NCBI GenBank assembly: GCA_028023455.1
Contig: JAQFVV010000006.1
Location: 6,262,001 to 6,326,000, forward strand
Reading direction: 5' to 3'
Length of the DNA: 64,000 bases
Source of the DNA: Epiperipatus broadwayi
Taxonomy: Eukaryota > Animalia > Onychophora
Both the position numbers and the translations under genes were made by a program. Below the pieces are notes generated by a model that saw only the letters and a list, made by a program, of their open reading frames with translations, had not been told where the DNA came from and did no database searches. This document shows, in pieces, positions 1 through 64,000 of this stretch; position 1 is the stretch's first letter; the number at the start of each line of letters is the position of its first letter.

Positions 1-342
1 TTACCCCTATCCTTACTAGAGCATTAAGCAAATTCATACTGACCCTTTATACTGGCAGCCTAATATACATATATAAATAATTAAAACACTCTACAATAAA
101 CTCTGCAATATTCAATATACTAATAAAAAAAATCAATATTATCTACAGCCAGCTTACAACAGAATATACATCCTGAATAGCATTTAATAATTATATATAT
201 ATATATATAAGGTATTTAATATAGAAAACATTTTAGGTAAGGATGAAATCAACTACTTGCTGAATGTAATTATAGCCTTTTTTATATACAATTTAAGACA
301 GCAATCTGTTTGGAACTGTCAAAACAAGAAAGTGCATATATA

Positions 343-735
343 ATACACGTGACCACACACATGTGAAAAAGATAAATAATCTCCAATATATGCATTTTGT
401 GCTGAGCCAGTACTAATCAGTTAGTCCAGATCATCATCTCCCACATATATATATAATCAATTCTCAGTTTATATTAAGGCAGCAAATTTTCACACTTAAT
501 GGACAGGATTCAACCTAGTCCACCCTTAATATAAACCGAGCACTGATTATATATATATGTGTGTGGAAGATGATGATCTGAAACAACTGATGAGTGCTGG
601 TTCAGCATGAAATACATATATTGGAGATCATTTATCTTTTTTACATGTGTATAGTCATGTGTATCGGTTGTATGAGATGGAGTAGATGGCTGAAGGGAGC
701 TTGAAAGTCTGTGTTCAAATCCCCTATATTACAGC
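343..735. mobile_element. Family A element, twin-arm (left arm antisense, right arm sense)
   Basis: Left ~343-540 and right ~541-735 are reverse complements of the family A consensus (aaagataaataatcaccaat...gtccagat); TSD not identified. Confidence 0.8.
574..630 (+). ncRNA. Type-I hammerhead ribozyme (family A)
   Basis: TGATCT-GAAACAA-CTGATGA-GTGCTG-GTT-CAGCAT-GAAA-TACATA-TA^-TTGG-AGATCA; intact core, 6-bp stem II, one stem I mismatch. Confidence 0.8.
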
Positions 736-1083
736 TAGACTCCAGAAATATATTTAAAATATATATAATATTGATAAAAACTGTATTTTACAATATTATA
801 TGTATTTGATATATAGTTATCCACTTTTATGGGTTTAAAATAAATAGAATTTAACTTTCCCACGTGATTCTAAAACTGTACATCAAAGAGGCTGTGTTTA
901 CATGTAGTTTATAGTATTAATTAGATTAGATATCTTTATATATATACCTGAAGTTGCAGATGTTCATAATCATTTCGCACTTTCTTTGTAGTGTACCAAG
1001 AACAGGTACTATTAAAGTGATTTTAAAATGTTCTGCTGAATTACAAAAATCAGAAAATATATATGTTCTGTATTTCGCATCAT

Positions 1084-1124
1084 CGCTATGAATACAAGGC
1101 AAACGGCCTCGAAAGCACTTAGTG
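1084..1124 (+). ncRNA. Hammerhead variant with A3/U8 core (family D-like)
   Basis: CGCT-ATGAATA-C-AAGGC-AAACG-GCCTC-GAAA-GCAC-TT^-AGTG; stems I and II pair, with CpG-decay-type mismatches. Confidence 0.65.
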
Positions 1125-1635
1125 TTTAATATTTTTTGCACTCTCTAGCTTCTCTTTTAAGCACTTCACACGCTTTTAATTTTATATATGTAATATTAGA
1201 AAAATGATGTATTTCATGTTACCCATATTGCATACAGTTGTTCTTTTATCTGGATTTTAAAATGAGTAGAAATGAACTCCTCCACATAAGTGTGATTGTA
1301 AAACTGTAGAAAAAGAGGCTAAACCACTAGTTGGATTATCTACTCTATGAATATCTGAATCTTCAAGTGTAAATAGTTGATTTATATTTGGTTAATGGTG
1401 TAATAAGCATAGGATGGGTAAAAGTGAATTGGTAGTGTTCCTATTGAGTTAGCAAAAATGGAAATTTCACTCATAGTATTAAAGAAATGATATACTTTAT
1501 AATATTATGATTAAATAATATTTAAAAGCTAAAAGAAGTAAGATTTAAAGATCGTTCAAAAGACACAATTTAGTTTTCTTCTTTTTTTAGTGAGTATAAT
1601 TTTTTTTTAAATAGCTACAATGAAAGTTATTTTTG

Positions 1636-3044
1636 TTTTGCATTATCTGTTTAATTAAAAATAAGAATTAAGATTGGGAAAAATGGAAACACATACAGAT
1701 TGCTAATCCAGATAGACAAAAGAAAGTAATTAAAATCAAAGTGATGTTCCTAATGCTTTTTAAAGATGGCCGAAATAATTTATAAAAATAGGATTTTGTA
1801 AATAAAGACTAACAAGGAATGTAGAAGATTATAGAATAATAAAACAAAAGATAAGAAAATATGTGCCGGACATCTCAAAAATGGTCCTCTATATAAAAGC
1901 AGACAAAGTTTAGAAATGGGCTTTTTACCTGTGTTTTTCTGTCTGTTCTTGTGTGCAGCATTTTTGAAGCTGTAATAAAATGCTATCACATAGAACTATT
2001 ACACTGAATCTAGTCTCCATGTGTGAGTAGAAACAGATCATTCGCTGACACCTCTCAGAAAAGTCACCAAAAGCTATGTCTATTCTTACCTAAATATGGA
2101 TCAAAAATGTGAAAGTGTTACTGGAATAAAACTATAAACAAATACTACAGACTCCTCATCAAAAGGAACTGAACTATTATGATCATCTACATAAACCTTA
2201 GAAGCTTACTGGTAAATTAATAACCATAACATAGCTCATATCCATAGAAAGAGATTGTCATTAAATAATAAATTGTTAATGTAGACAAAAAGAGAGACAT
2301 TTGTTATTTAAGACTTCAAAGTGAAATATTTGAATTCAGTAGTTTTGCATTATCTGTTTAATTAAAAATAAGAGTTAAAATTGGAAAGAATAGAAACACA
2401 TACAGATTGCTAACCCAGATAGACAAAAAAAAAAGTAATGCTAATTAAATATGGCTGAAATAATTTATAAAAAAGGACTTTGTAACTAAAAACTAACAAT
2501 GAATGTAGAAAATTATAGAATAAAACAAAAGATAAAAAAATATGTGCAGGACTTCTCAAAAACGGTCATCAGTATAAAATAATCGGACAAGTTTAGAAGT
2601 GGGCTTTTAACCTGTGTTTTTCTGGATGTTCTTGTGTGCAGCATTTTTGAAGCTGTAATAAAATGCTATCATCTAGAACTACCACACTGAATATATTCTC
2701 CATATGTGAGTAGAAACGGATCATTCACAGATACCTTCTCTCAGAAAAGTCACCAAAAGCTTCATCCAGCCTTACCTAAATATGGATCCAGAGATGTGAA
2801 AGTGTTACCAGAATGAAACCATAAACCAATACTATGAACTCCTCATCAAAAGGAGCCAGAATACTATGATAATCAATCATCTAGTTAAACCATAGAAGCT
2901 TACCGATAAGTTAAAGGCTATGTCATAACTCGTATCCATAGAAAAAGAGATTTGCAAACTGAATTTAAATAATAAATTGTTAATGTAGATAAAAAGAAAC
3001 ATTTGTTATTTAAGATTTCAAAGAAATATTTGAATTCAATAGTT
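1636..3044. repeat. Direct tandem duplication, ~707 bp unit x2, diverged
   Basis: ttttgcattatctgtttaattaaaaataag starts at 1636 and 2343; both copies end in tttgaattca(g/a)tagtt. Confidence 0.9.
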
Positions 3045-4867
3045 AATATAATTATCTCTGGTTATGCGTGTGTTTCTTTTGAATATTATAATTTTTTTTA
3101 TTATAAGTGTTTAAATGTTTAATGTGTCATAATAAAACTTGTACTACTAATATAAACCTTTCATTGTAGGTGTTTAATTTTAGTTAGTTACATTCTATAG
3201 ATGTTAGTCAATTTTAGAAAAGTGTGTAAATTACTTTACCAATATGCTTTATTAATTAAGCCTGGGGGAAAATCCTAAGAAAATTCTTATAATGAATTAA
3301 TTGACAGGAAAGTATAATTCCTGACCTTATGATTAAGTATTTGCTTTGTAAGTCTCAACAAAAATGTGACAAGAGTTTGAGTCTATAGACTCTGGTGCCC
3401 TCTGAAATAAATTAAACTAACTCTGTCAGCAATTCAAGCTGCAAGAAATTATTAGATCGAGTTGATCAGGAAACATAGCTATGTTTTAGAAATATTCGAA
3501 CTTGTACATGAACGAAATATTTTATTTTATATAGTTTGATTAACTAAAGCAGTGCATAATATAAGACCTAACCCCAAATGTAAAAATGTTACAATATAGT
3601 ATTTAAGATTTAAAGACGTTAAACATTTAAACATAAGTTTATTACTTGAGTAATATAAGAAAATATACTCCTTTTTGGTCTTGATTTAGTTTCAAAATAT
3701 CCATAGTATACTTTTAAGAGAAGTAATTCACTTTTTAATCTTGAATTACTATTCTTTATATATATACAATTTTATTAATAGTAAACTACCTACAAATATT
3801 TATATATTTACAATAGAATAAATTTATAGGCAAATGTTTGGTGAAATTGCGACCATAATGTTATGATAAGTTAACTTCAATGTTGTGTATGTAATCCAAA
3901 TTTAAAGAGTGACATATTCTAATATAAGCATAATGATTAAATTGAAGAAGAGCCCAGATATTTATTTACATAAGCGAAATCTGATGGGGTGTATTATGAG
4001 AGAGCTCAACTGAGGGAGATTGTTAATTGCTAAGTTTTAGTCATGATATTCCAGGGTCAAAATTTAAGAGTGTAGATATGAGTTAAACCATTCCTTGTTA
4101 TTTCTTTGAGTATAATGTATTTCTTATTGTCAAATAATATTGAATAGCATGCAAGCCACATGGTTCTTAGTATAAGTAATTACAGATGTGTTATAGGGCT
4201 GAAAATATATTTTATATACTTTTGAAGTAATTGTTAGAGTTGATTGTATGCTTATGAAACATGAATAGACATAAAGATAAGAAGTATGGACAGATTTGAA
4301 AGGTGTAACATTTCTTCTGGATAATTATTGCACAGAATACAAATAGAATGTATGTGTCATATATTTATATGAAATAATTCATGAAATTTGTTGTGCTTTT
4401 TTAAATGTATATATATATATAAGATGTTTTTTTTTTTTTTTTTAAAAAAGCATTCAAATAGATAACAACACTTATAAGAACATATGTTTTTTTAAAAAAA
4501 AACGTTTTGTTTTAAAACAATGTACCTTTTTTGTGTGTGCTTATTATTTTTCATTAATAAAATGAAAATTACTAAAATATGCAAATTAGCAATTTAAAAA
4601 ATTGATTAAGTAATAAGTATGTAAATTTAAACTGGCATTCTTTTACAATTTTATCAAGGTAATTTATTAATTTTTAGATGACATTTTTAATTATTTTTCA
4701 GAACTTCAAAAACATATTAACTTTCACATCTTCTCCATTATTTGTTCTATAATATATATAATATTTCTAAAATTAATTTAAAACTTATTTAACCCTGAAA
4801 TAAAAAAATGCTAGAGAAGTCCCCTATCCATAACAATAGACTCATTATTAATATTTTTACTATCCAT

Positions 4868-5060
4868 CACATGATTACCATTTCTTATGCTAGTGATCCA
4901 AAGCTCCTCACTGATGAAGGCCACAAGCCAGAAACTAGTCTGCGAATATTGGATGAGTAGGTACTAGATGGGGATTTTATGCACAAGCCTTCTGGCATCC
5001 ATTGATTACTCTGGTTGACACTGAGTGGCACTACTGTATGGAGAGTTTTGCCTGTGTTAA
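4868..5060 (+). mobile_element. Family B element (short inverted 3' arm plus sense arm) with hammerhead at 4896-4954
   Basis: ATCCAA-AGC-TCCTCA-CTGATGA-A-GGC-CACAA-GCC-A-GAAA-CTAG-TC^-TGCGAA-TA-TTGGAT; starts with inverted tcacatgattaccatttcttatgc. Confidence 0.85.
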
Positions 5061-5534
5061 GTTTACTATCCCCGACTACCGCCATCATCTCCCAGGCTAC
5101 TGTATTCTCTCAGTCATGTAATTTCTGACTCTCTTTTTTTTTTGTAACTGTTTATTATATATATATATTAATTATTTTCTTAACGCTCTAATGTGTACCT
5201 TTTTAACATTATATTTGTTGATATGCCATATATGTTAAACATGTATATTATACAGTGAAGCCATGAATTATTCTATATAACTATACACTACTTCAATTAT
5301 ACGCTATCCAAAAAAAGAATATAAATAAACAAAAAAAATGTAAATAAACAACAAGAAAAATAATACAATTTGTAAATTTAATTCATTTTACAATATGTTC
5401 ACAATCATTGTCCCTTCTCTGGGTACTGTCTGCAGTCATATTAAATAATACATTTTCTTCTGCTTGTATTGAAATATATATATATATTATCCTATCTTTA
5501 TTATCCTTTCAAACTGGATGTACAATGTATCACA

Positions 5535-5952
5535 TATATAGGGTATAAAAGCACAGACTTTCACACAACCCACCACTCTCCACTCTATCTAATAACACTT
5601 ATACACCTAAACACATATATGTTGAAAAGATAAATAATCACCAATACACGTATTTCATGCTAAACCAGCAATCATCAGTTAGTCCAGATTAGCATCTCTA
5701 CACATATATGCTATAAGTGCTCAGATATGTATTAAGATAGACAATCTTCATACTTTAATGGACAGGCTTCAATCTACTCCACACTCCAACTCTTCAACTG
5801 TCCATCCAATTGAAAATCTGATGATGGAATGCTCAAAGACCATCCTGAGGCCAAGATTCTTGTCACACCCATGTTGACCTAAGGTCAATCTGAACCCTAC
5901 ATGTACAGGATATAATCCATTTAATACATATGCAAGGATGGGCAGATATCAC
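5535..5952 (-). mobile_element. Family A element, near-full monomer, hammerhead at 5636-5690 (-)
   Basis: Minus strand reads ACTAA-CTGATGA-TTGCTGGTTTAGCAT-GAAA-TACGTG-TA^-TTGGT; matches other A copies. Confidence 0.85.
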
Positions 5953-7467
5953 ATAGTAAAATATTTTTTTAATGCAAGCTAAAAGTTTTACGAAATTTAA
6001 GAATATTTCTTTTAAATATAAAAGTAAACTGTGGACTCATTTGTCTATAGAAATATGCCACTCACCTCTACTATAATGACGGCTACATTACATTACGATC
6101 ATTTTTATTTTATTACTAGTGCATTAACATTTATTTGACCAACGTTGATTAACTTGAGAACTGTATCATTCAATTAAGAATAGCTAGGCACTCATTTACC
6201 GACTGTTTGATAGATAGAATGTCCAGCCTCGAAGCTGGATATCTGAAAGTAAAATTCTAAACTTATTTGGACTGGAATTGAATTCCAAGTTGTCACCATG
6301 ATAAATGGATACTAACCATTATTCTATGAGACATTTATAATCTTTGTTTATCGTATAATTAAATGTGTAACATTGTTCCACTACAAATCGAAATTTCAAA
6401 TATTCCCTCAAGGAAGAATATTCAAGGAAAGAGCATAACTCAGGTGCCTGAATTGATAGGTAATTAATGATGGTATAATTTAAATAGATTTTCATCTTCG
6501 ATTTAATTTTTGGAAACACAGCAAAATAACTTGCTTACTTATCAATATTGGATGATTAACCAATTGACTCTATGCGGGCTTATTGAAAAAGAACCCAAGT
6601 CTTATTAGAAACCGAAAAAATTCGTGAGCTTTTTGCAAGCCCGAATTCAAACTTATGTCATAAATATGGCAGGCGGATATAATATCACTGCACCATGAAT
6701 ATATCATATGCATAAATGAACTAATAAATAACCCACACACGAGTCTATTATATAATATTTTACAAACTTGAAACTTTTATCTGAAATAATTTTATATTTA
6801 CATGTTTAAGAACTCGTTGAGATATAAATAACTTGATTATTCGTATTTAGCATCTTTACAATTTACCTTATAATAACCTCTCTAAAAAATTTGCTCATTT
6901 ATAAATGACAGCTTTATATTTCATTTCTTGCTTTAAATACCCTCTCCTCTTCAGAATTTCTTTCTCTGCTGGTTGCAGTGTCTGAAGTTTTTGTACTAAT
7001 TTTAATTTCATTCACTTCGGAGTTCAGAGTTTTTAAGTGGTTTGTTAATAGTAGGTGAAAATAAAATAGTAACTTAATTTAGAAATGGCGAATTTCTTAG
7101 TAGTTAAAGCTATAGCATGGAATCGGTCATTAATGAGCTTAATTTAGATTAGTAGCTATAAAAAGCTCTTAGCAAATACGAATTTTATGTAAAACATTTT
7201 GTATTGTAAAACGTTTGGTTTAAATTACATAAATATTCTTTTATAAGAAGAACTATAGTAACAAAAATTCTAACGTCCTTTTTTTTATTTTACGCCTTAA
7301 CTGTTATCATTATCGTAAACAATTACAGGCCCTACAATAACAATTAACCCTTAAGATATCAACAATCTCAACTTGCAGTCAAGCTTAAGGGTTGATTGTT
7401 ATCATATACATTTATAAAACCTATTAAAGCCTTGAGGAATTGGCTTTATTGCCTTAATATACTTATA

Positions 7468-8136
7468 ATATATAAGGTATATGAGCAAAGACTTTCACAC
7501 GACCCACCATTCTCCACACTATCTCATAACACTGATACACTTGAACCCATATATGTTGAAAAGATAAATAATCACCAATATATGTATTTCATGCTAAACC
7601 AGCAATCATCAGTTGGTCCAGATTACTATATCCACGTATATATGCTATAAGTGCTCAGATATATATTAAGATAGCCAAACCTCATACTTTAATGGACAGG
7701 CTTCAATCTACTCCACACTCCAACTCTTCAACTGTCCATCCAATTGAAAATCTGATGATGGAATGCTCAAAGTCCACCCTGAGGCCGAGATTCTTAACAA
7801 TCATCAGATTTTCAATTGGATGGACGGTTGAAGAGTTGGAGTTTGGAGTATATTGAAGCCTGTCCATTAAAGTATGAGGTTTGGCTATCTTAATATATGT
7901 CTGAACACTTATAGCATATATGTATAGAGATGGTAATCTAAACCAACTGATGATTGCTGTTTTAGCATGAAATACTTATATTGGGGATTATTTATCTTTT
8001 CAACATATATGTGTTCAAGTGTATCAGTGTTATAAGATAGTGTGGAGAGTGGTGGGTCGTGTGAAAGTCTATGCTCATATACCCTATATATTACATATAT
8101 AGACACAGGTATATAATAAGCCTGTGTGTTTCAGTT
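7468..8136. mobile_element. Family A twin-arm insertion, 15-bp TSD, hammerheads at 7569-7625 (-) and 7934-7990 (+)
   Basis: TSD cttaatatacttata at 7453-7467 and 8137-8151; arms ~7468-7796 and ~7801-8136 are inverted copies. Confidence 0.9.
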
Positions 8137-8499
8137 CTTAATATACTTATATAAGTATGGCCCTTGTGCAAAAAAAAAAAAAAAGGAAATATTAGTCATT
8201 TAAAAAAACATGAAACTCTATAAATAAATATAAAGATATTCATTATATGAATAATATTTCGTAATGTAATTTACTATACCACTCTCACGCAAATTAGGGA
8301 CCGATTTCTATCTGCTTTTAATACCTTGTGGAGGGATGTAATCACAAACATATGACCAAAGACATGAAAAAGATGCAAGAACCATCACTTGCCAGTTGGC
8401 CCAGATCACAATTTCTTACATATATCTTCATCATTGTTGTATAATGAAATATTACAGTTTAATTGATGACATAAACCATTTAATGGAAATATATTAATA

Positions 8500-8690
8500 A
8501 TTTTTATTAATCATTCATAAGACTAGAGATTATCCACTTAATAATATTTCTGTAATGTCTCACACAATGTAGGACTGGATTCTATCCATTATCTTGTGTG
8601 GGAGTGATATAGTGAAGATTATGTTACAAAAATATTATTATTAATTGGATAATCTCTAGTCTCATTAATGACTAATATAATATTCATTAT
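8500..8690. repeat. Unclassified inverted repeat
   Basis: taagactagagattatccacttaataatattt versus aaatattattattaattggataatctctagtctcatta. Confidence 0.6.
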
Positions 8691-9119
8691 ATATGTTTAT
8701 AATACAAAATATATACAAACATTTAGGTGCAATAATTTGATACAATTAATGTTTGGGAAAAAATACTGTGACTCCTCTTTAGAGACCTGATACTTCCTGC
8801 CCATGGGTGGCTTAACTTGTATTTAGGTATGGTGTAACTATACATAGCCGCTTTCTATTCCAGATGTGAGCATGCTTTTCTGCATTTTATTCCATTATGG
8901 ACAATGTGCGTACTATTGTTTAATGTCTGGAAATTACATGATGTCATCTGCTGTTGTCTGATTTCCTTCTCAGGTGGACCTCAGTATATATAAAGATCCT
9001 CATCTTTACTGCAAGTAATTGGATTCACTGAACTAGTATTCCAATTGGCCTATTTATGTCACTGTTTGTTTCATTGGTTAGTCTTATTGTAAGATGAATT
9101 TGATTTAGATAATATTGTA

Positions 9120-9443
9120 GTAAGGATAAATCAAGGATAAATCCATTGATTGTATTATGGTGAGACTAGAGCCTCTCTGTCCACTAGGCTATCTCAACAC
9201 ACTTATTCTTATAATAAAGCTTTGGTGGACACTGCTCATAGTTCAGTTTTTGTGCAGCACCGCACTTCAGCTGGGCATGATTGTCAACCGGGAAATCCAG
9301 TAGTGGTGTGCAGAGAGCAGCATGATCTAAAAAGAAAAAGAAAAGCAGCTTTCTTTATATCTACAGATGGCGATGCCATCAATAGAAAAGACTTGCTACA
9401 AAATATCCAAGAAATGGAATGCGTAATCATTTCATTTGCATAA
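9120..9443 (+). pseudogene. Decayed Penelope-like GIY-YIG endonuclease fragment
   Basis: YYGETRASLSTRLSQH...SSVFVQH..SAGH...NPVVVCREQH..KRK.KAAFFI....AINR matches the PLE pattern YIGET.RSL..R..EH...S.L..H....GH...EA..I....NR; upstream GIY-CxxC segment is missing. Confidence 0.8.
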
Positions 9444-11789
9444 ATTTGCATCACTCTGAGTCAATTTATTATAGTTTGTAATACGGCAGCGCTTAGCCAT
9501 TTAATGGAATAGATATTAGAATAATAATATATATTTTCTTTATTTGTTTTTAGCTTTGTGTGCTTGTGCGTGTTAGCGCATTTTATATATTTAAATGTAA
9601 GCTTGAGGTAAACTAGAATGAGTTCACAAAGTGTTCAAAATTACTGGGTGTGGAATTAAAGAATGGAAAAGGGATTCTAGAAACACACAATCCTATTGCT
9701 GCAATTGGTGCAGATAGACAACCAATAGTAAGAGAGGCTAATAGCCCTCAAAACTTATGATTATACAAATGACTGAAGACAGTTTTTTATAAGCTTTATT
9801 GCAGTGGTTGAATCATATTCAAGCACTAAAAGATCATGGATTGCAGCTCAGTGGATACTTCCTGTTAGGTCATCAGTCACTTCCTGTTTTCTAAGTCTTA
9901 TGACTTTCTGAGTAATGACCATTTGATTATTTTCGACCTTTATGATTTAATACTGCAGTAAAATGGCAGATTCAAGAGCTAAGAGCTATGAATCATAGTT
10001 CAATATATCACTTCTGAAGCCTGGGCATCTTATGACTTTCTGAGCAATGTTGTTTGTTTACTTTTCATCTTGCATCATTAGTGCAATGGTAGAATGGTGG
10101 ATTTATGAACTGAATATTTGTGGATCACAACTCCATATGTCACTTCTAGTGCTCTAACTTCACATGACATCCTGAGTGGCAAAAACCCTTAATTACTTAT
10201 TGAATAGGTAAGTAGAAGATGAAAACATAGTTGGAAAATACTGTTATTGCACAATATTATAATACTGTTTTTTAATTCAATTAAATACACATATACTTAC
10301 AGCATAAACAATGTATACCTCATGATTATCTGATTGGACATAATTTGCAAAACATATGCATAATGAGAAAAGACACTCAGAGAGATTGCACTGGTGAATG
10401 ATGTGATATGATAAAGATGTGATGAGGAATGCTCTGGTAAAACCAAAGAGAAATTGGAAAATATATACATAGTGCAGTGAGTTTTCACATTTCCAGAATG
10501 TATTAAAACTATATAGATATCAAATGCTAAACTACACGAGGGTGTTGAAATGGAACAAGATCTAGAGTTGTTAATACAGCCATGGATGTTCGGATATTGG
10601 ATTATTTATTTTCTGTATTTGGAGTAAACAATGAGGTATACGTTAAAACAAATGAGCGATTGTATTCAAAAATAACACCATGGATTTTGAACATTGGAAA
10701 CATATAAGAAACACTTTTAAGCCACTTTAAATGTATTTATTACTATTGTGACTGTGTAATAATGAATAATATTGATAAAGTAAAATATTATGAAAATAAA
10801 TTTGTTTAACCACTGGCACAAATATAACCAAAACAACATCATGACCCTTAACTTATTCAATTCTTTTCAGGAAGAAACTCTATCTATAATAGCCCATTTC
10901 TGTCACTTATTGTAAGCTTGAATAATTCAAGAGATGCTAGAGAGTAACACATTTTAAATCCCTATCTATTGATGTTCTCTCCATATGCCTTATAGTGTTA
11001 ATCATTAAAAGGTTTTGGATATGGATTTAGTGTGTATGAATTGCTTGGATTCAGTGCACTTTTCATCTAGCAAGAATCTTTTATTCTTTTTTTTTTTTGT
11101 ACTATTAATTTACCAGGATGAAATTCAAAACCAACTTAATGTTTTGAACCAAAGCCAGCATCAGTTTGGTATTTTAAATCATTTTAAACATCTCTATTCT
11201 TTAGCCTGATTGGTATAAAACCAGAAACATATTATATGACTTCCAGCCCTTACAATGCTTTTCAAAACATTAAAATATTTTTGAATTTATGGCTCATAGT
11301 TTAATAGTACAAAAAAAAAGTAAAGAGTGGATGTTGAATGAAAGGTACATTCGATCCAAAAGAATCCAGATGCACTTAGATCCAGACTCAAATTCCTCAT
11401 TGACAAAATCTATAAACCAGAAATTATTCTAGGGATATAGAGAAGATAGTATTAGATTGGAATTTGAAAGGTATTACCATCTGGCAAAACAATGATTATT
11501 CAACATTACAGAACTGGAATGTTTAATAATTTGACAAAAGATCATGTGATAGTCAAGGACCTAAATGATAGACTGGGTGCAATAATTTCATTCAAGTGAT
11601 CAAACTGAGGTTCATTATTCCAGAATCCTTTACCTCTGGTCTGCTCTCTTACTCTCTGTGTGTGGCAACTTTGCAAAGAAGAACATTTAATATAAATCAT
11701 CTATCTACGTATTTTTGTTACAATATTTTTAATTTTATTTATTAAAAATATATTTAAAATTACACACAAATAATTGAATGGTTAAATGT

Positions 11790-11875
11790 TCTAGGGTTTA
11801 TTTAGAAGTTCGATTACCGGAAGTGACACAACGGAACCACAATCACCCAATCTTGAACTATGATTGTACGTACTC
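11790..11875 (-). repeat. Short unclassified dispersed repeat (also ~12595-12695 + and ~23105-23205 +)
   Basis: Shared cttccgg..att(t/c)gaacttct motif and flanks. Confidence 0.5.
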
Positions 11876-13565
11876 TAAAGTCTAAACTATACAGAAATCT
11901 TTTTTAAAAATAAAGATCTATTATAATTTCTCAGCAATAGCCAATAATTACTTATAGTTTACTATTTATATATTATTATTAATGCAAAGAATTTTTATGC
12001 ACGTGACTACAGTGACCTCTATTAGCCAATTTCACAGAATTTACATTTTAAAAGGAGTTTATTTTTTTATAACCTCTAGAGAAATTAAAAAAACATTTTA
12101 TCACATGAATGTATTCTTAAAAGCGAAAACACAAACTAATTTAAATATTTCTTTAATTTGTTGAAAGGGAAAGTTATAATATTAATATATACATATTTAA
12201 ATTTGAAAAATAGTTGGAATTTGTCATTTAAAATAACTAATATAAAAAAGCAAGAAAACAAATCAATTTGTTTATCAAGTTAAAAGCAATAAAATTTAAA
12301 TAATCGTTACTATATATATTTCTCTCATAATAAAAAAATGCGTACAAAAACATGCATTAAAAATATGCTTTTTTTTATGTTTATTAACTTGTGTTGAAAA
12401 TAAAATGTATTTCTATTCTAGGTACAAAAAAGAAAAATAATTAAAAGGTCACGTGACATTCAAATATGTAGGTGACTGAATACAATAGTTCCATTCATTT
12501 GATTAAATATATATATATTCCTCAGATGGAATCTCGTCAGAAATATTTAACTCCTGAATTATCACTACTATTAATTAAACTTGCCTTTCAAGGTTGAGTG
12601 CAGTCATAGCATATCAGTCTCTGGAGCATGGGGGTTTCAGATCAACTTCCGGTTGTGGTACTTCCGGCATTTGAACTTCTTATACCCTCGTGTCATAAAA
12701 CCATTTGATTACTTACTTATTAACTAAACTGTTATTCATTCCCTGTCATTTTAAAAATATATAATTATACAAATACTTTTAACTTTAAATATATAAATAA
12801 AAACATCTGAAAAAGACAAATGACTCCTCAGATGTGTTCCTGCTTGAACCAGCTTTCTTCATTTGGCCCAAGTTATAACTTCTTTTACATATCTTCAATA
12901 TATAATCAGCATTTATCAATATCATATGACTATAATTTGATCTGCAAGTGCCAAATTTCTTGTATTCACATCTTTGACAGTATCCACTTTAGGTAACTGC
13001 ATTAATGATTATTCCTAATCATTTATTAGACTAGATATTATCATATTATTTTTAATTCAGATATAAACTTTGAACTCAATTAAAGACTAATGTACCTTAT
13101 TTTTATTAACTTCAACCACATGGTATTTTTATCTATCGCCATTCAACTGTTTTTCCGTGTAATATATTTTAAAACTCCCTTCCACTTCATCTTTTTTAAA
13201 CATTTAATATCATGATAATGATGACTGGTTTTATGGTGTGTTGTAATGGTGCTGTGTGATTCATTTTAAATCACTTTTTTCATCCTTCTTTACCACTATT
13301 TTGGGACTTATATTCATTTTGCAGTAAAAACATGAATTAAATTTTGATTTATTAGTGTTAAAAAATGTAAAGATGTCAGTAATCTACAGGAAAAAAAAAA
13401 GCTTAGAAGTCACTGACTGCTGGGTTCTTTGATTTTTGACATATAAATAAACTTGCCAACCCCCTCTTTCCATTCATCCCAGCAATAAGCAAAAAAAAAA
13501 ATGTACAATTTTGTAGTTTATTTAAATATTTGTAATTATTTTTACAAAATATTTCCATAATAATT

Positions 13566-13945
13566 ATTTTTAATCAGAAGGGAATTACAATCTATATCCA
13601 TGCATCATAATATTGTTTAATACCTCAATGGCATCTTGTTGAGTATGAGGGATACTCTCAAACCAAAGCACAAAATAGACTTTGAAAAAAGAAAAGCAGC
13701 CATCTTTGTACCTAAATTCATTTATATAGGCCAATCTAAAGCTTTGTAGAAAGAGAGTGTGAAGATCTTCCATTAATTGCTTTATATCCAGTAACTGTCG
13801 TCCATTAACAGTAGCAAAATCTTCCAATTTACTGCCTGTAATAATAAAATATTAGATATTACTGCTTATGTGTATAAGATGTAATTCTCTTCTGATTAAA
13901 AATTACATATGTATACTGCTCTAGTAAATTAAATAGAGAGTTACA
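13566..13945. mobile_element. Family G element, long arm plus short inverted arm, no ribozyme recognised
   Basis: ttttaatcagaagggaattaca (13567) inverted with tgtaattctcttctgattaaaa (~13880); body homologous to 50035-50435. Confidence 0.65.
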
Positions 13946-14126
13946 TAATTATTTAAAAAGTAATATATTCATATTTATGCTTAGGTTTTTTGAAATATGT
14001 TTCATTTTTAAAAATATAAGTCAAGAAATTTGAAGTAATGTAACAGAGGAAAAACAATAATTGTAATTATTATGGTTGTTAAATAGTGTGTTTCTGAATT
14101 TTAGTGATAATTCAATAAATATAAAT

Positions 14127-14672
14127 AATATAAAGGGTATATGAACACAAACATTCACATGACCCACCACTCTCCACATTATCTCATAACACTGATACAC
14201 TTGAACACATATATGTTGAAAAGATAAATAATCACCAATATACGTATTTCATGCTAAACCAGCAATCATCAGTTGATCCAGACCATCTCCACACATCTAT
14301 GCTGTAAGTGCTCAGATATATATTAAGATAGCCAATCCTCATCCATCATCAGATTTTCAATTGGATGGACGGTTGAAGAGTTGGAGTGTGGAGTAGATTG
14401 AAGAGTGTGTATTAAAGTATGAGGTTTGGCTATCTTAATATATATCTGAGCACTTATAGCATATATATGTGGAGATAGTAATCTGGAACAACTGATGATT
14501 GCTAATTTAGCATGAAATACATATATGGGTGATTATTTATCTTTTCGACATATATGTATTTAAGTATGAGATAGTGTGGAGAGTGGTGGGTCATGTGAAA
14601 GTGTGTGCTCATATACTCTATATATTACATATATAGACACAGGTATATAATAAGCATGTGTGTTTCAGTTAT
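14127..14672. mobile_element. Family A twin-arm insertion, ~11-bp TSD, hammerheads at 14229-14285 (-) and 14479-14535 (+, stem I decayed)
   Basis: TSD taaatataaat at 14116-14126 and 14673-14683; minus-strand HHR has the perfect ATACGTAT stem III palindrome. Confidence 0.85.
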
Positions 14673-15091
14673 TAAATATAAATGCAATTTTAAAACAGAA
14701 TTTCATATATTTATAGTACCTTTATAATTAATTATTCATGTATTCAATCAACAAAGATTTTGTTAATTTATCTTTTACAACTAGATTATGACAAAGAACT
14801 AATAAGCATAAAGTCATTGTTATCATTATTTTTCACATATTTTTTTTTAATTTTATATTACATTTAAAGATCAGCCTTTCAAGCTAATTGTGCATGTGTC
14901 TTGAAAGGCTGATCTTTGAATGTAATACAATTGTACACATAGCATCATATAAAAATAAATGCTTATTTAATTTTATATTGGAAAGTTCAAATATAATTTT
15001 TTAGAATGTTTTATTTGTTTTAAACTTACATTTTCAACAAATCAAGTTCAATTCATTTATAATGTCAAAAAAAAAAAAAACATTTTTTTCC

Positions 15092-15188
15092 CTCATATGT
15101 CATAGCATCAGTTGGGAAGCGAATCCGCTAACCCGGGACAACTGCTTGTAAAGCAGCTGTCACTGACCTTTGACCACCAATGCTTGAC
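15092..15188 (-). mobile_element. ~100 bp tRNA-like SINE
   Basis: Minus strand GTCAAGCATTGGTGGTCAAAGG (A-box-like)...GGATTCGCTTCCC (B-box-like)...ATGACATATGAG plus A-tail. Confidence 0.75.
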
Positions 15189-16838
15189 TAAAAAAAATAT
15201 TTTAACACTAAACTTAAAATGTTGAACTATAAGCAAAAATCCCCACTAGGGGAAGGGGGAAATGTTCAGATCTAAAATGTACATTTGGGCTAAAAATGAC
15301 ATGATAATATCTAACTTAATAAAAGATTGGTAATACTCTTTAAGATATTTATTTAAATTGGATGGTGTCAAATATATGAGTGCCAGAAATTTGGCAGATG
15401 TTTAAATCAAATTGTCAATATGCATCAAGCAGGTGAAATAGACTGGAGGTTTTAAAATATATCTATAATATTACACATGGGAAAAAATGAGGGCACTTGG
15501 ATAAACATACCATGTAGTTATATTTGATAAAAATAAAATATCTTAATCTTTAATTAACCTTAAAGTTTATATCTGGGCTAAAAATAATCTGATATTCATT
15601 AACATATTTATTTCAAATTGACACTGTCAAAGGGGGGAGTGCAAAATATATGGCATTTACAAATTAAATTATAGTTATTTTATATATAATAGTTCTATTT
15701 AAAAGGTAAACATCATTTCTTACTATTAAACAGCATATTTTAAATGTGGCGTACTCTCACCAACTACAAAATAAAGACTTTGAGAAAAGGACAATCTTGC
15801 TAATATTAGAAAATGTTAAAGCATGTAATTATAGATTAGATACTAGATGCTATACAACAAATAATCACTTGTAAATATATATGTCTGTGTGTGTGTCACT
15901 TTAAATAATTTCTAATAAAATACAACTTTAACCATTTACCTACTATTTTGGGAATAGATAAGTTTAGAAAGCAATAAGCCAATAAATTAGCTGATTTTAG
16001 TATTCAAAAGAAAACAAACATTTTGAACATTATTTAAAATTACTGCTAATAAAAAAAAATTATTGGACCAAAAAATATAACAGTGAAATACCATTGGAAA
16101 TAATTATACCAACGAAACAAATAAGACTTCACATAATCCCAACTTACATAATGCTGTTCAGTAAAAAAGTCTCCTTCACTACCATCTACCTTCTACTGAT
16201 TACTCAAGCTGCCACTAGGTGGCATAAGAGGGAAGAGAAAAAGAATTTACCATTGAATTATGTTAATGAAATATTACTGCAAATAATTATAATCAAATAT
16301 GTATGTTGTTAAACTGGAAATAAGGTGTAAATTAACAACTTAAACAAAGTTTACACAAAACAACCAATCAAATCTTCAGTGATAAATACCATCTTTGATG
16401 TTTGCTAAAACAACTGGCCAATCAGTTCTTCTAGCACAATTTCACAACTTACAATGTTACTTATTAGCTGGCAGTTCCAAATGAATTCTGAAACATTTAA
16501 ATATTGAGTAATCTATGTACATTTCATGCTTTAAAACTTGTTTAGTTTTGATTTTGATATTTTTTTCATGAAAAGTTTGTAATGAATAAAAAACTACGAT
16601 AATGTAATGTTCATTAATGTTGTAACAGCTTAAAACGTGTATAAAAACTTAGACGAGATGTGATAATTCTTAAACCACATTACATAATTTTTAATTGAAT
16701 TTAGAACATGCGTAATAATGCTTACCACACTCAATATCTGTACAATCAGCCATTAAAAAGTAAAACAGCCTTTACATTGCCTGTTTCGAAGCAAAGACTT
16801 CTTCAATAGTCTATTATAGAACTGTGAAAAAAAAGCCA

Positions 16839-16946
16839 GTCTTGCATTGGTGGTCAAAAGGTCAGCGCGACTGCCTAGCACTTGCAGGCAGTTGCCCGGG
16901 TTGCGGGTTTGCATCCCGGCCGATGCTATGACATTTAAAAAAAAAA
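16839..16946 (+). mobile_element. ~100 bp tRNA-like SINE
   Basis: Same family; A-tail; aaaaaaaagcca duplicated on both sides. Confidence 0.75.
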
Positions 16947-17335
16947 GCCATTACAAAGATTGCCAATTGTCAGATGATAAGAACATGGAGACCAATAGCT
17001 AAGAATTTCTGGATATTAATTTCCTGATCAAAAGATATGGTAAACTAGGTTGGGTATGAGTCAGGTACATTAAAAAAATTAGTCGTTATCATTGGAATCT
17101 AAAATAAAAAAGCTTTCAAATTATACAGTCTGGATGAGAATTCCAGCATATGACTGACTTTTATATTATATATTTACAAGTTTAATTGGTTGATTTAACT
17201 TTTTTTTTTTTTAAGATTTAATGTAAATTAAACAAAAGATGTTAGCGGTATGGGAAAAAAAATGTTGGGAACCACTCAGCCTGCTGGCAAGTTGCATTTC
17301 TAAAGTGTACAAAATAAATTAAAGTATTAATAAAG

Positions 17336-17792
17336 TATATAATTGTTAATTAGAGAAGATATTAATTAGTATTAAAGTTTATCGGCTTAACGTTTTCGAG
17401 GATCCATGCCTCATATTCATAGCCTTCATAAAATGTATAATAAAATATGCAAATACAAATATTCAAATAAGCTAGCATTACGTAGCCCATTTCTTCGAGA
17501 TCTCGAAGCAAGTATCCTTTCTATTAATGGCATGGATGTTTCCATTGATGTAAAATGCCTTCTTCCATGCCATTAATAGAAAGGATACTTGCTTCGAGAT
17601 CTCGAAGAAATGGGCTACGTAATACTAGCTTATTTGAATATTTGTATTTGCATATTTTATTATACATTTTATGAAGGCTATGAATATGAGGCATGGATCC
17701 TCGAAAACGTTAAGCCGATAAACTTTAATACTAATTAATATCTTCTCTAATTAACAATTATATATTTTACATATAGTGAGAAGTAAAGCTAT
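17336..17792. mobile_element. Family D very young twin-arm insertion: 201-bp arms (1 mismatch), 27-nt spacer, 14-bp TSD
   Basis: Arms 17336-17536 and 17564-17764; right arm extends 28 nt further; TSD aagtattaataaag at 17322-17335 and 17793-17806. Confidence 0.92.
17668..17722 (+). ncRNA. Type-I hammerhead, A3-U8 core variant (mirror copy at 17378-17432, -)
   Basis: TTTAT-GAA-GGCT-ATGAATA-T-GAGG-CATGGAT-CCTC-GAAA-ACGT-TA^-AGCC-G-ATAAA; perfect stems I and II, palindromic stem III AACGTT. Confidence 0.8.
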
Positions 17793-18526
17793 AAGTATTA
17801 ATAAAGCTAAATTTAAAATTTTAAATATACATGTTATATTTGATAAATAAGTTATATATAGGTAGGTATAGTTTTTTCTATAAATAAAATCCATATTTTG
17901 TTGTGAATTTGACAGGTTATGGACAATAGACGAAGTATAGATTTTATAAAAGATTATTTGTTGGAGAGCTCGCTGAATAAAAAAAAATCTGAGGGTGTTA
18001 CAGTAAAGCGATACTGACAAACATATTCAGACAACAGACAAAATAGAAATTTTATATATAAGGATTATTTCATATGAGCACATTACGTATGCAGCAAAAA
18101 TATTTACATTTAAACCCATCAAATAGATACAGTCAATACAATGTCGGCACACATTCAATAATTTTGTTTGAATTAAATAAAATTGATTGAATAATTTGTT
18201 CCGTACCCTACAATTTTAATGACTGGTTTATTTGTTATTTATATAAAAATATTTATTTATTTAAAATGTAATTACCAGTTTTTCAAAAAAAAAATTGTGT
18301 TTGTTTTAAAAAAGATTAAATAGGAAATTTTGTTAATGCTAAAATAATTTGTCAAAATTAGTTTACTTAAAATCGGGGGGGGGGGGGGACAAATTAATTT
18401 GCATTAAAAATCACGAAAGTTTAATTAATTGCAAAAAGAGAGAAAGAGAAAGCCAAAGAATAAAAAGTTAAAAACAAAAAAAAGAGAAAATATAGATTGA
18501 ATTGTTATATGTATAATACCACTAAA

Positions 18527-19160
18527 CATCACATGATCACCATTTCTTATGCTTACACCAGCTGTTTACACAGAGGCAAAACTCTCCATACAGTAGCACC
18601 ATTCAGTGCAACCCAGAGTGATCAATGGATGCAGGAAGGTTTGTGCATAAAATCCCTATCTAGTACCTAATTCATCCAATATCTCCAAACCAATTTCTAG
18701 CTTGTGATGCTACTATATGGAGAATTTTGCCTGTGTGCAAACAGCTTGCTTAAACATAAAGAATAGTGATCATGTGATATTTAGTGATTTAATTAATACC
18801 AATCCTACCCAATAGGATTATGGTGACTGTGGTTATTAAAAAAACAAGAACATTAAAAAGTATGGATGCTGAACTGAAAAGCTAATGACCTTGAATTTAA
18901 AATATTGTATTCATTTTAGACTCAAAGCTTTATAGTTTGCTAATAAGATAAAAGGTAGCTGCTAAAGAGTTGCATTAGATCCTAAGATCTAGGTACAGTG
19001 CTCTCAGATCTGAGGCTTCTTACTGATGAAAGCCACCTGCTAAAAACTAGTCTGGAAATGCACTAGATAGAGATTTTATGCACAAATCTTCTAGCATCCA
19101 TTGATTACTCTGGCTTGCAGTGAATGATGCTACTGTATGGAATGTTTTGCTTCTGTGTAT
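18527..19160. mobile_element. Family B twin-arm element; the sense arm runs through the monomer junction into a second unit
   Basis: Antisense 18527-18705, sense 18706-19160; ...gatcatgtgat is followed directly by the unit start (taccaatcc...taggat); decayed HHR at ~19015-19060. Confidence 0.8.
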
Positions 19161-19741
19161 ATGTATAATAAAAAGATAGAAATAGATTTGGAGGATAGAA
19201 ATGTGGTTGAACTAAACCCAATTGGTTTATCAGTTAATGGCAAGAGATAACCAAAGGCAGGGGATGATCAAGGTAATATGACCCTGTATTATCAGCAGTG
19301 ATTGGAAAATGTTTGTAAACAAATAAAATTAGAATAAAAAGAAAGAATGGTGGTAATTAATTCAATCATAAATATTAATAGCAATCATTAGAGAATTAAA
19401 TTGAAAAGACAATAATTCTTATTCATCCATCATTCCATCAAGTCTTCTAAAAATATAATCCCAAAATCAAATATTCTCCACTTTCACCACTAAAAAAAGG
19501 AAAATAATGAAATGGATTAATTGCCGGGAAGTTCCTAAGAAATTCGAGTGCCAATCGATTTGAAGCCTTTATGCTAAAATATTTGGCAAACTACCATTGC
19601 ACTAAACCATATAGGCAATGTTTGGCAATATAACTAGACCAATGATAAGAACATTCATTCAATCAATGGTGTATAACATATATATAAAGAAAATGAAGTC
19701 ATACATCACATGACTTAATAAGTTTGTATTACAAATGTAAT

Positions 19742-20547
19742 ATAATGAGCATTCTAATAGCTCTAAATAAGCTTTTCTGATAAATGCCAGAAGAGAGAGC
19801 AGTTAAAATCTCTATCTATAATTATCCCTATCCCCAAACCGGTTTTGAGCTGATGGCTCTCTTCAGTGAAATGCTAGGATAGTCAGACACTAGATCTAAA
19901 ATACCAACTCGAGCACAGCACTTATCTAATACTTAACTATTCAGTAGAAAATCTGAAAATTTCAGATATCTATGTCTTCAAATCCAGATATCTAACACAA
20001 ATAAATATATGGGTCTGAATAATTTTTAGCTACACCATATATTAATAGACATAGCATCACCAAAGTCTCAGAAACAAAACTACAATAAGAAATTCAAGTC
20101 ATTTATTGGGAATGCTTGCTTAGAGCCATTAGCATGCTCATTACATTACATTTGTAGTACTATCTTATTAATTCACATGATCTATGACTTGATTTTCTTA
20201 CTATTATAATTTTGCTTTTAAGGCTTTGGCAATATTATATTGCTAAGGCTATTATTATATGGTGTAGCTGAAAATTATTCAGGCCCATATTGCTATTTAT
20301 GTTAGATAGATGGATTTGAAGATATATAGATGTCTGAAAATTTCAGATTTTTTACTTAAAAAGTATTAGATAAATACTGTGCTTGAGTTTGTATTTTAGA
20401 TTTAGTGTCTGAATGTCCTGACAATAGCCATCATCATGAAACTGGTTTGAGGATAGGCATAATTCTAGATAAGAGATTTTAAATGCTTTGTCTTCTGGCA
20501 TTTATCAGCAAAGCTTGTTTAGAGCTATTAGCCTGCTCATTATATTA
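19742..20547. mobile_element. Family C twin-arm element, hammerhead at 19832-19871 (-)
   Basis: Minus strand TTTCA-CTGAAGA-GAGC-CATCA-GCTC-AAAA-CCGG-TT-TGGGG (G12>A); right arm is the inverted copy with a partly deleted HHR. Confidence 0.8.
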
Positions 20548-20656
20548 TATATATATATATATGTGAGTGTTAAAAATTCTGGGGAGTCATCATGCACTAA
20601 ATATTCTTTATTAGGCTGTCATGACCTAGAAAAAAAATTGATAAACCACTCTCTAA

Positions 20657-20850
20657 TATCACATGATTACCATTTCTTTTCCTTGCACAAGCTATTAAAA
20701 TAGCAACAAGTCTCTCTACACAATGGAACCATCTAATGCAAGCTATAATAATCAATAGATGTCAAAAGGCAATAGAGAGGAATTTAAATGCACAAACCTT
20801 CTGGTATCTATTGATTACTATAAGTTGCACTAGGTGGCACTATTGTATAA
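20657..20850. mobile_element. Decayed family B fragment
   Basis: tcacatgattaccattt start; aatgcacaaaccttctggtatctattgattac core. Confidence 0.6.
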
Positions 20851-23604
20851 AGAGGGTTACCATTCTACAATATATATACATTTTAGAAAACATCCATCAT
20901 CACTTGTCTAGGAGTGACACTAATCATCTGTACAAATATAACAATTCCTCAAATCAATCAATTTGATATCAAAGCACAAATATTTGACACTCAGTTATTT
21001 TTTCATAAGTCAGCCCATTCCAATCAAGCAGAATCAGAAATTCATTTTATTAGATAACCTTGCATAAAAATATGTAGTTAATAGATTAATATAACTTGAA
21101 ATATATTTAAACAATTATAGAAAAAGTTCAGCTTCGATTATTGCATGTGAAACATCAACTAGCCAGTTCCCAAAAATACATTTAAAAATTTACCAAACAC
21201 TCCATGGTTTGTATATGGGACCATTTAGCTTTAGTTGCTTTGGAGTTCCCCCAATCATTCTATGCAAATATAACAACCATCTATCTTACATGACCATTGA
21301 TAAATTGCAGACTTGATGTTAACCTCCATATCATTTCACAAAGGTCTTTGGAAAAAACTTTTATTGATATGTTCCCTTGTTGCTGTACAGTGATCTATTG
21401 AGATATTTTTCTCCCTTTTAAAAAAAACAATAGCTAAGCAGCATACATTTGTATATTGATTTTTTTTTTACTTAAAAAAGTCTGAAGAGGTCAGTATAAT
21501 TAAATAATGGCAAGATTAAAGTATTTTAATCCTACATCTATATCTTCGATAGATTTATCTCTTTGTAATTGGTTTTTGCACTATTTCTAAGACTACATCA
21601 AGAAAATTTTTGGTTTAGCAAAGATTGATTATTTTTGTGAAATTTATTACAATTAAGACTACTTTTACACAGTAATTGTATAATAATCATTTAAAACTGA
21701 AAGAATACATGTATCCACTTTGATTTGATTTATATATGTTTTATTTTTAAAAATAAAAGTTATTAAATTGGACCATAATATTATCAAAGAAAAATAAGGT
21801 CCATGCCTTTTTTTCTCTGATTGCAAGCATCAGTCACTAGCAATAGGATTTTTGGAGATGTTCTAAAATTATAAAGCAATTTTAATATTTTAAAGCAGAA
21901 GTGATCAGTTTATCATTCACATTTTAAATAGAAAAGATTTCATTGATTTTCTGTTCTGAAGTCTATTTTTCTGCTGACCATTGAACGATGTTTTATTAAT
22001 TTTTTTCTTATTATAAACTCATTTTTTCAATATTTGTATGGTTCGAGTATTATTTTTAGAATTTTTTCATTTGTAAATGTATATTTCTAACAAATCCAAT
22101 TTACTAAATTCTGATATAGAATAATGGCAAAGATTACAAAAAGTATCACAGCAGAAAAATGGACCTATTACAATAGTAGAGAGTTAATAAATATTTAGTG
22201 CTAAAAATAATTATAGTGCCATATATTAACACTTTAATATCAAGTTAATCGATTTATGAGTATTAATATAAGCAATTGCTACATATGTGTGAATGCTAGG
22301 CATCACTCCAAGGCAATTGAAGATATATATCTCCTAAAATATATTCATGATATAAAATGATTAGTCAATATTTTCTCAAGGTAAGCAACCAAAAAACAAA
22401 TGTTTCACACATATTAATTGGAAAAATCTCTCCCTATTTGTTTATATACATTTTAAGACACACTACTCTATCAATTTAAGTCTATTATAGCATTATAAAA
22501 AACGAAATACAAAATGTTCAAATTAAAACATTTTAATAAACAATAAAATTCAATGTCAACTTCTGAGAGTTGAATATCACATGATCTCCTGACTTTAATT
22601 ATTTATTTAATCTATCAATTATAAGAAATATATCTTTTAAAATTATTTTATCAGTTTTGCATTCATTCCATGGTAAAAACTTTTTGCAGAACACTGCCAT
22701 CTTTACATTTATTTTGGAACTAATAAATCAATATAATTTAACATTATTACAAACAAGCTGAAATATTACCTATAGTGTCAATGATTGGTAGTTATTTTTT
22801 TCTTTTTTCTCAAAAGTGCTTGCAATTGAATTTGAACAAATTATTTCTTAGTTTTGATTTTGAAAAGATAACTATATTTTCTGTAGTTTGTTTAATTATT
22901 TGTGATTTTTTTTCACAAAATATTTATGTAATAATTATTATTTTAGAAGAATAATGTCATTAGATTCAGATTTTATTTGAAAATATTTACTTTTAGAGGA
23001 AGATAATTGCTAGAACTTGTAATTGGTAGAAAAAGCACACTTTTATGTTGACTACAGCAGATTAGTCTGTTATTTTTTCAAAATTATAAATAGAATTTCA
23101 CCCTGTGTGGCTTGGCAAAGCAGTTGTGTCCAACTTGGGATTGGGAGGTCTGAGGATTGATTCTGGCATTCACAGGTCTGGCATTTGAACTTCTTATGAA
23201 CTCCCAAGAAATAAAATAATTAGCCTTTTTTGTAGGAACAATAATTTATTTGTGTTTTAGAAATTGAGTTTAAATAAATACATTTTTAAATACTGCAGAT
23301 CCTATAGTTGAACAATCAAAACTTGAGATTTAATTCAATCTGCTTATAGAGATTTTTAAATAAACAGCTGAAAAATTGATGACACTGGTAAGGGGTCAGA
23401 TAATGATTGTAGGAGTATAACTTCCTCATCAAAAAGATATTAGTTTTTGACTTAAAGCCAGCATTTTATTTCTAATCCAGTCAAGTAATATCATTTGTAC
23501 ATTTTATATAAAAATGCCAAACAAAATATCTGAAGAAAATCCAGATCTAAAGTTTTCAAAGCTAGAAGAGATTATAAATTAAGTACAATTCACTGCAGTA
23601 AATC

Positions 23605-24010
23605 ATCATCAACCATTATCAATCCACTGCAGAATGAAAGTCTCTCCAAGTTCAATCCATCTTCTCTGATGTTTAGCTTATCTTCTCCACATCACCCCCG
23701 CACACTTTCTTAATTCATCCATCTATCTCACATGGGGTCTTTTTCTGGGTCTTCCACAATCTCTTGAAATCCAGTTTTAGATTTCAATTGACCATCTATT
23801 ATCATCTCTTCTAGCAATATGTCCAGCCCAACTCCACTTCAGTCTTTTTTTTTTTTTCAATGTGGTGTTTGTTCTCTTACCCATATATTGCATTTTCAAT
23901 CTCTTCTTGTTACTCTTAACATGCATTTCTCCATACTTCTTTGTCTTCAGAAGCTTGGAAAATCATGTGACATTAAGCCTCCAATGTAATAGGTTGAGCA
24001 CAAGTTTCCT
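23605..24010 (-). pseudogene. RTE-clade LINE 3' fragment
   Basis: Minus strand translates to KWSWAGHIARRDDNRWS...GRPRKRPHVRW; (GAT)n-like tail at ~23605-23615. Confidence 0.8.
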
Positions 24011-25479
24011 TTAACTGATGTTTTTTACATTATTCAGATAATAATTTACCCTAAAATCTTTAACTCTTAATTCAATTCCTCAACAGGACAAGATATTGTA
24101 ACAAAATAGTGATGTAGAAAAGATTTGGAGTAATGCATATAAAACTAGCATCTTTTGGCAAGAAGTCTAAAAATGGGAAAAAAACTATTTAGCAAAACTG
24201 TGGATCTTAAATAGTAATAGATCAATTGAAAATAACAGAGAAAATATGGTAAATTAAGTTACCCCTTTCAAATAAAGCCCAAATTTAAATTGTACTATTA
24301 TGCCATACAAATATGTATCATATTAAAATAAACAATCCCAAAAATAGTTATCTGCCAATAGTTAATGACTATTGCTTGGTCAGAGTACCTTATTATCTAT
24401 TTTTTTCAGCCTGCCTTTAAGCATAGTGATTAATATATATATATATATATATGTACATTACAAGATAACATACCAAACATCTTCCATAAATCTTCAATCT
24501 GTTGTCTACGCAATTTCTATAAGAAAAAGATGGATTCCATCTTTCACTTTGATCTAAGATTTTAATATAGTCAAGAAAGTTGCCAGGACAGTAACAGGTG
24601 AAGATTTTTATATTCTTACAGGTTAAAATAAACCCCATTGATTAGAAAAATATAACCTGTTTTTGAAAGTAGATTAATAACTAGCTATTTTTAAAACTTT
24701 CAAACTCCAATGATTATTATTTAGATAATAAACCTGATTTCACAAAAAGCAGGATGGTTCACAAATGTAAATCAAATAATAACAGTCCTAACTTAACTTA
24801 AATCTTCAATTTGTTGCCAAGGTAAGCTCATTAAGTAAAAAATGGATTCCACCTTTCACTTTTCATGTTAAAAAATATGCTAATAGGTTTTTAATAGAAT
24901 GAACTGTATTTTGAAACTTGTATTATTTTATTTGTACTATAAGATTTTAATTGTAGTCTATATAATTAATATTTTGTTCTTAGTCTAATAAATTCCATGG
25001 AAGCTTTATTATTATTACCTATATTATACTAATGTATTATATTTGCATTGCTGCTATGGTTATAATATGATATTTGGATATTATGTGAGTTTATTTACAT
25101 TTTCCTATTGGTGTTAGTGTATTATCCCCTGTATCATATTTCTTCCCTCTCATAAAATGTTTAAATTACATCGAAACAATCTTGATGGCTTAATTTGAAT
25201 GTAACTCTATCATGAGTTGTATGCATCTATAATAATGTAAATATTCATCTGCCTTATGTTGGTACAATTTATTTTGTATTACCTTTCATTTCAGCTGTAT
25301 TGACACAATGAACTATGTCTTTTGGCATCACTTTAAAACTTTTCGCTATTAATTATAATTCTGGTTTTGCATAATGTTGTGTTCATAATCACAAACTCAA
25401 TTTATAAAATCAATAACAATTGTAAAATATTTTAATGAGTTGAAAACATGGAGTGAATAAATGGTCATTTTTATGTGTT

Positions 25480-25925
25480 TTTATTATGTGAACATCCATT
25501 TGCAGTTACATGGGTAATGCAGACATCCACTTAAAATTGCTTTTATCATGTGAATATCCATTTCACATTGACTATTATGTGAACGTTCATTTACAGTTGC
25601 TGCTGACATATGAACTTCTATATACAGCAGTTCATATCATGTGAACAATGATTTACAATTGCTTCTACCATGTGAACATCCAATTAAGGTTATGTCTAGC
25701 ATGTGAACTTTTATTTACTGATGCTTCTGTCATGTGAATGTTCATTTCGAGATACCATTACTAGGTGTCATTATTATGTGAATATCAATCTGTGGTTGCT
25801 ACCATCAGGTGAACATTCACTTACTATTCATTTTATCACATTAATATTTGTCTACAGTTGCTTCTAGTATGTCAACATGCTTTTAAAAATAGCTCTATCA
25901 TTTTACAATTGTTTCTATCATTAGA
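25480..25925. repeat. Degenerate ~35-40 bp minisatellite
   Basis: Recurrent catgtgaacatccatttacagttgcttctat unit, roughly 11-12 copies. Confidence 0.75.
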
Positions 25926-26277
25926 ATAATCAAAGGTTACTAAAACTTGGCCATGCAAGAGAACTTTACAATTACACTGCATATTAGCAATTTTTACAAC
26001 AACAAAAAAGTCATAAGTGTACAAAATTGATACAGAGTATATGCTCATATAGGAAATCCCCCCAACTTATGGAAATATGATCCACAATGTTTTGCATAGG
26101 TGAATTTTACATAATTTGAATTTTTTCTTCATCTGCATATTTACCATTATTATGATGCAAAATATTAAAATATTTTTAAGATATGAAAATAAGTACTACT
26201 GGTGTAAGACAAAAGATGTTCACATGACATGAGATGCTTTGCCTGGTACATCACATGTAAAAATATTTTGCACTTTT

Positions 26278-26765
26278 CACCTCTTATGCTTGTGTGATGT
26301 TTATTGGCTTAAAACCAATCCTGCCTAATAGGATAGTGGTGGCTACAGTTATTAAAGAACCAAAAAACACCAAAATGTATGGGTTCTGAACTGAGTTCAG
26401 AGCATATGACTATATAAGCTAATGGCTTGGATTGAAAACATTAAGGTGTTTTCAGTTTAAGACTCATAGTTTTGTAGTTAAGTGGATATAAAAGGTGGCT
26501 GCTGGAGGGTTGCATTAGATCCTAAGATCTAGTGTAGTGCTCTCAGATCCAAGGCTCCTCACTGATGAAGGCCACAGGCCCGAAACTAATCTGGGGATAT
26601 TGGATAAGTAGGCACTAGATGGGATTTTATGCACAAGCCTTCTGGCAGCCATTGATTACTCTAGTTTGCTGTGTGTGGCAATACGTATAGTGAGTTTTAC
26701 CTGTTTTAACAACAGTTATACACAAGCATAAGAGGTGGTGGTCATGTGAGGTTTATTGTTTAATG
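26278..26765 (+). mobile_element. Family B full monomer (~452 nt) with terminal redundancy and an 18-bp inverted arm; hammerhead at 26547-26605
   Basis: tgtga(t/g)gtttattg at 26293 and 26745; ATCCAA-GGC-TCCTCA-CTGATGA-A-GGC-CACAG-GCC-C-GAAA-CTAA-TC^-TGGGGA-TA-TTGGAT. Confidence 0.9.
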
Positions 26766-26827
26766 CTCAAACAGGATCTTTAGCAACAAGAGAATATACA
26801 CATAAATGAAAAAATATGGGTGATTTA

Positions 26828-26900
26828 GTCTGCAAATTGTGTTAGGAAGGCATACAAAAAATTAGGCATTTGTTAATTGAATGTAAATGCTTGAAATCAG
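26828..26900 (+). pseudogene. LINE ORF2 C-terminal CCHC zinc-knuckle relic
   Basis: Translates to VCKLC*EGIQKIRHLLIECKCL (Cx2C-x8-H-x4-C). Confidence 0.5.
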
Positions 26901-27489
26901 AAAGGGTACAAATAATGATGTTATGGAAGAGTAAATATGAACAAAGTGAATATACAGAAAAAATATTATTGGTTTTTATGCTGGGTTTGGGAAAAGTTAG
27001 GGGGATTTAGATATAAAGTCCGTAGAGTTGACAAAGATTATGTTGTAAAAATGGGATGGAGCAGATTATGGGAAAGCTTAGGGTGGGGAATGGAAAGGGA
27101 AAGTAAAGTGGCTAACAGGTTTCTCTGGAAATAGTTGTTGAGAGATTCCTGACTCTGTTTAAGGAGATGTCACAATGCATCACATCACATCACTGATTTT
27201 AAAAAAAATAATACTTATGAGGCTTGCCATTTGTCAATTCAAATAGTTCTTTATCTTCAATTTACTCTCTAGTTAAGAATATCTAAATACCTATTTACCA
27301 ACCAATATTGTAAGGTTAGCTAGATTGATTATGAGGCACCTATTATGTGAAGAAAATCTTAAAACATCTTGGCTTAAAAATGGTAAACATGGCAAGAAGA
27401 TGTGCTATCTCTTCAATAGGAGATTATTCTTAGAATAAATAAAATAATTTATGTCTACTAATACCTATGCACATATATAATTATAAATA

Positions 27490-28020
27490 AAATAGAATTT
27501 TATATAATATTACAATTAAAAACAAAATTTTACTAAAATTCATCTACAAACATGTTTTCATCTATTATCAAATAGACTTTTTCAAGCAAAATTCAAAATA
27601 AACGTATAACATATATATACAAAACCAAATAGCCTTCCCATCATTCACTTCAAAAATTAACTTCCTTTAACTTCAAATATCTTCACGAGACTAATGGCCT
27701 CAGGTTCAAAAAATGTTATCATCAAAATCAATCAAAGGATGTCTTTATGAGATTATGCCTCAGATTCAAAAAATTTTATCTCAAAGTTACTTTCACAATA
27801 AATTTTTTTGAATCTGAGACCATAAATCTCAGGAAGACATCCGTTGATGATAAAGGAAGTTAGTTTTTGAAGTGAATGATGGGATATATGTTGTATGTTG
27901 AGTTGAATTTCATCTGAAAAGGTATATTTGTTAATAGAAGAAATAATGGTTGAAGAAACATTTTAGTAAAATTGTTGTTTTTTTTGGTTAGTATTGTAAT
28001 GTTATACGCATTTCTATTAT
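27490..28020. mobile_element. Family I twin-arm element, no ribozyme recognised (second copy ~56360-56680)
   Basis: cccatcattcacttcaaaaattaacttccttta inverted with taaaggaagttagtttttgaagtgaatgatggg; outer arms aattttactaaaa / ttttagtaaaatt. Confidence 0.7.
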
Positions 28021-28834
28021 ATATATATATATTTGTTACTGTGTGTGGTTTAGCATAGTAGTAAAGTGTTGAATTCAAGAGCTAAAGGTACCTGAATCAA
28101 ATTCTAGCCTATCATTTCTCGTGCTCAAAATTATATGATGTTCAGAGTAAGTAATTCTTCGATTATTGCTATAAACAAAAACAGCATTGTAAGTATCATT
28201 AACCATATTTACATTGAATCTGAAATAAATAACAGAAATCACTATCAATTTTAAGTTTAATCATTTTTTGATTTTAACGACTGTCCACCAATATTGACCT
28301 TAAACAGTTTCTCCTCATCTAGATCTACATCTTCGTTTCTCATCATTTAGTCCAAAAAAAGTTTAACAAAGCAGTTCAATTTTACTAGAAACATTTTTTG
28401 AAATAAGTGATGCTTACCATTTGTAAAATCTTTTCTATGCAGAAAATCAATCAAAGACTTTTAAAAAAAATAAATGGACCATATATCTAAAGCTTAGGAC
28501 CTATTGGATTAAAATTAAACGTAATGAGATTATTTATCATCCCTCTTATATATATTTAACTTTCAGCTCTTAAATTTGAAAATAATAGCACTCAACTTTA
28601 TACTTCTTTTAAAGTAAATAAAAAGGACTTTTCTATTTTTATACTTTATAAATAATATGTCTAAAATACTGGAAAAAATAGATAAATGAATTTTGTGAAA
28701 ACCTTTTAATAATTTTTATACACATTTTATATTATTTTATCTTTAACTTTAAATGCAAATACCAAATATATATTTAAATATGTAACTATAAAATAATCAG
28801 AATTAATATTAAAAAAGAAACAAAAAATGTATAA

Positions 28835-29210
28835 GATATATGAGCTCCGATTTTCACACGACCCTCCACTCTATCTCATAACACTGATACATCTGAACAC
28901 ATATATGTCGAAAAGATAAATAATCACCAATATATGTATTTCATGCTAAACCAGCAATCATCAGTGGTCCAGATTATCATCTCTACACATACGCAATAAG
29001 TGCTCAGATATATATTAAGATAATCCAATCTTCATATTTTAATGGACATGCTTCAATCCACTCCAACTCTTAAACCATCCATCCAATTGAAAATCTGATG
29101 ATAGAACATTCAAAGGCCATCCTGAGGGTGAGATTCTTGTCACACCCATGTTGACCTAAAGTCAATCTGAGCCCTCATGTACAGGGCATAATCCATTTAT
29201 ACATATACAA
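28835..29210 (-). mobile_element. Family A element, HHR at 28921-28975 (-) with a 1-nt stem I deletion
   Basis: Consensus match; CTGATGA and GAAA retained. Confidence 0.85.
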
Positions 29211-29589
29211 ACTATGTAATAAAATAGTTTGATCTGGGATAAAAATAAGTTAATCTGTAGCTTAATAAATAATAATTACTACGATTTAATCTGAAGGTGA
29301 CAAATTTCCTTCCCTTATAATTATGGCATCAGTCTCCCCAAATAAACATCTTAATGATTATTGGGAAGCATTTATTAGGCTAGAAATTTTCACATCATTT
29401 TTATCCCAGATATCCACTTTAAAAGATTAACATAACTATTATTATTAAATATAATCGCGTAAAACAATTAATTCAATTGCATGACACCTTTGCTATATGT
29501 AATAATTTAAATACTTTTATAATTTTCCATTTTACTACATGTATTTTGATCACATAAATAAGTATATTTCAAAGACGTGAAATATTATA

Positions 29590-29998
29590 TGGGCCAACTG
29601 AAGAGTGCTGATTCAGCATAAAATGCATTTGGGGATCAATTATCTTTTTATAATGACTTTATTCAAGGGAAATTTATATTTATTACATGATTACCATTTT
29701 TTATGATCACGGAATCTATCAAAACTGTAGCAACTTTTTCCATACACTAGTGCTGTCTAGTGTAAGCTATAGTAATCAGTGAATGCTTTTTAATTAAAAG
29801 ATGGTTGCTGAAAGGGTACATTTCCAAAGATCTAGATCCATTGCTTTCAGATCCAAGACTCTTCATTGATGAAAGTCATAAGCTAGAAACTAGTCTAAAA
29901 ATATTGAATGATTATGCACTAAATAGTGATTTAAATGCATGAGCCATCTGGCATCTCTTTATTAGTATATCTTGCACTAGGTGGCACTATTGTAGGAA
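29590..29998. mobile_element. Family A HHR fragment (29594-29640) and decayed family B twin-arm element (29683-29998)
   Basis: ccaaCTGAAGAgtgctgattcagcataaaa; ttgatgaaagtcataagctagaaactagtc. Confidence 0.7.
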
Positions 29999-31383
29999 AA
30001 AAAATCATATATTAAAATTATATTTAATAATAATAATGTACTTAACACTATGGGTAGTTTGGTGCAGTCATGGTATGGCAGACTGGAATTTAAGAATCAT
30101 GGATTGTGTGCAGTTCTGGTACATCTGATGTTCAAACTTCTTAGGAATTTGCACACAATAAACCATTCAATTATTTTAATGTATTTGCCTAAAACAGACA
30201 TTATCAAATGTATGAGAGTAAAAACAAATGCAGTTCCAGATTATTAAAAAATGACAACTAAAATGCCATTGTTTGAGAGATTGTGCAAAATTGAATACAA
30301 AAATGATAGAAGAGACTTTGATATTAGAACCTTATGTTCTTAAAGTGCTCATGTTACTGCCACACTGCTGTGTCCACAAAGTATGGCTCGGTGGCCAGCA
30401 AATGAATGTATACATAAAAAACTTACAATATTTTAAGTAATCAGAATAACGAATAGTCTGCAACAATACGATTCCTACAATGTACTTTCAGGCTAGCTGC
30501 TACAAAAATGGTTCCCAATGGGCTCGGTTTGCACACCTCTTGGCCCCAGTCCAGTTTAGCTGCACACAAACTTGTCATAGTATAGCACTGTGACTGACAT
30601 AAACTCCATTCAGCTTCCATCTCTGCAACAGTGCACATGTAACTCCACTTGAAACTGCTGGAAACTCAACTCTTCATTTAGCTGCTATCTGAATAGTTTC
30701 CTCATGCTATGGTCTCCCAATCTCTGTGAGCCTATTCAGCTATTTCCCATGAACCCATTTCCACTGAGCACTGCACATTAACCAAAGCACTGACACTAGA
30801 TCTCTCCTACATCAGAATTGAACTGTAATCCTGGAGATGCACTCGAACAGCCTGATGTACTTGTTAGTACATTTTTTATAGCTTTCTGATAACTATTACA
30901 ATTAATTATCTTCTCCATATAAGGTAAGGTCTCTTATCTAGAAATATTTGCAATCAGCAAATATTTATCGATCACCATTACATTAATACTTTATTTAAAT
31001 TTTTATCAGTTATCAGTTTGTGATCTAAAAAAATCTCTAATAAATTCTAGTTTTTCTGGAGTGCACAAATTTGTGTAAAACTTTTACAAAATACAACACA
31101 CACAAAACAGTGTTAGGCCGAAAAATAAACGCATTATAATAATTTAATAGTCAGTTGAATATCACCGCTTTGGAACTTCTCGTGTGGAGCATAGGTCTGC
31201 AACCACTTTCCTCTTACTAATCCTTATGCAATTTAGCAATGAAGTACAGAGAAATGTGTTCAATAATAGTGAGGAATGAAAAATAAAATCATGGGTGAGA
31301 AAACAAATATATTGTTAACATCATTGAAAAAATTAAAAGTTTGAAATGGAACTGCAAGAGAAATATTGCTAGAAAAGATAATA

Positions 31384-31486
31384 GTCGAGCGTCGGTGGTC
31401 GAAAATTCAGCACGGCTGCCTTACAAGCAGTTGTCCTGGGTTAGTGGGTTTACTTCCCCGTCGATGCTGTGACACATGAGAAAAAA
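31384..31486 (+). mobile_element. ~100 bp tRNA-like SINE
   Basis: Same family, several CpGs retained, A-tail. Confidence 0.75.
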
Positions 31487-32299
31487 CGAAAAGATGATAA
31501 TATACAGGAAGTTGAAGCCCCTTAAGCTACATCCCAAAGGGATTTTAAAAGATATAGAAACAGATCACTTATAAAATGAATGGAGTGATGTGGAAAAATG
31601 AACTATGGATAAGAAAAATTGCATTAAACTTGGAGGGAGTGATAATATTTAATGATGATGATAATGATATTTTTGAAATAATTCTATTTTCACTTTATTC
31701 TAAGGAAACTTAAAAATTCTTTTTTTAAACAAACTGTAATATTTTTTCAGTCTAATATAATATTAAAACTCAATTTGCCAGATCTCTGCAGGCAAAAAAT
31801 CTTTAAAAATTCATGCAACTTTTATGGTTCTCCAATATCAATAATGGCTAGAATCTAGTAATAAAAATGATTATTTAAATCTTGTTTTAAAGTTTAATAA
31901 CTTTATTTTATAAAATGATTTTAAAATTATGTCTAAAGAGTAAATGATAAAGATTAAGAATTTAAATCATCAAACATATGATGATTTCATCTTGGGGGCT
32001 CAGTTTTATTATACACTGATAGTCAAAACAGACCAATGGAGCCCACAGATCATGTTTCTGTCATTGTTATGCATCACTACAACATAAAGCTTGGTTTTTT
32101 TTAAAAAGTGCACATCTAATTCATGCTTATTTACATTTGACTTTTTTTTAAGATATTATTTTTTTACCATTAACAAATTGGGCTTATTTTGCAATAAATG
32201 GAATTGGTCTACATAATGTGCCACAATTGAAAGGCATCTGGTTCTCTCCTTCTGACACAAACATTTCTAAGTTACATGTTACATAGAGATGCTGTTTAG

Positions 32300-32560
32300 A
32301 TTTCACTATGAAAATTTTAAATTGTTACAAGTCTGGATTGGTTTACAACATTAAATGTGACCATGTGTTGCACACCTTCATCAAATTATCTTTAATTTCT
32401 CACTGCCAATATTAATTCTTGCAAACCATTTGAGAACGTTCTTGCATTCATAGTTTCAGTGCCATCGACAATGTGAAACATTTCAAACACACTAATTTAT
32501 GTTAGTTCATTCTTGTATAATGGATTAAGATACACATTGTCACATTTCATATCTTAACTC
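32300..32560 (-). pseudogene. Possible mariner transposase N-terminal (HTH) relic
   Basis: Frameshifted TMNARTF / KWFARINIGSEKLK resembles mariner ERT...KWFARFRSG..L.D; short and degraded. Confidence 0.35.
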
Positions 32561-32907
32561 ATTATCCAGTCAAGCTAGCATCTTAAAATTCTTTTGATGA
32601 GATGTTAAGTACTTCATTTTTTGATTCAGAGATGGTGCTTCATGCAGTTTGGACAATAAACCAGTCATCTTTTCATTGGAACACTGTATTTTGCTCCCCA
32701 TTTTACACAAACTGTAAATAAATAATCAGTGAACACACTGATAACAATATCTACAGGTTTTAATGATAATGTCTGGTCATAAAATGGTTTCTCTTCAAAC
32801 AAACTCAGAAATGTCGCTTAAAGTCCATATGCCCAGACTTCCTGTTAACCAAGGTTGAACAGTTACAAAATCCTTTTTATTTCCTTATTTTACTATATTA
32901 TTTCATA

Positions 32908-34179
32908 ACTGAAACACAGGCTTGTTATATACCTGTGGCTATATATATGTAATATAGGGTATATGAGCACAGACTTTCACACCACCCACCACTCTCTACT
33001 CTATCTAATAACACTGATACACCTAAACACATATATGCTGAAAAGATAAATAATCACCAATATACGTATTTCATGCTAAACCAGCAATCATCAGTTGGTC
33101 CAGACTATCATCTTTACACACATATACAGTATAAGTGCTCAGATATATATTGAGATAGACTATCCTCATATTTTAATGGACAGGCTTCAATCCACTCCAC
33201 ACTCCAACTCTTCAACCGTCCATCCAATTGAAAATCTGATGATGGAATGCTCAAAGGCCACCCTGTGTTTCGGTTATTACATTATAGAGATGTCTGCCCA
33301 TCCTTGCATATGTATTAAATGGATTATGTCCTGTACATGTGGGATTCAGATTGACCTTAGGTCAACATGGGTGTGACAATAATCTCAGCCTCAGGGTGGC
33401 CTTTGAGCATTCCATCATCAGATTTTCAATTGGATGGACGGTTGAAGAGTTGGAGTGTGGAGTGGATTGAAGCCTGTCCATTAAAATATGAGGATAGTCT
33501 ATCTCAATATATATCTGAGCACTTATACTGTATATGTGTGTAAAGATGATAGTCTGGACCAACTGATGATTGCTGGTTTAGCATGAAATACGTATATTGG
33601 TGATTATTTATCTTTTCAGCATATATGTGTTTAGGTGTATCAGTGTTATTAGATAGAGTGGAGAAAGGTGGGTGGTGTGAAAGTCTGTGCTCATATACCC
33701 TATATTACATATATATAGCCACAGGTATATAACAAGCCTGTGTTTCAGTTATTACATTATAGAGATGTCTGCCCATCCTTGCATATATATTAAATGGATT
33801 ATGTCCTGTACATGTGAGGTTCAGATTGACCTTAGGTCAACATGGGTGTGACAATAATCTCAGCCTCAGGGTGGCCTTTGAGCATTCCATCAGATTTTCA
33901 ATTGGATGGACGGTTGAAGAGTTGAAGTGTGGAGTGGATTGACGCCTGTCCATTAAAATATGAGGATAGTCTATCTCAATATATATCTGAGCACTTATAC
34001 TGTATATGTGTGTAAAGATGATAGTCTGGACCAACTGATGATTGCTGGTTTAGCATGAAATACGTATATTGGTGATTATTTATCTTTTCAGCATATATGT
34101 GTTTAGGTGTATCAGTGTTATTAGATAGAGTGGAGAGAGGTGGGTGGTGTGAAAGTCTGTGCTCATATACCTTATATTA
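32908..34179. mobile_element. Family A composite insertion: antisense arm plus head-to-tail sense dimer, 14-bp TSD, three intact hammerheads (33051-33108 -, 33550-33606 +, 34022-34078 +)
   Basis: TSD tatattatttcata at 32894-32907 and 34180-34193; 475-bp period (33262 vs 33737); HHR TAGTC-TGG-ACCAA-CTGATGA-TTGCTGGTTTAGCAT-GAAA-TACGTA-TA^-TTGGT-GATTA. Confidence 0.93.
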
Positions 34180-34247
34180 TATATTATTTCATATAAATAC
34201 AATTATTTTCTTTATTTTACGTACTTTATCACAATCTTTTATATATA

Positions 34248-34286
34248 AACTGATGTTTCAACTGTTCTGCAGTCTTCTTCAGAGTT
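34248..34286 (-). ncRNA. Minimal PLE-type hammerhead (family E)
   Basis: AACT-CTGAAGA-A-GACTG-CAGAA-CAGTT-GAAA-CA-TC^-AGTT; decayed inverted partner at ~34550-34590. Confidence 0.75.
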
Positions 34287-35094
34287 GGATTATTTTATAA
34301 CAAGTAAGAAAATGATCACAGGAATTTGAGCATGTGTTAATACCAAATATAGACCATTAAAATACTAACCTAATAATTTTTGAAGATTGTTACATTCAAC
34401 ATGCAATATTTTTAAAGCAGTAAAGTGAAAAATTAAATAATTATTAGATCAATTAAATATCTATCAGGTCAATAATTTAGTAAATAATATTTGTTATCAA
34501 CACATGGCCACATTTCTATGATCATTTTTTTAAAATAAAGTAATTTTATTCTAAAGAAGACTGCAGAATCATCAAAACATTAGTCTACATATAAAGTTTG
34601 CAATAAAGTGTTCAAGTTGAACAGCCTTTCACTCCAAAATGCAACAGAAAATAATACAATTTGGATGCTATAATATGTTGGATTATTTCCATTATCTATC
34701 ATTAAATGTTGAAAGTCTAGAAAATTTTAAACTTTATTTAAACTTTCCAAATACAAACAACTGTTATTAATAACACATAAATAGACAACACAGATTAGTA
34801 GACTACACAAATGTTATTATTATTGGTTCTTCTTAAGGTATTGATGGCCTGACCAGAGATGATATTAGCATAGAAGTCAAGCTCTCACTACCACTGTTAA
34901 AGGCACAATAGCTCAATTAGTTAGAGCAGTGTCTTAAAATTCAATGTGAGGTTGACTCCTATGCTAATAGTGTCACTGGCCAGACCAGCAACACCCAAAG
35001 AAGAGCAAAGAATGATACCACTTGAAGCATTGTGCAATGTCTATTTATGTGGAATAGTTGTTTGTATTTGAAAAGTTTAAACACAAGCTTATTA

Positions 35095-35410
35095 AATTGA
35101 GTCATGTGACATCTGGCTTGGATTTTTTTGTAATTTTATTTTTTGCTATTAAGGCTTTGGTAATTTTATATTGCTAAAGCTATTAATATATGGTGTATCT
35201 GAACTTTGTTCAGTCCCATATGGCTATTTAAGTTAGATAGTTGGATTGGAAGACATATGGATATCTGAAAATTTCAGATTTTCTATTAATAGTTATATAT
35301 TAGATAAAGTGCTCGGCTTGTCTTGGTATTTTTAATCTAATGCTTGAATATCCTGGCCCCTCACTGATGACTCCAGTAGCAGAAACTGGTCTGGGGTTGG
35401 GTATATTCTC
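35095..35410 (+). mobile_element. Family C element, hammerhead at 35359-35396 with disrupted stem II
   Basis: CCTCA-CTGATGA-ctccagtagca-GAAA-CTGG-TC^-TGGGG; body homologous to 20175-20460. Confidence 0.75.
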
Positions 35411-35789
35411 AAATCTTGTTAAAAGTTTATTTTGCGAGCTCTATATATAACATTTAGTGAGAGATTGAGGGAAATAGTCCAACGTATTATAATATCTAAA
35501 ATACCATCATCACAGATCTTCAGGCAAATAACAATAGAATTTAAATATTTTAAGTAACAACAAAACGTGTTCTAAATCATGCAAATAATAAAGGATCATG
35601 TCAATTTAAATTACAGGTATCTATTTAAAAGCATGCATACATTTAGATATCATTATTATGCTGTTTCACATTAATAATGATTACGTCCGAAATTATTAAT
35701 ACTTTACTAACTCAGATTAATCAATCAATAGTATTTTGTCCTATAAACAGATCCAGAGAACAGTCACATAATAAATTTCATATATTTTT

Positions 35790-36540
35790 CTGTTTCATTC
35801 TCTTCATTGCCTAGCTCTTCATTTTCAAGCATCTCTTCACATATCTCTTAATTCATCCAGCATGATCAATCTTCTCTATCATTTTCATCATTATTTTCTC
35901 CAAAATATTTTTCATTAATTATTCTTTCTTCTTAATATATGTCCAATCCAGTTTATAACTCTAATTTCTTCAATCTTCTTTTTTTATTATTTACTCTTTT
36001 CAAAACATTCTCATTTATTGTTTTCTTCATCCAACTATTTTTTCCCACTCTTCTCCATGACCACACATCAAAGACTTCCAATATGTTTCTATTTTTTTTA
36101 CTCATTGCTCACATTTTACAACCATACAAGAGTACACTCCACACATAGCAATTCATTAAACTTTTCTTTAGTTCTCCTTTCAAAAGTCCATAAAATATTT
36201 CTTCCTTTTAATAAATACCTCTATTTTTTTACTCATTGCTCACATTTTACAACCATACAATAGTACACTCCACACATAGCAATTCATTAAACTTTTCTTT
36301 AGTTCTCCCTTAAAAAGTCCACAAAATATTTTCTTTCTTTTAATAAATACCTCTTTGGTCAATTCTATGCTTCATTTATCTTCACTTCTTCCATCATCAC
36401 TCAACCAACTACTCAAATATCTGCATTCCTTTGCCTCTTGAATTATATTAGCATGGATTTCAACACAGAGTCTTTTTTGAATTCCTCCCTATCCATAAAC
36501 ACATGGTCACCTCAATATTAATCTTTATTCCACATTCCAT
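35790..36540 (-). pseudogene. RTE-clade LINE 3' fragment with an internal ~125-bp tandem duplication
   Basis: Minus strand gives CYVWSVLLYGC..W...EVFDVWSWRR...SW...NENVLKRV...NWIGHILRR; duplicate copies at ~36105-36230 and 36230-36355. Confidence 0.8.
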
Positions 36541-36639
36541 ACATTTTTTCTACAATTATTATCTCAGATATATATTTTAATTTTATATTAAAGATTAAAT
36601 ATATAATATTTAAATACATGTACATTGTTTATATTAAAT

Positions 36640-37650
36640 TTAATGTAATTAGAAGGGACTTAAACTCAGACTTTCAAGCCCCCTACAGCTATCCATTCCA
36701 TCTTATACAACTGATACACTTGACCACATACATGTGAAAAAGATTAATGGTGACAATGTACATATTTCATGCTTAACTAGCACTCATCAGTTGGTCCAGA
36801 TCACCATCTCCCACATATATATTTATAATCAGTGATCTGTTTATATTAAGATAGCAAATCTTTAAATGCTCTCCCCTTCAACTCTTCAGCCATCCATGTT
36901 ATTGAAAATCCAAGGATGTAATGCTCAAAGCCCTTGTTGATGCCAATATTATTGTCATACCTAATTTGATTTTAAGTCACTCTGACTTATTACATATAAG
37001 ACCTTAATATGCCCATTAAAATATACTGAAGAAGGATGGCCACAATACAGGATGAATAAGTAATATTTAAAGACATGTATATTTATCTTTTATACATGTA
37101 TGTGATCATGTGGATCAGCTGTATAAGATAGAGTGGCTACCTTAGAAAGCTTGAAAGTCTGAGTTCAAATTCTTTCTAATTACATTAAGTTTATTATAGG
37201 CAATATACATGTATTTAAATATTACATATTCAGCCTATATTCTGCCCATCTTTCTTCTGTATATTTTGAATAGATATATTAAGGTCTTATATGTGAGGAG
37301 TCAGAGTGACAATGTCAACATGGGTATGACAATAATATTAATATCAACAAGGCTTTGAGCAGTACATCCTCAGATTTTCAACAATATGGATGGTTAAAGA
37401 GTGGAGACGATTGAAGCTTGTTCATTAAAGTTTGAAGATTTGCTATCTTAATATAAAAAAGAAAACTGATTGTATATATGTGTGGAAGATGGTGATCTGG
37501 ACCTAATGATGAGGGCTAATTCAGCACAAAATATGTATATTGGAGATCATTTATCTTTTTCACATGTATGGTTATCTGTATTGGTTGTATAAGATAGAAT
37601 GGACAGCTGTAGAGAGCTTGAAAGTCTGACTTTCAGTTCTTTCTAATTAG
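36640..37650. mobile_element. Older family A subfamily: antisense arm plus two sense segments, decayed HHRs
   Basis: gcactcatcagttggtccagatc (36780) and the inverse at 37495-37550. Confidence 0.8.
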
Positions 37651-39010
37651 ATTAAAAATATCTAATTAATATATATCAAAGCTTGGCTTCTTAATTTATA
37701 CTTCAAGATATTAATTGGTATTTTTTCAGTATCTTGAGTTGTATGTTTAAATATGTAATCCTGAATGATTGTGACCTTAAAAGTTAACCTATCCTACAAT
37801 ACATCATGATAGTGTTGCTGTATTTAATGGTTCCTCTATGATGATTGTATTATAATTATCTGAAATATAAGTAAAGTCATGTAAGTTTTTCTCAATAGAT
37901 GGAACCTGTACTCAGGCATAAAATTCATATTTGTATACAGCAAAAATGGATTTTGATAAGTAAGTAACTTAGAAAGCTACAATGAATAACATTACTGATT
38001 TGACTAACATATCAAAAAAACTGAAAATATAAATAAGTTTCATTTAGACTTAATATATTTATGCACATATGCATTTATAACTTTTTTATAAATGATTTGA
38101 CATGTGAAGCATACAATTTTATAACCATACTTTTATTACAATTAAGTTGTAAAGCTATTTAATACATTTTTAATTAACTGAAGCATTATAAGAATATTTA
38201 TTAATTTTAATGCAATCTGTTTTCAATTAAAATTTCCATAAGTGGCTTCAATTCACTCTAAAATGGCTCATTTTTATGTTATTGTAGTGAATTTATGGTA
38301 ATTTTATCTTAAAAAATGTATCTATGATGCTACCATCTTTAGAACTATTTTACAAGTAAAAAATTAATAATATTTCAATTTCAAGTTATAACAACGAGAG
38401 AAGGTGGGCTTTCCAAGGCACTGATTGATTGTTTCTCATTTTCAACAAAAGGCAGTGCTTGTCAACAATTTTGACAGTTCTAAGTGCTTTGTTTTAATTT
38501 TCAAAATGAAAGTATTATGTTTTAGAGTATTTTTTAGAAATTTATTATTATTTTCATAAAATATGTGTGAAAATGTAATTATTTTAGAAGAATAATTCAG
38601 ATTTTTTAGTAAAAATTAATTACTTTTACAGGAAAGTAATTTGAAAAAGAAATCAATGACATAGGCTGCATTCTGTAATAGGTTATGAAATGTTTTCAGC
38701 TATAGATTATTTTTTATCAATTATAAATAGCAATTTATTTTTAAAAAAACTTTCATTTATTTTAATAATCTGACAAATTATTAATTTGCGTTTTATAAAG
38801 TAAACTAAAACAAATATAATATTAAAAGACAAATATATTTTTCTGCTGATTCTATAATTGATCCAATCAAAAGTTTAGAACTTTATTTCATTCAGCCAAT
38901 AGAAATATTTTCAGTTGAGAGATGCGGAAAAGATTAAAAAATGTATTAGTTCTAATAAAAACATGCAATAAAATTTATTTCACTATACTAACGGATTACT
39001 TTTTTTTTCA

Positions 39011-39120
39011 TTTTTTTTTCTTATGTCAAAGCATCAGCCAGGAAGTGAACCCACGACAACTATCTGCAAGCAACTGCTTGCTTGCAAGATAGCTGCGCTG
39101 ACCTCTCGGCTACCAATGTT
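39011..39120 (-). mobile_element. ~100 bp tRNA-like SINE
   Basis: Same family, poly-T on the + strand. Confidence 0.7.
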
Positions 39121-39818
39121 TTTTTGTTCCTGAATGTATGTAGAATAAAATACATAAAAAAGGTCTTTTTAAATTAAAAATAGAGATAAACTTCTAGAAA
39201 GTTGTTGTGTTTTTGCCATTGTTAGACCATAAACTTGGAATAAAGTAATGGTAAGAGAGGTTTCAAGATATACATATGATTGGGTATGTGATCAGAAAAG
39301 TAAATAATTAAAAAGAAGAAAATACTTATGGAATTAAATAAAATTTAAAATGTATATCAATAGTAAAAAAAAATCTAATAATTTCTAAGCTAATGAAGAA
39401 TGATTAATAATTATTTGTGTTTTTATTGATGGACTACCATTATATATATAAAAGCTATATCAAATGGAATATAGGAATCTGTCATTTTTAACATTTTATT
39501 TACAGTATTATTGCTACGAAATAAGATACCTTTCAATATTATTTCTTCACAAGAGATTAGAATGTGACCCATGGCCTATAAAAATAATTTTAGCATATTA
39601 TTACATTCATTTATAAATCTAACCATTAATCTTTCATTTTGAAAGTTATTTTAGAATTAGTTAAACTTTACACCCCATAATTAAATTTAATGATGGATAT
39701 GATTTAAGAGCTTTCTCATTTAAAGTACATTTTAGTAGAAAATGCCCTTTCCCCCTAATTTGTGTTATGACTAAAGATATTATGTCTTATATTTTCTACT
39801 CAAAAATCTATCTGCCCT

Positions 39819-39929
39819 GTCAAGCATTGTTAGCCAAGAGGTCATCGCAGCCACCTTGCAAGCAAGTAGTTGGTTGCAGATGGTTGTGGATTCGCTTCCC
39901 GGACTATGCTATGACATATGAAAAAAAAA
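39819..39929 (+). mobile_element. ~100 bp tRNA-like SINE with 17-bp TSD
   Basis: aaaaatctatctgccct at 39802-39818 and 39925-39941. Confidence 0.85.
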
Positions 39930-40439
39930 TCTATCTGCCCTAAAACTAATCAATTGTAAATGGAATATATATACATTTATAGGTTAATAGTAAAAATGTA
40001 ATTTAATATTTATCAATGATTTATTACCTTGTATGCTCTAACATAGGGATAAGGCTATTCAAACTTCACTAAACCTAGTAATGTCAAGTGGTGTGTTACA
40101 ACAGGCAGGGGCATCATTGGTGGGCTCAATGCCCACTCTTAGTGCTTAAATGTCACCTGTTTCCCCAACGTGTTAAACATTCAATTGGCCTATAAGTTTA
40201 ATACAATAGTAGTAGACTGGATTCCAAAGATTAAGGTTCTTGGAACTTGATACTTTTGGTTTTAGAACATTATATGATTGTCAGAATAATTGACCATATA
40301 TTTATTTAATATCTGATTGAATATATTTACCAAGAAAAAAAAATCTGTGGACATTTCACGAAAAAGTTGTAAAAGTGATCGGGTCAACTGCTATATGTAG
40401 TTGTAGGATATGGATAAAAATAAGAAAATTAAAAATAAA

Positions 40440-40740
40440 TTGGAATCTTTGAGATATGGGTTTAGAGAAACATGGAGAGAATTAGTGGGTGGTTAAGGTG
40501 ATAAATGACTAGATTTTGAAAAGAGTGTAAAACTCAGAGATATATTGAGCAGAAATAATTGCTTAATGAGAGTTGTTTTAAAGGGAATGATAGGTGAAAA
40601 TAGAAGAAACTGATAAAAAAGATTGAGATTATTGGATGATATATGGTGTGGAAGGAGTTACATGGTGTAAAGGAGACAATGAACAGAACAAAATGTTGAA
40701 ATGAATTTAATGTGTGATTGTTCTTTGGAATGTCCATAAG
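40440..40740 (+). pseudogene. RTE-like LINE 3' fragment
   Basis: ESLRYGFR / MERISGW..KV..D.ILKRV-like segment of the RTE C-terminus; degraded. Confidence 0.45.
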
Positions 40741-40799
40741 ATGAACATTTTAATAATAATATTTTCATAATATTTTTTTTAATTTATCATTTGTTTTAT

Positions 40800-40983
40800 A
40801 AATATAGGGGATTTGAACTCAGACTTTAAGCAACCTTAAACTATTCACATTAGCTCATACTACTGATACACATAACCCACACACATGTAGAAAAGATAAA
40901 TAATCACCAATACACATGTTTTATGCTGAACCAGCATTCATCATTTGGTCCAGATTGTCATCTCCCACACACACACACATATA

Positions 40984-41038
<55 letters not shown>

Positions 41039-41430
41039 CAGGGTTCAGTTAATATTGATAAAAATCTTTACATTTTAATGGACAGGCTTCAATCTACTCC
41101 AACATCCAGCCATCCATACCATTGAAAATCTGATGATAAAATTTCCAAATCCCATGCTGATGCCAATATTGTTGTAATGCCCATGTTGATCTCAAGTCAC
41201 TCTAACTCCTCATGTATAGGATGGTATCATTTAAATACATAGAGAAAGGGATGGGCAGAATGCATGCTTAATGTGTAAAATTTGAAATATAGGCATTCTT
41301 AAACCTGGAACTTAATTATAAATATAGGGGATTTGAACTCAGACTTTCAAGCAACATTCAACTATCCACACTATCTCATACTACTGATATACATGACCCC
41401 ACACATGTAGAAAAGATAAATAATCACCAA
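40800..41430 (-). mobile_element. Family A subfamily: decayed monomer plus start of a second tandem unit; (CA)n/(TA)n expansion at 40965-41036
   Basis: aaatataggggatttgaactcagac at ~40800 and ~41321. Confidence 0.8.
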
Positions 41431-41910
41431 ACAAAATATTTGCTATATTTACTGAAAGCATACAAATATGATCAGATGTGAAACATGGGGTCTCTGACCA
41501 AAAGTAATATTCAAATCTGCAAATTGTCCTAAGCAGTCAACCCTTTGTTATTACAGAATTAAAAAAGTGTTGAAAGGATCAATGAATGAAAAATTAGAAA
41601 AAAGTTCAAAATCAGATTTGCTGTGAGGAATATGATTGCATAAATGTACAATATTCTTTTTAATTTATACATTTTTGTCAATCTACTTCTCACCTCAAAC
41701 TAACCATTAACATAGAAATCCCATACAATTCTTTCTTACTATATGTACATTTCAAAAATAACCTTCACTGATCTGGTGGTAAAAAGATAGATGTCTACAC
41801 CATTGGTGATAGCCTAATATTTCCCATTCATTAACTAGAAACTGATTATTATCCATTTTTAATATTATTTGGAAAAGTGAATGATCATTGATCCATATGT
41901 TTTCGAGTTT

Positions 41911-42097
41911 TAAAATTTTTATTAGTACACCCTTTGTTTCAAAGCCCATTATATCCAACCATACACCAACATAAAATTTTTTATTAGTACACCCTTTGTT
42001 TCAAAGCCCATTATATCCAACCATACACCAACATAAAAATTTTTATTAGTACACCCTTTGTTTCAAAGCCCATTATATCCAACCATACACCAACATA
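41911..42097. repeat. 62-bp tandem repeat x3, near-perfect
   Basis: attagtacaccctttgtttcaaagccc at 41921, 41983, 42045. Confidence 0.9.
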
Positions 42098-44479
42098 CAA
42101 TATCATTGTCACAATTATGGCACTGGTGTAGAAGGATTCTAGATGGCATGAGAGGCTCAATAACTGCACCCTGTGCTGACCACTATAATAAGAAGAGAAT
42201 AAGAAAGAGAAAAAGGAAATGAGAATGAAAGAAAAAATAATAGTGATTAAAATTTTTATTAATTATTAATGAATTAAGAGAACGGGATGAAAATTTTTCC
42301 TTGTCTTTTATTCACTTCTATGCACATATATATTTATTACACACAATATTTAGCTACAAATATTGATTACAATAAAGTTTGAAAAACTCTGCTACTATAT
42401 ATTTATATTATTTCTTCTTACACAGAGAGACTGTGAAAAATATTAAATTTAATCTTATAGTGTAGAGAACACTTTTCAAAAGCAAATCTATAATAGATGA
42501 ATCTTCACATAGAAAGTGCATTAAGATTATCTTTCATGTTCATTATATAATGTCTCCTTTTGAAAAAAGTGCTTTTTAGTACAAATACATTAAGGTTATT
42601 GTTATGTCTATATCAATAGTACTACAGGAATAATGTTCCAATCATTCAAAATTCAATAAACAAATGTTAAGGTATTATAGATATTTGCAATACACCATTA
42701 GAAACCAGTTAACACTTAGACAATCCCAATATAGATAACAATCATCAATCTCAAACTGTTGTCAAGGCAACATCCTTTAACAATAAAGGGAAGATCTCTC
42801 TATTATATATATAAAATAGTTTAAAGAGAAGTTTTGGATGGATGAAATAAGAAAGTGTGCAGGGGTGATGTGGAGAAGAGAAGCTAAAGATCGGAGATGT
42901 TTGCTTCAAGCTTATGAGTGCTTTGCCTTGTGTGTGTGCATGATGATGACAGTAGCAAGAAGCTTCCAGCTCAAGGTTAAGTTTGCATCATAGCTTTTTA
43001 TCAATAGGGGAGTGGGGGTCTTACTACCATCTGACTTCTGGTAGTTAATTATCTGATATTGTCAAATTACTTTCTCTAATAGACCTCCAATATATAATTG
43101 TATCCTCTTCTTTACAAAAAAAAACTGTGATACACTGCCTTAGCGCTCCAATTAGCCTGTTTATGCCATAGGATATGTATTTATTTTCATCATAATTTTA
43201 TTGGTCTGCTATATTGTAAGTTCAATAACATTGCAGTCTTGAACAAGTCCATTATTTGATGGTAAGCCTAAAATGGATTCACAACAGTTAAATTTAGTGT
43301 GCCACCCCACCCCCGTTCCTTCCCCATTATTAATGTATTGTCCCAAATTATCTAAATTTAAAATGCAGGTTCAAATCCATTCTCAAAACGATAATCATTG
43401 AATATGTATATAAGTATACATAAAAAGGAACTAAATGATGTTTCAAATTCATATATAAACTCAATCTTGCACAAGACAATAAACATGTTATATATTACTA
43501 TTTCAAGAATATTGGAAAAAGATACTATAACAAAAGATATGACTCTTAAAGCTGAAACAATAATTTAGTGTTAAAATTAGTAATAATGATAAGCTATTAT
43601 CTTTTTTTTTTTTCTATTATCGACAACCAAGTGTTAACACTTGGCCAGAGTATTCTATTTTTTTAGTAAAACCTATCTTCAAGATGTGAGAATCTAACCC
43701 TAGATATAATAAATCTAACGGAAAAGATTAGAATGAATCAACATTTCAGCTTTATGTCTTTAAATCGTCTTTCATTTGTGTTTATTGGTGATTTTTCCTT
43801 GCAAAAGTTTTTTTTTTTTTAAAAAAAAAATTATATCCATACAATCAAATATATTTATGTTCTTATTGTTTTAAAAAAAATGAAAGCACATTAATTTTAC
43901 TTTCAGAGGCAGCCATTAAAAAAGTTCGTCACGTGATACTTCGCAGATATTTTAAATTTCATTAGTTTTAGTTCAAGGGTAAAATGTAAACCATAAGAAG
44001 CAACATGTTTACGGTACAAAAATAAAAAAGTGCTCTTATATAAATAAAGGTTCATTACCAAATACTCAAAAGAAGAACATATTGTATAATGTGAACATAA
44101 ATAAAAGTAAAATTTCGAAAGTTGTTTTTTTATCTTCACTGAGATCTTCTATTTTAGCACATCTGTAACTCCGTATTGACAGAATAACTGATAACAAGAT
44201 TTTCTATTTTTAGTCCTCAAACTCAGATTACGCAGTCCATCTCGCTCCCTGTCAGTCCAACTGATTCGGTCTGTTGGTCCACCTGCTTATCTGCCATCAA
44301 CAAAGATCAAAATAACTTTTTTTTTAATTTAATGTTTTCATTAAATGGTTCAAAAAGTAGGTTAAGCTAAAAGGTGACTAAAAATCGTTCAAACTACAGA
44401 TGCTGTTGAGAAAATGCGTTATTTGCATACTAAACATTTTTATGTAAATATATATTCACAAATGCACACATATGTGTAC

Positions 44480-44800
44480 ACACAATAAACATGCATGTCA
44501 CTTAAGCAATACTCAGGGACATAGCTATTGTGAAGCAAATAATGGCAATGTGTTGGGGCCCTTTGCAAAAGACAAGTAATTAGGTGATCTAACAAATAAT
44601 TAAGTGATTGAAATGAGTTAGTAAACTGAACCCAAAGAGAGTGTAAACCGCATGAGATGGATCAACATATGAGGTGAATGGATGAAATTAGGGAGTTTGT
44701 TGGTATTGGAGAAATTGAGTTAAATTTGCACAGACTGTCCTACAGTGAATTGGCAAGGGTTGACGGAAGGTAATCCCAAGGGATGATGAATGAATATGTG
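44480..44800 (+). pseudogene. RTE LINE 3' end relic (similar short piece at ~42830-42900)
   Basis: ...MR*MDEIREFVG... resembles RTE RW.DEI..F.G; GAAT-type tail. Confidence 0.5.
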
Positions 44801-45789
44801 ATCTATAATTCACCCATTAAGTTATTAACTCCAACTAATTAGTAAAAATTAGTCAGCACTATCAGCTGTTTTTGTTATTCTTTACACAAAACGGATTAAA
44901 ATCTACATGTATTGAAATGGCATAGGTACTCAAAAAAATTCTAACCTCACCGACAGTTTTAATGACAATTCTTACCATTAGTTACAGTTTTTATTTGGTG
45001 TATACACCCTTAACACAATTTACTCTAGATCTCAAATATAGAACTTCATCCTTAACTTTCTTATTTATGCCATTAACAGAAAAATAAGTCAAGTAGGATA
45101 AATAATTTACGAAATTCACAGCCACGACTAACAGCAAATTCTTTTTCCTCTCATCACAGTTACGCTACCTACTGCATCTTTCAATAATTAATAAATATCA
45201 AATAGTAGTGAATAATAAATCCCTGTCCTAACCAATATCTCCAAACTAGTTTATATCTTGGCGTTTTCCTGAACGTTTGTGATGATGGTGTTTTGGTTAT
45301 ATTTATATAAATGAACTATTTCCATCATCTAACAAGAGTATTGAATCTCTTTTAAAAAAATTTAACTTTATTTAAATATTCCAAATGGCATTCAACTGTT
45401 AGTAACAGCATATCAATTTGTATATGTGCAACGTTTCAAGAGGTATTATTCTCCCTTCTTCTTATGGCTTTTATCAGTGAGAAACTTTGGATTTGGGGGC
45501 AGTGCTTTTCTATCTTTGTGCAATGTTTCAAGAGGTATTATTCCCCCTCTTCTTATGGCTTTTATCAGTGAGAAACTTTGTATTTTCAGGCAGTGCACCG
45601 CTATCTTTTAAATCCAATGCACTTTTTCTCTAGCAGTCATGTTTTATTTCTTTGTTTTCTCTCAAGCTACTAGTACAAATTGAAAAACCTTAATATTTTC
45701 AATCAAAGCCAACATGATTGTATATAGATCTGAAACCAATTCGTTATCTACATATTCGGTTTTCTTAATTTTAATATCTATAGAAAAAG

Positions 45790-45990
45790 GGCATTAGATC
45801 CCAAATATTCAGGTGCATTGTTCCTAACTCCAAAAAAAAAAAAAACAACAACTCAGTAATGAAAGATATAAACTAGAAACTAGTCGGAAGATATTGGATA
45901 GGTCAACACTGGATAGGATTTTATTAATAATAGCATTATTGTCTGGCAACTATTGATTACTAAAGTTTACACCAGATGGCATAACTGTGA
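45790..45990 (+). mobile_element. Decayed family B fragment
   Basis: actagaaactagtcggaagatattggata; ctattgattac. Confidence 0.65.
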
Positions 45991-47588
45991 TAATAAAAAG
46001 AATTTACTGTGGAATAGGATTGAATAAGCAGTTGCCATGTGGTTTATTGCTTTTTTTATCCTGGTACTTATAAAAGTGATCAACATTGATTATAGCATAG
46101 TGATTAGCTTATCTGATACACTCATAACCTGGTTTGAATCTGATCTAGGTGAAAGCTTTTTTTTTTCAATTTGTAAATAGATGAAGAGTTTATAGCTAAC
46201 CTAACTATCTATCCAATAGTGGTTAATAAATGGATATTAAGATATTATTAGCTGGAGGATAAATTGTAATATTATGAAGTTTTAACTGCTTATGAGTGTT
46301 ATATTCTTAGTTGCTATGTGTCTAAAGTTATATTATTTATTTATTTCATAAAAAATAATAAAGCAGTTTCTCACTAAAAAATCCTGAAGAGGAAAATGTA
46401 CTCCCCAGGCTTACAAATTATTGACTGAGAAAGACTCAAACAAATTTTCATTCCTATTCTTCCACTAGTAAGAAATAGCAGATACTCGTTTACTGACCAA
46501 TAATAATTGTTTTGCTACATTGTTTGTGATAGCAGTTATCTGAAAGAAAAATTGTAATCCTGGCTAAACTTTTTCCTGGTCTGAATTTGAATCCAATTTG
46601 TATAAATGGCTGCTAGATGTGCTTTTATTAACTATGGAAACCTTCAAAACTCATGATTATAGATATATAGTAATGAATAAAAATACTTCCAAGCTGTCTC
46701 ACATACAGACAAGAAGTTTAAATGTGTCAGCGCTACATTTTGGCCAATAGTAAAATGATTATATGGTGGAGTTACTAAGAAACTTATTCCAAGTTACAAG
46801 TTGATTCTGACATTTCCATTGGAATGACCAAAGTCAAGTTGTGGGGGTTTTTTATTGGGAGGGGGGAGGGTGACCAAAGTCAATTTTTTTGAAAAAATTT
46901 GTTCAGCTGTGAATCAATTAAGAAATTTTTAGTTCTCAAATATTTACTCCATCACTATGGTATCCAGGTGGGATTACTATTCTACCACTAATCTAGATAT
47001 ACCTAAGAAAGATAAGATTAGTATTTTTTTTTGTTTTTCTGCCTTGCGTATTTTGGTGCATTTAGAAAGCAGCAGAATCTGGACATCAATGTTCATGAAT
47101 CATGACCAGTTCTGTTACATCCAGCAAACTTCTTATGCACTTCCAAGTGATTATTAAACCATTTGACTGTTTTTGGTTTGCAATTTGGTGAAGTGGTAGA
47201 ACAGACTCAGGATCTCAAGATTCCATGATTGTGGTACAGTCCTGATATTTCCAGAATCCAAACTTCTTGTGATGTTCTGAGCAATAATAAATCTTATAAT
47301 TATTTTTGACTTACATTGTTTGGCATAGTGATAAGCTGGTAGTCTCTGGGAATACATGGTTCATAGATTGTGGCACAGTTCTCACATTTCCAGAGTTCAA
47401 ACTCCTTAGAATGTCCTGAGCAAAAATAACCTGCTGATTATTTTAGTCCTATATGGTTTGCTATTCTAGTAAAGTGACAGTTTGATATCCAAAGGTTCTA
47501 ATAGTTTTGCATGTTAGTCTTGAACCAAATAGGTACCATTCATTATACTTCAACTTACATAAAACTAATAAAAACTAATAATAAAATT

Positions 47589-47637
47589 AATAGAAACTCT
47601 GAGGAAGACTGCTGATTACTCGAAACCGTAAGCTATT
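47589..47637 (+). ncRNA. PLE-type type-I hammerhead, CpGs retained
   Basis: AATAG-AAA-CT-CTGAGGA-A-GACTG-CTGAT-TACTC-GAAA-CCG-TA^-AG-CTATT, followed by aataaa (pLTR-like context). Confidence 0.75.
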
Positions 47638-47931
47638 TGCAAGTGTGAAAAATAAAGTGTTGTATTATATAAAGTGCACAATAGAAATGATTTTTTAATA
47701 ATAATACAAAAGAAAAATATCATTGCTCTGCTATTTTTCAAATTTAAAAAAATTATCAGCATTTTAGGATGGAAATAGCTAAATATTCTATTGGCATTTG
47801 TTACTGCATATTCTCACTGATACTTTGCCCTATTATCTATAATTAGATGCAATTATCGCTAAACACCCAAAATTTTATCTCACAAGAGTGACTTCTATTA
47901 CAAAAGTTTTCAGTTATCCTATCTATTAGAT

Positions 47932-48118
47932 CAGTGGTTCTCAACCTGTGGTTCATGACTTCTTTGAGGGTCAAACAACACTTTTACAGGGTTCACCTAA
48001 GACCATTGGAAAACACATTTTTGATTGATAACAGTAGCAAAATTAAGGGTTGGGAGATCACCACAACATAAGGAACTGTATTAAAGTGTCACAGCATTAG
48101 GAAGATTGAGAGCCAACG
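47932..48118 (+). mobile_element. hAT MITE resembling SPIN/URR1, 8-bp TSD
   Basis: TIRs CAGTGGTTCTCAACCT / GATTGAGAGCCAACG; TSD tattaga(t/c) at 47924-47931 and 48119-48126; internal ccacaacataaggaactgtattaaag matches the SPIN MITE as I recall it. Confidence 0.8.
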
Positions 48119-49994
48119 TATTAGACTATTCTTATTCAGCAGAAACATAATTTTCAAAAGTTACAGTTTTAGATACATTTAATAATTCCACTCCACTAAA
48201 CATTCCTGAACATATGACTAAAGGGCATCTGAAAAAGACACATGACCACAAGAGGCATTTCACACTGAACCAAGGCTTTTCAGTTGGCCCATATTATAAT
48301 TATATGTCTTCATCATTTGTTCAATATTTATCAATCAAATTATTAATATATGTTTTAAAGTGCCAAACATTTTGCACTCACAACTTTGATGACATCCACT
48401 TCAGATGAATATACTGATGATTGTTTCTAATAATTTATTATGCTTGGAATTATCATATCATTATTCACCCAATATGAACTTTAAATCTCACTTAAAGAAT
48501 AATATATCTCATTTTCACTCCATGTGTTTATGTTTAACTAATGAATAACTATATTAATCTTTAACTGAAATTTAAATTTTATGACTAACCTAGGAATGAT
48601 ATGATAATCTCCAGTCTAATAGGTGGTTAGTAATGGTCATTGATGTATCGATCTGCAGTTGATGTTTTCAAATATGTGAGTTCAGGAAATCTGACACTTG
48701 TAAATCAAACTGCAATTATTTTTTTAATTATATATAAATATCCAATGCTATATTTTATATATAATAAGTATTTTTTCTATGTTCTAAATACCTTGATTAA
48801 GATCATGTGGCTTTCTTAAATGAGTTCAACTTATATTGGACAGGAGTGACTTCTTTGGTAATTTCATCCAATGATAATTTTCTATAAACTTCTATGAGTG
48901 GTTAGCGAACCATAAAAATCTATTGTTATTGCAAAGCACGTTAGTTAGAATGAAAATAAAAACACATTAACTATTTCAATAAATAATAATTGCATGGTTT
49001 TCCCCTTGGAAAATCATAAATCTTGAGTGACAGAAGTCGCAGAGTTGAGTTGTAATTCATGGACCAAACAAATAAATCTGCTACTCTACCATAACACTAA
49101 ACTATGCTCTGTTGTTTCTGGTGCTTAATATCATATGACCTACTGAGCAACAAATTATTTGATTACTATATACAATTCAATTCTTTAGAATATATATAGA
49201 GCATGATATATTTGTCTACTGATTATTTTTATTTATTCTCTGCAAATATTTAAAAAAAAAATTTAATATTAATATTGATTTTTTAAAATACCTTTATTTA
49301 AGAGAAACTTTGATTGTTTGTTTTAGTTAAATCTTGTAATCAATTTTGAATATACTTCTGTCAAATAACCATATTTTCTTCTAATTTTATCCATATTAGG
49401 TATCGTTGATAATGCAGTTTGACAGAGAAATATTACAAAGGTTTCCAGAAATTGCCAGTCTAATAATGTTCATGAGTTGAACTTCAAAGTGACATCACTT
49501 TGGTAAGGTTTCAGTAACGCATATGAGATGATGGACTCTTTCAATGGATATTCACTAAGAGACATTTACAGTTAATTAAAAAAGAAGAAAACACATGAAG
49601 GATGAAATCATAATTTCTCTTGATTCATGAATTAAAACTTGCATTCTTAAAAAAAATGGTGCCTTCCTAAACAAAAAATTTGTAAACAATTTTGGACTCG
49701 TGCGAATTTCATTTCAAAAATTAAAAATACTATGACATTATTTACACTTTTATTTTCTAAATTACAGTACGAAGAATTATGAAAAATTTGTTAAAAAATA
49801 TAAAAATGAACAAAATTAATCCAATCACTAATGATTAAATTAATTATTTAAGTGCTTTTACTTTGAATAAATCAACAATTTGTAATTGAAGAAAAAAAAT
49901 TATTTTATACTTTTTAGTGCATTATTCCGTGAATTAAATATTTAAGTATTTTTTTTATAAAATATTTTTTTATACATAAACTATTCCTTTTATA

Positions 49995-50505
49995 TTTTAA
50001 GCAGAAAAGATTTACACTGTATATACATGCACTGTAATATTGTTTTTAATATCTCAATGATGTTTGTTAAGTACAAAGGATACTCTCAAATCAAAGTTCA
50101 AGATAAGAGATTTTGAAAAATTAACACAGCCATCTTATTTTTGCACCTAAATTTAATTATTAGGCCAATCCAAAGTATCTTGGATTGAAAGCTTAAAGGT
50201 CTTCCATTAATTATTTTACATTGATTATTTTTATTCCATCCATTAACAGTCATAAAATTTTCAAATTTATTACTGGTTAATATTATGAAATATTAGAATC
50301 TATATATGTGAATTTAGGTACAAAAATAAGATGGCTGCTTTTATCTTTTCAAAGTCTCTATCTAATGCTTTGGTTTGAGAGTATCCTTTGTATTCAACAA
50401 AACATCATTGACATATTAAAACAATATTATAATGTTCATGTTTAGGGTGTACATTTCCTCTCAATAAAATAACACATGAATACAGCAACTAAATAGAAAG
50501 TTACA
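49995..50505. mobile_element. Family G twin-arm element
   Basis: ggatactctcaaatcaaag (50078) inverted with ctttggtttgagagtatcc (50368); cagccatcttattttt / aaaataagatggctg. Confidence 0.75.
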
Positions 50506-53139
50506 TATATTCTTTTTCTATTGTAAATGAAAAATTCTGCTATAACTCATGTAATTCAATTTGTAAATGGCATTCTATTAGCATATATTCATAGATAATT
50601 AACAATTTCATTATTAAGTACTGATATTCTTTGTAAAAATTATATATTATTTTTTTAATCTAGATATATATATATAATGTCGGTAATGGTATAACTATTA
50701 TCACCATTTACTTGTATTATTAAAAGTTTTTAGAAGAATTAAAATTATGGGCTGATCATATACTTAATAAGAATTCATGTTTAGATTTGAAATATTTCTA
50801 ATTATAAGATCTAAATATTAACTCGCTGTGAGTCAAAAGATTTCACAAATGTTGATTTCTAAATGAGGTAATGGACTTAATTAGTGAAGAACTTACTAGC
50901 TTCACACTCTCAAATCAAAATGCTTTAGATTTGCCTATATAATTAGAAAGTATGTTGAAGATAAGATGGCCACTCATCTTTATAAAGTCGTAATCTTGTG
51001 GTAAGATTTGTAGAGGTCCCTCCCATGATAAAATTGAGCACTCGAGATGCATAGTAGTAAGGTCAATGCCTTATATATATTTTTGAGCAATATTGCTTTT
51101 TTCTCTACTTCAGATGTTTCTGACTTGATCAATGATATCACAAGCAGGAAAATCAAATTTGTGAACTTTGAATATGTGCGTTAGATAAGTGAGTAATGAA
51201 ATAATATCAATTTTTTAACCAACTTGGCTATTCTGTCATGGGTAACAGTCAGTAGATATTATATACACCTATCTGTGAACATCTTGATTTCACTATTTTT
51301 TCCTGTTAAGTTCAAGGTCAATGAGTGATTTTGAACCATTATAAATTATCACCCTATGCTGACTTATGAGTTTACTAGCCATTGTCATCTGAGTAGAATC
51401 TTTAAATTTTCTTCTCCTCTCTGCCCAATATTCTTGCCTTTTCCAATATGATATATGTTAATTGGAACATACATTTCTACATGTATATGAAAACATAAAA
51501 TGAGGATAATAGCTTATAAACTAGAACAACTATTTCTATTGATGGCACAGTGGAATTCTTAATAGCTTGCATAATGGTAACATTCTTTCAGTACAACACA
51601 GAATTCATCCAGTAAAGTTATGGGATAGCTGTGAGCTGAACACCATAACCCCTGAATCAGTCAGCAACATTTACATCCAAAAACATAAAAGCACAGTCAC
51701 AAATACTACTTTTAAAGTTGGCTTCACTATACAAACAATTAAATCATTTATCATACGGCCATAAACCTTATTCCAGATGTTTTGGACACACATTATAACC
51801 ATATTTCCATTACTTGAATCAACAGCTCATTTAAAATAAGAACACAAAATTGGCATTCTTAGATATTTCTAAGACTCCCTTGTGGCAAAATAAAAACTAT
51901 ATAGTCCTCAGAATGCCCTCATGCACATGAAAATACTTAGCATATACATCCAATCATTATAGAAACATGAAAAATGGAGTTGTACTACTATTTTGGATGA
52001 GAACAAGAAAAAAATTTTCCAAAACCAGTGACTAAATAAAAGAAAAGTTCAACAGATAACAAACATTTATTCATCAGTTATTATAAACAAAATATTAAAT
52101 AGATAATGATATGAAATAGCAAAAGAAAGCTCAATTAGGGATATGGGTAATATATCCACACATATCAAGGATATAAGTCAAACTAAAAAAAATCTATAAT
52201 CAGTATATTAGTCAAATGACTTTCCAAAGCTATATGTCATAATGAATCCCAAACTCTACTAAACCTAATCCTAAAATGAAGAAAAATGAAAAATGAAGAA
52301 AAATGAAACATGCCTCTGTAAAAGAGCTTGTTTTTAATGGGAAAGATGTATACAATGGACCGGCTCTATCAAAAATAATTTATAAAGCATAAAATAATAA
52401 TTAAGAAATAAAGTATGGAAGTTCTAAAGTAAAGGACTATTTATTTTTGTATTTTTTGTTGAATTATGAGAAATATTTTAACTTTGAGATTGTGTTTGTA
52501 GTAGGAATATATGATTAAGTAAAACATATATGAAAAGTTATTGTCTTTTTAACACAGTACCTTAATTTCTAATATTTATGGCTGAATTAATCATCATTAT
52601 CTATTATATCGTTCTCTCTGTGCTTTCTTTCACATTACCAGGTTAACACAGTGACCAATCATCAAGAGTTTTTCGTATCATCTCTTTCTAAATGGGAACA
52701 TTTGTGCAATAATATTTATGTCCTTTAATTAAAAACATAACGTTTCTGATTATGATTGTTTTATTTCTATATTTATTTTCTAGTGTTTTATTCATTACCT
52801 TTTTATATCTATTTTTTCTTTTCTTCTACTAGTATAATTGCCATTCTTATTAAGTACGATTGCTAATTATGATAAAAGGTCATAAATGAATAAGGACTGG
52901 TTATTTGGGAATAAATACACTGATTGTAACTCCCCTCCCAAAATATTATTGTAATAAAAGATAATCCTCACCATCAGTAAGCCGATGCCAAGCCCTTATG
53001 AGTACTGAGATTAAGGTTTGCCTTTAACTTTAAATTCTGTAAACTACACGAATGCACTAATCAAAAATTAATACTTAAAAAAAAAATAATATATGACTTT
53101 TTTTCTACAATACAGGCTTTTTCATACCTGCACTCCAAT

Positions 53140-53350
53140 ATGTAATATATAGGAGATTTGAATTCAGACTTTCACCGATCCTCAATTATCCATGCTATCT
53201 CACACTGCTAATACTCTTGATCACACACAAGTCGAAAAGATAAACAATCACCAATATATCCATTTCGTGCTAAACCAGTACTCGTCAGTTGGTCCAGATT
53301 ATCATCTCCACACATATATACAATCAATGCTCAGCCTATATTAAGATAGC
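53140..53350 (-). mobile_element. Family A fragment with ancestral-like hammerhead at 53245-53301
   Basis: TAATC-TGG-ACCAA-CTGACGA-GTACTG-GTT-TAGCAC-GAAA-TGGATA-TA^-TTGGT-GATTG; G10.1-C11.1 pair and both CpGs kept. Confidence 0.85.
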
Positions 53351-53909
53351 CAATAAAAATAATGTACACATAATTTAATAGTGATATAATAACAGAAGAT
53401 AACTTTTCTTCTCACTAATTACAATGCAAATCACACACATATTTAAAGATAGGTAGAAAATGGATAAGGTATTTTAAAAATCAAACATTTCTGTAACTTC
53501 TACTTTTTTTAAAGTTGATTTTTGCAGCAAATTGACCTACAATATTCTGAAGTTAAACGACTAATTTAACAAAGCTCTTAATAAATGATGAAGCACATTA
53601 ATTTGAAATCATGAATAAACTGTTCGTGTCAGTCAAGATGAATTAAGTAAACAACTTTCTCAAGAGCTCTCAGATTAAGTGGTTATCTTTGCGTCTATAT
53701 AAAGATGCGTGCACACACACACACACTTCCTTTATAAATTATTCTGATAATTGCATTATGTCTTTTAACGGCTATATAAACTTTTGCCTTTATAGCACTC
53801 GCATCATATCAATATTAAACATTATTTTTTGATATAATTTTAAATATTTCAACTATTTTGTTTTTGCATTAGATGAGATTTAATTGATTTTCAGAGATAT
53901 ATCAATATT

Positions 53910-54686
53910 CAAAATAAGAGTCATAGATCACATGACCCTATATCTTAAGCTTGTAAGTTATAAACAATGAGGATTGCCAATTCCTCTACAAGCTTTATGA
54001 TAAATGCTTAGCCAGAGCCAGCACTTAAAATATCTGTCAGGAACCCCTCCCCAAACCCCTGACAATGGTTTCGTGCTTTGGCACTCCTCAGAGAGGTGTC
54101 AGGGTAGGTTCAGACACTAGATCTAAAAATACCAATCCAAAGCCAAGCACTTAACTAAAAGTTATTTATTGAGTGGAAAATCTGAAATTTTCGGACATCT
54201 ACATGTCTTCGAACCCAGCTATCCAACTCAAATACCTATATGGGGCTGATAGATCTTCAGCCATACCATATATTAGTAGTCTTAGCAATATAAAATTATA
54301 TAAGCCTTATGGCAGAGACTATAAATAGTCAAAATAAGAGTCATAGATCACATGACCATATCTCTTATACTTGTAAGTTATAAACAATGAGGATTGCCAA
54401 TTCCTCTACAAGCTTTATGATGTTTAGCCAGAGCCAGCACTTAAAATATCTCTGTCAGGGACCCTCCCCAAACCCCTGACCATGGTTTTGTGCTTTGGCA
54501 CTCCTCAGAGAGGGGTGCTAGGGTAGGTTCAGACACCAGATCTAAAAATACCAACCCAAAGTCAGCATTTAACTAAACGTTATCTATTGAGTGGAAAATC
54601 TTAAATTTTCAGACATCTACATGTCTTCAAACCCGCTATCCAACATTTATTATAAAGCTTGTAGAGGAATTGGCAATCCTCATTGT
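53910..54686. mobile_element. Family C2 insertion: head-to-tail dimer (420-bp unit, -) plus 38-bp inverted arm, 13-bp TSD; hammerheads at 54055-54097 and 54472-54514 (-)
   Basis: TSD atatatcaatatt at 53897-53909 and 54687-54699; ACCTCT-CTGAGGA-GTGC-CAAA-GCAC-GAAA-CCATTG-TC^-AGGGGT is fully canonical; the second copy has G12>A. Confidence 0.93.
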
Positions 54687-55197
54687 ATATATCAATATTG
54701 TTGTTGTTTTGTTGTTTTTTTTTTGAGATGAGAAAAATTAAAAATATTTTCACTGAGACTTAAAATTATCCTATATCTTAGTACTATTAGATTTTGTGTA
54801 AAAGATTGGTTTGTATAATCGTCGCAAAATTCATCTCTAGTGGATAATTATTTTACCCCCCCCCCTTGGAATTGGACTGATCACATTCGTTTGCGAATTG
54901 CTGATGATGATTTAAAAAAAGAGAAAGAAATGAAAACTGAAAGAGAATAATATTTTTGTTTTTACATTGTGTTTTTAAATATATTTTTAATTTTGATGAA
55001 ATTTTTAAAAATGTAATAAATTTTCGATTTTTATTATGTTAAATATTTATCTAAGACTGCTTAATCCTAATGGTAATTCACCAATTTTGAAATAAAATAT
55101 ATTAATGTTATTAATAAAAATTTATTAGACTGGAGATTATTATATTAATGCCTAGATACAGAATTTAAATTCAATAAATTTGCAAATATAAAATATT

Positions 55198-55297
55198 GTC
55201 AAGCATTGGTGGTCGAGAGGTCAGCGATGGCTGCTTTACGAGCAGTTGTCCCAGATTAGCGGGTTCCCTTCCCGGCTGATACTATGACATATGAGAA
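55198..55297 (+). mobile_element. ~100 bp tRNA-like SINE
   Basis: Same family; atataaaatatt duplicated on both sides. Confidence 0.8.
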
Positions 55298-55984
55298 AAT
55301 ATATATAAAATATTGTAATTTACAAAAAAAAAACACACGAATCCTTCAGCTAAATGATTTTCTTGCTGTTGAAATTCTCTTCTATGGCTTTATAAACATT
55401 TATTTATTTAATACTGTATTAAATGATTAAACTTTTAAAAACAATACGAAACCATCTTTAGAAACGAACGGGGGAAAACACATTAAATTTATTAATGAAA
55501 CAGAATTTTATTAAACAATTTGATAAAGAGTTTACTTCTAATATTACTCTCAGTGAAACAAAATTAACTTTGTTAGCAAAAATCAAAATATTAACATTTA
55601 AGAAGAGGAAAAAAACGAAAATTTAATTTCATAATCTTTCGATGTTTATTTAATTCTATGAAAAATAACACAGAATGAAATCTTTTTCTCTCTCTTTTAT
55701 GATTGATAAAATGCCGTTTTGTAAATATTCTTTAGCTTTCTAATTTAAATGGCTTGTAAATAATCCACGAACTCATTAATAAAATAATTATGTATATATA
55801 ATTCACAAGAATAAAACCATCATACAAACTTCCATATTATATTTTTCCATTTACAAAGAATCATAAACTATTATAAAACAAACCACTATATAATATTCTC
55901 TTTTTATTATTAATATAAAAATTATTCATAAACAACAATATTTAATGTTTCAGTCAAGCTTTGTTAGCCATCCTCAAAATTAGA

Positions 55985-56100
55985 AACTTATAGAGATCTC
56001 TGATGAAGATTGCAGGACAGTTGAAACTGTAAGCAAAATAAAGAAATTTATATAAAAAAGATTGCATTAAAGTGTATAAGAGACGATTAAAAAAATTTAA
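55985..56100 (+). mobile_element. Family E fragment with hammerhead at ~55997-56034
   Basis: TCT-CTGATGA-A-GATTG-CAGGA-CAGTT-GAAA-CTG-TA^-AG. Confidence 0.7.
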
Positions 56101-56459
56101 TATATATGAACTCATTAAAACTAAGTTTCTGATTTTTATTGGTAAATTTAAACAGGAGTATAGTTTTATATGAAGGCATAAATTAATCAAATAATAGTTA
56201 ATTCTGAAGATAGCTATTGAGATTTGATCAAAACTTTAATCGTTATTTTTTTGTAAATAAAGTTCTTCCATTAATAATAATAATAAAAATACTGTGAATT
56301 GTTTTCTATGATAGTTTACAATTATACATATATATTAAATATTGCCTAATCCTATACTAGTCATAATAAATAAAATATAAATTTGTATAACATTACAATA
56401 CTAGCCAAAAAAACTACACGTTACTAAAATTCTTTCATAACCATGGTTATATCTATTAA

Positions 56460-56509
56460 AACAGTTATGAGCAAGCATAAGAAATGGTGATCATGTGATG
56501 TTTATTAGC
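56460..56509 (+). mobile_element. 50-bp family B mini-insertion nested in a family I element, 13-bp TSD
   Basis: TSD ttatatctattaa at 56447-56459 and 56510-56522. Confidence 0.8.
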
Positions 56510-57039
56510 TTATATCTATTAACAAATAGATCTTTCCAATTAAAATTCAACTAAACATACCACCTATATATACCAAACAAAATAGCCTTCCCATAATTCA
56601 CTTCCAAAACCAACTTCCTTTAATATCAAAGGCTGACTTCATTAGATTGATGGCCTCAGCTGTAGTAAAATTTATCATCAGAATCTTTTTTTACTCTTAT
56701 TTTGAATTTACTTCTTTCATAAAAGGTAACAGCTGCATTGCCAAATAATATTTTTTGATCTGTATTCAGTTCATGAATATACAAAACTCAGTTATAATAT
56801 CTACTTTTATTCTACCCTTATGAACTTTAACAGTTTCATTAAAACTTAATTTACTTTGCCCTATATAAATTTTATAACTACTTGCAGGTTATAAAATATT
56901 ATTTGACAAGGCAGAGGTCATCTTTTATATAAAAGAAATGAATCAAAATGAAGAGTAAGAGAAACTGATGATAACCTACTGGAATCTGGAAGATATACAA
57001 TTTTCTTCTTTTTCCTCCTTTCCTTATGTATTGATTTCT

Positions 57040-57310
57040 ATATTTACATATCATACCATTTCCAAACTTCTTATACACTTAACAATACAATTTTTACACC
57101 AAAACTTTACTCTTACAGTTTCAACTGTCCTCCAATCATCATTTAAAATACTATTTTTCCACCAAACCTTTACCCTTACAGTTTCGACTGTCCAACCATC
57201 ATAAATCTCTGATGATGACTGCAGGACAATCAAAACTGTGAGAGTAAAGTTTTGGTGTAAAAAATAATATTGTTAAGGGTATAAGAAGAGTGGAAGTGGT
57301 ATGAATCTGA
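57040..57310. mobile_element. Family E twin-arm element with decayed hammerheads (57206-57243 +; two partial copies on -)
   Basis: TCT-CTGATGA-T-GACTG-CAGGA-CAATC-AAAA-CTG-TG-AGA; antisense ctttactcttacagtttcaactgtcc occurs twice. Confidence 0.75.
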
Positions 57311-57505
57311 AGACATCACTCTCATGAAAATGATGTTTTTGAATTGAATGATGGAAACATTTTATTTTGTATATATCTTGTTGAAATTCACTTGAAAAGG
57401 ACTATTTATTAATAGGTGAATTCATGGTCATGGAAGGATTTTAATTTTAAAAAAATTGTTTTTGCATAGTATTGCAATGTTGTATGATTTTCTATTATAT
57501 ATATT

Positions 57506-57818
57506 AATTATAAATATGCGACTTTTTTCGCATGCGTTAGTGAAGCTATAATTATACTTAAAATAATGTTTAATAGGTCTGCTTAGCGCTTTCGATTTAA
57601 TGTTCGAATCTCATACTCATAGCTTTGTGATTGAAGTTTGTTGTGATTTATTGTACACATATGCAAATAAGTTTGAATATTTAATTAGTCCGTTATTTAG
57701 AGAGAGCAAAGCATGCCTCTCTTCTATTATTTTAAGTATAATTATAGCTTCACTAACGCATGCGAAAAAAGTCGCATATTTATAATTACAATTTTTATTA
57801 GTGAAGAGAAAAACAATT
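57506..57818. mobile_element. Family D2 young twin-arm insertion (63-bp perfect inverted arms), 13-bp TSD, A3/U8 hammerhead variant at 57581-57623 (-)
   Basis: Arms 57505-57567 and 57726-57788; TSD tattatatatatt at 57493-57505 and 57819-57831; GCT-ATGAGTA-T-GAGATTCGAACATTAAATC-GAAA-GCGC-TA^-AGC. Confidence 0.8.
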
Positions 57819-58689
57819 TATTATATATATTGTAATGGTGGTTCCCTCCTACCGACTCTATATTTGGTTGATCCTATGCTATCTGAACGAAACCTATCAT
57901 TTATAAAATAATGAGATGGCCTTACTGTAGCTATTGATCTGGAGAAAAGTTCTTTTAAAACTCATCTCCCATAAGAAAAAAATATACATACAATGATATA
58001 GGGATATACATACTCTGCATTAATCTTTCCAAATCTCTCATCAATATTCATCGATCAACATATTTATGGACCTCAGTATAATGTGATTCCAAGCACTAAT
58101 CCTATGGTTTACATAAGTGACAGATTAATAAGATTGATGATAGTGTACTAATGGGAAGCCTGACCCTACCTAGTTCACTCAGGGCACGTAGCATTTAAAC
58201 TGACAGAGACATGTTAATACAGAGTATATCGCACTAAACTATTTGAAAAAGCATACATATATTTTGAATAAATGATAACTATATTTATATTATAATATAT
58301 ATATATATGATTGTTAAATATTTTGTTTGGAATATTGTCTTATATGTAGCAGAATTATGGCCTATTAAAAAAATGGCATAAAAAAAACACAAAGCTTGGA
58401 TGAAAAAGGAAAAAAATTTAAGTTGTAATGAAAAATGACAGAAATGCAGGTCTTAAAAAAAAATATCACTTTTTGGAAAAAGTATAAAGAGAATGTGAAA
58501 TTAGTTTGCAAATAGTTAAAAGCAGAACTTTTAAAGATGAGTTGGAAGGAAAAAGTGTAGAAGAACAAAGAAGTTGAATAATGATCTTAAAAAAGAGGAA
58601 TTATGAAGTTTGAAAAATAAAGCAGGAGACAAAAAAGCTTGAAGAATATAGTCTGGCATAATATGTGGAGACCCCAAATTTAACAGCTA

Positions 58690-60030
58690 ATTGATTATGA
58701 TGTCACAATTTAATTTACTGCCTGAAGACAGGTAGAGTACTAATGCACCACTCTGCTGTGGCTAGTAAGAATGATAGTGTGTCATGATAACTTCTCTGTT
58801 TGAAGGTAGATAGAATAATTAGGCAACATATTGTTATTATTGATGAAGATTATGTGAGTTAACTTTATCAACTGAAGGCAGCCAAAATAATTAAGCAATA
58901 AAGTATAGAAGATATCAGTAAATAAGCAATCCAGTTATACAATTGATAGTGATTATGATCTCTATGTTAATTCCATTGTTAAAGGCAGATAGACTGACTA
59001 GGCAACAATACTACCATTGATAGTGATGATGTTACTTGTGTTAACTTCTCTAACTGAATGCAAGTAAAGTAATCAAGTAATACAATACTATAATTGATTA
59101 AGATAGTACATGCCAATTTTTCTGAAGGTGGCTAGAGTAACTGGATATGCAGTATCATAATTAATGATGATAATAGTATGAGTGTTAAGTTCTGAGAAGG
59201 TAAGCAGATTATTTAGACATCATAGTACTATGATAATATTAATGGTGCATATGTTGACTTCTCTGTCTGATGGCAAGAATAGACTACACAGTACTATTTA
59301 TTCACAATGAATATGGTATAGTGTTAACTTCTCTACCTGAAGACAGGTAGAGCAAGGAGACAATCTATGACTATGATTGATGATGATGGTGATGTGATAA
59401 TTTCTGTATCTGAAGGCAAGTAATAAACTAGGCTACATAGTACTACTACTCATGATAAATATGGTTTACATGTCAACTCCATTTGAAGGCAGGTGGAGTA
59501 AATAAACAACCCAGTACTATGATCGATGATGATGATTATCATGTGCTAGTTCCTCTCTCTGAAGGCTATTAAAAAACTGAGCTACATACTATTACTCATG
59601 GTGATGATAGATCATGTATTAACTTCATTATTAGGGGGCAGATGGAGTAACTAGACAAACAAGCACTAGGATTGATGATCATATGTTAACTTCATTGTCT
59701 AAAGGTAGGTAGACTAATTAGGTAGTGCTGTGGATGTTGGTAATATGCAACATGATGACTAATGATGATGATGTATTGCATTGACTTCTCTGCCTTCAGG
59801 CAGGTATTAGAAAAACCAGTAAGGTAACAATACAGTAATATATGGTGATGATATCTAAAGAAATTACACTAATGAATGTAAAGGGAAGGTCTACACAAAA
59901 ATAATACTATGACTTAGGATGATAAAAGTATGTATGTATGTTGATTTTCTCTTTGAAAGCAGTAAAAATGATTGAGCAACACGAAGATGATAGTAAGGTA
60001 TAATGAGTTAACTTCTTGGCCTGAAAGCAA
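58690..60030. repeat. Degenerate ~72-bp minisatellite, roughly 17-18 units
   Basis: gttaacttctctgtctgaaggcaggtagagtaactagg...tgatgatgat recurs every ~70-76 bp. Confidence 0.8.
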
Positions 60031-60739
60031 GTATATTATATCATCAGTGGTCGGGAAGCATTAAATGCTATCATTCTCGTAACAAAATGTATTGTATCAT
60101 TCTCAATTTTAGAGATGCACCTTAAATCTCAATGAGCCCCTTATTATTAAATAATTAATAATCAGATTTCATAATTAAAACTTATATAATCATAGATTAG
60201 ATATAATGAATAAATATTTTTTAAAAAAAATCTATTTCTTCTTAATTAATTGATGTAAATAATTACAAGAACGTCTTTATTTTCTAATGTACCTTCAAAT
60301 GTCAGAGCTATTAGTACTTAATTTGTAATGTCGTTTTTTGTTGTTGTTGTTTTTTTTTTTATCAATCTTTTTCTTTTTAAAAAAATCTCATAATATATTC
60401 AAGAATATTATACTCATAAACATATACATATATAAAACACTAGAGTTTATTAATCATAAAACTAGTACAGGACCAGCCACAATTAAAAAATATAATTCAT
60501 TATATCAGTTAGTATATGGCACAGACTTTGAAATTATTTTATAAAACAAAACAGGTTAACTTATTTTAATGAAATCAGAAATATCTACGTCATCTCATAA
60601 AGCTAATTTTGCAATGATATCGAATAAATTTATAGATACCGTATTTAAATAAGTGTTTCGAATGTAAAACTGATTTCAATAATTTTAAGGATCTTGTAGA
60701 TAATAGTGCATAATTAAAAAGCAGTAATATACCAGTAAA

Positions 60740-63290
60740 TTTTTTACAGAAACAAAAAATGAATATAAAAAAGAATTAATAGTGATGTAGGAAAATATAA
60801 TTGTGAATTAACAAGAGAAGCTATAGAAACGAATGAACATATCACAAGTATAAAACAACATCTTGGTATTGGTAAATTACAAGTGTAAAACAACATCTTG
60901 GTGTTGGTAGGAAACTTATTTATACAATAAGAAGTAAAGAAGAAACTATTACTTTTAAAAAAAAAGAAAGATGACATCATGATATGTATGGAAGAATTCT
61001 ATAAAGAAATATACTAATAAAAAGCAAGAAAACAAAGTATCATCAACAATTATTATATCCTCTAAATTGTCCAGCACTTTAAATGAAGAAGAAACACATG
61101 AAATTAAATCTATGAAGAAGTGAAAAACTCCAGGAAATGATGGAATTTTAAAAGAAGCAAATGAAATAGAAAAAGTAGTCAGCAAAGGGGTATCTCAAAT
61201 ATCTAAATGATAAACATGCATCAAATGATTGAAATAATGCAGCAATAATATTGATATTTAAGAAAGGTCTTATAGAAGTCATTAGAAATTATGGACCTAT
61301 CGATCTTTTATCAGTCCTATACAAAATTTTACAAACATATTTACAACTCATCTACAGGGAACTTTGGATTTAACCAACCAAAAAAGCATGCTCTATTTAA
61401 AAATGGTCCTAGTATACTGAATCAAATCCATGTACTGAGAAAGTTATAGAAATGTCCCATAAATATGGGTAGCCATTATGCTTTGGATTTATAGATTATG
61501 AAAAGGCATTTGATTCTATAAGAATTTCTACAATACTACATGGTCACCATTCTTTATGCTTAGACAAGCTGTTTACACACAGGCTAAACTGTCAATATAT
61601 GTGTCACTCAGTGCAAGCCAGAGTAATCAATGGATACAAGAAGGTTTGTGTACAAAATCCCTATCTAGTGCCTACTCATCCAATATCCCCCCGACAAGTT
61701 TCTAGCTTGTGGATTTCATCAGTGAGGAGCCTTGGATCTGAGAGCACTGCACCTAGATCTTAAGATCTAATGCAACCCTCCAGCTGCAATCTTTTACCAT
61801 TATTAGCCAACTATAAAGCTTTGGGTTCAAAATGAAAACAATAATGTTTTCAATTCAAGCTCATCAACCTGTATAGTCTATAGATCTGAACTCAGTTCAT
61901 CATCCATATTTTTTGGTGTCTTTGATTCTTTATATTCACAGTCAACTTAATATTAGGATTGTTATTAAAGAACCAAAGATGCCAAAAAGTATGGATGCTG
62001 AACTGAGTTCAGATCTATAGACTATACAGGCTGATGAGCTTGAATTGAAAACATTATAATGTTTTCATTTTGGACTCAAAGCTTTATAGTAAAGGTAGCT
62101 GGTGATGGGTTGCATTAAAACCTAAGATCTAGATGCAGTGCTCTCAGATCCAAGGCTCCTCGCTGATGAAATCCCCAAGCTAAAAACTAGTCTGGAGATA
62201 GATATTGGATAAATAGGCACTAGACAGGGTTTTAGGCACAAACCTTCTTTCATCCATTGATTATTCTAGCTTGCACCGAATGGCTTTACTGTATGGAGAG
62301 TTTAACTCTGTGTAATTTCTACAATAATTAAAACATTGGATCATCAAGATACAGACCCTGTATATTGTTATACTCTAAAGAATATCAAATGCAACAGTAA
62401 TTTTTAAATTACATAGAACTAATAAGGTCAATAGTGAGAAGGGTGTGTGGCAAGGTGATTCCATATCTCCAAAATCTTTTTCCACACTTTTACCAAATGT
62501 ATTTTGTGAATTAAAATGGTAAGATAAGGAAATAAAAATTAATGGAAGATGTTTAAGTCATCTAGATTCTGTAGATGACAATTATTTTTTTGCAAATAAT
62601 GGTTCAGAGCTTCAGAAATCGTGCAAGAATCTTCAGTTGAAAGTAGAAACTTAAATACTAAAAAGACTAAAGTAACATTGTGGATTTTCAAAGAAGAAAA
62701 TAAGGATTGATAGCAATGAATTAGAAGATTGACAATTACAAATACCTTGCTCAGATTATCAATACAGGTGGAAACATAATGGATGAAATTAATCGTGGAA
62801 TTTAATTGGATGGAGAACTTTAGGTAGAAAAGACTTAATATCAAAAGGAAGAGGTCTATGTGTTTGAAAAGGAAAGTTTTTAATAGATGTCTTTTGCCAG
62901 TTTTTATTTATGAATCTGAATCTTGGACTTTTAAAAGAAGAGCACAATAGAGACTTGACATATGTCAGGAGTAACAAGAAGGGATCGAAAATGAAATACA
63001 TGGATAAGAGAACAAGCAGCATCATGTCAATCATTGAAAAGGATTATGAGATTGAAAATGAAACTGGTCTGGAAATGTTTCTAAAAGGGATGATAATAGA
63101 TGAATAGTTGAAATCTGAAGCTGTATCCTGAGAAATTGTAAAAAAATCTAGAAAGAGACCATGTGATGTAGTTGGATGAAATAAGATGCTCATTAGGTTA
63201 TGAGAATAGAGATAAGAGAAACTGAAATAAATTTGGAGATCTTTATCCTACAGGTCAATAATGATGGTAAATGATAGTGATGATGATGAA
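60740..63290 (+). pseudogene. RTE-clade LINE ORF2 (RT) relic, split by a family B insertion
   Basis: TPGNDG, IFKKG, NYGPIDLLS, DYEKAFDS (61495-61518), KGVWQGDSISP (62439-62471), SVDD (decayed FADD); (GAT)n tail ~63280; many frameshifts and stops. Confidence 0.9.
61536..62313. mobile_element. Family B twin-arm insertion, 13-bp TSD; hammerheads at 61678-61737 (-, core intact) and 62148-62210 (+, G12>A)
   Basis: TSD aatttctacaata at 61523-61535 and 62314-62326; removing the insert restores RTE colinearity. Confidence 0.92.
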
Positions 63291-63885
63291 TTTAAAGCTC
63301 TGTGTGGTATACTTCAATGGTAGACTTACTCGGGAACTCAATGTTTATGAGTCATAACTTACCTTTTACTTTTCTGTATTTAAATTTCTTATAAAACTCC
63401 CAATCAATAAAGTTATTCAGTTATTTTTATTGTTAATAAAAAAAATATCAATACTGAAGTTGAAAGGGATTTTAGATCAATGAATGTAAATTGTATTGAC
63501 ATATTTATTGAGAAAAGACTGATTATGAAGGAGTTTAATTTCAAGTTATCAATGATTCATTGTTTTCTAGAATAGTTAGATAGATTTGAAAGTTAAAGAT
63601 TTCTTAATCAAATTCAAACATCACACGACCTCTTATGAAACTAGCCATTTGATCATTTTACATTATATTACTGTTATGCTTGGCTACAGATGCTAGAATA
63701 TGATCAAAATGGTTCAAAATTTCTAGATTAATTATTTAAAAGGTAAAAATGTATAGGAGTTGACTTTTCCTTGATCAGTAGTCAAGATAAGGTAAGGTAA
63801 AGTAAATTAGTCTAGGAACAGAGATATTTGAAATTTCTTTACCATGAACATCATAATTTTCAATCATTATCAATACATGGTCCAA

Positions 63886-64000
63886 TGAAAGTCTTTCCAA
63901 GTTCAATCTATTTTTATCTCTAGCTTCTGGTCTTTCCAAGTTCAACCCATCTTTATCTCTAGCTTCTGAAAGTCTTTCCAAGTTCAATCCATCTTTATCT
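63886..64000 (-). repeat. Tandemly repeated RTE 3'-end segment (~3 copies, runs off the window)
   Basis: gtctttccaagttcaatccatctttatctctagcttctg repeats; homologous to 23636-23670. Confidence 0.75.

Follow-up and report, generated by a model that had tools for sequence, protein, structure and literature searches.

What are the small non-coding elements with which this 64-kb stretch of a large, AT-rich animal genome (hereafter the window) is strewn, and which machinery copies them? All of them carry hammerhead ribozyme (HHR) motifs, and most are built as pairs of inverted arms. Our results suggest that families A, B and C, together with a further non-coding family, F, located outside the window in the same genome, are probably animal non-LTR retrozymes, copied in trans by the RT/GIY-YIG protein of co-resident, active Penelope-like elements (PLEs). 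The elements of the window are listed in Table 1.

Hammerhead motifs in the window

By motif searching and family-probe mapping, at least 30 HHR sites were found in the 64 kb. The pattern CTGANGA-N4-30-GAAA occurred 27 times against an expectation of 3.65 ± 1.95, a count reached by 0 of 100 shuffles. Probes for families A, B and C mapped 24 HHR regions, 16 of them with both core boxes intact, and the minimal-type sites come on top of these. A structural parse assigned every HHR in the window to type I, with the element order helix I 5' strand, CUGANGA, helix II hairpin, GAAA, short helix III, cleavage site and helix I 3' strand. In most families helix III is a palindrome (A, TACGTA; B, CTAG; E, AACGTT); C2 has instead a 2-bp stem closed by a 4-nt loop. 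An earlier note on this DNA had counted about 25 HHR copies in at least five non-coding families; the hammerheads were borne out, but family E was not a non-coding family, being a truncated PLE copy.

The curated Rfam hammerhead threshold (34 bits) was reached by no site in the window, the top score being 30 bits at 54055-54097 in the C2 element; the hammerhead of the sister family F, elsewhere in the genome, scored 40.2 bits, above the threshold. The consensus of young family A has a U-U mismatch at the 10.1-11.1 pair, normally G-C, which, judged from the sequence, may weaken cleavage in this youngest and most prolific family. The earlier note had made its case depend in part on whether the HHR core is conserved over its flanks. 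Between old A subfamilies it is, the hammerhead region being 80-89% identical against 69-73% for the remainder of the unit, with compensatory changes in helices I and II both between subfamilies and between families.

Table 1. Hammerhead-bearing elements of the window, by family (TSD, target-site duplication; ends and ranges without coordinates are unit positions).
Element	Positions	Strand	Arms	Hammerhead	TSD
Family A twin arm	32894..34193	.	minus 32893-33265, unit 168 to 271; plus 33262-34184, unit 141 to 472, full 472-nt unit 33597-34068, then 1-116	three intact: 33069-33094(-), 33563-33588(+), 34035-34060(+)	14 bp, TATATTATTTCATA, at both ends
Family A twin arm	7453..8151	.	minus 7470-7795, 3' end 109; plus 7802-8140, 3' end 158		15 bp, CTTAATATACTTATA
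Family A twin arm	14116..14683	.	arm ends 121 and 161		11 bp, TAAATATAAAT
Family A single arm	5528..5955	-	unit 168 to 472, then 1 to 109	5653-5678	9 bp, TATCACATA
Family A single arm	28830..29210	-	~84% identity to young unit	28939-28964	
Older A-like twin arm	343..733	.	72-77% identity to young unit	587-612, G10.1-U11.1 pair	
Older A-like twin arm	36667..37603	.	~68% identity to young unit	36765-36790(-), compensatory changes in helix I, GGTGA/TCACC	
Older A-like copy	40801..41430	-	1.2 units	core decayed	
Older A-like arm	53109..53349	-		53263-53288, G10.1-C11.1 pair	
Family B twin arm	18506..19170	.	minus 18511-18687, 3' end 176; plus 18709-19159 (just over 1 unit), 3' end 120		13 bp, TATATGTATAATA
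Family B twin arm	61523..62326	.	arm ends 156 and 121	61699-61722(-)	13 bp, AATTTCTACAATA
Family B single arm	26293..26767	+	unit 154 to 449, then 1 to 177	26562-26585, helix II GGCC/GGCC	
Family B short arm	4895..5056	+		4911-4934, intact	
Family C2 insertion	53897..54699	.	minus 53892-54644 (1.8 units, unit 417-421 nt); plus 54644-54691 (48 nt)	54069-54091(-), top Rfam match in window	13 bp, ATATATCAATATT
Older family C twin arm	19690..20423	.	70-77% identity to C2 unit		
Older family C arm	35083..35405	+		35364-35385, helix II decayed	
"Family E" twin arm, 5'-truncated copy of autonomous 2474-bp PLE	17322..17806	.	each arm: last ~60 nt of ORF, 3' UTR with hammerhead, 3' end; tail ~23 nt, right arm	A3/U8 minimal, 17394-17420(-), 17680-17706(+)	14 bp, AAGTATTAATAAAG
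Short twin-arm element	34223..34609	.		PLE-type minimal, 34256-34282(-), extra base after A9, 5-bp helix II	
Twin-arm element, probably truncated PLE	27471..28036	.		U3/A8 PLE-type minimal, 27556-27585(-)	
Short hammerhead family, single ~128-nt arm	55983..56110	+		56000-56026	

Units, arms and ends of families A, B and C

Unit lengths came close to those read earlier (A 472-475, B 452 and C2 417-420 nt). We measured 472 nt for A in the window and 475 nt genome-wide, about 449 nt for B, and 417-421 nt for C2 in the window, with 434-435 nt in other arrays. First-look candidates across the genome numbered 2990 for A, at 97-98% identity, 7726 for B and 3047 for C, the last two with both tandem and inverted neighbours. 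A hammerhead is present in every A, B and C unit. Arms of A reach 4.85 units, arrays of C comprise six 435-nt units, and B arms exceed one unit. The predicted minimum-energy folds of the monomers are closed and branched and appear highly paired, an effect that is modest relative to shuffles (z = -2.24 for A and -2.72 for C2).

Family A had the layout minus arm followed by plus arm in 25 of 25 independent loci; the arms measured 0.4-4.85 units, and their inner ends were random. Its outer ends fell at unit positions 108-122 or 155-168 in 41 of 46 cases; those of B lay at 116-121 and 156-177, and those of C at 102 and 150-169. In each of the 19 classifiable twin arms a short 3' end was paired with a long one, the two lying about 45 nt apart (P ~2e-6 under independence). 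The overlap of the two arms at the inner junction had a median of 3 nt and a maximum of 12 nt. Many arms exceeded a unit in length, and without exception arms passed through the predicted HHR cleavage site. Of 18 usable genomic composites, 17 had a TSD, as did 8 window elements (median 13 bp, range 9-15, AT-rich). The inverted arm pairs with 11-15 bp AT-rich TSDs of the earlier description were seen again, with the range at those 8 window elements widened to 9-15 bp and one of the 8 being a single arm.

Such inverted repeats between direct duplications recall foldback or MITE-type DNA transposons, whose terminal inverted repeats the arms would then represent, and Rfam reported plant-miRNA-like hairpins at arm junctions. 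We consider this origin highly improbable. Neither identical terminal inverted repeats nor a TSD of fixed length was found: the duplications vary from 9 to 15 bp, the ends differ by the tail of about 45 nt, and the inner junction is random. Moreover, the arms are multimeric and unequal, single-arm copies have TSDs too, and coding PLEs have the same layout. Spread of satellite-like tandem repeats by DNA recombination or extrachromosomal circles would fit the existence of tandem units of constant length, but is scarcely credible when short arrays lie scattered in their thousands and every one has a TSD of its own, defined 3' ends and a second arm in inverted orientation.

The features of A, B and C, namely a non-coding head-to-tail unit, a type I hammerhead in each unit and hammerhead-bearing PLEs in the same genome, are those of metazoan non-LTR retrozymes (Cervera & de la Pena 2020, PMC7229834; Li, Clavereau & Pollet 2026 preprint, 10.64898/2026.07.22.740005). 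Those elements likewise have low-GC units of 170-970 nt, occur as dimers to multimers with TSDs >4 bp and in several families per genome, and have PLEs alongside on which they are proposed to depend; their RNAs are described as highly self-paired. What sets the present elements apart is that each insertion was resolved into twin arms lying head to head, 3' ends paired as short and long, and a junction with microhomology; the word "inverted" is not applied to such elements in either source. Circular RNA was shown for those species; the elements here are described from genomic DNA. With the LTR retrozymes of plants (Cervera et al. 2016, PMC4918200) they share a non-autonomous nature and, presumably, hammerheads that delimit an RNA able to circularise and the borrowing of retrotransposon enzymes, but the distinguishing features of the plant elements are all absent here. 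The number of families, for which, with one insertion architecture shared among them, the earlier note knew of no described parallel, is not new: a single coral has 16 published HHR families, and Xenopus has 57 of retrozymes (PMC7229834; 10.64898/2026.07.22.740005). Published, too, are the tandem, inverted and tailed architecture of PLEs (PMC8557442), the use of two internal start sites in priming on each strand of the target (PMC11167929) and U3-A8 core covariation of PLE hammerheads (PMC4209133). Neither the co-occurrence of many HHR families in one genome nor any of the PLE features observed here is new to the literature.

Autonomous PLEs and their truncated copies

Searching the genome for GIY-YIG yielded over 10,000 first-look candidates, whose open frames extended to 901 aa, and autonomous PLEs with RT and GIY-YIG in open frames of 763-877 aa were abundant. 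Their architecture comprises a twin or inverted arm, tandem units, a one-sided tail and TSDs of 11-12 bp. The unit of one of them (L047) measures 3135 bp and holds an ORF of 877 aa with a YVDD RT motif and a GIY-YIG match of 39.5 bits; the inverted arm and tandem units of this element are 97-99% identical. A second (L048) has an 11-bp TSD and ends at +87 and +147 relative to its own hammerhead, and a third (L038) a 12-bp TSD and a 46-nt tail on one side. The fourth (L070) has a 2474-bp unit with a 763-aa ORF (RVT_1, 39.9 bits), its C-terminal VVY...YYGET motif being visible by eye and unscored by Pfam, and its 3' ends are 100% identical in at least 40 copies. As a group these elements show a pseudo-LTR or partial tandem, an inverted 5'-truncated copy, a one-sided tail and a candidate hammerhead, and distant homologues carry PF00078 and PF01541.

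Of 15 PLE loci, 12 have a predicted U3/A8 minimal hammerhead in which helix II covaries, and L070 has a predicted A3/U8 form; both forms have an extra base after A9. In the available portion of Cervera & de la Pena (2014, PMC4209133), PLE minimal hammerheads similarly have a very short palindromic helix III, a long helix II, a base between positions 9 and 10.1 and U3-A8 covariation; that portion makes no mention of the A3-U8 form, which is carried here by an apparently active PLE. The hammerheads of A, B and C, in contrast to these, are canonical, with a 6-bp helix I and a 4-bp helix II. A, B and C resemble EN+ PLEs (Poseidon PAc of Anolis, Frangieh et al. 2024, PMC11167929; Craig et al. 2021, PMC8557442) in their partial tandems of pseudo-LTR type, upstream inverted 5'-truncated copy, tail of tens of bases at one end only and AT-rich targets and, in the scheme proposed below, in extension of both strands and two internal RT start sites downstream of the hammerhead (PMC11167929), but they are non-coding and their units are six to seven times shorter.

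The arms of "family E" are 99-100% identical to the 3' end of the 2474-bp coding PLE, and E was rejected as a separate non-coding family. The remaining minimal-hammerhead twin arms, too, probably derive from autonomous PLEs by 5' truncation and do not represent non-coding families of their own. The family of the short single arm at 55983..56110 has 1432 first-look candidates genome-wide and forms twin arms and 231-nt tandems elsewhere. Could all the elements, then, be merely 5'-truncated pseudo-LTR fragments of autonomous PLEs? This is true of E and likely for 27471-28036 and 34223-34609. As a general account it is very improbable, given that A, B and C consist of 420-475 nt units that follow one another head to tail, each with a hammerhead, with no intervening ORF and in arrays of up to 4.85-6 units, and that no ORF in the window attains 150 aa and tblastn with the PLE protein gave no match there. 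Since they do not encode the RT/EN protein, A, B and C are like passengers of PLEs, not PLEs. The earlier note had proposed a search for intact PLEs whose pLTR resembles these 3' ends. Intact PLEs were found and E matches one of them; A, B, C and F had no sequence similarity to the 16 sampled PLE loci, a finding that weighs against the proposed mobilisation in trans.

Proposed mobilisation by the PLE enzyme

Insertion by a PLE RT/GIY-YIG, as the earlier note supposed, is well supported for A, B and C, because intact and abundant autonomous PLEs in the same genome share their twin-arm, multimeric layout with one-sided tail and TSD. We infer that the endonuclease would nick AT-rich DNA twice, 9-15 bp apart, and that each 3'-OH so released would serve as primer for reverse transcription, which would start at either of two fixed positions inside the element RNA. 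Measured downstream from the predicted hammerhead cleavage site, these putative positions would be at about 100-120 nt and about 150-175 nt, with a small stem-loop between them. The two cDNAs would then extend toward each other, often over more than one unit length, and join via a few bases of microhomology, which would leave a TSD and two arms placed head to head, random at their inner ends and fixed at their outer ends, of which one is short and the other long. Family E and the other minimal-hammerhead twin arms would be truncated PLE copies from the same process. In agreement with this scheme, the PLE protein of the anole cleaves and extends both target strands, favours AT-rich targets, and begins reverse transcription at two internal positions, by which the tail is defined, about 85-92 nt beyond the hammerhead cut (PMC11167929).

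Because the arms always cross the cleavage site, the template RNA would be either a circle or an uncleaved multimer, and our data are consistent with both. PLE-dependent copying could accordingly proceed with no circular RNA, unprocessed multimeric linear transcripts of genomic arrays serving as templates and the hammerhead being dispensable or put to another use, such as transcript trimming or helping protein binding. The uninterrupted passage of the arms through the cleavage site and the U10.1-U11.1 mismatch of the young A consensus speak for this, as does PLE insertion in vitro, which is independent of hammerhead cleavage: PAc took unprocessed RNA, and hammerhead mutants inserted normally (PMC11167929). 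Nevertheless, arms are 5'-truncated in each generation, so that templates confined to arrays already present should shrink, yet a family diverged by 1-2% still makes arms of 2-4.85 units. The conservation of the hammerhead above the remainder of the unit between subfamilies also argues against linear templates, as do the circular RNAs documented for animal retrozymes of the same type in other species (PMC7229834), and we therefore regard such templates as possible but rather unlikely.

Taken together, these findings favour retrozymes copied in trans by the enzyme of co-resident PLEs, and the window serves well to illustrate, inside a single genome, PLE reverse transcription that begins internally, uses two strands and acts on retrozymes.

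Hammerhead families in the window and in the genome

In the window, which has a G+C content of 27-32% and belongs to a 5.6-Gb assembly, there was no ORF of at least 150 aa, and about 30% of the sequence (19 kb) was repeated within the window itself. The pattern CTGANGA-N4-30-GAAA occurred 27 times against 3.65 expected, a count reached by no shuffle. Curated Rfam models at the gathering threshold gave no match in the window, and in E-value mode they returned a single hammerhead (HHR), at 54055-54097 on the minus strand, with 30 bits and thus below the cut-off of 34. Structural parsing assigned every site to type I, with an open helix I, a hairpin helix II and a very short, mostly palindromic helix III. 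The latter was TACGTA in family A, CTAG in B, AACGTT in E and CCGG in F, a similar family found elsewhere in the genome; in C2 it was a 2-bp stem with a 4-nt loop. Probes for the HHR region of A, B and C found 24 window copies, of which 16 had both core boxes intact, and minimal-type sites came in addition, so that the "about 25" copies of the earlier note were a fair count. The observation behind it, an enrichment of hammerheads in families of twin arms with target duplications (TSDs), was confirmed. Sub-threshold, miRNA-like Rfam hits were rejected as RNA genes, being the long hairpins at the meeting point of inverted arms.

Self-comparison of the window resolved several separate clusters. 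Family A was represented by nine insertions, with a predicted cleavage site between ...TACGTATA and TTGG..., and by 2990 first-look candidates genome-wide, the best of which were 475-nt units with 97-98% identity. Family B (unit about 449 nt) gave 7726 candidates genome-wide, which were about 82% identical to the copy in the window, and C/C2 (417-421 nt in the window, 434-435 nt elsewhere) gave 3047, including six-unit arrays and inverted neighbours. Outside the window, family F carried a canonical HHR (Rfam, 40.2 bits) in a 410-nt unit, with tandem and inverted arms. Under minimum-energy folding, monomers were closed and well paired, with modest z-scores of -2.2 and -2.7. In sequence runs labelled as a second organism (X6 and X7), A and C were present at 90% identity or more with high summed depth (window 32800-37700 compared), and the families are therefore older than the divergence of two or more related species. 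The runs containing the families are assembled contigs of uncertain type in which depth tracks repeat copy number (32800-37700, four runs); shallow coverage also extended to unique DNA in this interval, including in the presumed RNA runs.

Other repeats were also noted. A family of about 105 nt (15083-15190, 16838-16945, 31381-31486 and 55195-55299) is probably a tRNA-derived SINE; its tRNA match at 15104-15183 scored 28.9 bits, just short of the threshold of 29. At 1635-3044, a unit of about 700 bp unrelated to the HHR families was present in two direct copies of 82% identity, and two further foldback elements were seen at 57051-57304 and 57492-57801 as inverted self-matches of 73-75% identity.

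Insertion anatomy and hammerhead constraint

All 25 independent family A loci had the same layout, with a minus arm first and a plus arm after it in head-to-head orientation. The arms were 0.4-4.85 units long, a unit being the monomer cut at the predicted cleavage site, and their inner ends lay anywhere in the unit. In contrast to these inner ends, 41 of the 46 outer (3') ends fell into two clusters, at unit positions 108-122 (short) and 155-168 (long). TSDs flanked 17 of 18 usable A composites and, with eight window elements included, had a median length of 13 bp (range 9-15). Overlaps at the inner junction (median 3 nt, maximum 12 nt) point to microhomology joining.

The two end classes were strictly paired. 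One short and one long end were found in each of 19 classifiable twin arms, with no short/short and no long/long pair (P ~2e-6 if ends were independent); four other twin arms had one long end and a partner end outside both clusters (74, 88, 95 or 394). Families B (116-121 and 156-177) and C (102 and 150-169) also have two end clusters each and thus obey the same rule. The tail between the short and long ends contained a small stem-loop in A, and the B and C tails had the motif TCATGTGAT / ATCACATGA in common, the families being otherwise unalignable. This motif may be recognised in both families by one and the same Penelope-like element (PLE).

The 3' ends of A, B and C lay 100-175 nt past the cleavage site and the arms ran back through it, which suggests that the template kept an intact cleavage-site junction and would have been either a circle or an uncleaved multimer. 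Multi-unit arms persist in a family that is only 1-2% diverged; since 5' sequence is lost at each generation, we argue by inference for some multimer-regenerating step, such as rolling-circle copying. Identity between units was 98.8% within an arm, 98.6% between the arms of one insertion and 98.1% between loci. Given arms as alike as the units within one arm, together with the strict short/long pairing, we tentatively consider it possible, though not the likelier case, that a dimeric PLE RNP copies one RNA, plausibly a circle, from two phased starts flanking the stem-loop, one per target strand. Each target strand would then be given one start, and the two cDNAs would chase each other round the template.

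Copies of family B decayed evenly in HHR and flanks, and mid-age A copies showed 89.4% identity in the HHR against 86.6% in the rest. Even decay within a family is expected of dead copies, so that within-family conservation is uninformative. Between old A subfamilies, 84 nt around the HHR were 80-89% identical and the remainder of the unit 69-73%; on this alignment, constraint on the HHR is visible only between subfamilies. Compensatory changes were found in helix I (ATAGTC/GATTAT, ATGATC/GATCAT, GGTGA/TCACC), and helix II of family B alternated between A-U and G-C. Conservation of the core relative to its flanks, which the earlier note had proposed as a test, was thus found.

The 10.1-11.1 pair was G-C in the 53-kb A copy and G-U in two other old subfamilies. 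In the youngest and most prolific A subfamily the consensus was U-U, with 55 of 78 complete cores identical, and the commonest decay site was the helix III CpG (TACGTA to TACATA or TATGTA). The weakened-looking helix II of this subfamily and its multimeric arms offer a testable link between ribozyme efficiency and insertion shape.

Coding PLEs as the probable source of the enzyme

A genome search for the GIY-YIG endonuclease domain gave over 10,000 first-look candidates; their open frames reached 901 aa, and head-to-head pairs were frequent. One locus (L047) had a unit of 3135 bp whose ORF of 877 aa contained a YVDD reverse transcriptase (RT) motif and scored 39.5 bits for GIY-YIG; the locus combined an inverted arm with more than two tandem units (97-99% identity). 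Pfam gave no match on this entire ORF, probably due to its Lys/Asn/Ile-rich composition, and the C-terminal piece alone scored GIY-YIG. A second PLE (L048) was a complete composite with an 11-bp TSD, its ends lying 87 nt and 147 nt beyond its own HHR, and a third (L038) had a 12-bp TSD, a 46-nt tail on one side only and ends at +94 and +145.

None of the examined PLEs had a canonical HHR. At 12 of 15 loci we found a conserved minimal form in which TTGAAAA is followed by a single additional base, a helix II of 5-6 bp, GAAA and then CGTT; this helix II covaried between lineages (GATTGT/ACAATC, GACTGT/ACAGTT, GACTAT/ATAGTC). Rfam gave no match on three PLE loci, whose HHRs are variant in the core and go unscored by the model. 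Covariation of U3-A8 together with a base separating positions 9 and 10.1, as in this minimal form, is already described for PLEs (PMC4209133).

Family E, which the earlier note had listed as a fifth non-coding family, had to be reclassified. Its right arm was 100% identical to at least 40 genomic sites; two of these lay at a distance of 2474 bp from each other, and the stretch between them contained an intact 763-aa RT/GIY-YIG ORF (L070; RVT_1, 39.9 bits). The window arms of E matched the final ~60 nt of this ORF and the 3' UTR with 99-100% identity, with a tail of about 23 nt on one arm, so that E is a 5'-truncated twin-arm copy of the autonomous A3/U8 PLE. With at least 40 identical genomic copies of its 3' end, this PLE looks currently active. 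BLASTP gave no alignment between the 763-aa and 877-aa proteins, which by this comparison are of very distant lineages.

When A, B, C and F units were compared with 16 PLE loci in search of a partner PLE, only chance-level or nested-insertion matches were obtained. One locus (L041) was considered as a chimeric A/PLE twin arm and rejected, being an A insertion within a PLE 3' UTR, which agrees with reports that the PLE machinery tends to target the ends of PLEs.

Features of the hammerhead elements in the window and at compared genomic loci (L numbers)
Feature	Position	Detail	Remark
Family A reference unit	33597-34068	472 nt	cut at predicted cleavage site
U-U mismatch, youngest A	33563-33588	consensus, with 136 genomic units (L005-L034)	
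Shared tail motif	B unit ~150-165, C unit ~125-140	e.g. window 18520-18545, 19700-19715	near long end
Element E	17336-17792	14-bp TSD	
Twin arms	27471-28036	U3/A8	probably truncated PLE copy like E
Twin arms	34223-34609		probably truncated PLE copy like E
128-nt arm	~55983-56110	short HHR family	231-nt tandems elsewhere
Sub-threshold Rfam hits	7693-7866, 17494-17606, 61867-62031, 27722-27858	plant MIR5380, MIR399, MIR530 and a Wolbachia sRNA	arm-junction hairpins
PLE locus L070	G000:C6225:2229300-2232400	tandem 2474-bp PLE	A3/U8 HHR
A copy in PLE	L041 875-1357		between PLE stop codon and its HHR

Relation to known retrozymes and PLEs

Retrozymes are non-autonomous hammerhead retroelements. Animal non-LTR retrozymes have tandem units of 150-450 nt, type I HHRs and TSDs exceeding 4 bp, and a genome contains several families, with 16 hammerhead families in one coral genome; they are expressed as circles and are thought to use PLEs (PMC7229834). 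In Xenopus, 57 retrozyme families are described, along with kinship to PLE pseudo-LTRs (2026 preprint, 10.64898/2026.07.22.740005). PLE insertions comprise partial tandems together with a 5'-truncated copy in inverted orientation, and one of their ends bears a tail of 30-40 bp (PMC8557442). With the purified anole PLE, both strands are cut and extended at AT-rich sites; RT begins at two internal sites, 111-118 nt into the ORF, which mark the limits of the tail; the HHR cut lies at +26, and hammerhead cleavage is not required (PMC11167929).

In insertion structure, families A, B and C match these main components, all of which are already published, so that the earlier note's claim of novelty for many parallel families with one insertion architecture is not upheld, just as its non-coding family E is not. 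What is added here is the dissection of single insertions and a full PLE footprint including the strict short/long ends; no mention of inverted arms was found in the retrozyme literature searched (PMC7229834; 10.64898/2026.07.22.740005). The part of the earlier interpretation that held is PLE mobilisation of A, B and C, which is well supported at the level of insertion structure, as coding PLEs in this genome leave the same footprint.

These findings open no new category of element. Until now, the case for mobilisation of animal retrozymes in trans by PLEs has relied on co-occurrence and on pseudo-LTR sequence kinship. Here, across thousands of very young insertions, non-coding HHR elements and coding PLEs share a footprint point by point, in TSD length, inverted arm, multimers, the pairing of a short with a long end, and starts about 90-170 nt past the HHR. 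This match provides direct structural support for the trans-mobilisation hypothesis, and in the insertions the biochemistry of the anole PLE, with its two strands and two start sites, has a counterpart in vivo. If the tentative reading of one template with two phased starts were true, it would constitute an in-vivo rule absent from the published in vitro work (PMC11167929), in which no strand difference in start sites is seen, and retrozymes would serve as a natural reporter for PLE mechanics.

Follow-up and report, generated by a model that had tools for sequence, protein, structure and literature searches.

Does the insertion at 17322-17806 carry a natural hammerhead whose core C3-G8 pair has been exchanged for A3-U8, as was predicted from its letters, and what kind of element brought it there? 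The locus lies in a window of 64,000 nucleotides from Epiperipatus broadwayi (contig JAQFVV010000006.1, positions 6,262,001 to 6,326,000), which was analysed as a whole. In our view, 17322-17806 probably stems from one very recent event in which a Penelope-like element (PLE) was inserted in truncated form, retaining its last ~230 nt and bearing an A3-U8 minimal hammerhead motif. The parts of the insertion are as follows.

17322-17335: left target-site duplication (TSD) AAGTATTAATAAAG, an exact 14-nt direct repeat bordering the insertion
17336-17563, sense on the minus strand: left copy of the putative PLE 3' end, 228 nt, tailless
17478-17561, minus strand: mirror ORF end, 27 codons and a stop
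17564-17764, plus strand: right copy of the putative PLE 3' end, 201-nt portion common to the left copy
17564-17622, plus strand: putative PLE ORF end (...HAINRKDTCFEISKKWAT), stop at 17620-17622
17765-17792, plus strand: tail TTTTACATATAGTGAGAAGTAAAGCTAT of 28 nt, present on one side only (missing from the left copy) and forming the element's 3' terminus
17793-17806: right TSD AAGTATTAATAAAG, an exact 14-nt direct repeat, partner of 17322-17335

The whole right copy (17564-17792) comprises 229 nt, and the two inverted copies abut at 17563/17564. The left copy is the reverse complement of the right, with one mismatch in the 201 shared nucleotides (A at 17624 versus 17476, where the sense letter is G), and it reaches 27 nt further in the 5' direction; the 27-nt spacer of the inverted repeat, its apparent loop, belongs to this left copy. 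Other copies of the family span 17537-17563 and then extend beyond 17564 as a longer linear element. At the tail end, an independent copy in run X7 was identical to 17793 (0 differences) and diverged after it. Both arms depart from the majority of the family in the same way at 17623, 17625, and 17737 (shared minority letters), which points to a single insertion event. The right copy contains six CpGs, an observed/expected ratio of 1.27 versus 0.27 window-wide. When empty sites were compared, the flanks proved to be repeated themselves, and the sole near-fitting joint (17334>17809) contained 8 foreign letters. With its 14-bp TSD, arms alike at 200 of 201 positions, and intact CpGs, the insertion is as young as had been claimed, and arms and TSD were found in the sequence as given. 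The original prediction was right about these parts of the insertion; it missed the 28-nt one-sided tail and the Penelope-like twin nature of the whole.

In PLE insertions as described in PMC8557442, an inverted copy, itself 5'-truncated, lies next to the direct one, and one end bears a tail of 30-40 bp. Here, a 5'-truncated copy on the plus strand (17564-17792) lies beside an inverted 5'-truncated copy on the minus strand (17336-17563), and the tail is present at one end only (17765-17792), likewise at 57.8 kb and 8.1 kb of the window. The proposed PLE identity is supported by homology of the ORF tail to a GIY-YIG-like ORF fragment: the ORF-end peptide was identical in 9 of 15 residues (E = 9e-5) to the C-terminus of a 97-aa ORF at 9150-9443, with a DNA identity of 79% over 57 nt. 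In an Atlas feature search, the clusters nearest to this 97-aa ORF were eukaryotic GIY-YIG fragments; Pfam gave no GIY-YIG match in the fragment, and a word-based homologue search with it returned no matches. From a presumed ORF with RT and GIY-YIG parts, the insertion retains only the 27 terminal codons, followed by the 3' UTR, and no RT was found within the 64-kb window. A 45-aa ORF upstream of the motif was discarded as being in the wrong frame, with nothing found by HMMER among 1.84 billion proteins; the right frame was obtained through 9150-9443. The hammerhead-type motif starts 53 nt past the ORF stop codon and has the following parts.

17668-17722, plus strand: hammerhead-type motif of the right copy, all pairs of helix I, its extension, and helix II Watson-Crick
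17668-72 / 17718-22, plus strand: helix I extension
17676-79 / 17713-16, plus strand: helix I
17680-86, plus strand: core A3UGAAU8A9
17687, plus strand: extra U between A9 and G10.1
17688-91 / 17699-702, plus strand: helix II
17703-06, plus strand: G12AAA15.1
17706-11, plus strand: palindrome AACGUU (helix III)
17712, plus strand: A17, predicted cut at 17712/17713
17378-17432, minus strand: hammerhead-type motif of the left copy, core block 17384-17424, identical 41-mer
Between 17388 and 17387, minus strand: predicted cut of the left copy

The 41-nt motif reads GGCU-AUGAAUA-U-GAGG-CAUGGAU-CCUC-GAAA-ACGUU-A-AGCC and is located at 17676-17716 (plus strand) and 17384-17424 (minus strand). The conserved U4, G5, and A6, A9, G12, A13, and A14, the A15.1-U16.1 pair, and H17, which is A, are all present within 17680-17712. 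The CUGANGA identities C3 and G8 are absent, A3 being found at 17680 and U8 at 17685, and the two positions are still Watson-Crick complementary (A-U). Helix I consists of 4 bp, from which a GAA/G internal loop leads to an extension of 5 bp; helix II, also of 4 bp, ends in a 7-nt loop, and helix III is palindromic and formable only in a dimer. In published PLE minimal hammerheads, an extra nucleotide follows position 9, the 10.1-11.1 pair is G-C, and 15.2-16.2 is palindromic (PMC4209133). The present motif has the unpaired U17687 after A9 and G17688-C17702 as G10.1-C11.1. The claim of a complete hammerhead geometry around an A3-U8 core was borne out feature by feature, with every listed pair Watson-Crick; what had gone unrecognised is that the extra U17687, the palindromic helix III, and the pair of motifs on opposite strands are PLE hallmarks.

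Thermodynamic folding returned other structures. The minimum free energy structure of the monomer (-9.9 kcal/mol) is another fold, the hammerhead fold having -7.5 kcal/mol, and cofolding of the dimer did not return the double-hammerhead structure; such folding of monomer or dimer is uninformative for minimal hammerheads. The motif had been expected to escape standard searches, and it did: in a 700-nt search (17200-17900) with RF00163 and its clan, Rfam gave no hammerhead match even at E<=10, whereas a canonical minimal hammerhead at 54055-54097 in the same window scored 30 bits. A scan of the window at gathering thresholds likewise gave no hammerhead match on the element.

The motif belongs to a very high-copy family, in which the motif block forms the peak of k-mer depth. 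In run X1, the summed k-mer depth was highest at 17681-17716 (~1.1 million versus 0.1-0.3 million in the flanks), and contig breakpoints clustered at 17667/17673 and 17715/17716. In the RNA runs, analysed as assembled contigs, no pile-ups of begins or ends were reported. Family variants were taken from assembled contigs with a cut-off of 2%, and the DNA variants in the block among those listed (>=2%) were N7 A>U and two C>U changes creating G.U pairs. No substantial A3 or U8 variant, and hence no C3/G8, was among the family variants listed at this cut-off, so that the family consensus, on which the original prediction had staked its claim, gave no sign of a canonical core. The motif block was also found in runs of two other organisms, B and C. 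A metagenome scan with GGCTATGANTATGAG-N(6-25)-CGAAA yielded 120 loci; those inspected resembled chance matches in unrelated, apparently coding sequence, and in none of them was GAAA followed by a palindrome and helix I.

Within the window, the same core had been said to recur at 1088 and 57614-57620. The bare heptamer ATGAATA was observed 40 times, with 41 expected, and because it occurs at chance frequency its recurrence is no evidence; the locus at 57620 in fact reads AUGAGUA. The extended motif CTATGANTA-N(8-30)-CGAAA, in contrast, occurred 4 times in the window versus 0.03 expected, which identifies 1086-1114 and 57590-57622 as true diverged relatives. The relatives are thus real, although the heptamer argument for them was not sound. 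They belong to the following features.

1084-1124, plus strand: diverged relic of the motif, with AUGAAUA, C, helix II AGGC/GCCU, GAAA, and a hairpin helix III, without helix I
57505-57833, minus strand: twin insertion of greater age, from a related family (identity about 70%), TSD ATTATATATATT
57505-57736, sense on the minus strand: left copy of this relative, with AUGAGUA and the palindrome AGCGCU
57737 to ~57801, plus strand: right copy of this relative; a tail of ~32 nt, homologous to TTTTACATATAGTGAGAAGTAAAGCTAT, comes after it and has no counterpart at the other end

Watson-Crick pairing between positions 3 and 8 is retained in the relatives at 1088 and 57620. When copies of ~30% divergence were aligned three ways, the invariant columns were concentrated in GCUAUGA.UA and UCGAAA, the helix II loop was variable, and the motif was the best-conserved block. 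The shift of the helix III palindrome from AACGUU to AGCGCU is a double substitution. Helix I or helix II is defective in the relatives within the window, so the truly compensatory evidence is thin. These comparisons support the view that A3 and U8 are fixed across the huge family and its diverged relatives (among the variants listed, 2% cut-off), and A3-U8 would then be a conserved, high-copy variant of a known hammerhead type and a predicted ribozyme.

Conservation by itself cannot tell catalysis from binding, and the block might descend from a hammerhead but be catalytically inert, kept for another PLE role with A3 and U8 tolerated rather than selected as a pair. Such a role could be an RNA structure or sequence for RT/EN near the RT start sites, or part of a promoter in the terminal repeat; the block lies close to the two 3' ends (50-80 nt upstream), which is consistent with this. 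PLE hammerheads cleave weakly in vitro (PMC4209133) and are dispensable for insertion in vitro, which was unaffected by hammerhead mutation, and Anolis RNA-seq showed no ends at the cut site (PMC11167929); Naiad PLEs thrive without canonical hammerheads (PMC8557442). However, the conserved parts are exactly the two strands of the catalytic core plus helices of varying sequence, with G12, A13, A14, A9, U4-G5-A6, and the A15.1-U16.1/H17 site all retained. The 3-8 combination stays Watson-Crick, and the common variants keep pairing. When a full minimal-hammerhead descriptor with any N3/N8 allowed was applied, three independent loci in the window matched, far more than the 0.13 expected per simulated window, and 3/3 had a Watson-Crick 3-8 pair, the only combinations there to satisfy it. 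We therefore regard an inert block as a serious but rather unlikely alternative to a ribozyme.

A chance likeness to a hammerhead in an AT-rich foldback repeat is strongly disfavoured and, in our judgement, very improbable. It could draw on the chance frequency of the heptamer and on the lack of an Rfam match, and with about 0.017 A-U descriptor matches per simulated 64-kb window, a scan of a genome of >1500 windows would yield some by chance. Against this stand the excess of the extended motif (4 versus 0.03), the conservation of the block among diverged copies and its presence across organisms, an architecture and element position that a canonical hammerhead family in this genome shares, and the fit to PLE-specific hallmarks that lay outside the search behind the original prediction.

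It is hardly credible that the element is a DNA transposon (MITE or foldback) or a gene for a hairpin RNA of the miRNA/siRNA type and that the motif is irrelevant to it: the near-perfect inverted repeat between direct repeats, the fold energy of -337.5 kcal/mol, A>G changes in an RNA run that suggest dsRNA, and scores of generic miRNA-hairpin covariance models on the element would suit this reading, but those Rfam matches all fall under their gathering scores and are artefacts of a long hairpin, the ORF end lies inside the arms, other family copies run past the apparent loop as a longer linear element, and the one-sided 28-35-nt tail, unequal arms, and off-centre junction are PLE signatures (PMC8557442). 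The symmetric terminal inverted repeats and fixed TSD of a MITE are not found here, because the tail is one-sided and the TSD length differs among like insertions (14, 12, and 15 bp).

For the preferred reading, a truncated PLE, we propose the following course. The PLE endonuclease would have nicked the two target strands 14 bp apart, giving rise to the TSD, and the two 3' ends would have served as primers for reverse transcription, on templates of one family, from two alternative PLE start sites, of which one takes in the 28-nt tail and the other omits it. The two short cDNAs may then have been joined head to head at 17563/17564, so that each copy would consist of the end of an endonuclease ORF and a PLE minimal type-I hammerhead motif. 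Published work on PLE shows cleavage and extension of both strands and traces the tail to two RT start sites (PMC11167929). In source transcripts, full-length or tandem, two motifs might pair via AACGUU and undergo weak self-cleavage after A17, by analogy with known PLE hammerheads. The motifs at 17322-17806 themselves are passengers in a truncated, dead copy, and the predicted transcript of the insert is the ~200-bp hairpin of -337.5 kcal/mol rather than a ribozyme.

The wider proposal, that A3-U8 hammerheads are an active, naturally selected core variant of a mobile, high-copy PLE lineage with possibly tens of thousands of copies in several related species, has in our estimate an even chance of being correct. 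If true, hammerheads that pair purine 3 with pyrimidine 8 would for the first time be known as a natural class, and censuses based on CUGANGA would systematically undercount eukaryotic hammerheads; consensus- and Rfam-based searches overlook an entire high-copy lineage of candidate PLE hammerheads. Cleavage by the motif would be natural proof that positions 3 and 8 need complementarity only, even in the inverted purine/pyrimidine orientation, which is disfavoured in vitro in some ribozyme contexts. If the motif does not cleave, a ribozyme scaffold would have been kept for a non-catalytic role, which bears on what PLE hammerheads do. The locus is also a clean, nearly undecayed example of PLE twin priming and tail formation, a mechanism that has been reconstituted in vitro in recent work, and could serve to map the two RT start sites of a natural insertion. 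No report of a natural A3-U8 hammerhead was found in the searchable literature; an earlier description may exist elsewhere.

Among known systems, the PLE minimal type-I hammerheads (Cervera & de la Pena 2014, PMC4209133) resemble the present motif in their location in the terminal repeat or 3' region, in the unpaired nucleotide between A9 and G10.1, in G10.1-C11.1, in a palindromic helix III dependent on dimer formation, in frequent opposite-strand pairs 100-700 bp apart, and in thousands of copies per genome. They differ in that the published cores have C-G at 3-8 (with a U-A variant in schistosome Cercyon), compared to A-U here, and that helix II has 7-8 bp in the published schistosome motifs, compared to 4 bp and a 7-nt loop here. 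A further difference is that helix I of the present motif is prolonged, beyond a GAA/G internal loop, by an extension of 5 bp. Covariants at 3-8 are active in vitro, and natural U3-A8 covariation has already been published (Perreault et al. 2011, PMC3088659; Cercyon, PMC4209133); as here, the 3-8 pair is kept by a double change. Those covariants keep a pyrimidine at 3 and a purine at 8, an orientation that the present motif inverts (purine 3, pyrimidine 8). Przybilski and Hammann reportedly found in 2007 that this purine-3/pyrimidine-8 orientation is disfavoured in PLMVd-type contexts, and a 2017 study by Lunse, Weinberg, and Breaker is said to deal with PLE minimal type-I hammerheads as well.

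A canonical hammerhead family found elsewhere in this window and called family A (for example at 7947-7990 and 33563-33606) shares the layout of TSD, inverted truncated twin, and one-sided tail, as in its CUGAUGA insertion at 7453-8151, which has a TSD, inverted arms, and a one-sided tail of ~35 nt. It is also alike in the 4-bp helix I, the asymmetric internal loop and 5-bp extension, the palindromic helix III (AUACGUAU in family A), and cleavage after an A, which is predicted here. Family A differs in its CUGAUGA core and is an unrelated sequence family; it has U.U (or G.U, G-C) at 10.1-11.1, whereas the present motif has a one-sided extra nucleotide.

The complex insertions of PLE (Craig et al. 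2021, PMC8557442; Frangieh et al. 2024, PMC11167929) are alike in heavy 5' truncation, in an abutting inverted copy, and in a tail at one end, attributed to two RT initiation sites with both strands cleaved and extended. Here the RT/EN body is absent, what remains being the final 27 codons with the 3' UTR, and the tail of 28 nt is slightly shorter than the 30-40 bp quoted. Animal non-LTR retrozymes (Cervera & de la Pena 2020, PMC7229834) are likewise non-coding repeats, a few hundred nucleotides long, that are related to PLE and carry hammerheads. They are, however, direct tandem repeats with canonical type-I hammerheads, loop-loop contacts, and circular RNAs, whereas the present element has its motifs on opposite strands, contains no direct repeat of a unit, and is an inverted pair.

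In the insertion at 17322-17806, a long inverted repeat lies between perfectly matching 14-bp direct repeats (AAGTATTAATAAAG; 17322-17335 and 17793-17806). The inverted repeat was resolved by script into two copies of one element.

Copies within the insertion
17336-17563, sense on the minus strand: left copy, 228 nt
17564-17792, plus strand: right copy, 229 nt

The copies had 201 nt in common with a sole mismatch (A at 17624 versus 17476, G in sense), the apparent "loop" being 27 nt of extra 5' sequence in the left copy and the "tail" (TTTTACATATAGTGAGAAGTAAAGCTAT) 28 nt of extra 3' sequence in the right one. Contigs from public runs revealed that other family copies span 17537-17563 and then extend as a longer linear element, so the "loop" is a normal part of the element. 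An independent family copy showed no differences through 17793 and was divergent beyond, which fixes the 3' terminus of the element, tail included. The repeat, arms, target-site duplication (TSD) and motif of the original prediction were all present, and the proposed very young age of the insertion followed from the CpG content of the right copy (n=6, observed/expected 1.27, compared to 0.27 across the CpG-depleted window). The window has a GC content of about 29% and contains no ORF of at least 150 aa; its base composition suggests a genome that is heavily CpG-depleted and presumably methylated. This Penelope-like element (PLE) inserted within older repeats. Its flanks (17193-17254 and 17782-17843) are high-copy repeats (maximum depth 3x10^5, in 17193-17254). 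The target sequence, too, is repetitive, which precludes a clean empty-site test.

The family is of very high copy number, with thousands of matching contigs in the organism A DNA run and a summed k-mer depth of 10^5-10^6 compared to about 30 for single-copy contigs. In each copy an ORF terminates in ...KAFYINGNIHAINRKDTCFEISKKWAT (stop at 17620-17622, in the correct frame). This peptide was identical at 9 of 15 positions (E = 9e-5) to the C-terminus of a second ORF, whose region is 79% identical in DNA.

ORF related to the element
9150-9443, plus strand: 97-aa ORF (YYGETRASLSTRLSQH...), nearest Atlas clusters GIY-YIG fragments

These closest protein-atlas clusters are eukaryotic, chiefly arthropod; a Pfam search with the 97-aa ORF gave no match. 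The ORF is probably a decayed PLE endonuclease end. The sequence that follows its stop contains no counterpart to the hammerhead block's 5' half.

Each arm contained an identical 41-nt minimal type-I hammerhead-like motif (17676-17716, plus strand; 17384-17424, minus strand) with an A3-U8 core (AUGAAUA) and a predicted cut after A17 (17712). Every pair proposed for helix I, its extension and helix II was Watson-Crick; an additional U (17687), absent from the original description, was located between A9 and G10.1. Martick and Scott reportedly found in 2006 that the 2'-OH of residue 8 acts in catalysis, held in place by the 3-8 pair, which makes it chemically plausible that an A-U pair is compatible with catalysis. 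As predicted, standard models overlook the motif: the Rfam hammerhead models gave no match on the candidate in a 700-nt search, even at E ≤ 10. A3 makes the first core triplet AUG (17680-17682), and the resulting short frame, MNMRHGSSKTLSR followed by a stop, ends after 13 codons, with no evident coding role here. In the Anolis Poseidon element, the hammerhead is overlapped by the ORF start (PMC11167929).

When contigs of at least 80% likeness were compared across the family, summed depth reached a maximum of ~1.1 million over 17681-17716 compared to 0.1-0.3 million in the flanks, and contig breakpoints were concentrated at 17667/17673 and 17715/17716, which indicates a ~44-nt block common to many more subfamilies than its flanks. 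DNA variants listed within the block (at least 2%) were A>U at N7 (19%), a free position in hammerheads, and C17708>U (5%) and C17716>U (11%), each replacing G-C pairing by G.U. Among the variants listed, A3 and U8 had no substantial alternative and C3/G8 did not appear, so the refuting condition set in the original prediction, a C3/G8 family consensus, was not borne out. Near-identical copies were found in organism B runs, and organism C contigs contained an identical core 5' half or the 44-nt block alone.

These sequence data favour a candidate ribozyme, a PLE minimal hammerhead in a conserved A3-U8 form that was mobile recently, within a textbook PLE twin insertion (two inverted 5'-truncated copies joined head to head). 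The original interpretation is partly supported; its argument from recurrence of the bare core fails, the heptamer being at chance frequency (40 found, 41 expected). Two motifs carried by full-length or tandem source transcripts would pair via AACGUU, giving two active sites, and would cleave after A17. The main rival, which we consider unlikely, is an inert hammerhead-derived module retained for RT/EN recognition or another role; PLE hammerheads are weak and, in vitro, dispensable for insertion, and sequence conservation alone fits both readings.

Chance resemblance to a hammerhead appears highly improbable. A minimal-hammerhead descriptor (helix I ≥4, helix II ≥4, 0-1 spacer, GAAA, palindromic or short helix III, H17; N3/N8 free) matched three independent loci in the window, with 3-8 pairs A-U, C-G, and U-A, all Watson-Crick, where 0.13 matches were expected per simulated window (0.017 for A-U alone). 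The pattern CTATGANTA-N(8-30)-CGAAA was found 4 times versus 0.03 expected. Genuine PLE-type hammerheads exist in the window, with CUGANGA-N-GAAA at 27 occurrences versus 3.4 expected. In a three-way alignment of copies ~30% diverged, the invariant columns fell in GCUAUGA.UA and UCGAAA, the helix II loop was variable, and the helix III palindrome AACGUU at 17.6 kb corresponded to AGCGCU at 57.6 kb, a double change that preserves it. Both relatives are decayed (no helix I in the 1088 copy; a 2-bp helix II or 3-nt spacer in the 57620 copy), so this compensatory-change evidence is suggestive, not strong.

Other twin insertions and hammerhead-like loci in the window
7453-8151: canonical hammerhead twin insertion; 15-bp TSD (CTTAATATACTTATA), arms 302 nt at 92%, ~35-nt tail confined to the right end
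7612 (minus) and 7947 (plus): hammerheads of the 7453-8151 insertion, core CUGAUGA
27513-27986: old twin insertion, arms 76% complementary
~27540-27590, minus strand: hammerhead-like motif in the left copy of 27513-27986; U3-A8 core UUGAAAA, extra A, 7-bp helix II, GAAA, palindrome AACAUGUU
54055-54097, minus strand: minimal type-I hammerhead; Rfam Hammerhead_1, 30 bits, E = 5e-5
54472-54514, minus strand: minimal type-I hammerhead with G12 replaced by A (GCACAAAAC)
57505-57833: diverged relative of the A3-U8 family with like layout; 12-bp TSD, ~32-nt tail

A MITE or hairpin-gene reading of 17322-17806 is scarcely credible, and a MITE was rejected on the variable TSD length among like insertions and the one-sided tail. 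The canonical family of 7453-8151 has at least 12 copies in the window, many with U.U at 10.1-11.1, and the right copy of 27513-27986 has C3.A8 at the equivalent place. The hammerheads at 54055-54097 and 54472-54514 lie in direct orientation, 417 nt apart; the latter, with its G12 replacement, should be inactive. Further near-perfect hairpins at 397-609, 7693-7866, 27722-27858, and 61867-62031, which score on miRNA-hairpin models, are probably additional twin insertions.

The 17322-17806 copy is itself dead on arrival: it lacks RT, its motifs are on opposite strands, and a transcript across the insert would fold into a hairpin (predicted at -337.5 kcal/mol). In an RNA-labelled organism B run, 17564-17792 showed 24 A>G and 17 T>C sites at shares of 8-28%, affecting motif positions A3, A9, A13-A15.1, and A17, while the organism A DNA run and another organism B run, whose library type is not on record, showed no A>G and 3-4 T>C sites. 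This pattern is consistent with dsRNA formation and looks like ADAR-type A-to-I hyper-editing of foldback dsRNA on both strands. The arm difference 17624/17476 falls at a site with A>G in 22% of RNA-run depth, the DNA family having A; an edited RNA may have been the template for one arm, a single case and possibly a coincidence.

Published PLE insertions are marked by a TSD, by heavy truncation at the 5' end, by a second, inverted copy that is also 5'-truncated and directly adjoins the first, and by a tail of ~30 nt on one side only (PMC8557442), a signature that the insertion matched. A PLE protein studied in vitro cut both strands of the DNA and extended them, and its reverse transcription began at two adjacent internal sites, the interval between them being the tail (PMC11167929), which accounts for the twin-copy layout with a one-sided tail. 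PLE minimal hammerheads have a helix I of 4-5 bp, an extra unpaired nucleotide after position 9, a conserved G10.1-C11.1 pair, and palindromic positions 15.2-16.2, are dimer-dependent and weakly active in vitro, and frequently occur as opposite-strand pairs 100-700 bp apart (Cervera & de la Pena, PMC4209133). A natural U3-A8 variant has about 1,300 matches in Schistosoma (PMC4209133) and also appears in Perreault et al. (PMC3088659), a passage of which, citing Przybilski & Hammann 2007, describes 3-8 covariants as active in vitro. In the literature that could be searched, no published natural purine-3/pyrimidine-8 hammerhead was found. Compared to these published motifs, all features here are known except this purine-3/pyrimidine-8 orientation of the 3-8 pair.
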